Shown: piece by piece, positions 1 to 64,000 of the stretch
Position numbering within the stretch: position 1 is the first letter of the stretch
Layout: the number at the start of each line of letters is the position of its first letter
DNA from: a virus
Direction: 5' to 3' (one strand)
IMG/VR virus record: IMGVR_UViG_3300027861_000017
Span: 1-64,000 of that record
DNA: 64,000 bases
Position numbers and translations under genes: made by a program
Notes under the pieces: generated by a model
Seen by the model: only the letters and a program-made list of their open reading frames with translations
Told to the model about the DNA's origin: nothing
Databases searched by the model: none

Positions 1-62
1 TTGCCCCAATTATTGTATGGGCTATTGCTTCCACCTGATGATGCAACATAAAAATTTGCCAT
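1..62 (-). CDS. 5' end of a probable virion fibre/beta-helix protein (runs off the window)
   Basis: ATG at 62-60 reads MANFYVASSGGSNSPYNNWG..., resembling the YVxxxG...PY..W starts of fibre/pectin-lyase-like proteins; only 20 codons are visible. Confidence 0.4.
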   Translation of the reverse strand, partial: MANFYVASSGGSNSPYNNWG

Positions 63-87
63 GTTTTAAAACCTTTATATTAAAAAT

Positions 88-152
88 GTGCTTGCCCCAC
101 CTCGCCAGCAAAGGAGGGGGGGGGGGTGCTGACTAAACGGCAGAGCAAGCAC
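88..152 (-). other. Intergenic long RNA hairpin with C-rich loop
   Basis: GUGCUUGCUCUGCC/GGUGGGGCAAGCAC stem, internal loop, GUCAGCA/UGCUGGC stem, loop C11UCCUU; the G-U pairs work only on the minus strand. Confidence 0.65.
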
Positions 153-164
153 TGGGGGAACTAT

Positions 165-599
165 TTAAGTAGTAGTCGTGCCTGTGATACCGTCTGCACC
201 ATCAATGTAAAATTCATACCTTCCACCAAACCCAACTTTATCAGTAGAGGTGGTAGGTGGTATTGTAATCATTATTCTCTCATTTACAAATGACCATGGC
301 ATATACAAACTAGATCCAACTGATACTCCTGATGTGGGAGATTGCATGCGTCTAGCTGGATAGAACCATTGTTCCGAGCTTCCAGGAAGGAAGTGACAAA
401 CCAAGAAATCAGCAGTCTTACGCACTCCAGCAGAAGATTGGTTCCTCACTACACTGAAAGGCAGCTTAGTAGTTGCTTCGAATCCAGTGGTAGGAACATA
501 CCTAATACCACTAAGTGTACCACTTACATAATCAGTTCTGGCCACAGAAGTGGTACCAGCAGTAGTCATTGTAAAGGTTATGTTTCTTTTATATAACAT
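165..599 (-). CDS. Ser/Thr-rich putative virion (head decoration) protein
   Basis: Lies in the structural module; beta-strand-like and T/S-rich; ends GITGTTTT. Confidence 0.5.
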   Translation of the reverse strand: MLYKRNITFTMTTAGTTSVARTDYVSGTLSGIRYVPTTGFEATTKLPFSVVRNQSSAGVRKTADFLVCHFLPGSSEQWFYPARRMQSPTSGVSVGSSLYMPWSFVNERIMITIPPTTSTDKVGFGGRYEFYIDGADGITGTTTT

Positions 600-612
600 T
601 ATTTAACCCTTT

Positions 613-1161
613 TTATTTTTTTAGTTTTTTTTTACCCCTGCCCTTGCCTCTACCCTTAACCGGAGTTGGCTCAGGTTCAGGAGTAGGCTCAGGAATTGGT
701 TCCGGTATAGGCTCAGGTTCAGGTTCAGGGATAGGTTCAGGGATAGGTTCCGGTTCTGGAGTTGGCTCAGGAACTACTGTAGTTGAGCTAGGAGCTACCC
801 ATGTAAAATTACCACTACCATCAACATTATATTCTAAAACTGATCCTGCACCGTCAGATAGAAATACATTACCAGCATCTATCCAGACCTTCTTACCATA
901 CACACCATGATCATCACCATCTATATAGACTAACTTCTGGTCAGGTGATACTGTGTATGACATTATGCCCATACTTCCGTTAGCTAGAAATGCGAAATCT
1001 CCAACAGTTATTTGTTCGGCGCAACCTCCCCTATTCTCAGAATGAAGAAAGGATACTGATGTGCTATTTTTGTTTGTGTATAATTCTATGCCCCTAGTCC
1101 CAGCAGCGTGATATAAATAAGAGCTTCCTACTACAAAGCCCATGTCTTCTAGTGTTCCCAT
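613..1161 (-). CDS. Protein with LVIVD-like beta repeats, Pro-Glu linker and basic C-terminus
   Basis: Repeats such as FAFLANGSMGIMSY and NVFLSDGAGSVLEY; (PEP[IT])n tract; KGRGKGRGKKKLKK tail. Confidence 0.5.
   Translation of the reverse strand: MGTLEDMGFVVGSSYLYHAAGTRGIELYTNKNSTSVSFLHSENRGGCAEQITVGDFAFLANGSMGIMSYTVSPDQKLVYIDGDDHGVYGKKVWIDAGNVFLSDGAGSVLEYNVDGSGNFTWVAPSSTTVVPEPTPEPEPIPEPIPEPEPEPIPEPIPEPTPEPEPTPVKGRGKGRGKKKLKK
660..772 (-). repeat. Coding tandem repeat (PEPT/PEPI/PEPE)
   Basis: Degenerate 6/12-nt repeats (tcaggttcaggg...) encoding VPEPTPEPEPIPEPIPEPEPEPIPEPIPEPTPEPEPTP. Confidence 0.9.
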
Positions 1162-1163
1162 AA

Positions 1164-2066
1164 TTAAACCTCATACCATTCATTACAAACGGTTATTCTA
1201 TTGTTATCTGCAACGGTATCATACCTTATTAAGTAATCTGTGTTTTGTTTCAATATAAATTCATCGCCCCTCTTAGTCGCTCCACCACTCTTCTTAGCAT
1301 CTGCCGCCATAATATTCACTAGTATATTGGTTCCGTCAGAAATAACTCCAGGATCTTCAAATATCTCTAAGGATGCTAAGCTTGTGCTATTTCTATCGTT
1401 ATTGTATGTTGTCAATAGTGTACCAGTTGAAGATGTAGCTGGGTCTTCGTAAAAGAATATAGTTCCAGCTAGAGCACTCACGGAATTAAATGTGAAATGT
1501 ATTCTAGTAGTTGAATTAGGTGATCTAACTAATAAATATTTATCACTGGCTTTATCAACATCTTCATCGTATACTTGGCATGTATAGTGTTTACCTTCAT
1601 GTATTTTATGATGTTCTAATTCTACAGTAACAAAATAACCCTCATCAGCACCGCCGCAAGCCTCAGTGTCAAATTCAGCCATGTTGCCATTTTTATCTCT
1701 AAGACGGGCATTGACACATCCAGGTTGAAAATCTATATCTGAAACACTACGAGCCAAAGCTTTTACTAGGAATTTAGTATCATTGCCAGTATGATTAAAT
1801 TTCACTTTCTTGATACCAGCATTATAGAAATTTTCAGCTTGACATGATCTTAAAGTTTGGGTATCACCAAACGTAGAACCATCCATACTTAATTGAAGAT
1901 TTAGATCGTAGTTGCCATAATTATATATAGCTAAACTATTAGCAAGCATAGTAGTACCGTTACCAGCTTGAGTTGTCAAATCTCCAGATATATCGTAAGT
2001 CAATGAGCTATTAGCAGCAGTGAAACCTGTACTCATATAAAATTTATAATGATTAGGACTGCTCAT
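1164..2066 (-). CDS. Putative virion structural protein; C-terminal domain paralogous to 2063..2707
   Basis: PATSSTGTLL...EDPGVISDG...GGATKRGDEFILK aligns by eye with PVTSSTGTNI...KDPTIINTG...GGSAKNRDARIIK. Confidence 0.55.
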   Translation of the reverse strand: MSSPNHYKFYMSTGFTAANSSLTYDISGDLTTQAGNGTTMLANSLAIYNYGNYDLNLQLSMDGSTFGDTQTLRSCQAENFYNAGIKKVKFNHTGNDTKFLVKALARSVSDIDFQPGCVNARLRDKNGNMAEFDTEACGGADEGYFVTVELEHHKIHEGKHYTCQVYDEDVDKASDKYLLVRSPNSTTRIHFTFNSVSALAGTIFFYEDPATSSTGTLLTTYNNDRNSTSLASLEIFEDPGVISDGTNILVNIMAADAKKSGGATKRGDEFILKQNTDYLIRYDTVADNNRITVCNEWYEV

Positions 2067-2707
2067 GGTTGTGTTTCCTCTTTAACATTTAACTCAAGGG
2101 TTGTATAATTACCATTAGCTCTAGATATAACCCTTAATAGAAATTTCAAACCAGTTTTTATTATCCTAGCATCTCTATTCTTGGCTGATCCACCGTCTTT
2201 AGCACCACTACCCCATCTCTCTTGGTAGGTAACGGGGGACGGTCCGGTATTAATTATAGTAGGATCTTTTAATAATTGAGATGCTGCTGTAGTTCCAGAA
2301 TCGCCATCGTAATTTCTTAATGGTATATTAGTTCCAGTACTAGATGTTACTGGATTAGCCCAAACTTGATATTCAGTTTCGGCCAAAGATGTTATATCTA
2401 TTTTAAAATAAGCTCTAATTCCTGCCGTAGATGGGGAAACATAATAAAAATCTTGAGCCTCATCTATACCAGCAGTCCAATAATAGTTACCAGAAAAAGC
2501 CTTCCCTTGCTTAGTTAAGCTATTTCCATAATCTATTACTGTAATACCTTGGCCTTCCTCAACTTGAACCCAACCGGTAGTAGTCCATTTATAGGTATCT
2601 TTGGTATCGTGTTCCCAGAAGGTAGCTCCAGCCAATTCTGGCGATGGTTTAACATCTGTAGAGCTACCTAAATAATATAAATTACTGTTTAACGTGTCTA
2701 TTGTCAT
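2063..2707 (-). CDS. Putative virion structural protein
   Basis: N-terminal YLGSSTDVKPS...GATFWEHDTKDTYKW module seen in phage structural proteins; paralog of the adjacent gene. Confidence 0.55.
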   Translation of the reverse strand: MTIDTLNSNLYYLGSSTDVKPSPELAGATFWEHDTKDTYKWTTTGWVQVEEGQGITVIDYGNSLTKQGKAFSGNYYWTAGIDEAQDFYYVSPSTAGIRAYFKIDITSLAETEYQVWANPVTSSTGTNIPLRNYDGDSGTTAASQLLKDPTIINTGPSPVTYQERWGSGAKDGGSAKNRDARIIKTGLKFLLRVISRANGNYTTLELNVKEETQP

Positions 2708-2735
2708 ATCTTTTCATATTCGCAACATTATTAAT

Positions 2736-4052
2736 TTAAGATGCTGGAATCTTTGCTATATCATCCTGTGGTCGAATTTCCTTAGCATTTCCCATCCAGC
2801 ATTGTTCTACATAACTCATATTATCAAGAGCACCCTGCAACTGTGCTGCTTGTTCCTTAAACCCTTCACATTCAGATCTCATCCCATTGATATTCTGTGT
2901 CAACTCATCCACTCTAGCACATGTATCTTTATACATAGGAGTGTTGGGGTCCATTTGGCCTTTAAGACCGGTGAGACTGTTAACTTCTCCAGCAAGATGT
3001 TCTGCTTCGCTTCTGATTTGTTCAAAGCTGCTCCTAGCTTGGTTAATTCTCTGCTGAAGCTCTTGCCTCCTGGAGTCCATTTTAACTCTCATGGAGCAAT
3101 CACTCTCGAATGGATACATCCACATAGCTTTAAGTAGATCGCATTTCTCTGGGACGTAAACTTTTATGCCCATACCACGAGCTATACCTACAAAGTACTC
3201 AACAGACGGTCTTTGGTATGAGTATTCGTTGCCCATTCCAAAACCACCCTGAGCCATGTCAACACCATAAATATGGATATGCTCAAAACCTTTACCGCCA
3301 TGCTCTCGTGCTAAAGCAGTCTCAAGTATGGCCATTACTAACATCCAACTTATAGAGTTAGTAAAGTAAGTACCGTACCTACTCGTTATCATATCTTTAA
3401 TACATGGAGCACCATCCTTACCCTCTAGAAATGGTACACTCATTGGAATCTCAGGTACAAGGTGTTGCATGTAACACATTACACCAAATTCACTTAATCT
3501 ATCCCCTAGCCATGCGTGATGGCTGTGATCTCTTCCTACAGCAGCTTCGTAATCGTGTTTGTGATGTATCTGGAACCAACGAGTAACCTTTTTCATGAAA
3601 TCTTCTTGGTTCGGTCTCCAAGCTATATAAAGCTGATTCAATCCCCATATTTCTACATCATCCTGGTCAAAGAGGTATTTAACATCAAACATGCTGCTTG
3701 GTGCAAAGCCTACTATTGCTACCTTATTCTTATCTCTGTAAAGAGGCTTACCATCGTCAGTCAACCATTCTGACCCAACTATGGGACCATCTCCTCCGGA
3801 CTTAGATCCTATGCATAGCTTTGGTTGTACTATCTTAGTATCTTTTACTATGATATCCTCTTTTGGTATATCGACTATAAGGTTACTTCTCTTAGGCTTC
3901 GATGTACCTCTTTCGTTCATCTTACTTTTTATCAACTCTAAGAGATCTGCTTTAGTGCGTTTCTTGGCACCCTTTATGTTGAATGCGTCTTGTGCTACTT
4001 GGATCAATTCCACCTTCGTCATTGTGTCGATATCCCTTACATTACTCTCCAT
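2736..4052 (-). CDS. Putative nonulosonate/sialyl-type glycosyltransferase (CstII GT42/GT29/Maf-like fold) with Rho-N-like N-terminal helical domain and C-terminal coiled coil
   Basis: KVAIVGFAPS...EIWGLNQLY...NSISWMLVMAI...FEHIHIYGVDM parallels, as recalled, CstII KVIIAGNGPS...VFRCNQFY...TSGVYMCAVAI..GYKEIYLSGIDF; MTKVELIQVA...TKADLLELI is Rho-N-like; start moved to the ATG after the GGGAGGGG RBS. Confidence 0.6.
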   Translation of the reverse strand: MESNVRDIDTMTKVELIQVAQDAFNIKGAKKRTKADLLELIKSKMNERGTSKPKRSNLIVDIPKEDIIVKDTKIVQPKLCIGSKSGGDGPIVGSEWLTDDGKPLYRDKNKVAIVGFAPSSMFDVKYLFDQDDVEIWGLNQLYIAWRPNQEDFMKKVTRWFQIHHKHDYEAAVGRDHSHHAWLGDRLSEFGVMCYMQHLVPEIPMSVPFLEGKDGAPCIKDMITSRYGTYFTNSISWMLVMAILETALAREHGGKGFEHIHIYGVDMAQGGFGMGNEYSYQRPSVEYFVGIARGMGIKVYVPEKCDLLKAMWMYPFESDCSMRVKMDSRRQELQQRINQARSSFEQIRSEAEHLAGEVNSLTGLKGQMDPNTPMYKDTCARVDELTQNINGMRSECEGFKEQAAQLQGALDNMSYVEQCWMGNAKEIRPQDDIAKIPAS

Positions 4053-4078
4053 GATAGTTTCCCCTCCCATAAAAAATT

Positions 4079-4114
4079 AAAAGTAATGTGACCCCACAAT
4101 TAAGTAGGGCCACA
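4079..4114 (-). terminator. Probable intrinsic terminator
   Basis: UGUGGCCCUAC-UUAAUU-GUGGGGUCACA followed by UUACUUUU. Confidence 0.6.
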
Positions 4115-4121
4115 ACATGTA

Positions 4122-4619
4122 CTAAGTTGAACTTGAAACAGTATACTTGACTCCAAAATTCTGCGTAGTAGGTACAGCTACAGTAGATAATAGCCATTGA
4201 GAACTATTAAGCGCATTAAGATTTAGCGTTAAACTATCACTAATTGCTGATGTAACTGCGTTAGTAGATACTGCTACAACGCATGCACTAGAATTAGCAC
4301 TATAAATTCTTACTGGATATGCATTTACTGCACCAGTAGAAAACCTGATAGCACAAGGAGCTGAAGATATTTTAACTATTCGTTTAACATCTCCAGCAGT
4401 TGGAGTTTTCATTAAGAAAACTTGTTTGATTGTATTGTTAAGTATTGACACACCGGTAGGGCTAAGAGTAGCATTACCTGATGTATGAACAACTATGTTT
4501 TTATTTCTTATGACACCACTAGATTCCAGCTCTATTGACGCACCATCAGGGACTATTAAGTCTCCATCTTGGGAATTATATACTCGCCCATTGTGGTGTC
4601 CTACTTCTGTACTAGCCAT
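4122..4619 (-). CDS. Ser/Thr-rich putative head decoration/fibre protein
   Basis: Position downstream of the capsid gene; RVYNSQDGDLIVPDGASIELESSG start; ends VSSST. Confidence 0.5.
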   Translation of the reverse strand: MASTEVGHHNGRVYNSQDGDLIVPDGASIELESSGVIRNKNIVVHTSGNATLSPTGVSILNNTIKQVFLMKTPTAGDVKRIVKISSAPCAIRFSTGAVNAYPVRIYSANSSACVVAVSTNAVTSAISDSLTLNLNALNSSQWLLSTVAVPTTQNFGVKYTVSSST

Positions 4620-4654
4620 AGTATGACCTCCATTGAAAAATTGTTAAACCCAGG

Positions 4655-4704
4655 AGGGAGCAATTGGATGACCGAGCATTCCCAGTCCGAACCAACTACT
4701 CCCT
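4655..4704 (-). other. Intergenic long RNA hairpin (possible RNase III or stability element)
   Basis: AGGGAGUAGUUGG/CCAAUUGCUCCCU stem, 4x2 internal loop, GACUGGG-AAUG-CUCGGUC; G-U pairs are minus-strand specific. Confidence 0.6.
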
Positions 4705-4711
4705 TAGAATG

Positions 4712-5173
4712 CTAGGTTGATGGGCCTACAAGAAGTGCAGACTGATCTATAAGAGTAGAATCATATAGACTTGTTGCTCCAGGTCTACGAACTCCATATT
4801 TTATAACAGTACCAGACAGACCAAGACCAGACGTATTGGTAATGGCAAATCTTATGTACTCTTTATCTGGTTTGTAAACATCCAGAAATACAGTCTTACC
4901 TTCGGCGGTATCTCTACCCTTGTTGCCTGATGTTACGGCTACTACTGTGGTAGATCCCATATTGACGAAAGTTCCAGCAGAGTCAGTAGATCCCTGAACC
5001 CTAAGAAACATTGTTTTACTGTTAACAGGCTCGAAATCTGTAGAACCTCTGAAAATATAAACAGCACCTTCTGCGTCTCTCATGTCTATAACACCAGAGA
5101 AGATAGTGCTTGTTACACCTATGCTACCCAGACCGGTGTCTGGTAGTACAACGCAATTATCACGAAAATTCAT
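4712..5173 (-). CDS. Putative capsid decoration/cement protein
   Basis: First structural gene after the MCP once the HEG is ignored; beta-sandwich-like, GVIDMRDAEGAVY...KEYIRF; GGAGG RBS before ATG 5173. Confidence 0.55.
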   Translation of the reverse strand: MNFRDNCVVLPDTGLGSIGVTSTIFSGVIDMRDAEGAVYIFRGSTDFEPVNSKTMFLRVQGSTDSAGTFVNMGSTTVVAVTSGNKGRDTAEGKTVFLDVYKPDKEYIRFAITNTSGLGLSGTVIKYGVRRPGATSLYDSTLIDQSALLVGPST

Positions 5174-5202
5174 CTTTTTTGCCTCCAAAGAAGAAATTAT
5201 TG

Positions 5203-6030
5203 TTATTGTTTGATTCTTATAAACTTAAAATCTTTATAATGGTTTTCTATGGCTTGTTGCCTTTTTACATCCTTATCTCTAAGACTCCCGTCAGAAAGAA
5301 AATGATGAGACTCATCCCATTCCATTATTAATTTTATATCTTTATTAAAATAGTCGAGCCAGTATCCAAGTTCTGGTATGAAATGTTCACCGCCGTTAGT
5401 GGCGTGTCTTCCTTCTATACCGTGTACAATATCAAAACATCTAAAGAATTCACAAGCTTTTGGGTTGTATTGAATATATCCGTTGCTATGAACAGCGGAA
5501 CATTGTCTACAACAATATCGTCTGCCTTGTATTGCTTGCCTCCTAGATAACTTATTATCGCAATCTGGATTGTCGCAATCAGGTATTTTTATATCAAACC
5601 TTCTTCTTCTATTCAATTCTGCTGTTGAGCAGCTTCTAGAACAATGAACGGTTCCCAATTTCACTTGAAAAAGATCTAAGAAATTTTCACAACCTTGAGC
5701 AACGCATTGAATATCCGATAATTGATTGCTCAATTCATCGTTTTTAGCTTTCGCTTTTTGGTGATATTCTTTTTGCTTGTGGGGATTTTTATGTCCCCAC
5801 TCTTTACGTTGTTCGTTTCCCTTATCTTTATTTTCTTCACGATAAGCTTTACGTTTATCTGAGTTGTCGATATTATAATCTCTAACTCTCTGCTTAATAG
5901 ATTCTTTATTAGCTTGGTAATACTCTTTACTTTTAGCTGATAATTTATCTTTATTTGCTTCACAGTAACGCTTATTTTGAATTCTTTTCTTTTCTTTTTT
6001 CAACTGTTCTTTAGATAATGACTCGTTCAT
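5203..6030 (-). CDS. Free-standing homing-type endonuclease (Vsr/DUF559-like PD-(D/E)xK domain with Zn fingers)
   Basis: Basic helical repeats, CSRSC and CCRQC Zn motifs, C-terminal GYWLDYF...IMEWDESHHF...DVKRQ. Confidence 0.7.
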   Translation of the reverse strand: MNESLSKEQLKKEKKRIQNKRYCEANKDKLSAKSKEYYQANKESIKQRVRDYNIDNSDKRKAYREENKDKGNEQRKEWGHKNPHKQKEYHQKAKAKNDELSNQLSDIQCVAQGCENFLDLFQVKLGTVHCSRSCSTAELNRRRRFDIKIPDCDNPDCDNKLSRRQAIQGRRYCCRQCSAVHSNGYIQYNPKACEFFRCFDIVHGIEGRHATNGGEHFIPELGYWLDYFNKDIKLIMEWDESHHFLSDGSLRDKDVKRQQAIENHYKDFKFIRIKQ

Positions 6031-6037
6031 ATTTTAC

Positions 6038-7363
6038 TTATCCCAATGTTACGCGGCTGAACGCTTCGGATAACACAACCATCCCGTCGGTCTCAAGAAG
6101 TACCCTAAAAGCCACCTGATAAGTATCGGCATAACGCTCATCTAACCTTCTAATCTGAAGATCAAGGGAATCAGCAATGTGATACCATTTGAAGTCTCCA
6201 AATATTCCAACATACTGTCCGGTAGTGAAAGTATTAGGAGCATACTCACTCATAAAGAATGGTCTATCAAGAATAGTGTCTGGACGATCTGAAGCTAGAC
6301 CTGCTCTCCATAGATAATCACCATCATTGCCTTTGAGTTTTCTTATGTCCCTGATAGCATCCCTATGGAAAATCCAAGATCCACTATTCATATACTGTCC
6401 CTTAACATTGTACTTGCAATTAATAAGACCATCGGCCTTTATTTGGGTAGCAGTATTTCCAGTTGCAATATCCCTATCAGTGTTAAGACCAGCAGCACTA
6501 GCTATGAATATACCTAGGGGCTTATTTGCTCCTGAACCTAACATAAATGCCTTCTCAGCACCTTCAGCAGCCTTATGGGACATTCTCTCTATAACCTTAC
6601 CTTCCACATCTATAGCACCCATCCTGAGCAATTTCTCAGAAAGTTTGATCATACCATGTAGGGGATGAGGATAAAGCTCTCTCTTGTCAAAATTCATCTG
6701 AGTGTCATCTGGAGGTGTTTGTGTCTCATTTCCCCATACGAAATCATCAGGATCGTTATCAAGAGCAACTTCACCAAGACTCATAGCCTTTGGAAGTGTA
6801 TGTACTGTACCTAGTTGCTTCATGAATAGTTCATCATCTACTTTCTGAATTATCTTAGATACCATTTGTTCCGGCATTATTAAATAACCCGCCTGAGTAT
6901 CATTGTTAGCCTGAAGGTTTCTCATCTCTGATTCATTCATGCCTTCTCTACAATACTGAACCATAGCATCTCTGTATTCCTGAGTAGCATAAGCATTATT
7001 GTTCATAATACGATGTGCTCTGAATGCAGTCCTGTATCTTTCAGGAATATGGTCCATACTTATATTTCTATCTTCAGTATCATTGTCCCCTGAAGTAGGT
7101 TTGATTGGAGTATACTGAGCTTTCTCCATCTCTTCTTTGCGAGCCTCAAGATCAGCAGTACGTTTCTCACTAGCTGCCTGAGTTTTCTTATGATCATCAA
7201 TCTGGGCTGTGAATGAATCAAAATCAACATTCGCTTTATCCCAAGTCTCCAACTCCTCTGGAGTTAGTTCTCTCTTCTCTGTAAGAGCCACGTTATTCAG
7301 ATCTTCCTGAATCTTAACGACCTTATTACGCTCATCATAAACGGCTTTTATATCTATAGGCAT
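6038..7363 (-). CDS. HK97-family major capsid protein with N-terminal delta (scaffold) domain
   Basis: Coiled-coil N-terminus; AGYLIMPE, FMLGSGANKPLGI, LKGNDGDYLW, IFGDFKWY, DGMVVLSEAF motifs. Confidence 0.95.
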   Translation of the reverse strand: MPIDIKAVYDERNKVVKIQEDLNNVALTEKRELTPEELETWDKANVDFDSFTAQIDDHKKTQAASEKRTADLEARKEEMEKAQYTPIKPTSGDNDTEDRNISMDHIPERYRTAFRAHRIMNNNAYATQEYRDAMVQYCREGMNESEMRNLQANNDTQAGYLIMPEQMVSKIIQKVDDELFMKQLGTVHTLPKAMSLGEVALDNDPDDFVWGNETQTPPDDTQMNFDKRELYPHPLHGMIKLSEKLLRMGAIDVEGKVIERMSHKAAEGAEKAFMLGSGANKPLGIFIASAAGLNTDRDIATGNTATQIKADGLINCKYNVKGQYMNSGSWIFHRDAIRDIRKLKGNDGDYLWRAGLASDRPDTILDRPFFMSEYAPNTFTTGQYVGIFGDFKWYHIADSLDLQIRRLDERYADTYQVAFRVLLETDGMVVLSEAFSRVTLG

Positions 7364-7367
7364 TTTA

Positions 7368-8594
7368 TTAAAACTCCTCTAATGTTATATGTTTCTTTTT
7401 TAGTTGAACTTCTCTGTCTCTTTGCTTAGCTAGAATCTCTGCTTCAGATGGCTTCTGCTCATCATCGCTATTATTCTCATCCTCATTGACGTTCTCGTCT
7501 GAGGCTTGTTGGTTATCGTTTACTTCATCGTTACTACTATCATCACCATCAACGTTCTCGTTAGATGGATCGCTTTCATCCTTACTATCGTCTTCCAAAG
7601 GTTCTACTTTGGTATCGTCTTCAATTTTAACTTCCTTGCTTTCTTGTTCTACTGTGACATTCAACTTTAGATTGACTGGCACATCTAGATTAATTTTCTG
7701 TTCTTGTTTATCTTCTACTGCTTCGTCTTTCTTATCTTTAGGATTAGTAACTTCTGTTCCGTCTTCTGGATTAGTTACTTCTGTTCCGTCAACATTTTTG
7801 TTAGGTGCTTTGGAATCATCTTTGATATCATCTGGGATCTTTACAGTCTCATCATCCCTATTAGTCCATACACTCAATGACCTAAGAGCTAGGTTAGTAT
7901 CTGGATAAGCAGGAAATAAAACCTGAGAACCATCAAATATAGATGAGCAACCTCCAGGCTTCAATGTCCTTATTGGCATACCATCTTTATCGTTTTCCCA
8001 TCTATCTCCATCTTGATTAGTTCTAAATCCGAATGAATTACCTTTGATGACTTTCTTTTCTATCGGGATTAGTACCATATCTCTTATAGTATTTGTAACG
8101 AGTGGTGTTAGTTTATATCGCAAACCAACTTCATCTTCCCAAACTTCCAATTTACCTTCTGGGCCTGGGGCAGATTCTCTACCTAAAGGATAATTCTGAT
8201 CATGATTAAATAGATCTATAACATCGCTACCTTGCAATGCGTCTCTAAAAAAACCTTTCTCTATTTGCTCTCTGAATCCACCAAGATCTCCAGATAATTT
8301 ACCAAATTTAGCATAATACCCTTCTATGACAGGTAAATCATTGTCATCTTTGGCAACCCTTATCTCTGCGTCTGTCTGAGGAGTAAATCTTCTCTCAATC
8401 CCATCTATTTTAAACTTCTCTTTATCGACTGCCATATTTCCTCTTGATTTTTTATTTTTATCTTTCCAACTCACATTACATATAGCGAGTCTTTGTTTAT
8501 TATCAGTATATTCTGTATTCATCTTGTCATCGCTCATGCAACGTTCTATGAATTTATCTTTGTCTTCATTTTTTTTTGGTTTTGGTATTGGCAT
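7368..8594 (-). CDS. HK97-family prohead protease with acidic C-terminal extension
   Basis: IEGYYAKF, FREQIEKGFF, LFNHD, SFGF, VLFPAYPDT motifs; likely start MPIPKPK at 8594. Confidence 0.9.
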   Translation of the reverse strand: MPIPKPKKNEDKDKFIERCMSDDKMNTEYTDNKQRLAICNVSWKDKNKKSRGNMAVDKEKFKIDGIERRFTPQTDAEIRVAKDDNDLPVIEGYYAKFGKLSGDLGGFREQIEKGFFRDALQGSDVIDLFNHDQNYPLGRESAPGPEGKLEVWEDEVGLRYKLTPLVTNTIRDMVLIPIEKKVIKGNSFGFRTNQDGDRWENDKDGMPIRTLKPGGCSSIFDGSQVLFPAYPDTNLALRSLSVWTNRDDETVKIPDDIKDDSKAPNKNVDGTEVTNPEDGTEVTNPKDKKDEAVEDKQEQKINLDVPVNLKLNVTVEQESKEVKIEDDTKVEPLEDDSKDESDPSNENVDGDDSSNDEVNDNQQASDENVNEDENNSDDEQKPSEAEILAKQRDREVQLKKKHITLEEF

Positions 8595-8826
8595 TTTTAC
8601 TTCCCTTTGGTCTGCCACGTTTCTTCTGGGGTTTCGGTGTAGGAATCTCCAATCCACCACCACCCTTTTTGCAAGCATATTCTTGCATAGCTATAGCTGC
8701 TTCATCGTGGGCTTCCATTCTTTTTTGGAATCCTTCTAAAAGTTCTCTTATAGCTTTAAGCTCTCTCCATATATCAATTCCGTATTCCCCACACATACTC
8801 CCCTCCATTATGGTTACATTCTTCAC
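8566..8826 (-). CDS. Small protein with AT-hook-like motif
   Basis: KKRGRPKGSKN at the C-terminus. Confidence 0.45.
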   Translation of the reverse strand: MKNVTIMEGSMCGEYGIDIWRELKAIRELLEGFQKRMEAHDEAAIAMQEYACKKGGGGLEIPTPKPQKKRGRPKGSKNANTKTKKK

Positions 8827-9449
8827 TGCATCGTTTTTAGATTACCTAAACATAGACTATTAAGGAACTCACGAAAATCATCAATATTCTCGTATCTGTA
8901 TCCCATTGTGTCCATATCATCTGATGTTATTTCTCCACCATTAAGATGCCTCTCTACAACCTCTTTTCTCTTGGCATCTATATGATCATTCTCTTCCCTA
9001 TCCAATCTTATCCCACCTGAAGCTGGATATTCATTGATACTAATAACCTTATGAGACGAATCTGACTCTTTGCCATGCTCGAATATCCCATCATCGCTAC
9101 AACACACTATTGCTTCATGACAACAATTCTCCCCATCTCTCATCAAGAGAGCGAAATAACAACCTTTCTTTCTTTTAAAATCGCCCAAATATTCATTATT
9201 ATAAGTAATGATATCATCGCTATTTCTATGTGCTTCTTTATCACGATATTTAATATTGATATATTTAGGGCCGACCATTTTCCGACGAGAACGATTATCT
9301 TTGTGTATTGTCTCTAACAAATCAAATCCATAATCGAATTCATCTATTATATATCTACCACTTTCTATATCATCAGCCATACTTCTGAAAGCTTTACACA
9401 TCATCTTCTTCACTTCTTCTGTTTGGCAATCTTGGAACTTGTATTTCAT
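8823..9449 (-). CDS. Hypothetical protein
   Basis: About 208 aa ORF with GGAGGGGAG RBS. Confidence 0.6.
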   Translation of the reverse strand: MKYKFQDCQTEEVKKMMCKAFRSMADDIESGRYIIDEFDYGFDLLETIHKDNRSRRKMVGPKYINIKYRDKEAHRNSDDIITYNNEYLGDFKRKKGCYFALLMRDGENCCHEAIVCCSDDGIFEHGKESDSSHKVISINEYPASGGIRLDREENDHIDAKRKEVVERHLNGGEITSDDMDTMGYRYENIDDFREFLNSLCLGNLKTMQ

Positions 9450-9461
9450 ACTCCCCTCCAA

Positions 9462-9507
9462 TAAAAAAGACCCAGCATGTCGATAATATACCGACTTACT
9501 AGGTCTT
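9462..9507 (-). terminator. Hairpin plus U-tract (terminator-like)
   Basis: AAGACCUAG...CUGGGUCUU followed by UUUU. Confidence 0.55.
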
Positions 9508-9542
9508 AATTGAACCCTTTTATTTTATTTGATTATTTTATA

Positions 9543-10556
9543 TTAGCAAGGCTTCCTCTTGAAGTCATTGTAGGTACAGCCTTTTTCACTGTGGGCACTA
9601 CGATGACAATCCTTGCATAAAGTGACGCACATGTCCAAATCGGCTGATAACACAGGGTTTATTTCCACGCCTTCTAGGTGGTGACAGTGAAGCTTGGCTT
9701 CAACTCCCTTGCCGCACCTTATGCATTCCCAATTATCCCTCGCTAAAACTAGCTGCCTGAGAGCTGGTTGCACCTCGCGAGAAGTTGCCTCCTTGAAACT
9801 TTTAGGACGTACTCTTTGATTATATATCGGACATGATTTCTTACACCCCTCAGAACAATAAAAGTTGCCTTCGAAGGGTCTATTACCTTTAAAATATTGA
9901 CTTCTATTATCTACTTGCGTTACATTTGGAGTAAACCATTGGTTACAATAAATACATTTTACTTGTAATATCTCACTGTCTTCAAGGTGTCTTCTGCATT
10001 CATCATAGAACAGTTGTTCTTTATATAAATTATAATTAGCTGGACCTTGACGGTATTCTTCTTTATATTCCCTTCTGCGTTTCGCAACTTCTGGCCTATA
10101 GTAATATTCTTTTTTGTTCTTTTTACCCTTTGTACTTTGGGCATATTCTCTATTACGTTTTTTAATTTCTGGACTCTGACGATATTCCTTATCACGTTCT
10201 ATTATTTCTAGTCTTTGACGATACTCCTTCCTATATTCTTTCCCTCGCTCCTTAATCTCTGGTCTTTGACGATACTCCTTAGCATATTTCTTTCTACGTT
10301 CTTTGTTCTCTGGGTTTTCATTATATTTCTTAATGCGCTCTATCACGTCTGTTCTTTGTCGATATTCTTTTTGATACTCCCTTTTACGTTCTCGGTATTC
10401 AGATCTTTGATAGTATTCTTTATCATAGTTTTCTTTATGCTCTATTACTTCCGGCCTTTTGCGGTATTCTTTTTGATATTCCTTTTTACGCTTTACTACC
10501 TTTGGCCTTTGATTATATTCTTTCCTATATATTCCTATGCATTGAATGTCAAGCTT
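9543..10556 (-). CDS. HNH endonuclease with EYRQRPE-type helical repeats; 5' end unclear
   Basis: RDNWECIRCG...LHCHH...CVTLCKDCHRSAH; the frame stays open from 10556, directly after the portal stop, but the first canonical start is GTG 10346. Confidence 0.8.
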   Translation of the reverse strand, partial: KLDIQCIGIYRKEYNQRPKVVKRKKEYQKEYRKRPEVIEHKENYDKEYYQRSEYRERKREYQKEYRQRTDVIERIKKYNENPENKERRKKYAKEYRQRPEIKERGKEYRKEYRQRLEIIERDKEYRQSPEIKKRNREYAQSTKGKKNKKEYYYRPEVAKRRREYKEEYRQGPANYNLYKEQLFYDECRRHLEDSEILQVKCIYCNQWFTPNVTQVDNRSQYFKGNRPFEGNFYCSEGCKKSCPIYNQRVRPKSFKEATSREVQPALRQLVLARDNWECIRCGKGVEAKLHCHHLEGVEINPVLSADLDMCVTLCKDCHRSAHSEKGCTYNDFKRKPC

Positions 10557-12629
10557 TTATTGTATTGGTATAATGCGGCATTCGCACCCGCTATGAATTG
10601 GCGGATGAAACTTGTCAGATCTCATATATATGGTACTTTCTTTTTGACCCTCTGGTGGTTGAGATGTTAAGGGGTCCCCTTTCAAGAAAAAGGGCTTGTC
10701 GATGCTAACCGTCTTACCATTTAATTGAGCGCAGAACGGACATGGGTCTGAATCAGTACGCCATACCATTCTCTTAACACCAGCCTGCTCTGCCATGTGT
10801 CTTACCATGGCTTGACTTTCGCGCACCATCTCATCTTTAGCTATTAAGGATGCTCTTTTAGCTTGCCATTGTGCTGTTCTCTTGGTAATTTCTTCGTAGA
10901 CATCTTTTTCTACACCCTTTAGTATTTTATCCAACTGACCCATGGAACTTCCTATGTGTCTCTTGATATAAACATCCATATAGGATTGGGTCCACTGTTC
11001 AAGTTCCATTGTCCAACCCTTAAGAGTACCTAGCCTCTGCCCAACCTCAGCAGACACCTGCTGTAAAAAGACCTTTTGAGTGGGGAGCATGCGAAGTCTC
11101 ATGAATTCTGGAAGTTCTGAATAGAATGTCTCCATCCAAATCCTAAAATCAGCCCCACCCCTAGTATTAAGAAATTTCTGTGCAGCACGATTTATGGAAT
11201 TTACCTCTTTATTTAATACCAACTGTGCGACAATTTCTAATAATGGCTGAAAGTTCCTCTCTATTCTCTCTATGTCGCTATAGAAATCTGCTGTTTCCTT
11301 CTGAGCAAAATCACCCCTAAACTCTCTCTTACTATTCTTCTCATCCTCACCCTGATCATCGTCAGAGTCATCAGGATCATCATCGTTATTGCCAGCCATA
11401 TTATCTAACTTAGTCACCTTATTAGCTATCATAACATCGGCTGCATGCTCAAGTGGGAATAAATTTCCATCAATAAATCTTTGATCCCCGCCTTTTACTT
11501 TGTTTTTATTCTCCATCGCTCTAATATCATTAGGAGACCACACACCGCTTCTAAACCCATGATCATATGCGCCCCAACGTTTCTCAGTATCACCTCTCAA
11601 TAACCCATCTATTAAATGCTCCCAGAAGTACGTATCTCGCTCAGAATCGCTTAAAAGCTGAAGGGAATACCCTTGCTCTAATCTGACTAACCAAGTTCGT
11701 AGCGTATAGGTAACGAACTCTATACCTTGTTCCTCAATATTGGAAAAAGTGGCTTTATCGAGGTCTTTCAACATATGCGGAGGCATATTCGTCAACCTAG
11801 CAACTTCATTCACACTAAACTTCCTAGATTGCAACACCTGAGAATTCTCTGGATCAGACCCAAACTCTTTAAGCTTCATGCCCTCTTCGAGTATAGCCAC
11901 CCTATGGCTGTTAGATAGCCCAGCATTGACTTCGTTCCAAGATGTTTTTAAGTTATTAGCAGCATCCTTTCCTAAATCACCTGGATGCTCTATTACAACT
12001 GGAGGTTTCGCATTGTTACTAAAATACCTTCCCGCATACTCCTCTAACGCAGCAGATATACCAAGAGCTTCTTTACCCTTAGTAACCATGTTATAACCAA
12101 ATAATCCGTTAGGGCTTAAGCCTGATATATGTAATACTCGTTCTTTGGGTAGTAAAGCTTGTGTTCCGTCTGGGAGGTTGTATATGTATATTATTTTGCC
12201 GTCTATTCTCTTCCATGACATTTTATAAGGGAGTAGTGGCCATAATTCAGTTATAACGTTAGCGTTGTTTCTTGAAATTTCAGAATAATGATTGCCCCAT
12301 AACATTAAATGCAACATCATGGATTCTCTATAACTAATCGCACTCATTTCTGAATTCGGCTTTAATTTCAGTAAGTTATATAATGGATGGTCTACAGCTC
12401 GCTCTTTACCTATATCAATTCTTTCGTAAAGTGGCAATGGTAGTGAGCCTATAGTTCCTGCCAGAATCTGACATGCACACCACACTGCTGTTATGCTTAG
12501 AGCATCTTCCTCACTTATATTTTTGCCTGTATATGTTCTCGAACCCACCGCATCTAAAAGCCAACTACTTGGATTAGAAGGATGTGTGCGCTTTTCTGTA
12601 TTAGTATCTGCTAATCTTCTTGCGAACAT
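10557..12629 (-). CDS. HK97-family portal protein fused to a C-terminal MuF/gp7-like head morphogenesis domain
   Basis: AVWCACQILAGTIGSLPL, HPLYNLLKLKPN, LWGNHY, VLHISG, ATFSNIEEQ, SPNDIRAMEN; C-terminal WRT...CPFCAQLNGK...PPIHSGCEC. Confidence 0.93.
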   Translation of the reverse strand: MFARRLADTNTEKRTHPSNPSSWLLDAVGSRTYTGKNISEEDALSITAVWCACQILAGTIGSLPLPLYERIDIGKERAVDHPLYNLLKLKPNSEMSAISYRESMMLHLMLWGNHYSEISRNNANVITELWPLLPYKMSWKRIDGKIIYIYNLPDGTQALLPKERVLHISGLSPNGLFGYNMVTKGKEALGISAALEEYAGRYFSNNAKPPVVIEHPGDLGKDAANNLKTSWNEVNAGLSNSHRVAILEEGMKLKEFGSDPENSQVLQSRKFSVNEVARLTNMPPHMLKDLDKATFSNIEEQGIEFVTYTLRTWLVRLEQGYSLQLLSDSERDTYFWEHLIDGLLRGDTEKRWGAYDHGFRSGVWSPNDIRAMENKNKVKGGDQRFIDGNLFPLEHAADVMIANKVTKLDNMAGNNDDDPDDSDDDQGEDEKNSKREFRGDFAQKETADFYSDIERIERNFQPLLEIVAQLVLNKEVNSINRAAQKFLNTRGGADFRIWMETFYSELPEFMRLRMLPTQKVFLQQVSAEVGQRLGTLKGWTMELEQWTQSYMDVYIKRHIGSSMGQLDKILKGVEKDVYEEITKRTAQWQAKRASLIAKDEMVRESQAMVRHMAEQAGVKRMVWRTDSDPCPFCAQLNGKTVSIDKPFFLKGDPLTSQPPEGQKESTIYMRSDKFHPPIHSGCECRIIPIQ

Positions 12630-12641
12630 CTTTTTTGTTGG

Positions 12642-12869
12642 TTATCCTTTATTTTGGTCTATGGCTATCCCTAAAATGAATAGCTCTAACCCGAATATAG
12701 AAAGCGGAAGGCCTATACCTCCACAAAGGAAATATAGGCCTACACACAAAATTACTATTCCTGAAAATGATATTATATCACCAGCATACTCACATAACTT
12801 CATATGTGTATATGAGATTGCTTTTTTAATAGATGACATAATTTTCTTAAAATAATTACTTGACTTCAT
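12642..12869 (-). CDS. Small two-TM membrane protein preceding the portal
   Basis: Two hydrophobic segments; a small TM gene often sits between terL and portal in HK97-like phages. Confidence 0.6.
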   Translation of the reverse strand: MKSSNYFKKIMSSIKKAISYTHMKLCEYAGDIISFSGIVILCVGLYFLCGGIGLPLSIFGLELFILGIAIDQNKG

Positions 12870-13755
12870 ATCCCCATTTCCCCATCGTATCTATAAATTT
12901 CCCTCTTTCTTGTTTCTTAATCTTGTGCGTTATTAAATCGTGTTTAGAGATTTTAATAGAGTCAAAGTGTTTTATTGTCAATTCCGTTGGTTCGGAATCA
13001 TATTTAGCTTTCATGAACTGCATTATATCTAATTTATATTCTAAAAATCTTTCATAATTCATGCAGTATTTATGGTCTGGATCATGCTCCTCATAAGCAT
13101 CCATCAAAACCCGCCACACATGAGCACATCTTGTTATCTGATTGTATTTCTTTTTATCTAAATAGAAATCTTTTTCGAAAATAGAAAAATGTGGAGTCTC
13201 AAATCCTGGCCCACTCTGCATCAAATCTACAGCCTTGTCAAAATACTCATCAGTATACCAACCTCTAGCTAATGATGATTGTATTACATCACTACCATTC
13301 CTCACACAATGCATGATATGACAATTAGGAAATAACTCCATTAAGAATGGTAAATTAGTTTGGGCTTCATTTGTTTTAATAATGAAAACTGGCTTAAAAT
13401 CTAAAACCTGTTCTCTATTGGTTATCTTCGTATATTCACCTGAACTACATTCTCCAACTAACTCATTACCATACCAATAATTTCTGTAATAAGATTCATT
13501 ATCCTTTACAGCATTTATACTTCTCCATGTCATCTGTTGTGCAAAGTAATCTTCAAATATCATTCCCCTGATACCTTCCAGATCACAATCTTTATACATT
13601 GGAGCATATTTAAGTATAGCTGGCTCATATAGATAAAGCGTGTTAGTAAAAGACCCTAATATCTTTCCCATTAAAGATGTTCCGGATCTTCCTACACCAG
13701 TTATTATTAATACTCTCCCCCTGAAAATATCAGCATAATTTATTGCTGGTCGCAT
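12856..13755 (-). CDS. PAPS-dependent sulfotransferase family protein
   Basis: IITGVGRSGTSLM (5'-PSB loop), LYEP, HCVRNGSDVIQS (3'-PB motif), YERF. Confidence 0.85.
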   Translation of the reverse strand: MRPAINYADIFRGRVLIITGVGRSGTSLMGKILGSFTNTLYLYEPAILKYAPMYKDCDLEGIRGMIFEDYFAQQMTWRSINAVKDNESYYRNYWYGNELVGECSSGEYTKITNREQVLDFKPVFIIKTNEAQTNLPFLMELFPNCHIMHCVRNGSDVIQSSLARGWYTDEYFDKAVDLMQSGPGFETPHFSIFEKDFYLDKKKYNQITRCAHVWRVLMDAYEEHDPDHKYCMNYERFLEYKLDIMQFMKAKYDSEPTELTIKHFDSIKISKHDLITHKIKKQERGKFIDTMGKWGYEVK

Positions 13756-13829
13756 ATTTACCCCCATAAATAGCTAGAGCCGCCTATTTCTAGACGACTT
13801 CGTTACTGTTTCTACACATGGCAGATCAG

Positions 13830-14144
13830 CTAATCCGTATTAATTCTGTATTTTCTTGCTATTTCGTTTATTATTCTTGCATCATAAAATTTATCTTTTA
13901 ACATTGCTTCAACGTTTTCCAATGCTTCAAAATAAAACTTATAATCAATTTCATCTTCATATAAATATGGAGCAGAATTTGGCCCAACTAACTGGCATAT
14001 AAAATGATCTCTTAAATTGTCTTGACATATAAAAACACCCCAATCGTGGGAGCATTCTTCTATATATCCAAGGCCCTTTTCGCCATAACAATCAATGTAA
14101 TCTACCACAGTGTCTTGAAAAATCTCTAAATTATCTAGCATCAT
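13830..14144 (-). CDS. Hypothetical protein, paralog of 25541..25882
   Basis: GVFICQDNLRDHFICQLVGP vs GITIVCDSDRDRYLSCLKGP; MLKDKFYD vs MIKDGFFD. Confidence 0.55.
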   Translation of the reverse strand: MMLDNLEIFQDTVVDYIDCYGEKGLGYIEECSHDWGVFICQDNLRDHFICQLVGPNSAPYLYEDEIDYKFYFEALENVEAMLKDKFYDARIINEIARKYRINTD

Positions 14145-14471
14145 CCTTCCCCATCACATTCATCACAACAATATTCGACATTATCATTATCTAAATATTG
14201 AGCCATAGCTTTACTAGCTGTAATCGCAATTATCCCCAAGATACCGTATATTCATCCGTGCCTTCGTTGTAAGACCAAGTATATCCCTTTGTCTCTAAAA
14301 AGGACAAATTCTCCGGAGTTGTATATTGATTAGCTGATACAGTTAATGATAAATCACCGGCTGTAGCAGCATTAGTTATAGCTGTCTCTATTGCGTCCAT
14401 ATTGGCATTCGACACTGAAAATGCTAATTTTCTTGCATTATGTGCTTTTATCATGTCTTATTTCCTTATAG

Positions 14472-15329
14472 TTAAATTTTCTCTGGTTTAGGCACATCTA
14501 CCTTCTTTACTTTCTTCTTGGCTTTTTTCTTCACCTTGCGTTTCAGCTCCTTTCCTGTAAAGGCTACCAACTCCTCAAAAAGTAAACAGCTAGGACAAAC
14601 CCCATTATCCAATATAGGCTTCTTAAAGTATCCATCACACACACCACACGGCGCATACGTTTGGCTTGTCTTCTTGTCGAAGCATCTTACGTTCTGAAGC
14701 CCACCCTTGTGTCTTACATCAATATCATTGTAGTAATAAACCCCAGAGAAACCATACCCAGAATAATCATCAAGACCACCGTTGCTATGAAAGTTCGTAT
14801 CATTAGTCCATTCCCCCGCTTCCTCATTGATTAATGTAACATGGCCATAACGGTCCATAAATATAAGTTTAGACATATTGTCTTTGCAATATCTTTCAAG
14901 GCAGTCTATTATAGCTGGTATTTCTAGGAAATCTTTTGGTAATTTGTTTAATATTTCATCATTGAACTTCTGAGTATCTGATCTTCCATCATCCACATTA
15001 TTCTTAAAGTAAGGACTGAATTCGAAGAAATTACCGTTGTGTACAAAGGCGAGATGTTTATTTACAAAGAAGGGGTGGCAAGTGTCGTCGTTCTTGTCAC
15101 TTGTTGAGGCAGTTCTAAAGTGTAGAACCACATTAGAAAGTGGGTAGTGCTTTACTGTTATATCGTATTTTCTATGGAATTCTTTATAATCCATGTACCC
15201 CTTTTTTACATGGAGGAGTCCATGCTCTGCGAACATGAATCCACATCCATCGGGGTTGGATTTGTGAAAATTCTTTAAATCTTTTGGGTTTATTCCACTT
15301 TCTGCTGGTTTATAAATTGCTATGCACAT
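14472..15329 (-). CDS. Class II (Ntn) glutamine amidotransferase, YafJ-like
   Basis: N-terminal Cys (MCIAIYKP), NPDGCG, LHFRTAS, CHPF, FVHNG, SDT motifs. Confidence 0.88.
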   Translation of the reverse strand: MCIAIYKPAESGINPKDLKNFHKSNPDGCGFMFAEHGLLHVKKGYMDYKEFHRKYDITVKHYPLSNVVLHFRTASTSDKNDDTCHPFFVNKHLAFVHNGNFFEFSPYFKNNVDDGRSDTQKFNDEILNKLPKDFLEIPAIIDCLERYCKDNMSKLIFMDRYGHVTLINEEAGEWTNDTNFHSNGGLDDYSGYGFSGVYYYNDIDVRHKGGLQNVRCFDKKTSQTYAPCGVCDGYFKKPILDNGVCPSCLLFEELVAFTGKELKRKVKKKAKKKVKKVDVPKPEKI

Positions 15330-15939
15330 CTATTTTATTCTTCCTCTGTTTTTTAAAAAAATTATTGGAACCATGGGTTTAGTTTTAGTGAATATGGGTC
15401 GTCGTAAATCACAAACCTGCTTCCAGACACACCAAAACATATCTTAGAAGTAGTTATTAATGAATCTGTAACTATTCCATCTATCTTTATATGATAAGTA
15501 GTGAAGGGTTTAGATATATATTGAGGCATCCTACAATGATAGCGCATGTTTTTACTAGCGATTACCACATCTTCTTCCAATAATTCTAATATCAATTACA
15601 TATCCTCTTTAATTCGATAATGTTTATCTCACACTCTTTAGCCGATTCGACCATACCCTCTATCGCTACACTACTCCTAACCGTATCTAATATTAATATA
15701 AGTCTGTCTATTGGTTTCATATCAGTGTATATCATCATGTCTACAACCGTTAAATTTAAAATTCTTATCTAAATAAATAAGAGACCTAAATTCTCCAGTA
15801 TAAAAATGGTCTATTAATTCTCCATTAATTACTGAATAAAGATTAGAGTTAGAGCCTATTACAAACCCAGTAAATGCAAAACCACTACAATCGTTAGCTT
15901 GATATATTAAGATATCTTCTTTGAATATTTGAATTATCA

Positions 15940-17013
15940 CTACACACATTCCCTCTTTAGCATATAAGGTCTTTCGGGCTTATCAGTCTTCACTAAAACG
16001 TCTTTGTTCACAAACTTACCTATCACATCCCAAAACTCTCCTTCATCCATTCCAAAGTAATCCAGATAATAATCGAGATATTCAACAGGGAATTGCCCAT
16101 CAAGCAAATTAACCAATCCGACACCTTCTTCACGACTTAACCTCCCTCTCCTGACTTCTATACTCACATCTGATGTACATCTACCAAATCCAAACTTGAC
16201 AAACATTAAATAAGCATGCAGATCCTGCATTACATCATCTAACTGGCTATAATTAGTGAATGTTCCTATACTGCCACTAACCATCATCTGCATATTACAT
16301 TTGGTCTTAGCTATTATAGCATGATGCTCTGGGTCCCAATCTTGAAACTTAGACCAGTGAGTAGCATATAGTTTGTCTAGATCTTTCTGTTTGGGTAAAG
16401 TCCAGAGATCCCCGTATCTCTTAGGGTCAAATCCGGAGTAGTAATATTTGATAAGATATTCTCTGTCTATCTTCTCATTAGCATCCTGAGCACCACCATA
16501 CTCTTTCTCCCCTTCTTCTCCGTACATTATAAAGGGTATATTATATTCGACAGCCTTATTGAGTATGGTAGTTGATATCCCAGTAACGAATGGTAGCTTA
16601 GGCCTCCCCTGTTCTATGAAACCCATCTTTGCTATTTCTCTATATTTATCAACCGGTATATCTATAGTCTGGTGATCAAATCCGGAGTCTATGAAATTCT
16701 TCAGGTTTTGGTATCCAAGCCAAGTTTGAATCTGAGGTAACACTGTTATGCACAGGGGGTTCATGTCTAGTTCGTGTTTCATCATCCACGCAACGTAGGA
16801 ACCATCTTTACCACCTGAGCATGGCACTATTGCATCGTACTCTCCCTTACCCCTAAATCTATCACACAGTGCTTCTAGTTTATCCCATCGCTCATTCCAG
16901 TCTATTGTGGTCTGTTTTTCGTCGTGCCATGTACACGCACTACAAACACCATCATCATTAAATGTTAAGCGTGGTCTAGTGTCTGGTGTGACACATCTTG
17001 TACAATACTTCAT
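15940..17013 (-). CDS. N-acetyl sugar amidotransferase (WbuX/PseA/PtmG-like acetamidino synthase)
   Basis: CTRCVTPDTRPRLTF...GVCSAC, PP-loop VPCSGGKDGSY, YGEEGEKEYGG, KFGFGRCTSD. Confidence 0.88.
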   Translation of the reverse strand: MKYCTRCVTPDTRPRLTFNDDGVCSACTWHDEKQTTIDWNERWDKLEALCDRFRGKGEYDAIVPCSGGKDGSYVAWMMKHELDMNPLCITVLPQIQTWLGYQNLKNFIDSGFDHQTIDIPVDKYREIAKMGFIEQGRPKLPFVTGISTTILNKAVEYNIPFIMYGEEGEKEYGGAQDANEKIDREYLIKYYYSGFDPKRYGDLWTLPKQKDLDKLYATHWSKFQDWDPEHHAIIAKTKCNMQMMVSGSIGTFTNYSQLDDVMQDLHAYLMFVKFGFGRCTSDVSIEVRRGRLSREEGVGLVNLLDGQFPVEYLDYYLDYFGMDEGEFWDVIGKFVNKDVLVKTDKPERPYMLKRECV

Positions 17014-17526
17014 CTCCCCCTCCCCCTTTAACCGTTCACTACGTTCTGCAATCCATCACACTGGGTACATTTATATACTTGAACTTCTGGATACCTGTGA
17101 ACTGTGAAACCACTATGAATCATTTCCACATCACATACTTGACATACTATTTCCCCATCATTTCTGTCTAGAACGTAATTCTTAGTTTCTATATATAATG
17201 TGTTAGACTTCATGTTATCCTTGGGCTTCCTAATGTACAATGGCATATACCTGATGCGTGTGGGTTGTTTTTGGGATTATTGGAGCAGGTAGCACAAGCG
17301 TCAGTTTCCCAACAATCACTGTGGCTTAAACCATCTAACCATTCCAATCCCTCATAAAACACATCGTCATATCTTGGCTCAGTTATCGGCTTGACTCTTT
17401 TTCTACGCTTATTAACTGAGTCTTTTATCTTTTTTCTTATATCGGGAATACCTGCACCAATATCAGATCCTTCTTCTAGTTCTAATATATAATCTATAGC
17501 ATCATCTTTGATATTAAGTTTATACA

Positions 17527-18324
17527 TTAATTCGACTCCATAACAGACAATATCTTATCCTTTACTTTTAGCTCTGCTTCTGTGGGTTCCTTTGCTGTGT
17601 TCTTTAGAGCCTTTTCCACATTCCTTATCATTGTGACCATTATCTTAAATCGATCTGGTTCTATGCTGGCTTTATGATCTGGTCCATCAGCATATCTATC
17701 CATTGTGATATGCTTCTCTATTATCCTGGCACCCCTAGCTACTGCTGCTATTGGTATTTCTATGCCGGAGGTGTGGTCGGAGAGGCCATCAAAATCACAA
17801 TAGTCATCTAAGAAGTTCGGTAATCTAACATTATCGTATGGCGTGGGATATTCAGTATTACACTCTAATAAAAAAAATGTTCCGGCTTGAAAATATCCAT
17901 AACCCATTACACGGTATTCAAAATCCAAAATATCAGATTGTAGTTGCATGCCAGTAGACGCTATTATTATTTCTGGATTCTTATCAAATATAGCCTTTGA
18001 ATATTCCTCATTATTTAATTTCCCACTAGGTATCTTCCAAGTAGTCATCCCCAACTCAGCCAGAAAATCAATGCTCCAGAAATCAAAAGGAGTGCAAAAC
18101 CAATCTAGCCCCAATCCTTCAGCATAAGACTTTAAGTTTATAAGGTCGTTATCGGATAATCTTAGATGCTCTATATCTGGAAAATGCCCCTCTCCCCATG
18201 CTTGAAACTTAACAGCATCAGCACCGGCACAATATGATTCATAAATAAGCTCTACAGCTTCTTCGTAAAGGCCGTTATGATTAACTCCGCACTCAGATAT
18301 TATATAGACTTTCGAGTTATCCAA
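17527..18324 (-). CDS. neuB: N-acetylneuraminate/legionaminate synthase (NeuB family), lacking the C-terminal SAF domain
   Basis: IISECGVNHNG, GADAVKFQ, CTPFD, KIPSG, STGM, CNTEYPT, GLSDHT, IIEKHIT, GPDHKAS. Confidence 0.92.
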   Translation of the reverse strand: MDNSKVYIISECGVNHNGLYEEAVELIYESYCAGADAVKFQAWGEGHFPDIEHLRLSDNDLINLKSYAEGLGLDWFCTPFDFWSIDFLAELGMTTWKIPSGKLNNEEYSKAIFDKNPEIIIASTGMQLQSDILDFEYRVMGYGYFQAGTFFLLECNTEYPTPYDNVRLPNFLDDYCDFDGLSDHTSGIEIPIAAVARGARIIEKHITMDRYADGPDHKASIEPDRFKIMVTMIRNVEKALKNTAKEPTEAELKVKDKILSVMESN

Positions 18325-19142
18325 AAGTTCCCCTCCTTCTTGGTATACATCTTATCAGCCTCTGGAACTAAAAGCTCCTTAATCTTTTCCCCAGGTCTCA
18401 AACCTACATACTTTATTTTACAATCTGGATGTATCTCTTTAGCCACATCCACTATCTTGCGCTCTTCCATTACAGGAACAAATATCTCTCCACCCTTCAT
18501 AATGTTGATGACTTCATAGATTCTCTCTGCCACTTCGTGAGGATGTATGAAATATCTAACCATATCTTTGTGTGTGACTGGGAATGTGTTAGTTCCATCA
18601 GCTTTGAGCTTGTTGAAATACTCAACCACTGATCCCCTAGATCCCCATATATTACCAAACCTTATTGATGCAAACTTTGTTTGGGAGGAGCCGCAATATT
18701 TATGTGCGTTAATAAAAAGCTCATCAGCAACTAGTTTAGAAGCTCCATAGAGGCTAGAAGGATCTACAGCCTTGTCTGTACTTATATGCAGGACTCTCTT
18801 AACATGCCTTTCTATGGCAGCATGCATTATATTCTCGGAACCAGTTATATTGGTGTGAATACCTTCTAGGGGTTCTCCCTCTAGTGTATCTATCTGCTTC
18901 AATGCAGCAGCATGAATAACTATATCAACATTCCTAAACGCCATATGCAGTCTATCACGACTTCGTATGTCACCTAAAAAATATCTTATCTTATCAATAC
19001 CCTTATAATCGTTCTTCATAAGGTATTGATTATATTCATTATTATTAAATACTATTATTCGGTCTACTTCTGGAGCCGATAAAAGTCTGTCTACTACATA
19101 TCTACCAACAGTACCGTTCCCACCCGTTACTAATACTTTCAT
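18300..19142 (-). CDS. pseB: UDP-GlcNAc 4,6-dehydratase, PseB/FlaA1-like
   Basis: LVTGGNGTVG, VIHAAALKQ, ISTDKAVDP, YGASK, RFGNIWGSRGSV, MKGGEIFVP, GLRPGEK. Confidence 0.85.
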   Translation of the reverse strand: MKVLVTGGNGTVGRYVVDRLLSAPEVDRIIVFNNNEYNQYLMKNDYKGIDKIRYFLGDIRSRDRLHMAFRNVDIVIHAAALKQIDTLEGEPLEGIHTNITGSENIMHAAIERHVKRVLHISTDKAVDPSSLYGASKLVADELFINAHKYCGSSQTKFASIRFGNIWGSRGSVVEYFNKLKADGTNTFPVTHKDMVRYFIHPHEVAERIYEVINIMKGGEIFVPVMEERKIVDVAKEIHPDCKIKYVGLRPGEKIKELLVPEADKMYTKKEGNFWITRKSI

Positions 19143-19153
19143 GAATCATATCC

Positions 19154-19729
19154 CTATTTTTTTATCAAAATCAAAGAAACTGGATGTAGGCCATTCTTTT
19201 TATTATTATAATTAAATTCTTTTTGCGTATAAGAATCTTTCATATTGTAAATAGCAGGAGTCCATGTTTGTGTTTCACAAAAATAAATACCTTTCTCATG
19301 GAAATATTTTAAATACTTCCAATCATCATATCCATTCTTTCTACCATTTAATTGATACGGCTCTGGTAATTTGTGTGTTTCCCTTAAATAATATACAGCT
19401 TCTGATACAATTAACATATCATCTATAATACCGAGATCTATTATATCTTCATCTCTATTATATTGAGAATATTTATCTACTAATTCTTCTTCATCGCCAC
19501 AATCACAAGATGGTTGATTCCAATTCAAATCAACCCCTCTAATTTGATAATCACCCCATTCATTCAATAAATATAATAGTAAATTTTTTTGCGAATCAGA
19601 CAATGTATTTATGAATTTTTTTATTTTAACGTCTGTGACGAATTGCATTTTCCTGAAACAGTTATCATCGCAAAAACCACCATAATCATAAAAATTTACA
19701 CCACAATAACTACATTTATTACTAACCAT
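19154..19729 (-). CDS. Hypothetical Cys-containing protein
   Basis: CSYC...FCDDNC N-terminus; G-rich RBS. Confidence 0.6.
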   Translation of the reverse strand: MVSNKCSYCGVNFYDYGGFCDDNCFRKMQFVTDVKIKKFINTLSDSQKNLLLYLLNEWGDYQIRGVDLNWNQPSCDCGDEEELVDKYSQYNRDEDIIDLGIIDDMLIVSEAVYYLRETHKLPEPYQLNGRKNGYDDWKYLKYFHEKGIYFCETQTWTPAIYNMKDSYTQKEFNYNNKKNGLHPVSLILIKK

Positions 19730-19741
19730 GATACCCCCCCG

Positions 19742-20092
19742 TTATAAGCACTTTAATAAAGCCAACTCAACATTTAAATCCAATTAATTATAATCAATCT
19801 TACCACTCCATTTAGCATAATCATTCCAATATTTTTGAAAAAAAATGATCTGTTCCTTACTCAATGATCCAAAGAAATTTTCAATATTGGTAGATATTTG
19901 TTTTTTCAAAAATTAATGGCATTGATCTGAGCATATATTATAATATTGATATTCTTTTTGATTTAATGATGCTTCTACATCATTGTATTCTTGACGATCA
20001 TCAAACATTTCTATATCTGCGCTATAATATTTATACCCCTTACTACATTGAATACGTTTTTTATTCTCAATAAATATTTTATCTTACTTCAT
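19742..20092 (-). pseudogene. Interrupted gene with three in-frame TAA stops, partly homologous to 19154..19729
   Basis: GGGGGAG RBS plus ATG; 116-codon frame with TAA at codons 3, 60 and 103; ICSDQCH*FLKK...IENFFGSLSKEQ resembles FCDDNCFRK...IKKFINTLSDSQ. Confidence 0.65.
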
Positions 20093-20140
20093 AGCTCCCC
20101 CTTATTTTATTCCTGACACAAATATGTGTATCTTTTTGTG

Positions 20141-21202
20141 TCAAAGAATCCCCTTTAATATCTTACATACCTTCATTATATCCTTCTCTTCATTTAATGT
20201 AGAAGAAGGGAGGCATGCCCCGTTATTGTATAGCTCTATTCCAACCTTAAAATTAGGTTCGTTGAACTCATCTTCGCAATACAGATCCATCAATGCCAAT
20301 GGTGAGAACACCTTCCTAAAAGGAATCCCCTGAGACATCAACACTATATGTAAATTTGATTCGTGAGTGGCTGCTGTAAACCAGTAGTTAGGAGTGTATT
20401 CGGGAGAAGTTTCCTGAAAATCAAGCTTCGAGTCAAGTTCGTTCCTGTATATCTCATGTATTTTGCGTTTCTTGTTTATAAATTCATGCATGCGCTCTAA
20501 TTGTGATAAGCCTAGAGCTGCTTGCATACCGTTCATTTTATAGTTGTATCCACAGCTCTCAAAATCACCAAACTCACTACGCCCTACGTTTACTATTTCC
20601 CTAGCCCATTTCATGTCTCTATATTTACTAGTAATCAAACCACCGCTACCGGTAGTCATTATCTTATTACCATTGAAACTATAGCATACATAATCTGCCA
20701 TCTCAGGGAGCATGTTGCCCCACATATCTTTAGACCCCAAGCTTTCGCATGAATCTGAAATCCAAATCAATTCGTGCTCAGTAACAAATTTATGCAAATC
20801 CCAACATGGCATGCCGTAAAGATCAACAGACATTATAGCCTTTGTCTTATCAGTTAGTGCATTTTTTGCACAAGTTGGATCTATACACCACAACAAAGGG
20901 TCTACATCAACAAAAACCGGTGTAGCACCTACATATTTAATAGCGTTTGCAGTGGCTATAAACGTCGTGGCTGGGAGTATTACCTCATCACCTCTTCCTA
21001 TACCGGCTGCTAGTAAAGCTACGTGTAGTGCTGATGTACCTGAGTTGGTGGCTATTGTTTCATCTACACCTAAATACTTGGCGCACTCAACTTCGAAATT
21101 AGAAACCATATCGCTTCTAGAAGATATATCCCCTTTACACATTAACCTTTCTACATTCTTAATATCTATAGGATCTATATTGGAATCATCTAGAAACATC
21201 AC
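20141..21202 (-). CDS. legC: PLP-dependent sugar aminotransferase (DegT/DnrJ family, LegC-like)
   Basis: ATNSGTSALHVAL, TFIATANAI, DSCESLGS, YSFNGNKIMTTGSGG (LegC-type Schiff-base Lys motif), GYNYKM, CLPSS. Confidence 0.85.
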   Translation of the reverse strand: MMFLDDSNIDPIDIKNVERLMCKGDISSRSDMVSNFEVECAKYLGVDETIATNSGTSALHVALLAAGIGRGDEVILPATTFIATANAIKYVGATPVFVDVDPLLWCIDPTCAKNALTDKTKAIMSVDLYGMPCWDLHKFVTEHELIWISDSCESLGSKDMWGNMLPEMADYVCYSFNGNKIMTTGSGGLITSKYRDMKWAREIVNVGRSEFGDFESCGYNYKMNGMQAALGLSQLERMHEFINKKRKIHEIYRNELDSKLDFQETSPEYTPNYWFTAATHESNLHIVLMSQGIPFRKVFSPLALMDLYCEDEFNEPNFKVGIELYNNGACLPSSTLNEEKDIMKVCKILKGIL

Positions 21203-21209
21203 TCCCCCC

Positions 21210-22265
21210 TCAAAATAGATCGTGAAACCCCTTCTTCATATTAATGTCAGGTAATTTATTAAGAATTGTAGATAGTATCTTCCAAGCCACATTACCACCA
21301 AGATATGGAGTATTGTATGGATTATTAATCTCATCTTGAAAATCTTCACTATATAACTCTTCCACGGATTCTCTTATACTGTCTGGTGTGGTATCTGCTA
21401 TTATTATACTATCTGCTAATTCTCTGCCTAATTGCCTATCCCCTAGCAATATAGTTGGTACTCCTAAAGCTGGAGCTTCTATAACACTTGAGCTGGAATT
21501 ACCTATTATGAAATCTGATTGTTTTAACATATTGAGATAGGCTTCTCTAGGATAGCTACTGCTGGCCTCTTTGTTTTTGTTTTTATGGGAGCCTTTATCT
21601 AATCCTGAGTTAATAACCTTTACGTATAGTTTGAGTTCGAAAGTCAAAAAACTGTATAAATCCAGATGGTTGTAATCTCCCAATGTTTCTGGGTGCTGTA
21701 TTAAAACACAACTCTTATTGTTCTCGTAGCCAACCCTTCTAGTTAAACCATCGCAACCTAAAGCACCTACATTAAATACTGTATCTGGATGTTCACCTAA
21801 TTGTATAACACGGTCTCTATATGGTTCAGCAGCTACAAAATGCAACTGAGACATCTTTGTTATCGAGTGCCTGAATGCATCATCGTAAGCCCCTGCTGTA
21901 ACTTCGCCACCATGTATATGGATGATAGGAATGTTAAATATGTGAGCAGCACTACATATGGCAAAGACTTCAAAACGATCACCAAGGGCAATAAGACAAT
22001 GAGGCTTAGTCCTACTAAAGACTTCTGCGACACCGATTTGAGCGAGTCCCATACTCTTTGCAATAGCTTCTGGAGTGTCACTTGATAATAGTATTTCAAT
22101 TGTCTCATGTGGACATTCTATTTCCTTTACAGTGTAGCCATGTTCGTAGCATAGATGTGAGCCTGTCACTATTAGGTTTAAGCTCTCTTTTGGAATCAAC
22201 TCCAAAAGTGGTTTCAATAATCCGTAATCAGCTCTGGATGATGTAGCGACTGCTATTCTTACCAT
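21210..22265 (-). CDS. neuC: Hydrolysing NDP-GlcNAc/Bac 2-epimerase (NeuC/LegG family)
   Basis: TSSRADYGLL, VTGSHL, LGDRFE, HIHGGEVTAGAYDDAFRHSITKMS, IGNSSS, GDRQLGR. Confidence 0.92.
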   Translation of the reverse strand: MVRIAVATSSRADYGLLKPLLELIPKESLNLIVTGSHLCYEHGYTVKEIECPHETIEILLSSDTPEAIAKSMGLAQIGVAEVFSRTKPHCLIALGDRFEVFAICSAAHIFNIPIIHIHGGEVTAGAYDDAFRHSITKMSQLHFVAAEPYRDRVIQLGEHPDTVFNVGALGCDGLTRRVGYENNKSCVLIQHPETLGDYNHLDLYSFLTFELKLYVKVINSGLDKGSHKNKNKEASSSYPREAYLNMLKQSDFIIGNSSSSVIEAPALGVPTILLGDRQLGRELADSIIIADTTPDSIRESVEELYSEDFQDEINNPYNTPYLGGNVAWKILSTILNKLPDINMKKGFHDLF

Positions 22266-22933
22266 GCAGTATAGCCCCCATCTACTGGAAGCTCAATGCC
22301 TGTTACGTAATCATTCTCAGCTAAAAATAAAGCTGCGTGAGCTACTTCTTTTGCCTCGGCCATCCGTAACAATGGTACCCTGCATATATACTGATCATAA
22401 AAATTAATATCACGCTCTTCGTGATTATCATTGACCCCACCAGCTATAATAGTATTTGCTCTTACGCCATGTTGTCCAAAGCGTGTAGCTAAGGCTTTTG
22501 TCATGGCGTTGATGGCACCTTTAACCATGCAATATTCTACGGAGGGTTCGCTTATCTCATCACCTGGTGTGTATAGGTATGGGTATGTTCCCCTTACACC
22601 ATATATAGAGGACATGTTAATTATACTGCCGCCGCCATTTTCTCCCATAGCCATAGCAGCGTATGTAGAAATAATATTATAAGCGACTAAATGATCATTC
22701 CATACAGGAGGATATATAGAATTAATCCATATATCATCTTTGTTCAATTTGTCAAAGAGCTGTTCGAATTCTTCCGTGTTGAAGAACTCCATGTTAAAAT
22801 CTATAACGATATCAGCATCTTCGGATCTATCTAGGTTGGTGACTTGATACTTTTTCTCTTTAAAAGCATCTACTATAGCCCTACCTATAAGACCACTTCC
22901 TCCAGTTACGTATACATGTCTCCCCTTAGACAT
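22259..22933 (-). CDS. Short-chain dehydrogenase/reductase, PtmA/ElaC-like
   Basis: VTGGSGLIG, INMSSIYG, YCMVKGA (YxxxK), VTGIELPVDGG; start placed after the GGGGG RBS. Confidence 0.8.
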   Translation of the reverse strand: MSKGRHVYVTGGSGLIGRAIVDAFKEKKYQVTNLDRSEDADIVIDFNMEFFNTEEFEQLFDKLNKDDIWINSIYPPVWNDHLVAYNIISTYAAMAMGENGGGSIINMSSIYGVRGTYPYLYTPGDEISEPSVEYCMVKGAINAMTKALATRFGQHGVRANTIIAGGVNDNHEERDINFYDQYICRVPLLRMAEAKEVAHAALFLAENDYVTGIELPVDGGYTAW

Positions 22934-22952
22934 TTTCATCCCCCTTTTGTAA

Positions 22953-23004
22953 TAAAAAATTGGGCTGGCTTTTGTAACCAAGCCGGAGTTACCAGCTTCC
23001 GGCT
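22953..23004 (-). promoter_or_regulatory. Candidate terminator/antiterminator or pseudoknot leader upstream of the SDR-neuC-legC genes
   Basis: GC-rich island in an AT-rich gap; AGCCGGA/UCCGGCU hairpin overlaps GGCU(U)GGUU/AGCCAGCC hairpin plus a U6 tract. Confidence 0.4.
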
Positions 23005-23184
23005 ATGAAAAATATTCTTTAATATTAGGTGGAATATAACTAATTTTAACAGTTATTTTATAATATAACCAAATTAAATTAAAATGAAATTAAGCATCAT
23101 TTAAATTAATGTAGTTATTTCAAACATTTATATTTTACAATTTATTTTTTTAAAAAATAAAATGAACGTTTAAAAGTGATATTT

Positions 23185-24264
23185 TTATCCTTTGATGACA
23201 ATTAGGGGTTTAAAATGATCTATAATGTCAACTAAAATTCCATCTTGAGCTGCTAATACATAATTGATATCTTTGTAGGCATCTTTAGCTTCTGCTATAA
23301 ATTTTATATCGGTTGGTGCTCTTATGCCATCCATTTCATTGACAAATTTATCATGATCTAATTCTCTTTTAGCTTGACCTCTACTCATCTTCCTCCCTGC
23401 CCCATGTGAAGCTGAACTTAAAAACTCCTCATTGCCTAATCCTCTAGTTATATAAACTCCGTCATGCATATTTGCTGGGATTATACCTATCTGATCTTTA
23501 TCTGCTGGTGTAGCCCCCTTCCTATGTAGAACGCCATCTTTAGTTATTACGGCATGATTATGGTTTTCATTGATGATATTGATATTCTTTTTATTGAATG
23601 GCAACATCATAGCTTTATACATGCTTTCCATAATCCTCATTCTGTTATCTAAAGCAAACTGTAAAGCCCAATTCATATCAGCCATAAACGCACTACCAAT
23701 ATCTGAGTCTATTTTGACTGGACCTCCTGTTAAGCGCATATATAAATCACCAATATTATATCCAGCCTTCCTTGACCCACTATGTATTGTTATCCCGATA
23801 AAGCCATCTTCATTAACTCCCACCTCGCAAAAGTGGTTATTTTGCCCCATAGTGCCTAGTTGTGTAGAAGCTTTATAACGTACTGCATCATGTAGAGCTG
23901 CAAATTTAGATTTATTGGGAAATTTTTTATCATATTTTATTGGTTTATCGAGCGAATTAAATCCAACTGGAATGAAACTATATAACCTTTCTTCTATTTC
24001 CCCCAATGATAATTTCAAATCATCTACATAAGTGTCTGTATTGACATGACATAAACCGCATCCCTGGTCAAATCCAACTGCTCCAGGCCACACATACCCA
24101 TCCAGTAAAGCTACTCCACCTATAGGTAAATCATAACCAGCATGAACATCTGGCATTATAGCTAGTTTCTTCAAGAACGGAAGTTCTAGGGCAGCTTCTA
24201 TCTGCTCCCAAGCTGTAGCCTCTATATCTTCCTTTGGTAATGTCAGTTTTAATCTATCATCCAT
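23185..24264 (-). CDS. rtcB: RNA ligase RtcB
   Basis: IMPDVHAG, GTMGQNNHFCE, HSGSR, NHNHA, HRKGAT, SASHGAGR. Confidence 0.93.
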   Translation of the reverse strand: MDDRLKLTLPKEDIEATAWEQIEAALELPFLKKLAIMPDVHAGYDLPIGGVALLDGYVWPGAVGFDQGCGLCHVNTDTYVDDLKLSLGEIEERLYSFIPVGFNSLDKPIKYDKKFPNKSKFAALHDAVRYKASTQLGTMGQNNHFCEVGVNEDGFIGITIHSGSRKAGYNIGDLYMRLTGGPVKIDSDIGSAFMADMNWALQFALDNRMRIMESMYKAMMLPFNKKNINIINENHNHAVITKDGVLHRKGATPADKDQIGIIPANMHDGVYITRGLGNEEFLSSASHGAGRKMSRGQAKRELDHDKFVNEMDGIRAPTDIKFIAEAKDAYKDINYVLAAQDGILVDIIDHFKPLIVIKG

Positions 24265-24840
24265 TTTGATTCCCTCTATTTTATAATACCAAGATCAAGC
24301 TCTCGCACAAACCACCCATATTTTTCTTCAATCTTCTCTTCTATATGCTCTCTTATTGTGGCAGGATCTATTTTGGTTTCTGAATATGATGTATAGAATA
24401 CGCCATCTCTACTATAATTATCGCCAACAGCCACTGATATACATTCTTTACCAATAACATTATAACTACTATAGGAACCGGAATCCTTCTCAAGCTTAGT
24501 CCAGCTATCATTATCAAGAATCACATATTTATCATTCTGGATCAATATGTTAAATTCTTTGATCTCGAATACATCTTTCTCCCACTCATATTCTCCAGGT
24601 TCCCTGTAGATCTTCACTTGGTGATAGAATACCATATCCATCTAGATCTCCTCTATATCATATATTTTAGGTTTACGTTTAACTATCTTTATTAATTTGT
24701 ACACCTCTATATCTTCTTCACCTTCATTCATCCATTCGTCTAGTGTTACATCTAGATCTTCCCTGCCTTCAATTGAAAGTTCGCTATCTGGTCGTATTAT
24801 AATGAATCTCTCTATTTTCTCACTCTTCTTTGCTGCCATA

Positions 24841-25278
24841 TTATTTCTCCCCCCAAAACCATCGCCTCTTACTTAACATTTTCCTCAACGGATATATACA
24901 GGACCAAGTTACATCCTCCCATAATGTAAACCCTGCTGGCACATCTCCTAGCACACGGGCACCAGCTCCTATAACCGCTCCCTCCCCTATCGTGACATTC
25001 GGAAAAATGATCGAACCCGCTCCCACACAGGCACCAGCCTTGATATGCACAGGACCACGCTTGTTATCAATAGTGTTAACACTATAAATATAACAACCTC
25101 CACCGATTTGAACATCTCTTTCAATTGTAACACCTTCTTGTGCTTGAATATATGTGCCATATCCTATATCTGTGTTCTCCTCCAATATGAAATTATCCAC
25201 TCCCTTAACAACCCATCCGTATTTACATGGTCTACCGTCTTCTAGTTCTGGGGCTTGCCAGTTTTCAAATCTTATCAT
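24841..25278 (-). CDS. Left-handed beta-helix acyltransferase
   Basis: Hexapeptide repeats (VTIERDVQIGGG, GACVGAGSIIFPNVTIGEGAVIGAGARV). Confidence 0.85.
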   Translation of the reverse strand: MIRFENWQAPELEDGRPCKYGWVVKGVDNFILEENTDIGYGTYIQAQEGVTIERDVQIGGGCYIYSVNTIDNKRGPVHIKAGACVGAGSIIFPNVTIGEGAVIGAGARVLGDVPAGFTLWEDVTWSCIYPLRKMLSKRRWFWGEK

Positions 25279-26500
25279 TATAGTTTCCTTTGTATATCTA
25301 TACCTTCTAAAGATTCTATAAGGGCAAATAGTGGTCCAAGCATTATAGATATCAAGAGACCCAAAAACAATAGACTTAAACATATAATTTTGCCCCTATA
25401 CCATCTTATTGAATATAATAATATAGTCAAAGATATTCCAGATATAGGCCATAATAATAAAAGCTCAGTTGACATTTATATACCCCCTTGGATAGTACAT
25501 CATCATCTTAGACTCATCCCAATGTTCTTCTGGATACTCCCTATTTGTTAAAGGGACAACTTTCTGGTCCAGCATTTACTCCTGGTTCTTCTCCATGTTT
25601 TGAAAGTAACTCTTCTATAACTCTCTCGTCAAAGAAGCCATCTTTAATCATAAACAATGAATTCTCAAAAAGTTCATTATATACTAAATAATCTGAGTCA
25701 TTAGCATAAAAATCTGGTTCAGCAGATGGACCTTTGAGACAACTTAAATATCTGTCTCTATCACTATCACACACTATTGTAATACCTATATCATATTCTA
25801 CTCCAACTAAATGCCCTATTATTTCCGTTCCCTTATAGTTTATAAATCTTATTGTTCTACCTTCAAACTTCTCGTAATCCATATTATTTCTCCCTTTCTA
25901 TAACTTCTGCTAATGACAATAAGACTGTTTTGATCATATCGTTTATTGAATGATTTCCACCCTCTTTGGTTTTATTCATATATAGTTTAGTTACGTCATC
26001 GTGGTGTTTCATGTATTGGAGGGAGGTGTAGGGTATCTCTCCTATCTCCTCTGATCCGATTAATAACATTTGACTACGCATACCATTCTTAACAAGCCAT
26101 ATGCCATCAGAGGGGAAGCCGGTGAACTCAGTGCCTACTTCTTTGTATCTTTTACCTACTTTTCTATATAATTTATCCATTATCTCCCTCAATACAATCT
26201 TCCCTAAATATTATCCCTAACTTATCAGAAAGTCTTTTATACTCTTCTGATTCTTCATCGCCAGCCACGAAAAATGAATAATACTCCAAATCTTCATCAA
26301 ACCATTCAGATAAAAACTTATCTTTAGATATGCCAAACTCCACTTGCATAGCCATTTCTTCTGAAACTGGGTCAAACAACTCGTGCCAATATAGACCATC
26401 GTGCTTTGAAAAATCCCAATAAATCTTATAACCTAAGCTTTCAAACATTTCTATTAAGTCTGATTTGTCTAGGTTGGGGTTTAATATTTGTTCTGTCATT

Positions 26501-26872
26501 TTATTCTCTCTCCCACTCGTGTGTGTGATTAGGCTTATCTTTACCCTCAAGAGCTTTCTTAACTTTCTTCTTGAATCTAACCGCCTTTCTTAATATTAAA
26601 ACAACACAAAGCCATATTGAAGCTACAATAACTAGGGGCCATATTAACATTGATATTAGAACAATAAACGCAAAAAGAACTGGGTAAAGAATTAATTCTG
26701 CCCCGCCCAGATCACCTATAAAATCTAATTTACGTATAAAATTCGGTATAAAGAGGCTTAACTTTTCATCGTTTATTGATTGTAAAGATAAATAAATAGC
26801 GTTAACGCTAAAAAATATCAACAATATTGCTCCACACACTATGCCAGTAACTTGCATTCCTATCTCGTACAT
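26501..26872 (-). CDS. Membrane protein, tandem paralog of 26872..27231
   Basis: TM segments; shared tail VR.[KR]KKV.K.L.GK..PNHTHEWE. Confidence 0.7.
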   Translation of the reverse strand: MYEIGMQVTGIVCGAILLIFFSVNAIYLSLQSINDEKLSLFIPNFIRKLDFIGDLGGAELILYPVLFAFIVLISMLIWPLVIVASIWLCVVLILRKAVRFKKKVKKALEGKDKPNHTHEWERE

Positions 26873-27231
26873 TATTTCTCCTCCCATTCGTGTGTGTGAT
26901 TAGGATCTTCTTTACCACTAAGAGTCTTGTTAACCTTCTTACGTAGTCTTACAAAGCCACGTAGAGAGTACAAGCTTAGATATCCAATGCCACACAATAT
27001 AGCTGGCAACCATAAAAAGCCTACAACGTAACCAATGGGAAATAAAAGCACACAAACTAGCGGCATAGGCATATCGTGGAATCCACTAGGCAAGCTGGGC
27101 CACCATTTAAAATCACTATCTTCAACCCAAGCCTTAGCCCATATAACTGTATTAGTAATACCAAGAAAAATACCTGTTACTACAAATATATCCATTACAA
27201 AAAAAGCAATACTTAAATATAAATCATTCAT
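26872..27231 (-). CDS. Membrane protein, tandem paralog of 26501..26872
   Basis: TM segments; tail VRLRKKVNKTLSGKEDPNHTHEWEEK. Confidence 0.7.
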   Translation of the reverse strand: MNDLYLSIAFFVMDIFVVTGIFLGITNTVIWAKAWVEDSDFKWWPSLPSGFHDMPMPLVCVLLFPIGYVVGFLWLPAILCGIGYLSLYSLRGFVRLRKKVNKTLSGKEDPNHTHEWEEK

Positions 27232-27273
27232 CTCTTTACCCCTCCTTATCTAATATACAACTTTCAAACATAT

Positions 27274-27987
27274 TTATTCACCCTTATCTAATATGTATCG
27301 TTTGTGTAACATCTCTGCTATTTGAAAGTCTACCTCGCTATCTATATCGAAAGCTTGCCAGTCTTCCATGTATAAAGGATAGTTCTTACTATTTAGCACA
27401 TTGTTTATACCTTTGTCAAGCCATTTCTTATTGTATACGTATATACTTGCATTCATTTCATGTATTGCAGGAGCGTCCTGTCTCCTGAGATAATCACCTT
27501 CACACGCAGTCTTAGATTGACCAAATCTGTCAGTTGTTACCATGTTGAAGTAGGGGTTTTTCCTGGCAGGGGATACAGAGAATACCACATCGAGTGTGGA
27601 TCTATTGTTCATCATCTCGTGCATACCAACCGCCTCATGGATGTTGATCATAGTTCTTAGTGGTGCTGATACATCTAGGTCTATTACGGTGTCGTATTCC
27701 CCCCCATACTCGGCTTCAGCAGCAGACACAGCCTCACGTATAGCTTCTATCTTAGGAGTGTCGTCTTGGGCTAGTTTAGGGTCTCTATCGTGGTGATATA
27801 CTCCGTAGGCGTTGCAGAAATGTTTCATACCATCGTAATCAGTTGATACCACTATATCAGCATCCCCATAGATGATAGCTTGAAGGAATGTCCAGTTTAT
27901 TAAAGGTTGGCCATTCATGTCTTTCATGTTTTTGTCAGGGAGTCCTTTAGACCCCTTACGTGCTAGTATTGTTATCAACTTATTCAC
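27274..27987 (-). CDS. neuA: Acylneuraminate cytidylyltransferase (CMP-NulO synthetase; NeuA/LegF/PtmB family)
   Basis: ILARKGSKGLPDKN, VVSTD, DLDVSAPLR, ARKNPYFNMV, RRQDAP, MNASIY, DIDSEVDF. Confidence 0.92.
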   Translation of the reverse strand: MNKLITILARKGSKGLPDKNMKDMNGQPLINWTFLQAIIYGDADIVVSTDYDGMKHFCNAYGVYHHDRDPKLAQDDTPKIEAIREAVSAAEAEYGGEYDTVIDLDVSAPLRTMINIHEAVGMHEMMNNRSTLDVVFSVSPARKNPYFNMVTTDRFGQSKTACEGDYLRRQDAPAIHEMNASIYVYNKKWLDKGINNVLNSKNYPLYMEDWQAFDIDSEVDFQIAEMLHKRYILDKGE

Positions 27988-28598
27988 TATATTACTCCTC
28001 CCAAAATCTACTAAATTTCATTACTGATTTGTCACAGTCAGGGTACGTATCTAATATATATTTCTTCCAAGCTTCAAAGATTCTATCTCTATATTTATCT
28101 CCAGATAAATTCTTGATTATATGATAACATTCTTCAAGAGCTTCATGAGCGTCACCTAAATTATCTATTAAATCTATACCGATAAAATTATTATTGTGAT
28201 CGGTTATATGTCTATAAGATCCTGCCATTATGCGTCCTCGTTTTCTGGTAGGTTGGCTATCTGTAGTGCTATTTCGGATCTAAGTTTCATATCTCCCTCT
28301 GCGCCAGCTATCATGTATAAATCGTATAAGCCGGTATCATCTTGATGGTCACAACGTCCTCCTGGCCATATTACTGGGCATGCGCTACATCCACCATAAA
28401 TACCTGATGCGTATTGGCAACAGAAACAATCAGCATTAACTTCGTCTATAGTTCCACCGTGGAACTTCCACCTAAGCCAATTCCATTTATGTTTCTCTGG
28501 GTTCTTTGCAAGCCATGTCCATAGCTCTCTGTGCATTTTTATTGCGTATTGTTTATTCATTATTCTTCTCCCAGTCTATATTATATATTCAACATGTA

Positions 28599-28859
28599 TC
28601 ACTTTAAAATATCTAGTATTTTATTAAGAAACGATTTCCTTTCAGGTGCTTTCTTATTGTGTGTACGCTTTCTCAACATTGTAAAATCTTCACATTGCCC
28701 TGATTTATTTTTATCTCCAGGGTTTAAACAACATCTTGAGATGATACCAAGATGTGTCACTGTCTCATATATATTATCGGGATGCAGACAATGTTCTGAG
28801 TCTCTTCCGCCATATCCATAATCTTTATAATATTCACAATCTGGACAAAAATTAGCCAC
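28599..28859 (-). CDS. Small Cys/His-rich protein (module shared with the tagged membrane proteins)
   Basis: FCPDCEYY...CLHPDN...NKSGQCEDF. Confidence 0.6.
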   Translation of the reverse strand: MANFCPDCEYYKDYGYGGRDSEHCLHPDNIYETVTHLGIISRCCLNPGDKNKSGQCEDFTMLRKRTHNKKAPERKSFLNKILDILK

Positions 28860-29234
28860 CTATATTTCCTCCCACTCTATATCTATTATATTCTCTAATA
28901 GTTTCTGTTTTATAACCCAGTCCAATGATACTGGGATCTTGTAACTACCAAAATCTTCATGTAATTCATTATCATATATTACAAGATGTTTGTCGAATGT
29001 TATGTTGTTTATCTTTATAGATTTCTTATTCATCTTCATCAAGCTTGTACCCCTCCTGTTTTATATAAAAACCACCGGTGCCATTTGATTTTTCTAACCA
29101 TTCATCGAGGCATTTATGTAGAAACTTTTTATATTCTAAGTCATTCATATGTTTGGAATCACAATCAGGTGGGCATATGTCGGAGTGTATACCTATTTTA
29201 CCATCTCTATCATACATAGATTCAGCGTGGACTT

Positions 29235-29744
29235 TCATTTTTTATCTCTCTCCTCTACCGCTTCATCTAGCTCTTCTAGAATTTCGGGGATGGGTCTGGT
29301 TGTTGTTTTAGGCGTATTTTCTTGTATTGGTTCACCATTTAATGTGGTTCTAGCTAGATTGTTTTTTATATATAGTTTATCTTTTATATATCCGAACACA
29401 CTGAAACCTAAAATACCTACACATGTAATTAGATAATAAGGTGATAAAATGGTGCAACATAATACATATACAAACAAACACAATAAAGCAATTAAACACC
29501 ACCTGATATCCCAATGTACCGAGTATCCTAAAAATAAACTTAATATCCTAGGCATATATTTATAATTTTTACAATTATTATTATGATTAATATGATCACA
29601 AGTTGAAATGGAATATAAATTCCATTTAGAATAATTACTGGCTGACCTTCTCATTTTGTTTTCTAGATTGGAAGGATGATAGCAATGACCCCAACCAGAA
29701 AGAAGTTCTTTATATTGACATGTGTCGCAATATACTTTAGTCAT
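29235..29744 (-). CDS. Cys-module plus 2-TM protein with conserved C-terminal helix tag
   Basis: YCDTCQY...CYHPSN; TM pair; IPEILEELDEAVEER. Confidence 0.75.
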   Translation of the reverse strand: MTKVYCDTCQYKELLSGWGHCYHPSNLENKMRRSASNYSKWNLYSISTCDHINHNNNCKNYKYMPRILSLFLGYSVHWDIRWCLIALLCLFVYVLCCTILSPYYLITCVGILGFSVFGYIKDKLYIKNNLARTTLNGEPIQENTPKTTTRPIPEILEELDEAVEERDKK

Positions 29745-30144
29745 TGTTACCCCTCTCTTCCACAGCCTCATCTAGCTCTTCCAAGATCTCAGGGATGGGG
29801 CGTTTGGTTTTATGTATACCCCTTAATCTATCATATATGTCATCGTTTGTCTCAGGCATACTATCATATAATTCCTTAAGATTATTGCTAAATGTATTTG
29901 TGGTTTTCTTTGGTGGAAAACTATTTTTGTGGACTTGGATTGTGAATTTATATATTTTTAGCATTAACCTAGGTGTTTTACGTAAACATGAATATGTAAA
30001 TACAAATGGCAGAAAGATCCAAAATAAAATATAACAATATGTTATTGGGCCTTCTGGATAGAAATCATCAGCATCCATTACCTCAACAGAAACCAAAGCC
30101 CATGCAAATAAATATAACACCAATGAAAATGCTAAAGTCTCCAT
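29737..30144 (-). CDS. Membrane protein with conserved C-terminal helix tag
   Basis: N-terminal TMs; IPEILEELDEAVEER. Confidence 0.75.
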   Translation of the reverse strand: METLAFSLVLYLFAWALVSVEVMDADDFYPEGPITYCYILFWIFLPFVFTYSCLRKTPRLMLKIYKFTIQVHKNSFPPKKTTNTFSNNLKELYDSMPETNDDIYDRLRGIHKTKRPIPEILEELDEAVEERGNND

Positions 30145-30692
30145 TACAGCTCCCTCCTATCTACTATACTCTCTACCCTATCTAGAAGAATAGGTAGTTC
30201 CTCTTCGGCCTTCGGGGAGGAGGGTGGGTTCATGTGAGAGGCTATCTCATCCCATATCGGGTCTTCGGTGGTAAACGGAGTGTTGTAGAGGTTGATCTTA
30301 TTGCAATATTTTTTGTAATTATTAAGATAATATTTAATAGTGAATATTATTCCTACCACCCAAATTATAAATGGTATAGGGGAAGAAGATTCGCAGGATA
30401 TTGCAACCATAGCTGCAAATGTTATCATAAAAGCAAGGATATTAAATACAACAAATGTATTGTCAACAATGTATGAACAACCATCACCCAATAATGAAGA
30501 TAATATATTATACCCCTTGTAATTAGGGCAATCGTTATTGCAGTTTAATTTAGTTCCATGGATACTAACCTTATTATATTGCACCCCAACTGAAGTTTTT
30601 CGTATCTTTACATTGCTATAATGACAGCATAGGCTACCACTGTATTCAGATTCATCGTAGTAGTAGCATTTATTGCAATATACGTCAGTCAT
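30144..30692 (-). CDS. Cys-module plus 2-TM protein with conserved C-terminal helix tag
   Basis: YCNKCYY...CCHYSN; TTEDPIWDEIASHM; LPILLDRVESIVDRR. Confidence 0.75.
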   Translation of the reverse strand: MTDVYCNKCYYYDESEYSGSLCCHYSNVKIRKTSVGVQYNKVSIHGTKLNCNNDCPNYKGYNILSSLLGDGCSYIVDNTFVVFNILAFMITFAAMVAISCESSSPIPFIIWVVGIIFTIKYYLNNYKKYCNKINLYNTPFTTEDPIWDEIASHMNPPSSPKAEEELPILLDRVESIVDRREL

Positions 30693-31225
30693 TACTCTTG
30701 TCTCCTATCTATCTCAATGTCTAGATCATCTAACATTTGAGGTATTTTATCTTTTTTGGGTTGCGGGTCGCTCATGTGTTGGGCTATATCATCCCAGATT
30801 GGGTCTTCAGTGGTGAAAAATTCAGTACTGTGTTGTCTTATTTTTTTATGATATTTAGCCTCAGAATTCATTAGACTAAAGAAAACAGATACTACAATTC
30901 CTATCCAAGTTAGGAGGGGTATAAAAGAGCCCAATCCACAAGTCATAGAAACAAAAAGAATTGATCCTGCAACCAGTAGAACGCTAAGAACCCCTATCAT
31001 GAAGTCTTGAGCTATAAAAGCTGCACCATCACCAAAAAAGGCTGAAAATATTGTACCCTTCTTATAGAGATCGCAACTATTATATCTATTTAATCCCTCA
31101 TATTCAATATCCAATGGCGTATATTCTATATCGATAGGTGTTTCTGTGATAACCACGTTTTTAAAATGTCTACACTCAGAATTATCACTTGAGTAATGAC
31201 AATCTTTACAATATACCTTAGTCAT
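30692..31225 (-). CDS. Cys-module plus 2-TM protein with conserved C-terminal helix tag
   Basis: YCKDCHY...CRHFKN; TTEDPIWDDIAQHM; IPQMLDDLDIEIDRR. Confidence 0.75.
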   Translation of the reverse strand: MTKVYCKDCHYSSDNSECRHFKNVVITETPIDIEYTPLDIEYEGLNRYNSCDLYKKGTIFSAFFGDGAAFIAQDFMIGVLSVLLVAGSILFVSMTCGLGSFIPLLTWIGIVVSVFFSLMNSEAKYHKKIRQHSTEFFTTEDPIWDDIAQHMSDPQPKKDKIPQMLDDLDIEIDRRQE

Positions 31226-31670
31226 TGTTATCTCTCCTATCTATCTCTGTATCTATCTTATCTAATAGATCAGGTATGATGTTTTTGGGTTGTTGCGGGT
31301 CGCTCATGTGTTGGGCTATTTCATCCCATATTGAGTCTTTGGTGGTCCAAAGTTTTGTCTTATCATCATGCATACTCCTTAGTTTAAATGCTATTGCTAT
31401 CCATATAGCAGCAAAAACTAGAATAGGCCATACAACTGAAATTACTGCTAGCAATATTAAATATATTAATGGTATTACACCTATAAAAAAGGCACAACAA
31501 TCACTGTCATTCTTATATCTAGCAAAACCCAAAGCTGTTAGGTAGTAAAGATCTTCTCTCTTAACCCACTTATTGGTCATGTAAATTGAATTCAATATCC
31601 AATGCGATAATAAAACTAATGGGATTGACCATAATATAAGTTTCATAATACTACAATATATGTCTAACAT
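31218..31670 (-). CDS. Membrane protein with conserved C-terminal helix tag
   Basis: TMs; TTKDSIWDEIAQHM; IPDLLDKIDTEIDRR. Confidence 0.75.
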   Translation of the reverse strand: MLDIYCSIMKLILWSIPLVLLSHWILNSIYMTNKWVKREDLYYLTALGFARYKNDSDCCAFFIGVIPLIYLILLAVISVVWPILVFAAIWIAIAFKLRSMHDDKTKLWTTKDSIWDEIAQHMSDPQQPKNIIPDLLDKIDTEIDRRDNND

Positions 31671-32020
31671 TATTCATCCCTCTCTTCTATAGCTTCATCT
31701 AACTCTGTTAGTTTAATACTGACTTTATCTTGTAGCTTAGTTAGTTTCTTTTTGTTGTTCTTAATCTTATTCCAGAATGATTCTTCGTCTGTGTCTATGG
31801 GAGTTCCATAGTCTATTGGTTCGGGTGGTTCGGGGTTCATTCTTTTAATTAATATATCAATATCATATGTAGTACAATGATTAAACCAAGCATCTTCTAT
31901 ACAAACCCAACGCTCATACCCATCAAAAGACTTCAAATTAAAATACAAATATCCTAAAAACCATTTCCTAATAGCATATTTCCCATCATTAAATCTAACA
32001 ATCTTCATCATCATCTCCAT
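31670..32020 (-). CDS. Hypothetical protein with conserved C-terminal helix tag
   Basis: VSIKLTELDEAIEER; exact start uncertain (MEMMMK). Confidence 0.65.
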   Translation of the reverse strand: MEMMMKIVRFNDGKYAIRKWFLGYLYFNLKSFDGYERWVCIEDAWFNHCTTYDIDILIKRMNPEPPEPIDYGTPIDTDEESFWNKIKNNKKKLTKLQDKVSIKLTELDEAIEERDE

Positions 32021-32058
32021 ATTGGGCCTGCCCCACACAGACCCAACACAATTAAGTA

Positions 32059-32223
32059 TCAATCCCTGGCTGCTATTATCTTCTCCAATTCTTCAAACAA
32101 ATCCTTTGACTTTCTTCTAAGTGGACTCTTAGCATTCCTTACACTCTTAAAGAAAGAAGATATAACCCCTGTACGTTTATTAACATAATAAAGTATCCCA
32201 CCTATTACAATAAGATAGAACAT
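32059..32223 (-). CDS. 54-aa single-TM protein with C-terminal helix tag (not in the ORF track)
   Basis: Hand translation: MFYLIVIGGILYYVNKRTGVISSFFKSVRNAKSPLRRKSKDLFEELEKIIAARD. Confidence 0.65.
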   Translation of the reverse strand: MFYLIVIGGILYYVNKRTGVISSFFKSVRNAKSPLRRKSKDLFEELEKIIAARD

Positions 32224-32224
32224 G

Positions 32225-32458
32225 TTACACCTCTACGTCTAGGATATTAGTATCAAGAAGCTTCTCATAATTAGCTACGAACTTGTCATAGATAGACTTA
32301 GCTTTGTTGATCTCAACTATCCTTGATTGGAGTAGAGCTATGACCTTCTCTTTTTTCTCACCAACCAGCTTTGTTCTGGCTTCTGCTTCGAGTGATCTTA
32401 CTGTTGCTGCCATTTCATCGAAACTACCTACTGTATCCCTTACTGTTCCTTCTGTCAT
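32225..32458 (-). CDS. Small coiled-coil protein embedded in the tagged-gene array
   Basis: All-helical 77 aa ORF with GAAGGGAG RBS. Confidence 0.6.
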   Translation of the reverse strand: MTEGTVRDTVGSFDEMAATVRSLEAEARTKLVGEKKEKVIALLQSRIVEINKAKSIYDKFVANYEKLLDTNILDVEV

Positions 32459-32459
32459 G

Positions 32460-32765
32460 TTAATTCTCCCTTCCTTCTAGTTTAAGGTTAATGTTATCCA
32501 AATCATCCTCTATGGAGTTATTGGGGTTATCTTTGTTGTCGTTCTTAACTCTCTCATCTATTATTTCATGCATGGCATATTCTATTCCATTGCACAAATG
32601 CAATTCTGCGTATTTATAATCAGTTTCAGGATGAGTATGAAAATAAGGGCATTCATCATTGCAATAGCCACCCCAGTCAGGATTAAGGCAAGCTTGCCTC
32701 TTGAAATAACTGCCCCTTTTAAAATATAACCAGCCTCCTTCATCTATCTTACATCTATGTGGCAT
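32460..32765 (-). CDS. Cys-containing protein with C-terminal helix tag
   Basis: CLNP...YCNDECPYF; IEDDLDNINLKLEGR. Confidence 0.65.
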   Translation of the reverse strand: MPHRCKIDEGGWLYFKRGSYFKRQACLNPDWGGYCNDECPYFHTHPETDYKYAELHLCNGIEYAMHEIIDERVKNDNKDNPNNSIEDDLDNINLKLEGREN

Positions 32766-32766
32766 T

Positions 32767-33003
32767 CTATCCCCTCCCTTCTACCTTCTTATCTACTATA
32801 TCTAAAGCTTCTTGTATTGTCAAGTTGTCTATGTGGTTTTTTATAGCTTGTTTATTGGTTATGGATTTATATGGTGGACGTTTAGACATTTCACATTCTT
32901 TAATGTAAATATCTTCATTAATACAAATGTAAATTGTATGCATTATTGCATAACCAATCAATAAACCTTCTGCAAATATCAATAACATGTCTAACTTTGT
33001 CAT
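32767..33003 (-). CDS. Single-TM protein with C-terminal helix tag
   Basis: N-terminal TM; IQEALDIVDKKVEGR. Confidence 0.65.
   Translation of the reverse strand: MTKLDMLLIFAEGLLIGYAIMHTIYICINEDIYIKECEMSKRPPYKSITNKQAIKNHIDNLTIQEALDIVDKKVEGRG
32797..32830 (-). repeat. 34-nt exact direct repeat, copy 1, overlapping a sigma70-like promoter
   Basis: Identical to 34025..34058; the minus strand reads TTGACA-17 nt-TATAGT. Confidence 0.8.
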
Positions 33004-33201
33004 TCCCCCACCTTCTTCCACACAGTACAAAGAGGGAAGATCTTACCATCGCCACCGAACCCAGAACGCTCAAGCATCATACATACTATCCTGGCTTCAT
33101 GGAGTGTATCATGGTAATCCCTGGTTTCTGAGAATCCATATTCATCTTTAACATTTGAGTCTTCTGGCCATAATGCTATTGATATATATTCCTTAGTCAT
33201 A

Positions 33202-33984
33202 TTATTCCCCCACCTTCTCTACTATCTTTCTAAATAAAGGCTCTGCCTCAAAGATGTTATTCATCATACTAGGGTTGTCTATGTTTGTAAAGAAGTATTT
33301 TAATTGGTCTATGTATATTTGGTCTATCACTTTTATATGGGTGGTGATTCCGGCTACCCTCAATAATCTAAGCTCTTGTGAGGAGGCTAAATCTAGCTCT
33401 ACATGAGTTGAAGTAGAATCTTCATGGGTCAGTGTGTATTTGCCGTGTTTGTCGAAGGTGGAGCCATCTATGGATTGTATGGGGCCAAATAGGTATTGAG
33501 TGTAATCCAATTCGTGGGATAATTCAAAAAGGACGTGATCTAGTTCTCTTTGGGAGGGCCAATTGTTAGAATTGGTTTTACAGACAATTTCTCTGCGTGA
33601 TGTTTCTTTTCCTGTTAGATGGGATTTGAGGTGGGTTATTACGTGGTTAAATCTAAGACAATATCCTATGTAGGTGATAACGCCTTCATCTTTAACTAAT
33701 TTCAATAATATATCTAAGTTTTTATCACTGACATCAACCGGCTTCTCTATAAAAAGCCTCTTTATACCTCTTTCGATACAGTATATGGCTGCCTCGATGT
33801 GTTTGTCTGAGGGGTAGCATATAAATGCGGCATCGAAGTGGGATAAGTCCACATTACTGTTGCCTTTTATATCTAGCTCCTTGACATCGTATAAACGGTG
33901 GTCATAGTTCTTCTGGATTAAACTCCAGTGTTTATTACCTATGCTGCCAAGACCGAAAAACAATATTTGCAAACTGTCATCCAT
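33202..33984 (-). CDS. Gfo/Idh/MocA-family oxidoreductase (PtmF/ElaA-like)
   Basis: GLGSIGNKH, FIEKP, GYCLRF, VLFELSHELDY. Confidence 0.85.
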   Translation of the reverse strand: MDDSLQILFFGLGSIGNKHWSLIQKNYDHRLYDVKELDIKGNSNVDLSHFDAAFICYPSDKHIEAAIYCIERGIKRLFIEKPVDVSDKNLDILLKLVKDEGVITYIGYCLRFNHVITHLKSHLTGKETSRREIVCKTNSNNWPSQRELDHVLFELSHELDYTQYLFGPIQSIDGSTFDKHGKYTLTHEDSTSTHVELDLASSQELRLLRVAGITTHIKVIDQIYIDQLKYFFTNIDNPSMMNNIFEAEPLFRKIVEKVGE

Positions 33985-34333
33985 TGGTTGTTATGTCCTC
34001 CCTTTGTTTTACCTTATTGTCTAATATATCTAAAGCTTCTTGTATTGTCAAGTTGTCTTTGTAGTTTTGGATTGTTTGTTTTTGGGAGGGTGGTTGTGTT
34101 GCTGGATTGATGTAATAATTAACCCTTCCGGTTGGGTGTCTTGGTGGTGGGTTGTTAGTTCTACCACTAATGAAAAAACACCCACATAACATTGAGAGTG
34201 GGGCTGAAGACAAAGATAGGGAAGTTATCAAAGCATACCAAGCAGGCTCCCATATATTACAAAGCGCAGTATAAGAAAATACAAATGTGAAAAGAGAAAT
34301 AGAACAAAGTACAATTACATCTTCTTTATTCAT
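33977..34333 (-). CDS. 2-TM protein with C-terminal helix tag
   Basis: TM pair; IQEALDILDNKVKQR. Confidence 0.65.
   Translation of the reverse strand: MNKEDVIVLCSISLFTFVFSYTALCNIWEPAWYALITSLSLSSAPLSMLCGCFFISGRTNNPPPRHPTGRVNYYINPATQPPSQKQTIQNYKDNLTIQEALDILDNKVKQREDITTNG
34025..34058 (-). repeat. 34-nt exact direct repeat, copy 2, overlapping a sigma70-like promoter
   Basis: Minus strand reads TTGACA-17 nt-TATATT, upstream of the oxidoreductase gene. Confidence 0.8.
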
Positions 34334-34528
34334 CTTTTATAATCTCCCATCCTATATATGGTCCTACCGTGATTGGGGTTTCTGCTTCCATATCATTATC
34401 CCATTCGGCGAAATAGTCTAACTCAAAATCATTAAACGCTTCGTTAGCTATATCTACTAATGAATCATCTGGGTATTTGTAGCTTTCGTTTAAGATGTAT
34501 TGGATAGCTCTTCTGGTGTTATTATCCA

Positions 34529-34726
34529 TTAGCAACCTCCACTACCACAAGATCTTGCAGGTGATCCATGACCACATCCACCACTACCACAACCCACTGT
34601 AGATGATTCAGTGTCTCTCTTTATGACATACTTCTCTTTCTTAGTCTTTTTAGCGTTTCCCTCTAGAGCATCCAACCTCTCCGTAATCCTTTGCAATGCC
34701 TCTGCTATTTCTTCTAATACTCCCAT
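34529..34726 (-). CDS. 65-aa peptide with helical N-terminus and Gly/Cys/Ser-rich tail (possible RiPP precursor)
   Basis: ...SSTVGCGSGGCGHGSPARSCGSGGC; directly downstream of the radical SAM gene. Confidence 0.6.
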   Translation of the reverse strand: MGVLEEIAEALQRITERLDALEGNAKKTKKEKYVIKRDTESSTVGCGSGGCGHGSPARSCGSGGC

Positions 34727-34728
34727 CT

Positions 34729-35559
34729 TTACCCCTCCGTATGTAATATTATATTTTTACCCCAATCGGCAGACAATGTTCCATCAGGATGAAATACACA
34801 TTCATAAACTAAATCTAATCCTTCTGAAGGTTCTGGTATAGATGCCTTCCATGTAACTGGCATGCCATCTATTATCATCGTAGATGACCTACAAACTGGG
34901 CATCTATTCTCAGAAATAACCTTATAGTCCTTGAACCAAAGCTCCTCATCTTGAGGCTCCAATGAGCAATCATCGTAATGCTGATGCCTAAAACATACAC
35001 TTGATATGCTAGTATATTTACAAGACTCAATATGGTCTTCTATATCAGATTTATCTTGGAATTGTCCAACTAAAACACAATTAGCATTAACCTTTATCCC
35101 ATTTTTATTGAAAAAGGTTGTAATATCCATTAAATCTTCTGTATTTAATATAGGAGACATAATATCAAAACATTTTGCATCTTCATAGCTAATGAATGAA
35201 TGTTTACTGATATTGATATAATCTATAACAATAAGATCTGGCCTCATTAAGCCATCTATGAAATTCTGTAAATGATATCCATTTGTAGTTAAAACAATTT
35301 TTCGGAACTTGTCTCTATATTTCAGTAGCATCTTTAAAACATATGATAGATATGTCGAAGCAGTAGGCTCTCCACCAGTTAAGCTTATCTGATAAAATTG
35401 GTCCGGCAATGATGATAATACCTCCTCCAATCTAGACATGTATGCTTCAAATGGCAATTCATAGGATCTCTCCCAGAAACAAAATCCACAATTGGCGTTG
35501 CAGGGTCCAGGGAGGATAATACTGAAGTTGGGATCTTCTATTGTTAGAATTTCGTCCAC
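34729..35559 (-). CDS. Radical SAM enzyme
   Basis: CNANCGFC (CxxxCxxC), SLTGGEP, LTTNG; GAGGAGG RBS before GTG 35559. Confidence 0.9.
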   Translation of the reverse strand: MDEILTIEDPNFSIILPGPCNANCGFCFWERSYELPFEAYMSRLEEVLSSLPDQFYQISLTGGEPTASTYLSYVLKMLLKYRDKFRKIVLTTNGYHLQNFIDGLMRPDLIVIDYINISKHSFISYEDAKCFDIMSPILNTEDLMDITTFFNKNGIKVNANCVLVGQFQDKSDIEDHIESCKYTSISSVCFRHQHYDDCSLEPQDEELWFKDYKVISENRCPVCRSSTMIIDGMPVTWKASIPEPSEGLDLVYECVFHPDGTLSADWGKNIILHTEG

Positions 35560-36086
35560 AAAACCTCCTCGACTGCATCGCATATTTGGCCCATGCAATT
35601 CCTCACAATAGCTTCCTCAAGTGCCCTTCTACCTTCAGGAGTTAATCTGTATATAACATCATCACCCATCCAGGATGGTGGAGTCTCTTTTGAAGCGTAT
35701 CCAGCTAAGACTAATTTCTCGAATCCAACTGAGTCTTCACAATCAAAGCTAGTACCAAACCAATTTCTGTCTGGACCGCTTATAGTGTGTTCCATTAAGC
35801 TTCTTTGGAAATTAGTGATTTTCATTAATCATCCTCCCACCATTTACTATTGGGTAAACCTTTAATGCGATGCTCGACTTCTCCCCAACCTATACACCCA
35901 TCCATGCCATCACCTATACCCTCACCGTAAATTTCTATTCCACCAACTGCATTCATAATATCAGCATCTGGATCACCTATACGAACCGATAAATAACCCC
36001 AACGATATCTAACATAAACAGGTCTATTCTCAAATGTTCTAAATTCCCATTGAGTGGGACAAGCACCACAAGTTTGTATTAATTCA

Positions 36087-36482
36087 TCAATTTTCATATA
36101 TATGCCCCACTACCTCTAAATCGTTAGTTTGATTACCAAAATATTCTATTTGGTTATGACCTGAGAATGGTACAAATATCCTCCATTCCTTATCTTTATT
36201 GACCCAATAGCCAAAAGCTCCTAGATGTTTTTCTACTTCGATTATCCAGTGGCTAAATCTTAGCTTATCACCTTGATATATTTTGTTACCGTTTTTATCA
36301 ATGATATCAATGAATTGCATAATTTCAGCTACGGCGGGGTAATAACCACCGTATTCATCTAGGCTTTCCTCTAATACAATAACTTTACCGTCCTCGATAG
36401 TTAATATAAAGTGGTCGTCATTGTAATCCCCATCTATCATCTCTTCGCCAGCCCACGCTCTAAATTCATTATCATCCATCAT
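36087..36482 (-). CDS. YopX-family protein
   Basis: FRAW, IMQFIDIIDKNGNKIYQGD, LEVVGHIYEN. Confidence 0.75.
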   Translation of the reverse strand: MMDDNEFRAWAGEEMIDGDYNDDHFILTIEDGKVIVLEESLDEYGGYYPAVAEIMQFIDIIDKNGNKIYQGDKLRFSHWIIEVEKHLGAFGYWVNKDKEWRIFVPFSGHNQIEYFGNQTNDLEVVGHIYEN

Positions 36483-37764
36483 CCCCTCCACTACGCTATG
36501 TCATCATCGTTGTCCAATTCCAACAGATTTTCAAAAAACGGAGTTAATTTTTTAAAAAGTTTATATATTGCCTCAGATTTATTCATAGCACTGATTATAC
36601 ATTCGTGGCCAGCTTGACCTTCTGACAGTCTTTCCATTTCATAAAATATGTCATCAGTTAATTCATCTAGATCTATTTTGTATTTAGTATAACTCATTGA
36701 TCTCCTCCCTTAACTATGGTCCTATATTGTATATGGCATCTAAGTAGTCTATCTATGTGCATCCTATCTGAACAATAATGAACATCATCATAGAAGTCCT
36801 CCACAGATGTTTCTATATGAAGAAGCTTGTAATTAAAGCCCCCTTCCCCCATATTAACAAAGTCTGCTATAGCTGCACTGTCCCATCCCATATCAATAAG
36901 ATACCTTCTTAAATACAACTCCCATAATCTTATAAAGTCAGGATCTGCTTTAGAAGCCCATGAAATAACCTCATCTATGAAATCAGATCTACTTTTCTCT
37001 TCGGCTCTTCTTTGATAGTAATATTCTATCGTTTCATAGTTTTCTGGCTTATCACCTTCTATAGCTTCTATCATGCATTCTTCACATACTTCCTCATCAC
37101 CCTTACGAATGAACTCAGCTTCATCTTCACCGCACCATTCACACTTACTCATCACTATTCCCCTTAGTTAAAAACCTTTCACCCCATACACCAGCAAATA
37201 TACCCCATGTGAAATAGAAAGCTGGCCATAACTCTACCTCAGTTCCTCTATCTATAAACCATGCTAGAAACAAAGATCCGAAAATTATTGATAGTCCTAT
37301 GATACTATTCTTCATCATGTTTTCCCCTAAAAGCCCCAATAATCAGATTCTAAAACTATATCCTTGGGACCAAGCGGTTGTGTTGTTTTATATGAATTAG
37401 TGTTAACTATAATTCTATCCCATTTATTACATTCCATATTGGAAATTAATATTCTGTCATCTGGATCATTTTTAGCTTTTACTTCTTCAAGTGTTAAGAC
37501 TTCACCACCTAAATAATACATACCACTCCTTTCTGTCTCCTTGCTATCAAGCTCGTAATCCTCTCTGGCCCTAGTAGAAAAACGAAAACCATAAGGTAAG
37601 GCTCCGTATCTCTCTTTAATGTTTTTAGACATCTCAATAGCGGTGTCGATGTTCCAAGACTCGATTGGTTTCGTGGTTTCTTCGGATACAAAAGAACCTG
37701 GGCTTAAAAATGTTACAAAATGTTTTTCCATGTTAATCTCCTAAAGTATAATATTATCAATAAG

Positions 37765-37846
37765 TTGGAGCGGAGGGATTTGAACCCTCAATCCTTTCGG
37801 CGCAGAGGCTTAAACCCTGCGTGTATACCAGTTCCACCACGCTCCA
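37765..37846 (-). tRNA. tRNA-Leu(TAA), CCA not encoded
   Basis: Acceptor UGGAGCG/CGCUCCA, D-loop GG, anticodon stem CAGGG/CUCUG with loop UU-UAA-GC, long variable arm, GAGGG-UUCAAAU-CCCUC, A discriminator. Confidence 0.9.
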
Positions 37847-38850
37847 TTATTTATTTCCAGTTATCTAGTTTAGAAATTACCGTGCTTATAAACCAAGGTA
37901 CTTGAGTTAAGACTAGAAGAAAACCCATTAAAAAATCCACCTCTACCATTAGTATGCCATTCAAAGGCATAACCACAAAAACTACAAGAGCTGCATAATA
38001 GGGGCTTTTCATAAAATTAAACATAGTATCCTCCTAAAGTGTTATCAAATTTCATCTATATTTTTTAAGCTCTCCATTGAAATATTCAGCCATTTCTTTA
38101 GTAAATCTTTCATTAGATGTATATAAATCAATCATTTTAATTAATTTAATACGATCATCATAATCTAATACTCTAGCTATAGCATCTAAATCTATATCAA
38201 TCTCTATTTTCATTATTCAACTCCCCTCTACGACAGAATCGTAGAACTCTAACATATCTCTAACCAAAACTTTTTTCCAATTATTGAAGATCTTACTAGT
38301 ACCATCACCCATATTGAACATCTTCCTAAGAGGCAATACCACGGAGTCGTCTTCTCTGAATTCTGGTCTACAAGGCCTGTCAATATAAGCATTACGCTTT
38401 TTATAACAAGCTCGAAACCACCTATCCTTGAACTCGTATTGCTTATCCATCCAACGCCATTCTGGATGTTCAGCCACAACATCTCTATTTAACACACAGA
38501 AAGAGACATTAGACCAATTACACAGCTCTCCAGTATCTATACTTTCTAACACATGGATAGTATCGAAACTATCATTCCTGGGTATCTTTTCTATGTACCA
38601 TGATAAATACCATTCTGAAGCGGGTGCAGATTGTAATGATACTAGATCTCCTACCTTCGGATCTTCTAAGGGCAAGAAAGCATTTTCGCCTAACCCACCT
38701 TGATTGTTTCCAATGCCATAATTACGAGATAAGCAAAATCTAGTTATGTAAGATAATATATCTATTTTAGCTCTGGTTTTAATCATCTCCATACTCCTAA
38801 AGTGTTATAAAGTCTCATTATTAAACTATCTCCTCCAATACAATAAAAAC

Positions 38851-38879
38851 ATTCTCCCATATGATCATATCATTGTCAA
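38851..38879 (-). promoter_or_regulatory. sigma70-type promoter
   Basis: TTGACA-17-GAGAAT with extended TG. Confidence 0.55.
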
Positions 38880-39114
38880 GCTAATAACAATCACAAATCA
38901 TTTTCATGTACAAGTCTCCTGGTGTAGACAAATCTATCTTCAAAGCCATTGGCATAAACTACTATAATACCGGTTGAATCTTCCTTAAAGGTAGCATCAT
39001 CTAACATTTCTATTATCTCTTCTAGGGTGTAATCTTCCATTAGAGATCTAGTTATATCCAATCTATCATCTTCACTTATTTCATACATTGTTATCCTCCT
39101 TGAGTTTTCATCTT

Positions 39115-39143
39115 AATTTATCACGACAAATAATTGCTGTCAA
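39115..39143 (-). promoter_or_regulatory. sigma70-type promoter
   Basis: TTGACA-17-TAAATT with extended TG; leader nearly identical to the one at 39966. Confidence 0.75.
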
Positions 39144-39965
39144 GCTAACATTAACTGCTAACCCATATTCCACCTACTTAACTCCATAGCTTGTCTTTTT
39201 GTTTTACGATGTGGCTCTCCATATCCAGATAATTGTTCTTCAAAATATTGTATATCTTCTTCACATCTATCAACAGCATTAAGATAATACTCTTCAATCC
39301 AACCATGATCAAGTATAGTTCTACCTTGGCTTGTTCCTCTATAAAACAACCCATGTGGGTCATTAGCTAAAACCACAACACATTCCACCTTAACGCCTCT
39401 CTCTAAACATAGCCTATTAACCCTATCTGCCTCTTTTAAATTCGCAAAAACTATTCTATCACCATCTTTAACGCTCTCAACAAGTGATGTGGTTCTATGG
39501 GTTGCCCTAGAAGCTTGAAAATAAACAAACAATGCAGCTTTTACAGCTTGACCTATTCCGAAAAAATCCATGTTATAATATCTCCCAATCATCGTCATTA
39601 TTAAAATACTCACCTTCAACTCCCCAACCCTGATCAGGATCATCATCTGATTTGGTTTTGGGAACCTCACCTGTATAACATCTAGTGTGTATAGCTGCTA
39701 TACCACTTGACTCATCTCCATCAAACATAAGACCTACAACATCATCCCAATCCATATCCCATTCTATAGAATCATCTGAATCTTTAGTGAATACCCTCCC
39801 ATAAGAATCATATTCACCACTCATATGTTGGACAACATCTCCATTCTTTAACAAAAACAACTCCACTTTCTGACCTCTAAAACTATTAGATAAAATAGCT
39901 TTACCACACTCTTTACACATGAAACTAAAATAACCCATATTGTGATCTCCTTAAGTTTTTATCTT

Positions 39966-39995
39966 AATTTATCATGATTGTTAGATGATTGTCAA
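39966..39995 (-). promoter_or_regulatory. sigma70-type promoter overlapping the terL stop codon
   Basis: TTGACA-18-TAAATT with extended TG, followed by AAGATAAAAACTTAAGGAG. Confidence 0.7.
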
Positions 39996-41657
39996 TCCTT
40001 TTTTTGCGTATTTGGTACCAGTTTTTTGAGTTCTTAATATTCTACACATAGCGTTTAAAGTAGCGGAGACACCATCGTATTTATTTGCGTCAATCTCTTT
40101 ATAAGGGAATACGTTATCATTTTTGTCATGCCTTCCACAGGTATTGCCAATCATCCATTTGAAAACCGGATCACCATTATGATGAATCTTATTCTCGAAC
40201 ATAACGGCATCTAGCTCTTTCATAGGTTCAGATAGAAACTTAACAACCTGTGGTATTTCTACTACAGTTATTTTTAATTTCTGTAAAGTTTGAACTAATT
40301 GAGCGGCATTCCATGGATCGGTACAAACTTCTTGTATTTGATATTCCTTACCTAATTCTAATAAATCTTCCAATAACACTTCATAGTCTACCATACTACC
40401 CATTGTGGTTGTGAGCCAACCTTCCTTAACCCACGTTTGATAATGAGTCTTATCTTCTCCTTCTGTGGCATCTTCTGGTAAATAGTTCTTAAGAAATGCA
40501 TAGTAGTCATCATCACGCTTAAATAGTATAGCCATTGATGTTATATCTAGCTTGCTAGATAAATCCAAACCTACCCAACAATCTTCGCCTTTAAAATCTT
40601 CCATTTTCAAATCTTTATCACCACACTTATCCCATGCAACAATATTGAAATACCCTTTTCCAGAATTCATCCATTGATTCAGATGCTTACACCTATTTAT
40701 ATTCTGTTTTGAAGCTCTCTGCATCGCTTCGGTATAGCGTGGTTTTAGCTTATCTTCCAATATGGAAATGCCGAAATTAGGGTTAGCCTTTTTCCACATT
40801 TCAAAATCAGTCCAATCATCTTCCTTATCCAGTGTGTAAATGATGCCATATATGTTTTCGTTATCTATACTGCCATCTAATATTTTACAAATCTGATTTC
40901 TCTTATCATAACAAGGAGAGCTAGTATCAACTCCTGCTGTCGTGATAACTAACATTAATGGTGACTCCCTAGATAGCATCCCAGTGATCATAGAATCATA
41001 AAGTACCGGTTTCTTGTGCTCATGAAATTCATCGCAGATCGCAAGGCTTGCTGAAGCACCGTCACCTGGGTCACCAATTAAAGGCTCGAATTTACTACCA
41101 TTTTCGATACAACACAGATTTGATGCATTGGATAATATGTCATAATGCTCCAAGAACCCTTCGGCTCTTTCTGCCATCCACTTGGCTGGCTGGAATACAC
41201 ACCAGCTCTGTTTTTCGCTTGTCGCGCCGGAGTAAATCTCAGCACCTATCTCACCATCCTCTACAAACATATATAAACCAATAGCAGCGGCTAATATTGA
41301 TTTACCGTTTTTTCTAGGTATTTCTAAATACGCTTCACCAAATCTTCTAGAACCATTACTTGTTTTAATCCAACCAAACATAGTTGTTACATTAAATATT
41401 TGCCATGGCTCTAATTTAAGTAATAATTTTTGTTTTGCCCATAACCCCTTTACATGGGGTAACCTCTCAATAAAAGCGCATATCTTGTCTGCTAAATAGG
41501 GTACAAAATAATAAGGAGCGTCTTCGTCGTTCCAACGCTCCAAATCATCTTTCTGTCTTTGGCATGCTTGTTTAACCTGTTCGCATGCTGGTATTTTTTC
41601 GCTCAATATGTCTTCTATATATTGATTCGCAATAGCAACATAATCTTTATCAGCCAT
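39981..41657 (-). CDS. terL: Terminase large subunit (Terminase_1/HK97 type)
   Basis: LEPWQ, IPRKNGKS Walker A, ICDEFHE Walker B, ITTAG, KANPN, VGLDLS, TDPWNA, KYDGVSA. Confidence 0.96.
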   Translation of the reverse strand: MADKDYVAIANQYIEDILSEKIPACEQVKQACQRQKDDLERWNDEDAPYYFVPYLADKICAFIERLPHVKGLWAKQKLLLKLEPWQIFNVTTMFGWIKTSNGSRRFGEAYLEIPRKNGKSILAAAIGLYMFVEDGEIGAEIYSGATSEKQSWCVFQPAKWMAERAEGFLEHYDILSNASNLCCIENGSKFEPLIGDPGDGASASLAICDEFHEHKKPVLYDSMITGMLSRESPLMLVITTAGVDTSSPCYDKRNQICKILDGSIDNENIYGIIYTLDKEDDWTDFEMWKKANPNFGISILEDKLKPRYTEAMQRASKQNINRCKHLNQWMNSGKGYFNIVAWDKCGDKDLKMEDFKGEDCWVGLDLSSKLDITSMAILFKRDDDYYAFLKNYLPEDATEGEDKTHYQTWVKEGWLTTTMGSMVDYEVLLEDLLELGKEYQIQEVCTDPWNAAQLVQTLQKLKITVVEIPQVVKFLSEPMKELDAVMFENKIHHNGDPVFKWMIGNTCGRHDKNDNVFPYKEIDANKYDGVSATLNAMCRILRTQKTGTKYAKKGLTII

Positions 41658-42169
41658 TATAAGTCCCCCCAACCCTTATCTTTCTTTTTAGGGTTGTTGA
41701 CTTTAATACGTGACCTAGCTGATGGACTGAGGCCCAACTCAGCACCAATCTTTCTCATCTGTTCGAAGGCTTTGTTGGAAACCCACAAATATGGTGAAGT
41801 TATGACATTGCCACCTGATTTTGTCTCCTCTATAGTTCCATCTCTTTTAGTTTTAGTGGTAACTTTTTGACCAGTTATAGATAGGGTTCCCTTCTCCAGA
41901 ACTTTTTTTTCTGCTGCCACCCATCTGCTATAAGCTATACAGTACGCTTCTAGTAATGCGTGGTCCATCTCACACAAAATATCCACATTTAATAGCTCTA
42001 CAGTTATTCTATCCCACTCTTCCTTAGCCAACTTATCATTGGCTATCCATTCTGGACAGTCAGGGGCCTTGATCTCTGGCTTTGGCTCGTTTTCATTAAG
42101 GGGTCTGCCCCCTGGATTGTTCATTAATTTTTTTATAGCCGTTGGTAATGGCTTTCGTCCTTTTGTCAT
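41657..42169 (-). CDS. terS: Terminase small subunit (P27 family)
   Basis: GRKPLPTAIKKLMNNPGGRPLN...PEWI...LEAYCIAYSRW...ELGLSPSARSRI. Confidence 0.92.
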   Translation of the reverse strand: MTKGRKPLPTAIKKLMNNPGGRPLNENEPKPEIKAPDCPEWIANDKLAKEEWDRITVELLNVDILCEMDHALLEAYCIAYSRWVAAEKKVLEKGTLSITGQKVTTKTKRDGTIEETKSGGNVITSPYLWVSNKAFEQMRKIGAELGLSPSARSRIKVNNPKKKDKGWGDL

Positions 42170-42237
42170 TATTCATATCCTTTCCCCTCCATTTCTTGTT
42201 AATATTATACCATCCCCATGGTAATGAATTATTAAAT

Positions 42238-43401
42238 TTAAAATTTAAAGCCAAGTTGAAATTCGCCGTCCATCTTATTGTTTTTACGATTATTATCTAT
42301 ACCCCACAAAGGTTGTAAATTAGATAACATCCAACATCTTTTAAAATTTAAATGTTCTGGTTTTGTGAAATCAAAAAAACTTTGAGGTGTTATATGGTCA
42401 ATTTCCCAACCATTTTTGCCATAATTATCCCAGTTCATGCCATCTGTAAACTGTTTTTCTAGATGGTTCCTTAGTTCATCTAAAGTATAACCAACTAAAT
42501 CTTCCCAATGTCTTCCGGCTTTATTGCCATGTAAAGAGGCTCTAATAGCGTTAGAAATATTGGCATTCAACCTATTGGATGGGATTAACCTTGCTTTCTT
42601 GTTATATTCACTCTTATATTTTCTCTGACTTGGGGTTTTTCTATATTCTTTTTGATATGCACGTCTACGCTCTATAACATCTTGCCTAGAATTGTATTCT
42701 TTTCTAAAATTCTTTTTGTGTTCTATAACTTCAGGCCTTTGATAATATGCCTCAATGCGCTTTATAGTATCTGGCATTCTACGATATTCTCTTTTATGTA
42801 ATTTCTTTTTCTCTTTTATGTCATCTCTAGAATTATGTTTCTTATCATATTCTCTCTCTAATTTTTTAGTTTCCGGTCTACTCCTATATTCTTTTCTATA
42901 TTCACTTCTTCGCTTTTTAACTTCTGGGTCATTATGATACTTATCACGACAGTCAATGCACCTCGAACTTAGTCCATATTTTTTTGTTTTATCTTTATTG
43001 AACGCTCTAGCGGGTTTATTTTCTTCGCATCCAGTACATTTCTTATAATCACATTTAATGTCACCACGTTTTTCCTTTTTATATTTCTCCCTATATTCTT
43101 TACATGATTCCCTTGAACAATCCTTACATTTATTATCAAGCCCGTCTTTCGTGCTTCTATTATTATAAAACTCTTTTAATGATTTTTCATTATCACATCT
43201 ACTGCATATTTTATGTCCATCTCTTGGTTTTATTTTCTTCTTTACTGTACGTGTTCCATTCTTGAGTTCTTTTTGATATCGTTCATAATATTCCCTCTTA
43301 CATTCCTTGCAGGTGGTACTTAATTTATCCTTTTTATTTATATCTTTATTAAATTCTACTAAATCCTTAACCTCTTTACAATTGCCACACTTTTTACCCA
43401 T
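42238..43401 (-). CDS. HNH-type (EndoVII-like) endonuclease with CxxC Zn repeats
   Basis: Three KxCxxC...F...CKxC repeats; HLEKQFTDGMNWDNYG..WEIDHITP...NLQPLW..DN. Confidence 0.8.
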   Translation of the reverse strand: MGKKCGNCKEVKDLVEFNKDINKKDKLSTTCKECKREYYERYQKELKNGTRTVKKKIKPRDGHKICSRCDNEKSLKEFYNNRSTKDGLDNKCKDCSRESCKEYREKYKKEKRGDIKCDYKKCTGCEENKPARAFNKDKTKKYGLSSRCIDCRDKYHNDPEVKKRRSEYRKEYRSRPETKKLEREYDKKHNSRDDIKEKKKLHKREYRRMPDTIKRIEAYYQRPEVIEHKKNFRKEYNSRQDVIERRRAYQKEYRKTPSQRKYKSEYNKKARLIPSNRLNANISNAIRASLHGNKAGRHWEDLVGYTLDELRNHLEKQFTDGMNWDNYGKNGWEIDHITPQSFFDFTKPEHLNFKRCWMLSNLQPLWGIDNNRKNNKMDGEFQLGFKF

Positions 43402-43412
43402 ATACCCTCCAC

Positions 43413-43886
43413 TCAAACATACTTACTATACATTCTCATGCCTCTAATAACTCCATGACCACCATTAAATTTAAAATAATACTGCTCATTATCATCCCTC
43501 CGTGAAAATAACTTAACATCTGGCAAATCTTTAATCATTTCCAACAAAAATGCGTTAAGACCATGACCATCAAATTCAAGATATCCTTCTTTATCGCACT
43601 TATGACAAATCTTAACACTGAACTCTCCATGACAAACTGGGCATGATCTTGAATCATATAGTAATTCGTAGGGAGGTAAATCAACCCATTCCCCATCCTG
43701 ATCAGGCTGCCATTGAAGCGTATTTTTGATTGGAGCTTCACGGGTAACGCCCTCAACAGTATCAAGTGGGACCCTTATTATGATACACCCATTCGTAGCA
43801 CAAGCCCATCCATCCATAACAAACGGGTAGTTAAATTTAAAATCCTCATGCTTGTTGCAAAAGCTTTGTAATAAATCCTTATCCAT
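43413..43886 (-). CDS. Hypothetical protein, paralog of 45930..46526
   Basis: Shared LLQSFC, CAT[ND]G, GEWVDLPPY, EFDGHGLNA.LLE.IKDLP.VKLFSRRD. Confidence 0.7.
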   Translation of the reverse strand: MDKDLLQSFCNKHEDFKFNYPFVMDGWACATNGCIIIRVPLDTVEGVTREAPIKNTLQWQPDQDGEWVDLPPYELLYDSRSCPVCHGEFSVKICHKCDKEGYLEFDGHGLNAFLLEMIKDLPDVKLFSRRDDNEQYYFKFNGGHGVIRGMRMYSKYV

Positions 43887-44777
43887 TATTCATCTCCTTA
43901 TTGTTTATTTTATCTCCCAATCCCCACACCCCTCCTGCCCAGCTCCAAAATACCCACCATCCTTCCCAGCTATAGAGCATGTTCCATGGCTCCATTGTAT
44001 TTTGTAGAAGTTTTTGCAACTATCGCATCTTTTAATCTCTTCACTCATATTGATTTTATCCTTTTTACTTGAGATTCCAACAACCATCTTTCACCATCGA
44101 AAACATATCTAAATAAATATGTTGGCATAAATGGTAATTTTATTTTTTTGGATATCTCAAAATACACATCTCCTATATTAGCTTCTTTATTTTCGAATCT
44201 AAATTTATTACTAGGATATTGTTTTTGAATAAAAAATATCTCCTTTAACCTCTTTATCATTCTTCTACCTCCTTAAAACATCCATAATGAGAATTATAAT
44301 CAGTATCTCTTTTTATCCACCATCCCCATTTGTCACATGTGGTACCTACTATGCTGTCCATTATATCGGAATAATATTTACAGTTACTGCACTTCTTTTT
44401 ATTGGAGGTTACAGCACTCTCTTTATTCATCTCTTATCTCACTCTCATAAAGAGCTTGTTCTAGCTCCTCAACTCTATCTTCTAATTCCCTCACTCGTAC
44501 AAATGCAACATCTGGTCGATGTCCAAACATCTTAGCTATATCAGCAAGCCTTTGATCTCCACCACAATATTTACAATTCTTACTGATCATATCCTCTGGA
44601 TCGTCTAGGTATTCTTTGTGGGTCTTATTTAACTCGATGTATCTCCTCTCTAGACTGAGACAAGATACTACGGCTTGACGTTTACTCTCAAATAATTCTT
44701 CAAATTCTATATCGTACATATTATTTCCTTTTTTTATTGGAGGAGGTAAGCTTTCTTTTTAATTGATACTCTCCTCC

Positions 44778-45179
44778 TTAACGGTTGGATTTTAAAACAC
44801 TCAATATCCCATCAAGATCTAACCCAACATGAGCCCATCCACCTCTTTTATTTATAAGTTCAGCTACAGCCAATAAAGATTTATATTGTCCTTTGTCGAA
44901 TCCATCAGGCACCACCTGGAATAGACAGAACTTATCTTTAGTAAAAACGCTATCCACAGCCTCTGCTATGCTAAAAACTCCAGTCATCTCTTTTGTTATT
45001 ACATATAAATGGAAATAACATTCCTCTTTCTGCCTGTATTCCTCTTCCTGACATTCTGGAGTCCAATCATCAACAACGGGATTAAAAAAATCTATCTTGT
45101 TGGCCTCTAAAAATGGTATTAGCTCATCTCTCCAAGTACTATTATTATATGTCCCACCTAAAAATACTTTCTTATCCAT
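44778..45179 (-). CDS. Nucleoside 2-deoxyribosyltransferase-like protein
   Basis: VFLGGT..STWR, FFNPVVDDW, MTGVFSIAEA. Confidence 0.75.
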   Translation of the reverse strand: MDKKVFLGGTYNNSTWRDELIPFLEANKIDFFNPVVDDWTPECQEEEYRQKEECYFHLYVITKEMTGVFSIAEAVDSVFTKDKFCLFQVVPDGFDKGQYKSLLAVAELINKRGGWAHVGLDLDGILSVLKSNR

Positions 45180-45929
45180 GTATCTTCTCCTCTATGAGTG
45201 TTTATTAAACTTCCTTTTTATAGTTAAACCCGTAGTCTTTCCAATGTTCACCATCCACAACATCTTCCCAGTCTTTCACCTTCTTGACATGCCATTTTTC
45301 ATCATTATTTACATCAACTGATGCAATCCCCATTACGAAAGGATCGTTTTTTATGGTTGCGCCAACTAAATCTGGTCGGTCATCCACTACAACAGAAAGA
45401 CCACAAAAATCCATAATCCCCAATTTATCTCTTGTAGCCAAGGAAACTATATCTCCAACCTCTAGCTTGTCTCCATAAGCATCAACTATGGTTGTTTTTA
45501 TACCACACTCACCATGCTCACATTCCCCTGAATATACTCTCATCTTCTCCATACCTTCCCCCTCATCAATAAATAAACCTATTCTTCCACCACATTATAA
45601 CCGCCCACCAATATTGAATCTTCCCACATATCGTTGCAGTCCAGCTATACCTATGCTCGTGATGTACAAAGTCGGAGCATGTCCAATAACCTATGCGCTT
45701 TCTTTTCTTCATTCCCTCATCCCCATTATAATTCTAACAATATCTTTACCAAAATGATCTTCTAAATCTTCTATTCCTTCTTTTAATTTATTTAATTCAT
45801 ACTCTATCTTCCATAAATCTTCGGCTATTGTTTTCGAAAACTCTACATCTAACTTGAAAAGTATATGGTCCTTCCATGCTTCACCATATCTATCTACTAA
45901 ATAATCTTCAGCTTCTATGGAGTTCATCT

Positions 45930-46526
45930 TTATCCCCTCATCCCCATTATAATCCCATGCCCACCATCAAACCTGAAATAAAAATGCTGTTTCTCATCCC
46001 TACGTGAAAATAGTTTAACTCCTGGCAGGTCTTTAATCTTTTCTAGTAGGAGTGCATTAAGCCCATGACCATCAAATTCTATCCTTGAATAATCCACAGG
46101 GTACATATCTCCATCACCATCACACCTTCCACAAATATCACCATCACCAGGGATAATGCCTTCACAATCACAATATTTACAATCGCATTCATAGCTGTTG
46201 AACTCTGAATCCAACTCAACATACCCGTCTCCGTCACATTCAGGACAGATATTTATCTTACCCACACCTTGACAAGCATAGCATACCTCTTTATTGGGTA
46301 ATTTGTAGGGAGGTAGATCAACCCACTCCCCTTCGATACTTGGTTCCCATTGTAATGTTATAATGCTTCCTACTATATGAGCATAGTGCCAATCATATTG
46401 CCTTGGTATTCTTATTGCTATTTGTCCATCTGTAGCGCATATAAAATCGTCAATAATAAATAGTTCTTGAAATGGACTTGAAGCCGACTTACTGCAAAAG
46501 CTTTGTAATAGGTATTTATTCATCAC
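45930..46526 (-). CDS. Hypothetical protein with DnaJ-like CxxCxGxG Zn-finger insertion
   Basis: CYACQGVG, CPECDGDG, CKYCDCEG, CGRCDGDG. Confidence 0.7.
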   Translation of the reverse strand: MMNKYLLQSFCSKSASSPFQELFIIDDFICATDGQIAIRIPRQYDWHYAHIVGSIITLQWEPSIEGEWVDLPPYKLPNKEVCYACQGVGKINICPECDGDGYVELDSEFNSYECDCKYCDCEGIIPGDGDICGRCDGDGDMYPVDYSRIEFDGHGLNALLLEKIKDLPGVKLFSRRDEKQHFYFRFDGGHGIIMGMRG

Positions 46527-49500
46527 TCCTCCTCTTGATCAATAATAATTACTGTCTCAAACGGTGGCATCGGTCCCATATAGTAATGCTGTCCTAGAGT
46601 AGACATTAAATCCCACATTTGCCAAGTTGACCATCCTTCCTCATCTTCTTTTTTTGGTTTATAAGTTTTCATATCCCCTAAAATACCAAGGGAACCACTA
46701 ACAAATTCTTCATGCTGTTCCTTAAGTATCTTACGTCCTCTTTCTGTAAGCTTAACTTTAACGTAATGATTTATATTAAATTCCATCACTCCTCCCTCTC
46801 CTCAGCTTCAATTAGTCTTTTAGCCCATGCAAGATACTCGTCAATGTGTAGACGTGGATCGGCTTTTATGTCAGGTAGTCCTGGTTTATCGTCCATAATC
46901 TGCTCGATAGTTTCAGGCTTAATGGGTGGATCTATGATCAAAACATCTTTATTCTGATCAAATGCCTTACATGCCTCTGTAAACCCATCTACGAATGAAT
47001 TGAAATACAAATCCCCCTTATTAGGTATACCATACCTAAGCCTGTCAGGGTCAATAACTCGCACTAACCTGTCTAAACCATCAGCTGTATAATCGTTATA
47101 GCTCTCCCCTAAGTCTAGATACACATTATCAATATCTTCTGGTACCTCCCCAAACCATATAATAGCCACTCTTTTTGTTTTAGGCTCTTCTTTTACCTCT
47201 TTAAAGATATGATCTTTTTTACAATCAGCTTCTTCACATAGCCTTGCTGCTGCTGCATCGCAATGATTACACGGTAAATCACCAACATAATACTCATGCT
47301 CAAAAACCTTCCCACCTATCTCTACTCTATCTGATTCTTTCATATCTCCCTCTTATTCCTTACTTAGTATATATTTACAAAGTGATATTATAGTTTCTTC
47401 AGTATCAGATAGAGGATCATCGGCTGATCCTAATACACGCTTTCTTTGTCTGTATAAAACATAGCAATCCTTAAATAAAATGTTATAATGTGAATCGCTT
47501 TCATGTACTTTGTCTATTTCCATGTATACCTCTTATCTTTTTTTATTGGAGGAGAAGTTGTTCTCTATGTAGCTTTTGTCTATTACTGTTTAACTACGGC
47601 AACAAAAAACCATGCTATAGCCCACACTACACCAATAATGCATACACATTCTGGCCAACCCATATTGTTTCTCCTATTGCGCAACCTGCCGTTGCATAAA
47701 CTTCCTATACTCTTCCTGAAAGACTTCCACATCATACACCCCGCCATCTAACTCATACAAGGCACTCATAACATCTTCTGCCTTCTCAGATGTAGAGCTA
47801 ACTTCACCCTCTATGCCCATCTCCATCATTAGTTCGTTTATTGCCATGTATAGATATATTAGTTTTTCTCTGCTTATTTTACTATCTGGTAATCTTGGAT
47901 GCATATTTTACCCTCCTAACTATTATCAACCAACATTTTCAATACCTTCTTCATCTTGTCATCTTGTAGCGCATTTTTTATTAAAGATATTGTTTCCAAT
48001 AACCCTTCCATTCTATAGGTATTAATACCTTCTAGGGCTTTATTTATTTCCTGTATATCTCTTTTAAGAGGTTCTAGGCTCTCTCTAACTTTATCCACCC
48101 TTTTATACATAGATGGCATTTGGCTGTCCATCTCTTCAAACATAGCATAAGAAGACTCTAATTGCTCATCCAAGGCTTCCCTATATGCCTTTTTGATCCT
48201 TGCAGACCACCCTTTAAATATAACAACATCCTCATCTAACGCTTCGAGGCCTGTTTCTATATCTCGTTTTGATTTTGCTATATACTGTATAACTATCTCG
48301 CCAGCTTCTACATCATCCTCAAACGATTTGAATTTATCAGCTATTTCCTTTGGTACGTATATGTGTTCTTTTTCACCCATTATTCTTCCCCCTCTTCATC
48401 TATTAATTCTATGCCTACTAGGGATCTATTTCTATATGTTCCTTTCTCCCTCAACCACATCTCCATAAAATGAACCTCGGTAAAAGTTACATGCTCTTCT
48501 CCCATGCCAAACCCATCTGGAGTGCAACACCTTTCTACACATATAAATTTAATCATTATTCTTCCCCTTAATACAATAATAAAAACGACCTAACTCCCAT
48601 TACGACCATAAGAACGCCAACACCACAAAAGGTTATTGAAAATACAATATCCCAGAACATCATTCCTCCTCCCCATAGTAACAATCTAGTAAGTCTTTTA
48701 TATCCTCTTCATCCCATCCATCATACTCTAAAGCTAATTGAGTTTCCTGACGATCACCCTCTTCAGATTCCCACTCACAACCACCGTCCAAAAATTGAGG
48801 GCAATAGATACCACAATCTCCATTAATGCCCACTACTTCGCATACTGACATTCCAGCCGGATAATTACCATCTATAAAAGCCATAGCGTTACCACAATTA
48901 TCTACGTCTTCCATAGTACGTATAGGTTTATACCCGCCATTAGCAGCAGCTTCCCCATAACCATCATACACTTCCTTCCTAGACTCTATGGCAGTTTCTT
49001 TCAACTCTCTTATGGAAGCCTTTTCTGGGAGTTTATCTAGGGCTATTTCCTTAGCTCTTTTATCTAATTCATTTCTAGGACTAAATGTCATTATTCTTCC
49101 CCAATCTTCATAATAAGTTCTTTAAAAGTTGGTGCTGTGGTAACACTCCATGGGAAGCCACTGACAAGTGTTACGTCACCATCATCATTCATTTCTATTT
49201 CATAGCCATCCCTTATTAGAATACCCATCTTCTTAATCCCAGCCTCCATAATGTCAGACTCACTGCGTAACTTACTATAACCTTTCACACAATCCTTAAG
49301 ACAACTATTACATATTTCAAGTTCTTCTATTTCTTCACTCATTATTCTTTCTCCCCTACCATTTCAATCAAACTTAATAATGTTGATGCAGATTCTAATT
49401 TTGTTCCAACTTCGTCTATTAAATATACATACCGTTTATTAACGAAATAATTCATCTCACACTCTATGGTTCTGTCATCAAACCCAGTCATGAATTTATT

Positions 49501-50068
49501 TAATTTCTCAATTCCAGCCTTTATAATATTAAGCTCGGAGCGCAACCTGTCATTCTCTTTTATGGACTCAACATTACATATCTCACATATACCGCTTAGA
49601 TCTCTTTCTTCACTCATTATTATCCTCCTTCTCAAATCTTTCAAGATCATCTTCCCATGCACAATATTTATCGTAGAAATCTTCTACTGAGTTAAACCAT
49701 TCTGTTCTTGGTCTCCTAGCTATTAGCTCTTCATGAGATTCTTTTTTTATTATTGGAGGGGACACATACACACATCTTAATCCGTCATCTGGATGAACAT
49801 CTATGGTAACTCGATCTGGATGTATAAGATCTACATATCCATCAATATAATATGGGTTTAATTTAACATCATCTAATGGTTTCAGTATCTTTAAATTCTT
49901 TGATAATTTAACCTTCTGGATAATCCAGTAAGCATTTTCTAATTTCGGTTCTTCCCTATCCTCTTTCTGTTTCATTGTTGCTAATTGATCTATGCATTTC
50001 TCACACCTTCCACATGAAAAATTCCCGACACAGATATCCCCACTGTATTGATTTTCATCTTTCATAAT

Positions 50069-50317
50069 TTATCCCTCCCTACTATCTAGAGCTTCATCTA
50101 ATTCTTCCAAGATCTCAAATATTGAACGCCTAACTCTTGGTTTATATAGTTGCTCTTTTCCCTCCATATCCGGTATAAACTGAACTATGGGTTTCCCCGC
50201 CCTCAACTGACAATCAAAAGGTTCACCATCATGGTAGGGAGTTGGCTCCGACCTATGGCCCCTACAGCCACCTCTCTCACAAAAATCTTTTTTATTACAA
50301 ACATACCTCATAATCAA
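50069..50317 (-). CDS. Cys-containing protein carrying the same C-terminal helix tag
   Basis: IFEILEELDEALDSR. Confidence 0.65.
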   Translation of the reverse strand: MIMRYVCNKKDFCERGGCRGHRSEPTPYHDGEPFDCQLRAGKPIVQFIPDMEGKEQLYKPRVRRSIFEILEELDEALDSREG

Positions 50318-50787
50318 CTCTCCTCCGCATGATGATCTACATCGCCATCGTTTAATCTCTTAGCTGTGTTTAAAAATATTGCCGCTAATTCATCCGAATA
50401 TCCGAATCTCTTTTGATTCATTAATATGCTCTTCATTATATTGCCATCCTTGTATCTAAAACTAGCTGACTTCCAATCACATATCATTTCTATTAGATCA
50501 ATTAGGTCCATGTCTTTTATACCGTTAGGGTGATATTCTGGATGGTGGCTGTTATGTTTGTTATGATGATTAGCTCCAACTCTTGTCTTCTCTATGTATT
50601 GTTCATGTTCATCAGATCCGTAAGCGTAGGGTTTATGAGTGTGTTTTTCGTATTCTTCTTTTTCGGGAGATTGTAGTTTAGTCTGATCGTGCTCCTCACC
50701 CCTAGTCATCAACTTTCTTATCACAAAATTAAGGTAGTTCCTAACTGTTTCCATGTGTCTTAAAGTCCTGAATTTAGATTCTGTCAT
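50314..50787 (-). CDS. DUF5662-like HD-type protein
   Basis: HDQTKL, HHNKHNSHHPEY, DLIEMICDW. Confidence 0.7.
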   Translation of the reverse strand: MTESKFRTLRHMETVRNYLNFVIRKLMTRGEEHDQTKLQSPEKEEYEKHTHKPYAYGSDEHEQYIEKTRVGANHHNKHNSHHPEYHPNGIKDMDLIDLIEMICDWKSASFRYKDGNIMKSILMNQKRFGYSDELAAIFLNTAKRLNDGDVDHHAEES

Positions 50788-52622
50788 ATTATCTCCTCAA
50801 GATAAATTCCACAAATGTTTTTCGACCATTTGTTTAAACCCGTTATCATCTTTTATGTTTTTTGATAGATATTTTAAAGTATCATTTCTCCAGTAAATGT
50901 AATCTCCCTTAAATTCATACTCACCAATCAAGCATCCCTTGATCATTAAAGTTTTCTCATATTCAAATGGAGATAAGGTATCGTACATTTCAAACTGACA
51001 CTTTCTACATCGGCACAATACCCTCCATCTACCTCTCCTAATACGCTGTACTTGGGAAGTGTTGCAATATACGCATCTATTCATCTTCCGTTTCACCCCA
51101 AACTGTTACGGATGCATGCTTCATAGCATCTATTAATAATAATATTAGTTCTGGATCGTCTAATTCTATAGTACCGGTGACAGCCCCACCTAAATCTTTC
51201 TGTTTAATCAATATATAATCATCGCCGTCTTCTATATCAAATGATCCATAACAATCGTTGTAGATTGTCCATTTAGTACCCACTGTATATTCTCTCATAT
51301 CCCCATCCTTAAAAATAAGTTTCTATCCAACAAACTTTCTTACCGGCCCAATTGCTATCTAATGGGGTGTCTGCCCAATCATACAAGTCTTCCATCGCAT
51401 AATTAAAGTCAACTTGTTCAGCTTCCTCATCTTCGGCCATCCTCTCAAACTCATCTACTAAATTATCTCTCAACCATATTAGATCTTCGTCTAACCCTTT
51501 GTTAATATTAGACAATCTCTTAGCAATTGTACCAGCTAACTCCTGTACTGATATCTCGTAATCGTTTGCCTTATCCCATACGTCTGATAGGTCTAATTTG
51601 TTTATCCAGTTAGCCATTACATATCACCCCTCGTACCTTATTTCTCCGTTATTATCTTCCCATTCTAATATGTGTTCATATCTTGAATTATCAGCACCAC
51701 CAACCCACGCATCACATCTTAAGCAACGATCTTCTATCCATATTTCTGGATATGGAACACCATGGTTAATATGGTAAGTAGTACTGCAACCACATTGAGG
51801 ACAAAATACATAAGGCTTTATATCTACTATTTCAGATCTATCTTCCTCATCTCTTATAATACGGACTGATTTAATTAATTCTTTTAGTTTTCTTTTATTT
51901 AGTTTTTTACCGAGTATCCTTTTCTTCAATTTTCTTGGTAATTTTTGCCCATAATGTGAATTATAATAATATTTATATTTAGCCATTTTATATTATTCCT
52001 CATAATAATCGTAACTAATCATTACTGCTTCCATCATATTCCAAACCTGCTCGCCTTCACGTATTACTTTACTCATATCGCCAAGGCTAGTGATTACATT
52101 GTTCATTGCATGATTTAGTACATGTTGTTGTATAAATTCTTTTTTAGTCATTATTTTCTCCTTTTTTGTTTTTAATATTATATTCCCATCTGGATGCCTA
52201 GCAATATCTATTTTTATATGATTGCATTCAGGGCAACTAGCCACTAATGGGTACCCTTCATATGTACCAAACTCTTTTACATATTTACATTCATTCCCAT
52301 CACCAACCCAATCGCAAGTTAAGCAATGCAATTTCATATGTTTTATTCTTTGCGACATTCTATTACCTCCTTTCCAGTTACCACCACTGATCTTTCTTTT
52401 TAATTTGGGTTGAATAGTTTCTAGTATCTGGGCCAACAGAAGTTGAATATGGCCATATATTAAAAAATTTACCAGCTTGTTTATGTGAATCTTCTATTGT
52501 CTCTGTAGCTTTAATTATTTTATCGTATAAAACCAAATCTTCTTCTGTCAAAAAATCTGGGTTTACATCTAATATAGAATTATACCATTGTCGCATTAAA
52601 TCTAGTTCATGCTTCTGAAATT

Positions 52623-53216
52623 TTACCCCTTTCGACATTCTATCCCATCCTTTTTAAATTTCTTCATAAGCTTCTTTTGTTCTGCTTCGCTATTGCATTC
52701 TACGATGATATCAAAGCATACCTCCTCGCCTTCTCCAGAACCCTCACTCCCACTATTGTCTTCTTCGTCCTTTGGTATCCAACACATTATATCTTCTATC
52801 TCATCATCATGAAATCCAGTAATACCTAAATTAACATTTTTACTATCTAAATCATTGAAAATATCTGCAAGTTTAGGATAGTCCCATTTGCCATCAATCT
52901 TATTTAGGGCTGCATTAAGTAACCTCTCATCATCATCATCTAAATCTACAACTTTACAATCAACCTTAGTAAAGCCCAATTCAATCAACACCTTGAACGT
53001 TTGGTGCCCGCCTACTATATTACCAGATCTATCATTAAAGCAAAGAACACCAACATGACCATATCTTTCTATGGAATTCTTTAGATCAATATAATCTTGA
53101 TCGTCTGGCTGTAAATCCACACGGGGATTGTATGGACTTGGGTTTATTTTATTAATGGATAATTTCTTAACCTTAGCTTTATCCATTATCTCTTTTAATT
53201 TCTCTTTAGTCTTCAT
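52623..53216 (-). CDS. ParB/Srx N-terminal domain protein
   Basis: PSPYNPR...LKNSIERYG...IVGGHQ...LNAALNKIDGKWD. Confidence 0.8.
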   Translation of the reverse strand: MKTKEKLKEIMDKAKVKKLSINKINPSPYNPRVDLQPDDQDYIDLKNSIERYGHVGVLCFNDRSGNIVGGHQTFKVLIELGFTKVDCKVVDLDDDDERLLNAALNKIDGKWDYPKLADIFNDLDSKNVNLGITGFHDDEIEDIMCWIPKDEEDNSGSEGSGEGEEVCFDIIVECNSEAEQKKLMKKFKKDGIECRKG

Positions 53217-55231
53217 ATTCCCACCTCTCGCAATTAATAACGGTACATTTAAGTTTTACTTCATCCACTATATTTGGTGGATTAGAGCACATGTCATTAA
53301 ACCAATAACTCAATCCACTAAACTCTAGAGAATGAAACTTACAAGAACTACATGCTCTATTTTTAGGATCACTAACACATTCTCTTTCATGTTCCAATAT
53401 TGCATCTTCAGACCCAGTACGATCACAAAAACCACATTTATACAAAATATGCATATTACTCCTCCAATATACATCTACATGGTTCTATTGCTATATGCAT
53501 GTCTAAAAACTCATCCACATTAACGTTATACTCCAAAGTGTCTCCACACTCAGAACAGGTCATTGTTTCTATACTAAGACTTAAAGAACTCTTAAAATAC
53601 TCTGCAATATCATTGTCAACTAAGTTATCTATATTACTAAATAATACCTCTCTTAATCCCTCTATCATTTATTCCTTCCTCCAAACAGTAACTATTGTTT
53701 TGTATTTTCTATCATATACTACTACTAATTCTACATCCCTAAACATTAATAAGTGTTGACATCTATTTGGGGATGTTCTTTTTATTGGAGTAGATATGCC
53801 CTCCTGTATTATATTAATTATCTCGTTGTATTCTTTATTGGTTATTATCCAACCTAATCTTTTAGAGAATCTTTTTTGAGCATGTAGTTTTTGACATTTA
53901 ACATAAGACCTGCATTCGCCTCTAGGGATGCTATGGTTTTTATTTCTTTTTAATCTTTTCTTTACAATACCCATCACATTACCATCCCATCTGAATACTT
54001 AGTGGCTATAGGCTTATAATCTTTCGAGGCTGTCTTATCACACTTCTTGCATCTTATCTTGAGGATGATCTCGCTATGGAAAAATCTATCATCATACCCA
54101 TCAGATTCTTGTTCGTTGTCACAATGTTCACACTTATAGATAGCTGTAAAGTCTCTTCTATGTTGCCGTATAATCTCTTTTATATACATCTTGTATTATT
54201 CCTCCCTTTCGTCATCTATTATTTCTAAATCCCATTGTGGTATATTTACATTATACTCTTCTTTATCTTTATGGCAATACACTATAATTTCTCCAGTATA
54301 TGCATTGAATATTACAATATGACCCATGCTATACTACACTCCTCCTAAATATAAACTTAACCCTCTCCCACCAGCTCATTCTCTCATAAGATACTAGAGT
54401 TTTAAAGGCTTCTCTGTATAACTCATCTAGTTGTTCTATTGTGTCTTTGTTATCGTCTATTGTAGTAGTCATATTATCGAATGTTTCGAAGGGTAGACCA
54501 ACCGCTTTTTGTGCGTCATCATTCATACTAATGACTATCTCTTCACCATCTGCGTTAGTAAATACCCTACCCTTTACCATGTCAGGAGTCATAAATACAT
54601 CTTCATATAGTATAGGATCAAAGATGTATCTGTTAGCCATGTCTCTTATTTCTTTGGAGTCTTTATCGACCTTTATGACTTGTATTTTTCGTATGAGTAT
54701 CATGATCTTAATCTGTTTATAGCATCTTCCATAGTTGGATGTTTCTCATACATTCTTCCCTCTCTTGAACTTCTCTTATGCAATAAAAGTTTCAACATGC
54801 CTGGACCACTAGGCTTTATCTCAAACCGGATCATTCTGTCATGAGCCATAATGACAGCATTAGTAAGAAGGTTAAAATCATATGTTGACCAACCATTATT
54901 GGTGCAATTAACCTCTATTCCATTAGGTCCACATTCTTTCACCTTACCGCATAGATGATGTTCTCCACCCACCAGATCGCAGATCATACCAAAACATTTA
55001 AATTGATTATCGCTCATCCAGGGATAATAATTATTTCTAATACTAACCATCCACTCATCTTTTGTTGTCATAATAAAGACCCCTTATCCACCATCTCTGT
55101 TATTGTTTGTCGCACCATATCTTCATAAAACAACCAATAGCTAACATTCTTTGCTACCCAATAAGACCCAAATATAAAAGATACTGCCAATAACAAAACC
55201 AATATAACTATTAATATCCCACCTAAATCTT

Positions 55232-55918
55232 TCATAAATAATCCTCCACGTTTACTATTGTTAAAATACCATCCTCGAACACTCCACCAGTGTCTATATA
55301 AAGCTGATTCTCGAACAATAACGGCTCGTTAGACTTTATGGGTGTATGTCCAAATATGAATAAATCTGCACCCTCTATTCGTTTAGTTTTACCCCTTATA
55401 GATGAGTGTATTCTATTCCTATCCCACATAGCGTAATGGGCATCACTGTAATCATCCTTACCCTTATCAAACTCGTATTCGTTGTATGGGTAATCTGAAT
55501 GACATACTATAATCTTCTTACCTTTGAAATGAGCCTCTATAACAACTGGATAATTAACCGCATTCTCTATCAATTCCCTGGCGTGATCTTTCTTATCTTC
55601 TGGGAGTTGATCATACCATCCACCGCCATTCCCTTCCATTATCCATGTCTGTTTAGAGAACCAATCATCCCAAAATGATCTCATAGCCAAATCTTCGTGA
55701 TTCCCTAATACAGGATGGAACCATTTCTTCTGGGCAAGTTCCATGCATTTTATGTTATCCTTGCCTCTATCAGCTAGATCACCAACAGATAACATAGTAT
55801 CTTCTGATTTCTTAAATCCGACTTCTTTTAGTTTTTCTTGGAATTCGTCGTAGCATCCGTGGAGATCGCCAACAGCAAACAATCTGCCTTTTTTACGTCT
55901 TAGTCTTTTATATATCAT
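55232..55918 (-). CDS. Ser/Thr protein phosphatase (lambda NinI/PrpA-like metallophosphoesterase)
   Basis: GDLHG, VGDLADRG, LGNHE, FGHTP, IDTG. Confidence 0.9.
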   Translation of the reverse strand: MIYKRLRRKKGRLFAVGDLHGCYDEFQEKLKEVGFKKSEDTMLSVGDLADRGKDNIKCMELAQKKWFHPVLGNHEDLAMRSFWDDWFSKQTWIMEGNGGGWYDQLPEDKKDHARELIENAVNYPVVIEAHFKGKKIIVCHSDYPYNEYEFDKGKDDYSDAHYAMWDRNRIHSSIRGKTKRIEGADLFIFGHTPIKSNEPLLFENQLYIDTGGVFEDGILTIVNVEDYL

Positions 55919-56810
55919 CTTATCTCATCCAGTATTTTATCAACAATTTCTCTAGCCTTATTATTATCATATTCATACAAAGCTTGTTTTAATTTATACA
56001 TATCTCTAATTAAAAAACCAAAGATTTCTTCATTCAATCTTTTAGAAACTATTTTTTTCATATGCGGGAGATCTTCGTCAGTACATTTTACTTCTTGGCC
56101 CCATTTAGCACCAATATAATATTCATATAATCTCTTGTCTTCATCATGATAGGGTTGATAATCTTTGCTTTCTTCAGTAAATGGTTCTACTAATTCTGTA
56201 AGTTTTGGCAATAAATGTGTGTACAAATCTGATATCAAATGAGCTTCTATATTTTTTATTAATTTATTCATGTGCTACCACTCCTCGAAATCAGTTAAAT
56301 TTATCTTCTCACCACATAAACATTCTACTACAGCACATACACCAAGACTTGTAGGTATAAACTTAAAGGCGTGTCTACCTCCTATAGCACCACCATCAGT
56401 ATCGCAATGATCTTTCCATTCTAGGTATTTATCGTATTGTTCCTTGGTTAATTCAAATATCATTGTATCACCATGTGTCACTCACGTTATGCCCACGTAT
56501 TATTTGAGGTTCCCATTCGCCATACGTCATCTCAACCCAACGCCAAGACGTTTCACCATTCTCATCATCCCCTATTCTATCTATAAAGCTATTCCTTAGC
56601 TCATCGTATTCGTCATCTGGGTATTGGCCGTAATTAGATCCATCCGGTAACATTACCACTGTAACATGCCCGTTCATTACTTCTGGAGCCACATAGAATA
56701 ATTCTGGACAATCAGTCGATTTTATAAATTTTTTTATACTTTCGACTTCTTTTTTATCACATGTAGTTGCTAATACGGCGTTGTGTTGTATAATCCCCAT
56801 ACCATCCCCC

Positions 56811-57350
56811 TTAAAGTTTCACAATCCTCAATGGCTTAGTAACACCACCGTTAAACTTACACGCTGCCTTTAACGCTGTCTTAACCCTGGCTTCTGGAGA
56901 ATCCCAATCCTCAGATGTATACATGGACCCTAAAGCATATTCATTGCCCACACCTATGGATTCATACTTCAATACACCTTCTCCTACCTGATAATCGGAA
57001 TCTATCTCAAACAACCTACTCTTATAGCCCACTAACCATCTACCACCTTCCTCTCTCCCCTTAGAATCACTACCTGCATATCCACCTTCAGTAAAACATT
57101 CCCTAACTGAATCGACAAAATCAGTTACCATATACCTCATAATACCCTTTTTACTTGATCTTTTGGGTGGTTTAAACTTATACCTTAATAATTGCCCCAT
57201 TCTAAAAGAAGATGTAAATCCCATTATAAACTCGCCATTAGTGAATACCTTACTATCCTTCCTCTCTGTTATATTATAACCTTCTACCCCTGCTGAATCA
57301 CCACCCATATACACTGTACCATTATCAACCAACCCAACTATGCAAGTCAT
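56811..57350 (-). CDS. Ntn-hydrolase proteasome/HslV-like protease
   Basis: MTCIVG (N-terminal Thr), MGGDS, KVF, SIGVGNEYALG. Confidence 0.8.
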   Translation of the reverse strand: MTCIVGLVDNGTVYMGGDSAGVEGYNITERKDSKVFTNGEFIMGFTSSFRMGQLLRYKFKPPKRSSKKGIMRYMVTDFVDSVRECFTEGGYAGSDSKGREEGGRWLVGYKSRLFEIDSDYQVGEGVLKYESIGVGNEYALGSMYTSEDWDSPEARVKTALKAACKFNGGVTKPLRIVKL

Positions 57351-57903
57351 ATTTATCCCTCATAATCTGGAAGATTGTCGAATTCCTCTTCTGTCATATA
57401 TTCCATCGTGACCCTATAGTACTCATCTAGGGTGGACCATGCATCTAACATTAATTCATATTCTGTTGGTTGGTAAAATGATTTGAGATTACTGCCACCT
57501 AAATCTAAACAATCTACTCTGTAATATGGTTTCTTCTCTTGTTTTGGAGGCTTGGAAGGCAGCATTGACCGGGCATACTCACCTTTTGGTAGCCATACAT
57601 CTTCATTTAAAATTTTTTTAGGAGGTAAATCTGGAGGATCTGGCCACGGCCCTGGTGCTTCCATTTTATCCTTAGTAGTCTCACCCCATGTGACGGGGTC
57701 ATTGAATATCCTAGATGTAGGTGGATCTCCCAATGTGCTAGTCCTGGGTTGATAGCCATCATGATTATCCCTATGCGGTATCTTAAATAAACCTTTAAAC
57801 CATTTTAAATCAAACATATTTTACCCCAATTTAGATGTTAGTATTTGATGATATACAAGAAGTATAGTTGCCCAGAATATTATGTACCCAGCTATTATAT
57901 ATT

Positions 57904-58560
57904 TCATAATCCAACCCTCATTTTAGCTATTTCTTCTACATATCCATATAAATGCAAACCATCACTAGCTGCAATCATAGGACCACATTTAACCCCTATC
58001 TCATCTGCCATATATTTCTGGAGAACAGCTATTGCTGCTAAATTTGCACTAAATGCCGTCCAAAGCTCCCAGGACCGCCATGCTAAATTGAACCGTAATT
58101 CATTGTCTATAATTTTAACAGTGATCATTCTAAGACAGGGTGGATCTTTAAGCTTAAAGTCGTTTGGTTGTGCTACTTGCAATACTGCCTGATTAGTGTT
58201 GGGGGTTTTCTTTAAAATATCAATCCAATAGTTGATCTGCTCATAAATCCTATTACCGTAGGAATAATCCTCCCCTGGCTCTACATTGTCTGTCATTATA
58301 TAGGGTAGGTATTGTTCTATATATCCACCAGCTACTGGATTTGGGATATTAAGATGAGCTGGTATTTGAGGCAGCATAGAGTCATATGGCTCCGAGTATG
58401 GCTTGTTTATTCTGATAACAATATACGGGTATTGCAACCTTGTTTCTCCTTCGTATGAACCGTGTTCTACAATATATTTTTCTCCGTTATCCCATATATT
58501 AAAGAGACATTGGAACCAAGCATCACTGATTGTTGTAGCCTCTATTGTAACCACCTTCAT
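57904..58560 (-). CDS. Thymidylate synthase/hydroxymethylase superfamily protein (short form)
   Basis: YSYGNR, DPPCL catalytic Cys, WRSWE, ANL, GLHLY. Confidence 0.8.
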   Translation of the reverse strand: MKVVTIEATTISDAWFQCLFNIWDNGEKYIVEHGSYEGETRLQYPYIVIRINKPYSEPYDSMLPQIPAHLNIPNPVAGGYIEQYLPYIMTDNVEPGEDYSYGNRIYEQINYWIDILKKTPNTNQAVLQVAQPNDFKLKDPPCLRMITVKIIDNELRFNLAWRSWELWTAFSANLAAIAVLQKYMADEIGVKCGPMIAASDGLHLYGYVEEIAKMRVGL

Positions 58561-61500
58561 ATCACTCCCCCTTCTCTTCAAAGCATTCTTGTTTATCTGT
58601 GAATTTACTGATCAAGGCACCCTCTACGCCAAACCCTTTAGACCATTTGGTAGCCTTTTTAATAACTTCAGGTGTTAAAGCTCTATGGCAATCATCACCA
58701 TGCTTGCATTCTTTGTAGAATTGGCAGAACCATTGGTCTCCATAAGATATGCACATTTATTTCATCCCCCTTAAGTATTTGATTAAGTCTATGTGTTCTT
58801 TTTGTAGCTCTATGTATTTATAGTATATGTCTATGTATTCTTTTTGTATTTTATTGGAGTAGTAGCAGAACCCTATGGGTATACAAGCTAATATGAGGAG
58901 AATTATTAATGCTCCCATATATTACTCCTCATCATCTTCAAGTCTATGTACACCGAAAAGATCATAACGAGGTGGCACAATCCTACATTCCAACCACTCT
59001 TTACGACATTTATCACATAAAACCTTCACCCACGCAGATTTATCAGTCTTGCCAGCTTCCCCACACACCTCGCAAACTTTGTAGGATTTAGTACCGTATT
59101 CAATCACTAAATTTTGTATTACATTATAAAGCTCACCTTTACTGGCCCACCTCCATATCCTATATTTCTTAAATAGCTTGCGCTCTATCTCCATTGGAAA
59201 ATGTAGAATGGCGTAGAATATTTTCCTCCAAATACCTATATCGTAAGTGTCATCTAAGTGGTAATAGATGGTCATCATACCAAACTTCTCTTTAACTTGA
59301 TCCAACACAACACAATCATACTTATCAAGCTTACCTAATAGCTCATCAAATAAATCGTACCAGCCATCATCAAAGCATATTCCCCAATACATACATGTTT
59401 CTTGTGGTGACCCATCCGCATCCCGAAATAATTTAGGATATTTTTTAATTAATTTATCTTCTAATTCTGGATTCATTTATACCTCTATCGCACCATCATT
59501 AATTGTAACCACTCGTAAACTCCAGTCTTAGTCAAAGCCCAGTATATACAATATATCCAACTAAAAAAGAAATGTAATATACACCAAAGAACAGACTTAT
59601 TAGCTATCCAAGATAGCACTACTGCTGATATGCTTCCTATCAACCCTATGTTATACCCATTATTATCACTCATCTCGTACCCTCTCCTTCCATCTCATCT
59701 AACTCTCTTTTTATTTTAGAATTAAGCCAAAATTCATCAATACATATTTGTATATCACCTAATTGTCTAGCATAGCAATTGGCTCTGGCAGCTTCCCTGT
59801 ATCCTTTTTCGACTAATTCAATCAATAATAAATTCTCAGCCTTAAGAGCTATATTGGATGCGTGTAGACCATTAATTACTTCCTTTTTCGTTGGGATCAT
59901 ACTCATTTTATTATACCTCATCTTCCGGCTCTAGCACATACCCAAACTGTTCCTGCTCTTCTTTTGAAAGGTGGTCGAAAAGATCATACATAGCTGCGAA
60001 TGGATCATCTCCTGTACCCATAGCATGGTGATATGAAGCTTTGAATGCATGGTCATTGTCGTTTGTAGCTCTTCTTGGTCTTATCTTTATCTCATTCATA
60101 TTTTTCTCCTTTGAATATATTGTCATATTTCACCTTGGTCCAAAAATATGTCTTATAAATAGTTGACACGCCAGGGGAATCGCAAGAATCTAATTCCTTT
60201 GCAGGAAATTCACTGGGACCATAGTAATAACATCCATCTATATCGTCTATAAAAATCTTTTTTTCGGCTCCTGAAAGAGTAATAAGTTCTTCAATTACAT
60301 CCATCATATTTCCTCCATATCAATGCAACTTGCTCTTATCTGGTTTAGTACCACCACCCATAGCTTCTGACATCTTAACCAACATCTCTAGCATCCTTCC
60401 AAACCCTCCCGATAGAAGGGTTACGCCTGGGAGTCCTATGGTTCTAGCCAACATAACAGCATTATATACTGTATTAAACAGATCATTGCAATATCCATCC
60501 TTAGTATACAGAGCTATTATAGCACTTAAGTTACTGGTATCTAATTTATTATCCTTATTCAATTTTCTTCTCCTTTTCTGTATCTTCTTTTATCACGAAT
60601 CCTATTTGCTTTTTGGGGCCATCAGCGTTTATCATAATAGCCATATCTTCCATCTGAGCTAGTGTTAATTGTTTGTCCTTGTAATAATTAGTACAATCTT
60701 CTATTGGATCTTGAGCACTTAATCGCATCTCAAAGTCATAGCATCTAGCTCCCATATTACCCCATATGGTTTTATAACATTGAAGCTTTTGACAATCGTA
60801 GCATATGCCCAACACATCCTTATCGAATGCCGGTTTAACTTTATCTTCACCCCATGAGCTAAAGCCTAAGCGATTAGCACCTTGCCTTATCTCTTTTCTT
60901 TCTTTTTTTATAGGGTCTTCGGAATCACTATCAAAAAAATCATCAAAAAAGCTTTCTGTTCTTTTTACCATACACCCCTCACATTATTCCAATAACTTTC
61001 AAACGCATTATATACAGCATCAATTAATTCTCTACCCCTCTCTTCTGACATAACCCAATTAGACCCATCCCATTTTATATTCGGCTCCTCTCCAGTTTCA
61101 TCATATTTAATAGTGGCATCACATAGCTCTATGTGGTGTTTCTCGCAAAGAGAAAAAGTGTGTTCATCTTCGTTGTAAAACGAATCGTCAATTTTACCTC
61201 TAAAAAGTGGTATATATACCTTTATCTTCAATAGGTTTATGGAATTTACATGGAGCATCTAGGTCATCTATCTTGCGATCTTCTATATCAGCCCAACTGT
61301 TTATATTATTATTATCTGACTTACAATAAAACAATTGATCTGTTTCACCAGTAGTAAGATCGGGTATCCATCTATAGCGCAATTTTCCACATGTATAGCA
61401 ATTATTATCTGTCATTACGCAACCCTCTTACATTGTGTCCAATGAATGTTATCATTTGATTCCACAACTGTTTGCAACCATCTATCATATTTATAATCAG

Positions 61501-62097
61501 ATTTTGTACTCCCATATGTAGCACAATTATATATCAATAATACTGGACTATTATCAGATAACTCAAAAAAATGATCTTCTTGATGTATTGATTTTAATTG
61601 TTTTATAAGATATTTAGCTTCACCATATGTACAACCCCAATTCTGGAGGAACCCGCACAGGTTGTCATAATAATCCCACGGGTCGGGGGAATGGGCGGGG
61701 GTGGCAGCGGCGGCATGCTTGGAGATGGACTCAGCGTAATCCTTGCAGGGAAGATCGGGCTTTGTTATCTCGTGGTCTTCATACCATTTAAGAAGAAGGT
61801 TAGCATCGTTTGGCTTCTTACCTCTTATATTGCAATAGTACCTTTTCTGGTTCTCTGTATACAATCCCTTGCATGTGTGGCAATTCTTTTTAGTCATCAT
61901 TCCCCTCTAGTGTGTATATGGTCTCAAATTGGCTTACCCTCATACTTGATCTAGTCCCAGTCTTCAGGTATTCATATTGTACATATCCATCTAGGATTTG
62001 GATTGTTCTGACTTTTTTTACATCAGTATTGAATGGGTCTCTATTGTTTAATATGTAAATCTTTTCAGCCTTTATCATAGTTACACCTCTAATATTT

Positions 62098-62127
62098 AAT
62101 TTACCACAATACGGTTTAATAAGTCAA
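62098..62127 (-). promoter_or_regulatory. sigma70-type promoter
   Basis: TTGACT-18-TAAATT with extended TG, just after a terminator. Confidence 0.65.
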
Positions 62128-62151
62128 TATATTTCTTATATGTAGTATAAA

Positions 62152-62175
62152 TAAAATAGGGGGCGTTTAGCCCCC
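62152..62175 (-). terminator. Intrinsic terminator
   Basis: GGGGGC-UAAAC-GCCCCC-UAUUUU. Confidence 0.7.
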
Positions 62176-64000
62176 ACACATCAAAAATATTTTCCCCACT
62201 CTCTCACACTCTCATTAGCCGTCTCTCCATCGCATTTAAGCCACTCAGGTCATCACTATATACACTCTTATATGCCGGAACTTCGACGAAGTTATCACTA
62301 AACATCTTCAAAGGCTTTGGATGAACTATATCCATCGTTGATTCCATTCTCTTTATAGCCTTCGCAGCTCTTCCCTTTGCTATGGTTCTACCCTCTTTCT
62401 TATTGGGCATGTCTAGATCACTTGCTACTGCTATCCCCCTGAAATACTCATTAGACTCATAGTTTACTATCAAGCATACCGTTATTGCCGGTCTGTTCTG
62501 TTCGTCTCTTAGATAGTAATAGTATTCCTTTATTTTTACTGACTCACTCATTGTTCTTCTCCTTCTTTATTGGTTAATGTAGTTACTCTTGCCTGTTATT
62601 GATCATCTTCATCAAAATCGTCAAAGACCCATGGCTCGTGCCCCCTATCCTTCTTTGTTATTATAGGCTTCAATACATCAGTATATCTTCCTAACCATGA
62701 TAAATAAGCAGGGAATGCTAACTCCTCTTCTCTGTCATCCATTACATTGTCACACTCTTCTGGATCAATATAGGATAAGCCTATTAACATATCTCTTAGG
62801 TGTCCTATATCACTAGAGGGTATTGTAACATCCTCTCCGTTAATGTCAAGTTTTATTTCTTTTAGTTTGATCATATCTAGGGCCATCTTCTGTGAGCTTC
62901 GTGTATCTCTTCATAACCATCGTATTCATCTATTACCCATTCAACGCCATCTGGGATATTAATTATTCTTACTTCAGCGTATTTACCATTAGATTGTTCT
63001 TCCCCAACTTTCTCTATTGCTGCTATAAGTTTTGGATAAGCACGATATCTATAATTATAATCATCCTCAATGGCAAATGATTCATTTCTTAATTTACCAT
63101 AACCGTCCCAAGGTATCCCCAACTCATTAAACAAAGCCTCACTTAAACCAAACCCACCGTAACATCTATTTATAGCTATCTTCATATCTACTCCCCCTGT
63201 GGATATTCCCCTAATCACATTCCGGCACATATAATCCACATCATCCATACGTACCAAAAAACAATGAAATTAGCCAAAGCCAATCCGCATAACCCAATAA
63301 AAATGCCTATAGCTCTTACATATTTATTCATCCCTATATTCCTCTTCAACGTCAACTCGTAGTGTGCTCCAGAATGTATATCATACACTATTTATCCATC
63401 TACTGTAGCTCATTAGACTCTTCCTTTAATAGCTTATTAACAACCCTAGTTGCCCTTAGCTTTAAAATATAATTATCTTCATTGACTTTATTTTCCAATA
63501 AAGCTTTCTTAAACCAACCGCTATAATATACTTCCCTGCTATTATATGTAAGCATTACGCTTAAACGTATCCAATCACCATCAGTCTTTATTTCTCTATA
63601 TGTGAGGTTTTCGATATCATCAGTTGTTATTGATTTTATCCTCATTCCTCCAACTCCTCAGCATCATAAAGCACGTCTGGTTCTGCGCTTATTCTGAACT
63701 TCTTACCATTAACTGTGATTACAACACTATCGTCCATAAGATAATAGTCATTCTCACAATTAGAGCGTTCTGCATACTCCAAGGCAGCATCTTCCTCATC
63801 CATTGCGTACCTCTCATATTCATCGCCATCCTCATTTATGATTGCGAATAATTTGCAATGACATTTAGTTACACGATCAAGTCTATATTTTCCACATTTA
63901 TCACATCTCCACATATTAATGATACCCCCCTTTGTAACCCAAAGCTAATGGTCCCCTATAGATTTCCTTCCCAGTGCCACCACAAGCACCACATGGCGGT

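Follow-up and report, generated by a model that had tools for sequence, protein, structure and literature searches.

A candidate nonulosonate transferase, sialyltransferase-like by predicted fold, beside the capsid gene of an uncultured marine phage that carries nonulosonate pathway genes

The record analyzed, 91 kb long, comes from an uncultured marine phage; the window, meaning the whole stretch of DNA considered, is its initial 64 kb. All genes lay on the minus strand, to which every coordinate below refers, and each ORF listed in the original prediction was present at its stated low coordinate. Four head and packaging genes were intact, namely the large terminase subunit (TerL, 39981..41672; PF20441, E = 3.9e-48; PF03354), a portal fused to a Mu-F-like domain (10557..12629; PF04860, E = 3e-97; PF04233), the S78 prohead serine protease (7368..8678; PF04586, E = 1e-25) and an HK97-type major capsid protein (6038..7363; PF05065, E = 3.9e-47). 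TerL formed the upstream edge and the portal-MuF gene the downstream edge of a sugar cassette, and sugar genes were also found between TerL and portal in relatives. The capsid gene was followed by genes for a small beta-rich head-module protein (158 aa, 4712..5188), a Ser/Thr-rich protein (165 aa, 24% S+T, 4122..4619; hereafter the partner) and, with the partner gene directly upstream of it, a sialyltransferase-fold enzyme that is a candidate nonulosonate transferase (P0001, 444 aa, 2736..4070). A terminator-like hairpin, identified as a consensus match only, was placed between the partner and transferase genes (4087..4114; 11-bp stem with 6 G-C pairs, T-rich tail).

As originally claimed, a sugar pathway and intact head genes occurred in one phage; both the ORFs and their families were confirmed, and all six core enzyme types were found, several above curated cut-offs. 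The PseB-type UDP-GlcNAc 4,6-dehydratase (18300..19142; PF02719, E = 1.6e-79) had H. pylori PseB/FlaA1 (2gn4, 228 bits; PglF, 120 bits) as its top PDB relative. The DegT-family sugar aminotransferase (20141..21202; PF01041, E = 8.6e-79) was LegC-like, scoring 238 bits with the LegC family TIGR04181 vs. 189 bits with PseC, and only 82 bits with H. pylori PseC in the PDB search. For the predicted left-handed beta-helix (LbH) acyltransferase (24841..25383) the fold was upheld (PF00132), but the NeuD/PglB/VioB family match was weak (52 bits, below that family's cut-off); together with a PDB match to the sugar N-acetyltransferase 7s3u (E = 3e-8), this makes it the probable N-acetyltransferase. The NeuC/LegG-type hydrolysing UDP-sugar 2-epimerase (21210..22265) exceeded its cut-off (TIGR03568, 307 bits vs. 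236). The NeuB-family nonulosonate synthase (17527..18324; PF03102, E = 1.2e-52) is a 265-aa TIM barrel alone, without the SAF domain, which scored 238 bits with the NeuB model vs. 146 bits with the PseI model; its top PDB relative was a 290-aa NeuB (6ncs). The NeuA-type CMP-nonulosonate synthetase (cytidylyltransferase, 27274..27987; PF02348, E = 5e-15) was closest in the PDB to the CMP-Neu5Ac synthetases 6ifd and 1eyr (74 bits; KdsB, 25 bits). No membrane segment was found in the pathway enzymes. As a working substrate chain, we assume that a Pse-type dehydratase would feed Leg/Neu-type later steps; with Pse and Leg types mixed in the set, the sugar stereochemistry is left at class level. 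RtcB (23185-24264), also within the sugar cluster, is not a sugar gene.

The predicted tailoring set was borne out for three of its members: a sulfotransferase (12856..13767; PF13469, E = 2.4e-11), whose homologues adjoin the portal gene in loci L003, L010, L012 and L014; a short-chain dehydrogenase/reductase (SDR, 22259..22981; PF13561, E = 7.7e-22) for tailoring or epimerisation; and a WbuX/PseA-type N-acetyl sugar amidotransferase (15940..17013; TIGR03573, 307 bits, cut-off 203), a type of enzyme that forms acetamidino groups. The fourth, the Gfo/Idh/MocA-like oxidoreductase (33202..33984), gave only a partial match (PF01408, 33 bits) confined to the latter half of the Rossmann domain, which leaves it weakly assigned and with an uncertain place in the pathway. 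Adjoining WbuX, and missing from the original list, was a class-II glutamine-amidotransferase-like (GATase-like) gene (14472..15329; PF13230, E = 1.6e-6), which from its position may be the ammonia donor for WbuX.

An assembly artefact, in which a host fragment with sugar genes had been joined to a phage contig, was disfavoured, and we regard it as extremely unlikely. The record had no terminal repeats and an estimated completeness of 81%, and the portal-sulfotransferase junction was spanned by none of the Logan contigs listed; however, genes lay on one strand throughout with an even G+C (34-39%), TerL and portal flanked the cassette, the same sugar genes stood beside the portal gene in independent IMG/VR contigs, exact-match contigs had an even depth (52-67) over portal and sugar genes, and the transferase family was nearly absent from cells.

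The protein at 2736..4070 had been described as a CstII/Maf-like transferase, a description that held for the predicted fold and failed for any family model. In P0001 the catalytic core (residues ~95-320) is preceded by an N-terminal helical Rho_N-like region (~16-55) and followed by a C-terminal two-helix coiled-coil hairpin (325-432) that is conserved in the 2736-type family; the protein had no match in Pfam, NCBIfam or PHROG, PF06002 and PF01973 included, and no hydrophobic or membrane segment. The core was modelled with a pLDDT of 85.8 and a pTM of 0.86. Both Foldseek and VIA placed the model in the fold shared by Cst-I/CstII, Maf and MptE: the top Foldseek match was CstII (1ro7, E = 4.8e-4, prob 1.0) in a list dominated by sialyltransferases, and only three chains reached a VIA Z of at least 8 (MptE 8sd5, 9.7; Cst-I 2p56, 9.2; Maf 5mu5, 9.0), although TM-scores to Cst-I/CstII-type sialyltransferases were just ~0.4. 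Searched against the PDB, the family profile touched CstII chains and no others, at a non-significant E of ~0.7; in this weak alignment the CMP-binding motifs of CstII (G-x-x-P-S, N-Q, G-[VI]-D and Tyr162) fell on invariant residues of the 2736-type family, and no equivalent of the catalytic His188 was placed in P0001. MptE, the highest-scoring chain in VIA, is a pyrophosphokinase, and fold alone is therefore no proof of glycosyl transfer. The family could instead use an MptE/thiamine-pyrophosphokinase-like fold for a different nucleotide-dependent reaction, or serve head structure or assembly, in which case its link to NeuB would be indirect. Thiamine pyrophosphokinases came next in the VIA list (Z 7-8), and the conserved coiled coil hints at a contact formed during assembly. 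Against this stand the sialyltransferase-dominated Foldseek list, the CstII-specific profile hits at CMP-binding motifs, the lack of any other glycosyltransferase match in the record and the tight coupling to NeuB and CMP-synthetase described below, as expected of a cognate transferase; we consider a non-glycosyltransferase improbable.

The 2736-type family (about 4,800 clusters) was almost restricted to phages, with at least 400 IMG/VR loci vs. 7 MAG contigs among 185,579 species genomes, and was nearly missing from cellular genomes and proviruses. It travels with NeuB and CMP-synthetase: among 40 viral records with the family, NeuB was present in 24 and CMP-synthetase (CTP_transf_3) in 22, and each was present in 6/6 of those at least 90% complete. 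The predicted co-occurrence was thus recovered, and related phages that lacked the transferase also lacked NeuB (0/22 related-capsid records; at ≥50% completeness, 14/17 with the transferase vs. 0/12 without). A tblastn search of 50,697 cultured-phage records, with the proteins of this phage as queries, picked up NeuB in 3 of them and the transferase in 1. Among the 46 other viral records that bear NeuB, the 2736-type family occurred in only 6, so viral NeuB pathways serve other ends too.

The survey also agreed with the proposed proximity to the capsid gene. In 53/66 transferase loci a same-strand major head gene preceded the transferase by no more than four genes (median gap 855 bp), the arrangement was seen across four capsid families, and head-tail adaptor genes came downstream. 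By hhalign (97.2%, E = 4.4e-11) the partner's cluster belongs with c17 in a single family; this family occurred in 30 of 70 transferase loci, as the gene directly upstream in 26 matches, and was missing from more than half. Among capsid relatives it was found in 4/7 transferase-positive vs. 1/72 transferase-negative records (Fisher p ~1e-4; the compared records share kinship, and Fisher p-values overstate independence). The partner is the best candidate acceptor. Genes of the 4712..5188 type followed the capsid gene in 74/79 capsid relatives, whether or not the transferase was present; an Atlas match and a Pfam match (E = 0.027, in 1/15 members) link them to Bbp16, a lead only, by which the product may be a cement or decoration protein of the Bbp16 type.

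DNA glycosylation is known in phages, and here the sugar might go onto phage DNA or a small molecule, with the Rho_N-like N-terminal domain of this particular enzyme, recognised from a weak match (E = 0.0099), binding nucleic acid. However, the majority of the family, at 250-330 aa, have no such N-terminal extension, hydroxymethyl-pyrimidine genes were not seen among the ORFs scanned, and the gene sits in the head module rather than a nucleotide-metabolism module, which makes such an acceptor very unlikely.

A further alternative, already raised with the original prediction, is remodelling of the host surface, in which either the 2736 enzyme or a host transferase using phage-made sugar would modify host lipopolysaccharide, capsule, S-layer, pilin or flagellin, so blocking superinfection or keeping progeny from sticking to cell debris. 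Phage-borne modification of surface sugars is established, e.g. by the prophage genes epaA/epaB, which act on capsular pseudaminic acid in A. baumannii (PMC12053666), and the NeuB-bearing viral records without the 2736-type family point to other viral uses of nonulosonates. However, the enzyme gene lies in the head module across four capsid lineages, the sugar genes lie between terminase and portal, P0001 has no membrane segment, and the family is nearly missing from cellular genomes and from proviruses, the usual home of conversion genes. The absence of O-antigen machinery noted in the window was confirmed and extended to the whole 91-kb record, in which GT2 (PF00535), GT1/4 (PF00534) and Wzx/Wzy flippase/polymerase families had no match and no flippase, polymerase or ligase was found. 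Host-surface remodelling therefore appears a less probable, though credible, explanation.

Taking together the gene content, predicted fold, co-occurrence and conserved position, we favor, with a probability of roughly 55%, the reading of a phage that builds its own CMP-diamino-nonulosonate and attaches the sugar to a head protein; donor, activity, acceptor and exact sugar are what we infer, including use of CMP-nonulosonate by the 2736 enzyme and an acceptor on the virion rather than the host surface. An enzyme nearly confined to phages with such a pathway, and adjoining the capsid gene, probably sugar-coats one of the phage's own head proteins. A self-contained cytoplasmic route would start at UDP-GlcNAc and run through the PseB-type 4,6-dehydratase, LegC-like aminotransferase, LbH N-acyltransferase, NeuC-type hydrolysing 2-epimerase, NeuB-type condensation with PEP and NeuA-type CMP activation, ending in a CMP-activated 5,7-diamino-3,5,7,9-tetradeoxy-nonulosonate of the pseudaminic/legionaminic class. 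Likely tailoring would comprise an acetamidino group added via WbuX and the GATase-like protein, redox chemistry or epimerisation by the SDR and Gfo-like proteins, and sulfation. During late gene expression the soluble 2736-4070 enzyme would move the sugar onto a head-associated protein, preferably the partner, or alternatively the small Bbp16-like protein or the capsid protein. If true, the virion would carry an acidic sugar coat. We found no paper describing such a phage nonulosonate-transferase head module, and the sialyltransferase-shaped enzyme beside its capsid gene is a new one.

Among known systems, the Campylobacter jejuni Cst-I/CstII and Pasteurella sialyltransferases (GT42, PF06002) gave the top Foldseek matches and, weakly, a motif-level correspondence at the CMP-binding loops; like P0001, Cst-I/CstII are soluble, single-domain and genetically linked to NeuB, NeuC and NeuA-type genes. 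The phage enzyme differs in its lack of a PF06002 match and of a placed His188 equivalent, its low TM-scores, its conserved C-terminal hairpin and its encoding in a head module, whereas GT42 enzymes sialylate lipooligosaccharide. Maf flagellin Pse/Leg O-glycosyltransferases (PF01973, MptE-like) share the fold and the genetic coupling to a Pse/Leg-type pathway, and cytoplasmic action on a self-assembling structural protein, abundant and rich in Ser/Thr, would be common to both; the phage enzyme has no PF01973 match, its core is ~250 aa vs. ~600 aa with flanking domains in Maf, and the proposed acceptor is a head protein, the phage having no flagellin. The reaction logic and six enzyme types match the bacterial CMP-legionaminic/pseudaminic pathways (LegB/C/H/G/I/F; PseB/C/H/G/I/F), but a NeuC-type hydrolysing epimerase replaces PseG, an LbH acyltransferase replaces the GNAT PseH, and the set is a hybrid of PseB-type dehydratase and a NeuB-model-favored synthase without SAF, with a sulfotransferase and WbuX plus GATase-like gene as extras, all phage-encoded between terminase and portal. 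Mycobacteriophages and giant viruses glycosylate their own particles with virus-encoded enzymes, as is proposed here; this phage, in whose record no GT2 or GT1/4 gene was matched, would instead use a sialyltransferase-fold enzyme and make its own activated nine-carbon acidic sugar. The A. baumannii prophage genes epaA/epaB, reported to turn the pseudaminic acid of the host capsule into 8-epipseudaminic acid (PMC12053666), are likewise phage-borne genes acting on a nonulosonic acid, whereas here a whole pathway is joined by a head-module transferase.

The record was a single virus of 91,135 bp, the window being its first 64 kb, with a completeness estimate of 81% (CheckV), 36% G+C overall (even along the record, 33-39%) and all genes of any size on the minus strand. 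No terminal repeat was found on the 91,135-bp record. The head genes that the original prediction had called intact were all identified, each a phage hallmark: TerL (39981-41672, minus strand), a portal protein fused to a Mu-F-like domain (10557-12629, minus strand), an S78 prohead protease (7368-8678, minus strand) and an HK97-type capsid protein (6038-7363, minus strand). DnaB, a replication-O-like protein and RNA-repair genes were located on the record outside the window. No large tail genes were present on the 91-kb record, which is therefore incomplete on the downstream side of the head genes. Seawater metagenomes of three studies contained all or part of the stretch, and none of the sequencing runs listed for it was of RNA. 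A chimeric assembly, in which the sugar genes would be a foreign (host) fragment joined to a phage contig, is very unlikely, given that independent contigs showed the same sugar genes beside the portal gene and that exact-match contigs from one seawater run (maybe the source sample) had an even depth of 52-67 across the portal and sugar genes; the portal-sulfotransferase junction was unbridged among the Logan contigs listed, which are short and strain-mixed.

The putative transferase (2736-4070, minus strand, 444 aa; hereafter the enzyme) was recognized by no Pfam, NCBIfam or PHROG model, the scans giving coiled-coil noise only. PF06002 (GT42) had no match in the Pfam scan, and none when all six frames of the record were searched (E up to 10), where the control genomes were silent too; PF01973 (Maf/MptE-like) also had no match in the Pfam scan or in its own six-frame search (E up to 10), and here the control genomes did match. 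The fold was predicted using AlphaFold with a homologue alignment. The enzyme is extended by helices at the N-terminus and has an unusually long coiled coil, modelled as a long C-terminal two-helix hairpin. Coiled-coil matches dominated the fold search with the full-length model, so the core was modelled by itself, with good confidence (pLDDT 85.8, pTM 0.86). Foldseek ranked CstII first (1ro7, E 4.8e-4, probability 1.0, TM 0.41), followed by the Pasteurella sialyltransferase, Cst-I, ST6GALNAC2 and ST8SiaIII. With VIA, a Foldseek-independent structure aligner, only three chains among 48,161 reached Z >= 8, namely MptE (8sd5, 9.7), Cst-I (2p56, 9.2; 169 residues aligned, rmsd 3.7) and Maf (5mu5, 9.0). 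As modelled, the core matches both the sialyltransferase fold (modified GT-A, single Rossmann-like) and the MptE-like fold.

The family profile, compared with all PDB sequences, returned CstII chains only, at an insignificant E of about 0.7. In that alignment (E about 0.7), the invariant family residues G121-P124-S125, N145-Q146, G269-D271 and Y283 were paired with the G-x-G-P-S loop, N-Q, G-I-D and Tyr162 of CstII, and no His was placed as the equivalent of CstII His188; H169, D181 and H184 are invariant in the family as well. The sialyltransferase or Maf character first proposed for this protein thus stands for the fold (Foldseek and VIA, on the model) and fails for membership of GT42 or Maf by sequence. 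The fold may serve a non-transferase role; it is the co-occurrence of the family with NeuB (nonulosonate synthase) and CTP_transf_3 (CMP-synthetase family) that points to a CMP-nonulosonate as candidate donor.

Family scans agreed with the predicted list of sugar enzymes, all of which were present, and added one gene that the list had omitted, a class-II amidotransferase-like gene adjoining WbuX. Scores for WbuX and NeuC exceeded the NCBI curated cut-offs, and the dehydratase, aminotransferase, NeuB and cytidylyltransferase were assigned unambiguously at the family level; the LbH acyltransferase was a weak family match. The dehydratase scored 315 bits against the PseB model (cut-off 408) vs. 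77 bits against the LegB model, and its closest solved relative was H. pylori PseB/FlaA1 (2gn4, 228 bits, vs. 120 bits for PglF); by both model and PDB scores, it was not of the LegB/PglF retaining 4,6-dehydratase type taken to mark membership of the CMP-legionaminic (Leg) pathway. The top NCBI family of the aminotransferase was LegC (238 bits, under the cut-off of 420), with 189 bits for the PseC model, and the protein was distant from the solved H. pylori PseC (82 bits). NeuB and the cytidylyltransferase were over the Pfam cut-offs and under the NCBIfam equivalog cut-offs. For NeuB, the PseI model (146 bits) scored lower than the NeuB model; for the cytidylyltransferase, the PseF model gave 64 bits vs. 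a cut-off of 206, and the nearest solved relatives were CMP-Neu5Ac synthetases, not KdsB. Neither the UDP-sugar hydrolase PseG nor a GNAT-type PseH was found among the ORFs scanned, their places being occupied by the NeuC-type hydrolysing epimerase and the LbH acyltransferase. Because the dehydratase is PseB-type but the acyltransferase and epimerase replace PseH and PseG, the enzyme set reads as a hybrid, with a pseudaminic (Pse)-type first step followed by Leg/Neu-type steps. We conclude from gene content that the product would be a CMP-activated 5,7-diamino-nonulosonate, the stereochemistry of which is not readable from sequence.

NeuB (17527-18324) was a TIM barrel of 265 aa without a SAF domain, and its closest solved relative (6ncs) was also of only 290 aa. 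Many open frames of other phage NeuB matches (including loci L081-L090) were of 244-299 aa, too short to accommodate a C-terminal SAF domain, which in NeuB of N. meningitidis takes part in the neighbouring active site. The tailoring genes comprised WbuX with the adjacent class-II amidotransferase-like gene, a sulfotransferase, an SDR and a weak Gfo/Idh/MocA match. No membrane segment was detected in any enzyme, and no GT2, GT1/4, Wzx or Wzy genes were found on the 91-kb record, so that the lack of flippase and polymerase noted for the window extends to the whole record. The cluster was interrupted by several small ORFs and by an RtcB ligase gene (23185-24264). The latter belongs to an RNA-repair set that includes, beyond the window (L091, 15465-17173), a CCA-adding/poly(A) polymerase-like enzyme with an HD domain, adjoining a RlaP nucleotidyltransferase. 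A radical SAM enzyme was encoded at 34729-35598, between the sugar and terminase regions. Six small proteins scanned from 29235-34333, a stretch between the CMP-synthetase and radical SAM genes that partly interleaves with the Gfo-like gene, matched no Pfam family.

For gene order, all ORFs of 80 loci were clustered, and cluster representatives were identified with PHROGs. The position of the enzyme gene beside the major capsid gene, which had been put forward for survey, was recurrent: in 53 of the 66 loci with enough upstream sequence, a major head gene preceded the enzyme gene on the same strand by at most four genes (median gap 855 bp), and this position was common to four capsid families (the PF05065 cluster, phrog_1005, phrog_371 and phrog_267). 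Downstream of the enzyme, the relatives carried head-tail adaptor, Neck1 and connector genes. Frequent locations of the sugar genes were the TerL-portal interval, as in the window, and the portal-capsid interval. A few phages had the enzyme gene between NeuB and NeuC instead. At 165-2707, where relatives carry the head-tail adaptor, the window encoded two Ser/Thr-rich paralogues of phrog_5335 (214 and 300 aa), and beyond them a 182-aa protein, which combines a Pro-Glu repeat linker with a basic tail, and a 144-aa protein with 26% S+T; the products of this region may be additional decoration or fibre components and potential acceptors.

Capsid and enzyme genes were separated here by two small genes and by a basic, Cys-rich ORF of 275 aa (5203-6030), which lay between the capsid gene and the head gene that follows it, was rare in relatives and matched only two loci (L014 and L015). 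An HNH-endonuclease-like gene (9543-10346) between portal and protease was likewise not conserved in most relatives, and both resemble mobile elements inserted into the head operon. The first small gene (4712-5188, minus strand, 158 aa) followed the capsid gene in 74 of 79 capsid relatives, with or without the enzyme, had a weak Bbp16-like lead from Atlas, and is an ordinary head-module protein. The second (4122-4619, minus strand, 165 aa; the partner) gave nothing usable from Atlas and a poor model, and profiles of both proteins found nothing significant among PDB sequences. The partner family, which joins two ORF clusters (hhalign 97.2%), had a mean S+T content of 27% vs. 15% for all ORFs, and was found in 30 of 70 enzyme loci, 26 of its hits being the gene immediately upstream of the enzyme. 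Loci with the partner directly upstream covered three capsid families (the PF05065 cluster, phrog_1005 and phrog_371), and among capsid relatives the family was present in 4/7 enzyme-positive vs. 1/72 enzyme-negative loci. Of the candidate acceptors, the partner is the strongest; failing that, it would be a protein dedicated to the enzyme. Between the partner and enzyme genes lay a terminator-like hairpin (4114-4087), a consensus match only, which would fit a lower expression of the enzyme after abundant structural genes.

The family comprised 4,802 representatives at 50% identity (E up to 0.001; 3,549 at E up to 1e-10) and was present in at least 400 IMG/VR stretches. Among cellular genomes (one genome for each of 185,579 species) it was found on only 7 contigs, all from MAGs, and among cultured phages in one record, Microcystis phage Mvi-Yong1342-1 (L173, PP496355.1; 5905-6708, 33% identity, E 4e-12). 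This relative was annotated as a 'type 11 methyltransferase', just before the small terminase gene, and tblastn found no NeuB match in the record; the annotation may be wrong, and the gene may represent a remote branch of the family that uses a different donor. Viruses in general seldom carry NeuB, which was found in 3 of 50,697 cultured-phage records (tblastn with our own query) and confirmed by pattern scan in at least 546 stretches among 2.9 million IMG/VR contigs. The co-occurrence proposed in the original prediction was borne out in 40 viral records with the family, where NeuB was present in 24 and CTP_transf_3 in 22, and both were present in 6/6 records that were at least 90% complete. 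As PF05065 was absent in 6/6 complete records, the coupling to NeuB spans unrelated capsids. The converse was weak: of 46 other NeuB-bearing viral records, only 6 carried the family. The enzyme thus depends on the pathway and not vice versa.

To control for capsid lineage, 79 further loci (L181-L259) were compared, with capsids 40-52% identical to that of the window, the same range as in transferase-bearing relatives. The enzyme was downstream of the capsid gene in 7 and absent in 72. None of 22 enzyme-negative records of at least 17.5 kb (several 80-96% complete) carried NeuB or the enzyme elsewhere. For records at least 50% complete, NeuB was present in 14/17 enzyme-positive vs. 0/12 enzyme-negative records, a contrast for which a p-value is only indicative, as the compared records are mutually related. 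Many of the enzyme-negative capsid relatives were classed as proviruses vs. none of the enzyme-positive records examined, which suggests that the module goes with a lytic lifestyle.

On these comparisons, the most economical reading would be a late-phase, cytoplasmic O-glycosylation of a head-associated protein with phage-made CMP-nonulosonate. Remodelling of the host surface is possible, but the enzyme gene lies in the head module, export machinery is absent, and the family is nearly absent from cellular genomes and proviruses. Taking head glycosylation further, the joint reading is that an almost phage-only, unnamed sialyltransferase-fold family (about 4,800 clusters at 50% identity) and its Ser/Thr-rich partner form a mobile two-gene module whose insertion sites follow the major capsid gene in four or more unrelated capsid lineages, and which would coat heads with self-made acidic nine-carbon sugars, here an acetamidino-, possibly sulfated diamino-nonulosonate that is neither canonical Pse nor Leg. 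We place this joint reading slightly below even odds (probability about 0.45).

Phage particles are usually regarded as bare protein. If the joint reading is true, a widespread, self-encoded acidic sugar coat would alter views of particle stability, charge and stickiness in seawater or mucus, and of how phage particles are recognized by grazers and immune systems; sialic-acid-like protein glycosylation would extend beyond flagella and pili, and a family of several thousand uncharacterized enzymes would be named. The nonulosonate transferases and tailoring enzymes (e.g., sulfotransferase, amidotransferase) could also be a source for glyco-engineering.

Searches of a paper library found no account of a phage pathway for nonulosonates in combination with a transferase of the capsid module, and such sugars are absent from a pelagimyophage paper that was consulted. 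The nearest published systems are Maf-dependent flagellin glycosylation, GT42 sialyltransferases, virion glycosylation in mycobacteriophages and giant viruses, and prophage genes that modify host pseudaminic acid. The proposed action of the phage enzyme on a head protein would be analogous to that of Maf on flagellin. Both are linked to a Pse/Leg pathway, whereas the neighbour of Maf is flagellin and that of the phage enzyme is the capsid gene.

Follow-up and report, generated by a model that had tools for sequence, protein, structure and literature searches.

Portable terminal peptides that sit behind a linker serve in encapsulin cargo loading and, as encapsulation peptides, in microcompartments. 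Docking peptides at protein termini also include the clamp-binding and SSB-tail motifs of bacteria and the MIM helices of ESCRT-III subunits, for which MIT domains are the readers; the MIM1 consensus is (D/E)xxLxxRLxxL(K/R). Shared C-terminal tails can also be read by one protease or adaptor, as with the ssrA tag, the SspB tail, and the lambda CII tail and FtsH. Most small phage accessory genes are unexplained orphans. At the DNA level, small genes in the hyperplastic regions of T4-type phages undergo modular shuffling mediated by promoter-early stem-loops (PeSLs), which are intergenic, non-coding promoter and terminator motifs (PMC2839356, PMC4122927).

A C-terminal module that invites comparison with these systems occurs in an uncultured marine phage from seawater with a 91-kb genome. 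All six frames of the window, the 64-kb stretch of this genome that was analyzed, were scanned with a regular expression for a 15-residue C-terminal motif. It was found 11 times, always on the minus strand and always 1–7 codons from the stop codon, in exactly the 11 proteins to which the sequence-only reading had assigned a shared tag. The remaining 27 kb of the genome were also searched and hold no copy. The array of tagged genes lies between the terminase and portal genes, and tagged gene 11 lies ~16 kb from it, directly downstream of a DUF5662 gene. The features are as follows.

29235..29744, minus strand: tagged gene 1, 169 aa from MTKVYC; Cys-rich domain and two transmembrane (TM) segments; tag 29247-29291
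29737..30144, minus strand: tagged gene 2, 135 aa; two TM segments; tag 29752-29796
30144..30692, minus strand: tagged gene 3, 182 aa; Cys-rich domain, two TM segments and box; tag 30153-30197
30692..31225, minus strand: tagged gene 4, 177 aa; Cys-rich domain, two TM segments and box; tag 30701-30745
31218..31670, minus strand: tagged gene 5, 150 aa; ~3 TM segments and box; tag 31233-31277
31670..32008, minus strand: tagged gene 6, 112 aa from MKIV; soluble beta/alpha domain with long C-terminal helix; tag 31679-31723
32059..32223, minus strand: tagged gene 7, 54 aa; N-terminal hydrophobic stretch; tag 32065-32109
32225..32458, minus strand: untagged helical protein inside the array, 77 aa; candidate partner of the tags
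32460..32765, minus strand: tagged gene 8, 101 aa; Cys-rich soluble body; tag 32469-32513
32767..33003, minus strand: tagged gene 9, 78 aa; one TM segment; group-B tag 32773-32817
33977..34333, minus strand: tagged gene 10, 118 aa; TM body; group-B tag 34001-34045, then seven residues
50069..50311, minus strand: tagged gene 11, 80 aa; Cys-rich soluble body; tag 50078-50122

The proteins had been described as otherwise dissimilar, which holds in part. BLASTP sorts the 11 bodies into nine classes, but the proteins at 29235, 30144 and 30692 have a Cys-rich domain and TM hairpin in common, those at 30144, 30692 and 31218 have a box upstream of the tag in common, and the genes at 32767 and 33977 have an 87-nt repeat in common. 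TM segments are predicted in eight of the 11 carriers, with topology taken from a crude hydropathy and positive-inside reading. Tagged gene 7, absent from the ORF track although claimed as a tagged ORF, is real judging from its codons: compared with its counterpart in the related contig L006, 50 codons are identical, with two synonymous and two non-synonymous changes.

The 15-residue motif is real, but the conserved unit is larger than had been described. It spans ~35 residues at the C-terminus, in which a short helix with a near-invariant Ile is followed by a Pro/Lys-rich linker and then by the tag, the second and terminal helix, which is amphipathic, mostly acidic and 15–17 residues long. 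Net charge averages −2.4 in the tag and +1.2 in the linker. An AF2 model of the 30692 protein has a TM hairpin (residues 73–134), a helix (142–152), a loop (153–159) and the tag helix (160–176, pLDDT ~91). In the model of the 31670 protein, the tag ends a single long helix of ~37 residues (75–111). Among 25 distinct tags drawn from 42 proteins, L5 is present in 23, D/E6 in 22, D/E9 in 22 and R15 in all 25. Positions 1, 5, 8 and 12 form a hydrophobic stripe flanked by conserved acidic residues at 3, 6 and 9, and the Arg is trailed by 0–10 variable residues.

Like MIM, clamp-binding and SSB-tail motifs, the tag is a C-terminal amphipathic helix or peptide of ~12–17 residues with conserved hydrophobic and charged positions, carried behind a flexible linker on different proteins. 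It differs in its carriers, small phage proteins that mostly belong to the membrane, and in the variable residues that come after the motif. The MIT domain (PF04212) is absent from the phage genome, which is what the search covered. The MIM1 consensus itself was rejected as a match: the tag spaces its hydrophobic positions 4-3-4 and has its Arg three residues beyond the final one.

Had the motif been a by-product of overlapping Shine-Dalgarno (SD) sequences, it should recur in the C-termini of other small ORFs. It does not. Among the 124 untagged genes that another gene follows closely, just 3 have even the terminal pattern [DEGRS][DEGRS]R. A hidden Markov model (HMM) built from the last 35 residues scored 34–51 bits on the 11 tagged ORFs and ≤6 bits on the other 208 of the 219 ORFs. 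The tag is no general SD artefact. A profile search of 1.84 billion proteins, of the kind the sequence-only reading had proposed, returned 14 matches, of which 12 are small proteins of the same phage group, each matched at its extreme C-terminus. Neither the carriers nor the module had a match better than E 0.007 in Pfam or PHROG, a profile search of PDB sequences gave only noise, and Foldseek and the ESM Atlas gave no usable match. The module marks a multigene family that is specific to one group of marine phages.

Conservation at the protein level despite divergent codons, as had been claimed, is clearest in the adjacent genes 1 and 2. Their tags (29247 and 29752) are identical in residues with every synonymous site changed (pS 1.03, 10 differences over 9.7 sites; pN 0). 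Throughout this subtype (subtype 1), all 15–17 residues are unchanged and synonymous sites are saturated, and the L006 copy has many synonymous changes and one conservative replacement. This pattern of substitution indicates that the tag is under selection as protein. RNA structure at the tags showed no common fold (fold z-scores −2.1 to +1.6), and enrichment of NTA codons at the hydrophobic positions is weak. Subtypes diverge at non-motif positions, and each is kept nearly residue for residue; a single groove common to all tags would fit this less well than would subtype-specific pairing or burial of the helix on every side. The two group-B copies in the window have the same DNA in the 5' half of the tag, where the promoter hexamers lie, and regulation or recent gene conversion may thus account for part of the conservation in this group.

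Related seawater contigs carry the module on ~15 body classes, nine of which are represented among the 11 proteins of the window, and these include membrane hairpins, Cys-rich domains and soluble domains. Pairing of tag and body is combinatorial, with one subtype on six classes and one body class with four subtypes. Between the window and L006, bodies are 60%–80% identical and tag ends 95%–98%. In a second related contig, L007, an extra tagged gene is inserted and the old tail now follows the new gene; another carrier, P0039, is a chimera of two bodies; and contigs from the same seawater sample have joints at tag positions. Insertions, chimeras and mosaic breakpoints thus coincide with the module. 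The earlier description of a portable module is borne out: the module is portable and, as these comparisons indicate, swapped between genes.

The DNA of the module also carries expression signals, which the sequence-only reading had overlooked. In 9 of 11 cases, codons 13–15 form the SD of the next gene, with 7–12 nt from the end of R15 to the next ATG. Invariance of the Arg, one of the original claims, is true of all 25 tags as a count, but R15 and positions 13–14 are confounded because the same codons form the SD. The 32059 tag keeps the motif with no SD role (the next start is 56 nt away) and is listed as the only one whose Arg lies outside any downstream SD. Two of the 11 tags in the window, those of group B, contain a promoter-like site.

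32795..32823, minus strand: sigma70-like promoter TTGACA-17-TATAGT inside the tag DNA of gene 9
34023..34051, minus strand: sigma70-like promoter TTGACA-17-TATATT inside the tag DNA of gene 10, upstream of a Gfo/Idh/MocA oxidoreductase gene

Both match at 11 of 12 positions and rank above all other sigma70-like sites in the region. Across copies of group-B DNA, the −10 hexamer is kept in six of six and the −35 hexamer in five of six, while the spacer varies. Group-B tag DNA can therefore also be read as a near-consensus sigma70-type promoter. Outside group B, no tag in the window has a −35/−10 pair, and no terminator-like site or consistent hairpin was found at the tags. SD and promoter loads fall on the module DNA because the module sits at gene ends.

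Like a PeSL, the module is a short element repeated at junctions of small accessory genes, it supplies the next gene with expression signals (in group B a promoter as well as the SD), and related phages differ by insertions, deletions and replacements whose breakpoints fall at it. Unlike a PeSL, it lies inside ORFs, is translated and selected as a peptide, lacks a stem-loop, and bears a promoter in just one subtype. It would be the coding counterpart of these non-coding cassettes. The likeness raises the alternative that the module is a junction cassette at the DNA level, providing SD sites, some promoters and homology for cassette exchange, with the peptide a tolerated by-product. The SD overlap, the group-B promoter hexamers with their variable spacer, and the breakpoints and contig joints at modules all suit this explanation. 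We consider it improbable, given that subtype 1 residues are unchanged despite synonymous saturation, the tag-end likeness is found at so few other close gene junctions, a common RNA fold and a −35/−10 pair outside group B are both lacking, and the 32059 tag retains the motif without an SD role.

Our best reading of these sequences is that the tag is a lineage-specific, portable and probably cytoplasmic interaction helix. A cytoplasmic location fits the Lys/Arg residues that most carriers have after their last TM segment, the Cys-rich domains, which are probably zinc-binding, and the soluble carriers. We attach an even chance to the fuller proposal that the module is an interaction handle for one common, putative cytoplasmic partner and that its DNA doubles as SD site, promoter and recombination joint. 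The hydrophobic stripe and its acidic flanks would bind the partner, and binding would bring membrane-anchored and soluble N-terminal bodies to one place. At the same time, codons 13–15 would provide the SD site of the next cistron, codons −2 to 8 of group B a sigma70-type promoter, and the repeated DNA a joint for insertion, loss and exchange of bodies. We infer both the binding and the identity of the partner, which could be encoded by the phage, for example the 77-aa helical protein of the array, or by the host. Relatives of the 77-aa protein (68%–92% identity) occur solely in this phage lineage, on contigs that agree in length with contigs bearing tagged genes; this would suit a candidate partner but proves nothing.

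In a stricter version, which we regard as possible and put forward tentatively, one dedicated reader, either the 77-aa protein or a single host hub at the inner membrane face, grips all tagged proteins. With the plug constant, effector bodies could then be exchanged on it as the lineage evolves, and the same 45 nt would serve as peptide, SD and promoter. The case is also a measurable example of how a single stretch of DNA can be under constraint both as a peptide and as a ribosome-binding site, with a promoter added in one subtype, and can act as a recombination joint as well. A handle on ~15 unrelated bodies offers an experimental entry to a block of orphan genes, and finding its reader would place a dozen proteins at once.

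Tags might instead bind each other, forming a hetero-oligomeric coiled-coil bundle that may also take in the untagged 77-aa protein and that would make a membrane-anchored complex of interchangeable subunits with no separate hub. The 1-5-8-12 spacing fits a heptad or hendecad register, and the 31670 protein has its ~37-residue helix. Each genome has several stable subtypes, with net charges from −6 to +1, each conserved between the window and L006 and on every helix face, and the eight membrane proteins among the 11 carriers are encoded side by side. Most tags are net acidic, however, the acidic flanks of the stripe disfavor self-association, and 15 residues are short for a stable coiled coil. 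We consider such a bundle rather unlikely.

A role as a degron or adaptor-binding tail for a host AAA+ protease (FtsH, Lon or ClpXP), which would give small and possibly toxic proteins a common short lifetime, we judge distinctly improbable. Shared tails of this kind are a known principle, and the many membrane proteins among the carriers would be natural clients of FtsH. Against this, the motif is unlike any known degron class, and because 0–10 variable residues follow the Arg, a free and defined C-terminus is no part of the signal.

The sequence-only reading had likened the tag to encapsulin, microcompartment or capsid cargo signals, an analogy that the carriers and the genome make unlikely. 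Like those peptides, the tag is a portable terminal element behind a linker that would send unrelated proteins to one destination, and with microcompartment encapsulation peptides it shares a terminal amphipathic helix of ~18 residues (160–176 behind the loop 153–159 in the AF2 model). The array also lies between terminase and portal genes. Sequence similarity to such peptides is absent, and encapsulin cargo consists of soluble enzymes, whereas most of the carriers here (eight of 11) are predicted membrane proteins. No match to PF04454 (encapsulin, Linocin_M18) was found in the 91-kb record, although control genomes were matched, and PF00936 (BMC shell) is absent from the phage genome. Of HK97-type proteins, the phage encodes just its own major head protein. 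The region of 27 kb that separates terminase from portal is not a head module but an accessory island, in which sugar-pathway genes, RtcB and internal promoters are found. With mostly membrane carriers and no shell gene, a capsid-cargo or encapsulin-like role is unlikely, and loading into a capsid or other protein shell through this helix seems very improbable.

A radical-SAM gene and a gene for a Cys-rich 65-aa peptide adjoin the array. The tag could on that account be a follower or recognition peptide for this or another modifying enzyme acting on the Cys-rich bodies, and the N-terminal helix of the 65-aa peptide does fit the motif loosely up to position 12. This is extremely improbable: L007 has tagged genes but no such gene pair, several carriers have no Cys-rich part, and the tag HMM gives the 65-aa peptide a score of 1.3 bits. 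The window contains one further Cys-rich element, to which a weak similarity was found.

28599..28859, minus strand: stand-alone Cys-rich module with neither TM segment nor tag (E 0.005 in a single comparison)

The 15-residue tag was found 11 times in a six-frame pattern scan, at every position claimed in the sequence-only reading, always on the minus strand and 1–7 codons ahead of a stop. A much looser pattern, applied to the whole 91 kb, gave no additional C-terminal copy. With a profile built from the C-terminal 35 residues, the 11 tagged proteins score 34–51 bits and the remaining 208 ORFs 6 bits or less. The earlier reading had named an artefact of overlapping Shine-Dalgarno (SD) sequences as one outcome that would refute it, in which case the motif would be equally common at the C-termini of other small ORFs. 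This was not the case. Among 124 untagged genes that have another gene close behind them, only 3 carry even a terminal [DEGRS][DEGRS]R. Together with the gap in bit scores, this rejects a general SD artefact as the origin of the tag; the effect is retained for codons 13–15 only. In the phage's proteins as a whole, Glu is overrepresented among the last six residues (15% vs 7.9%).

Alignment from the C-terminus identified a conserved unit longer than 15 residues, in which a short helix about 20 residues upstream, marked by an Ile that is nearly invariant, is followed by a Pro/Lys-rich, net basic linker and then the tag. The tag consensus is [IVL]-[PSQ]-[ED]-x-L-[DE]-x-[LVI]-[DE]-x-x-[VIL]-x-x-R (25 distinct tags from 42 proteins), with hydrophobic residues in a stripe (positions 1, 5, 8, and 12), an acidic flank at positions 3, 6, and 9, and a mean net charge of −2.4 across the 25 distinct tags. 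An AlphaFold2 model of the 30692 protein (genes are named by their low coordinate) has a transmembrane (TM) hairpin at residues 73–98 and 102–134 (pLDDT ~90), a helix at 142–152, a loop, and the tag helix at 160–176 (pLDDT ~91). The model of the soluble 31670 protein has the entire module as one helix (75–111) behind a well-predicted 57-residue domain. TM-like hydrophobic segments are predicted in 8 of the 11 carriers, and the other three are soluble. Lys and Arg residues after the last TM segment, as well as the Cys-rich N-terminal domains, point to a probable cytoplasmic location of the tag helix.

A profile search of 1.84 billion representative proteins recovered 14 matches with E values no higher than 1e-3, of which twelve are small proteins aligned at their extreme C-terminus; the other two have long, multi-stretch alignments and were regarded as noise. 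A word-indexed search added further tagged relatives, and all relatives come from a few seawater contigs. Homology searches of Pfam, PHROGs, PDB sequences, the ESM Atlas, and the Foldseek PDB set returned nothing, and scans of IMG/VR and GTDB genomes with an alignment of the group-B subtype (the tag type of 32767 and 33977) found no copies. Removing the last ~40 residues from the 42 proteins and grouping the remaining bodies by BLASTP yielded 15 classes, nine of them represented among the 11 proteins of the window. The description of the carriers as otherwise dissimilar is thus largely right, with the exceptions that three genes of the window are clear paralogues and others share sub-modules. 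The group-B subtype occurs on six body classes, and the class with Cys-rich and TM segments carries four subtypes. These data, along with synonymous saturation, bear out the proposal of a portable protein-level module and establish that the tag helix is portable, selected as protein, and restricted to this phage lineage.

The dN/dS comparisons covered DNA of the window and of two related tag-carrying seawater contigs, L006 and L007. Two neighbouring genes, 29235 and 29737, encode unrelated bodies that end in identical 17 C-terminal residues, and their tags have 10 differences over ~9.7 synonymous sites and no non-synonymous differences (pS 1.03, pN 0). The L006 copy of this subtype differs by numerous synonymous changes and a single replacement, Glu to Asp. 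Protein-level conservation despite divergent codons was therefore confirmed, and the sequence comparisons indicate that strong purifying selection acts on the tag peptide itself. The two tags with identical residues (29247–29291 and 29752–29796) lie 505 nt apart, and their pS is above the ~0.75 expected at saturation. Selection against DNA identity of neighbouring direct repeats may account for this excess, because such repeats would delete the intervening gene. RNA folding at the 11 junctions gave z-scores of −2.1 to +1.6 and no common structure, so a conserved RNA hairpin or SD sequestration was rejected. A nucleotide-level 'TAGA' periodicity was also set aside: NTA codons make up 79% of Leu/Ile/Val codons at tag positions 5, 8, and 12 compared to 55% genome-wide, an enrichment that is weak and confounded by paralogy.

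An alternative in which the tag is purely a DNA-level junction cassette is contradicted by this synonymous saturation, although it names real extra constraints on the tag DNA. The Arg codon ends 7–12 nt ahead of the next ATG in 9 of 11 copies, and codons 13–15 form AGGAG, GGAGG, or another such stretch of purines, which is the ribosome-binding site for the cistron that follows. The 'invariant' Arg, always encoded by AGR, and positions 13–14 are for this reason confounded with the SD sequence. Only the 32059 tag keeps its Arg without an SD role, as the downstream gene starts 56 nt away. In addition, the region's two best-matching sigma70-like sites (11/12 matches, spacing 17) lie precisely within the tag-coding DNA of 32767 and 33977. 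Of six DNA copies of group B, all retain the −10 hexamer and five retain the −35, with a variable spacer between the two. The predicted promoter-like dual coding is limited to this subtype. Near-consensus sites also cluster beyond the window, at the upstream end of the phage's one transcription direction, and are probably early promoters:

89346–91031 and 75181–75209 (genome coordinates), minus strand, cluster of TTGACA-17-[AG]ATAAT sites

Comparison with related phages revealed patterns of gene gain, loss, and exchange. The L006 array is syntenic with the window, has one additional tagged gene, and is missing counterparts of 30692 and 29235. Identity between the two alternates along the array between 92–100% and 60–80%, with the low-identity blocks in gene bodies and 95–98% regained at the tag ends. 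In L007, an additional tagged gene separates the 33977 counterpart from an oxidoreductase gene, and this additional gene carries the 7-residue tail that comes after the 33977 tag in the window. One metagenomic relative (P0039) is a chimera, with an N-terminus of the 33977 type joined to the last 78 residues of the extra L007 gene. In assemblies from the same seawater run, contigs are joined at tag positions (31232/30701 and 34040/32773), and two paralogues are fused at 30285/31194; all are k=31 contigs in repeats and are hints only.

As a candidate function, the tag could be an interaction handle for a common partner, a reading on which we are evenly divided. The main rival, that tags assemble with one another, is somewhat favoured by the existence of several stable subtypes that each show conservation on every face of the helix, and we consider it rather improbable overall. 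The proposed analogy to encapsulin, microcompartment, or capsid cargo signals is unlikely, because most carriers are membrane proteins and the phage genome has no encapsulin-type or microcompartment shell gene. For the handle reading, a candidate reader of the tag is the untagged 77-aa helical protein encoded within the array (32225–32458, minus strand). Its relatives were found in this phage lineage only, and the contigs that carry them match those with tagged genes in length. A link to a nearby enzyme and peptide pair was excluded; the pair is missing from L007 and therefore behaves as a separate cassette:

34529–35598, minus strand, radical-SAM gene (Radical_SAM and Fer4_12), followed after 2 nt by the gene of a 65-aa peptide whose N-terminus is helical and whose tail is Cys/Gly-rich

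The IMG/VR record, of which the window is the first 64 kb, is linear, 91,135 bp in length, with an estimated completeness of 81%, a GC content of ~36%, and nearly all genes on the minus strand. The main landmarks in the window are:

6038–7363, major head protein
7368–8678, head protease
10557–12629, portal, fused in one ORF to a C-terminal MuF-like head-morphogenesis part (residues ~572–689)
12630–39980, accessory island (~27 kb) between the large terminase and portal genes
23185–24264, RtcB ligase, in the accessory island
37764–37846, phage-encoded tRNA-Leu(TAA)
39981–41672, large terminase
42238–43416, 392-aa ORF just upstream of the small terminase, combining Lar-like and repeated endonuclease VII/HNH-type zinc modules

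The accessory island contains nonulosonic-acid-type sugar genes, RtcB, the radical-SAM gene, small membrane proteins, many small ORFs, and the tag array. A position between the large terminase and portal is unusual for such an island. Phage DNA is present in seawater metagenomes, and a DNA search of INPHARED phages gave no match. The nearest terminases have only 39–49% identity to the phage's own, and the contigs of these distant relatives (L001–L005, L008, and L009) lack the tag and give no pointer to a host. Across the whole genome, 62% of Ile codons are ATA and 41% of Leu codons are TTA. The same island also has a second, independent pair of adjacent small proteins with hydrophobic N-termini and a shared tail, which differs from the 15-residue tag and ends in Pro-Asn-His-Thr-His-Glu-Trp-Glu plus two residues:

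26501–26887 and 26872–27231, minus strand, shared-tail pair
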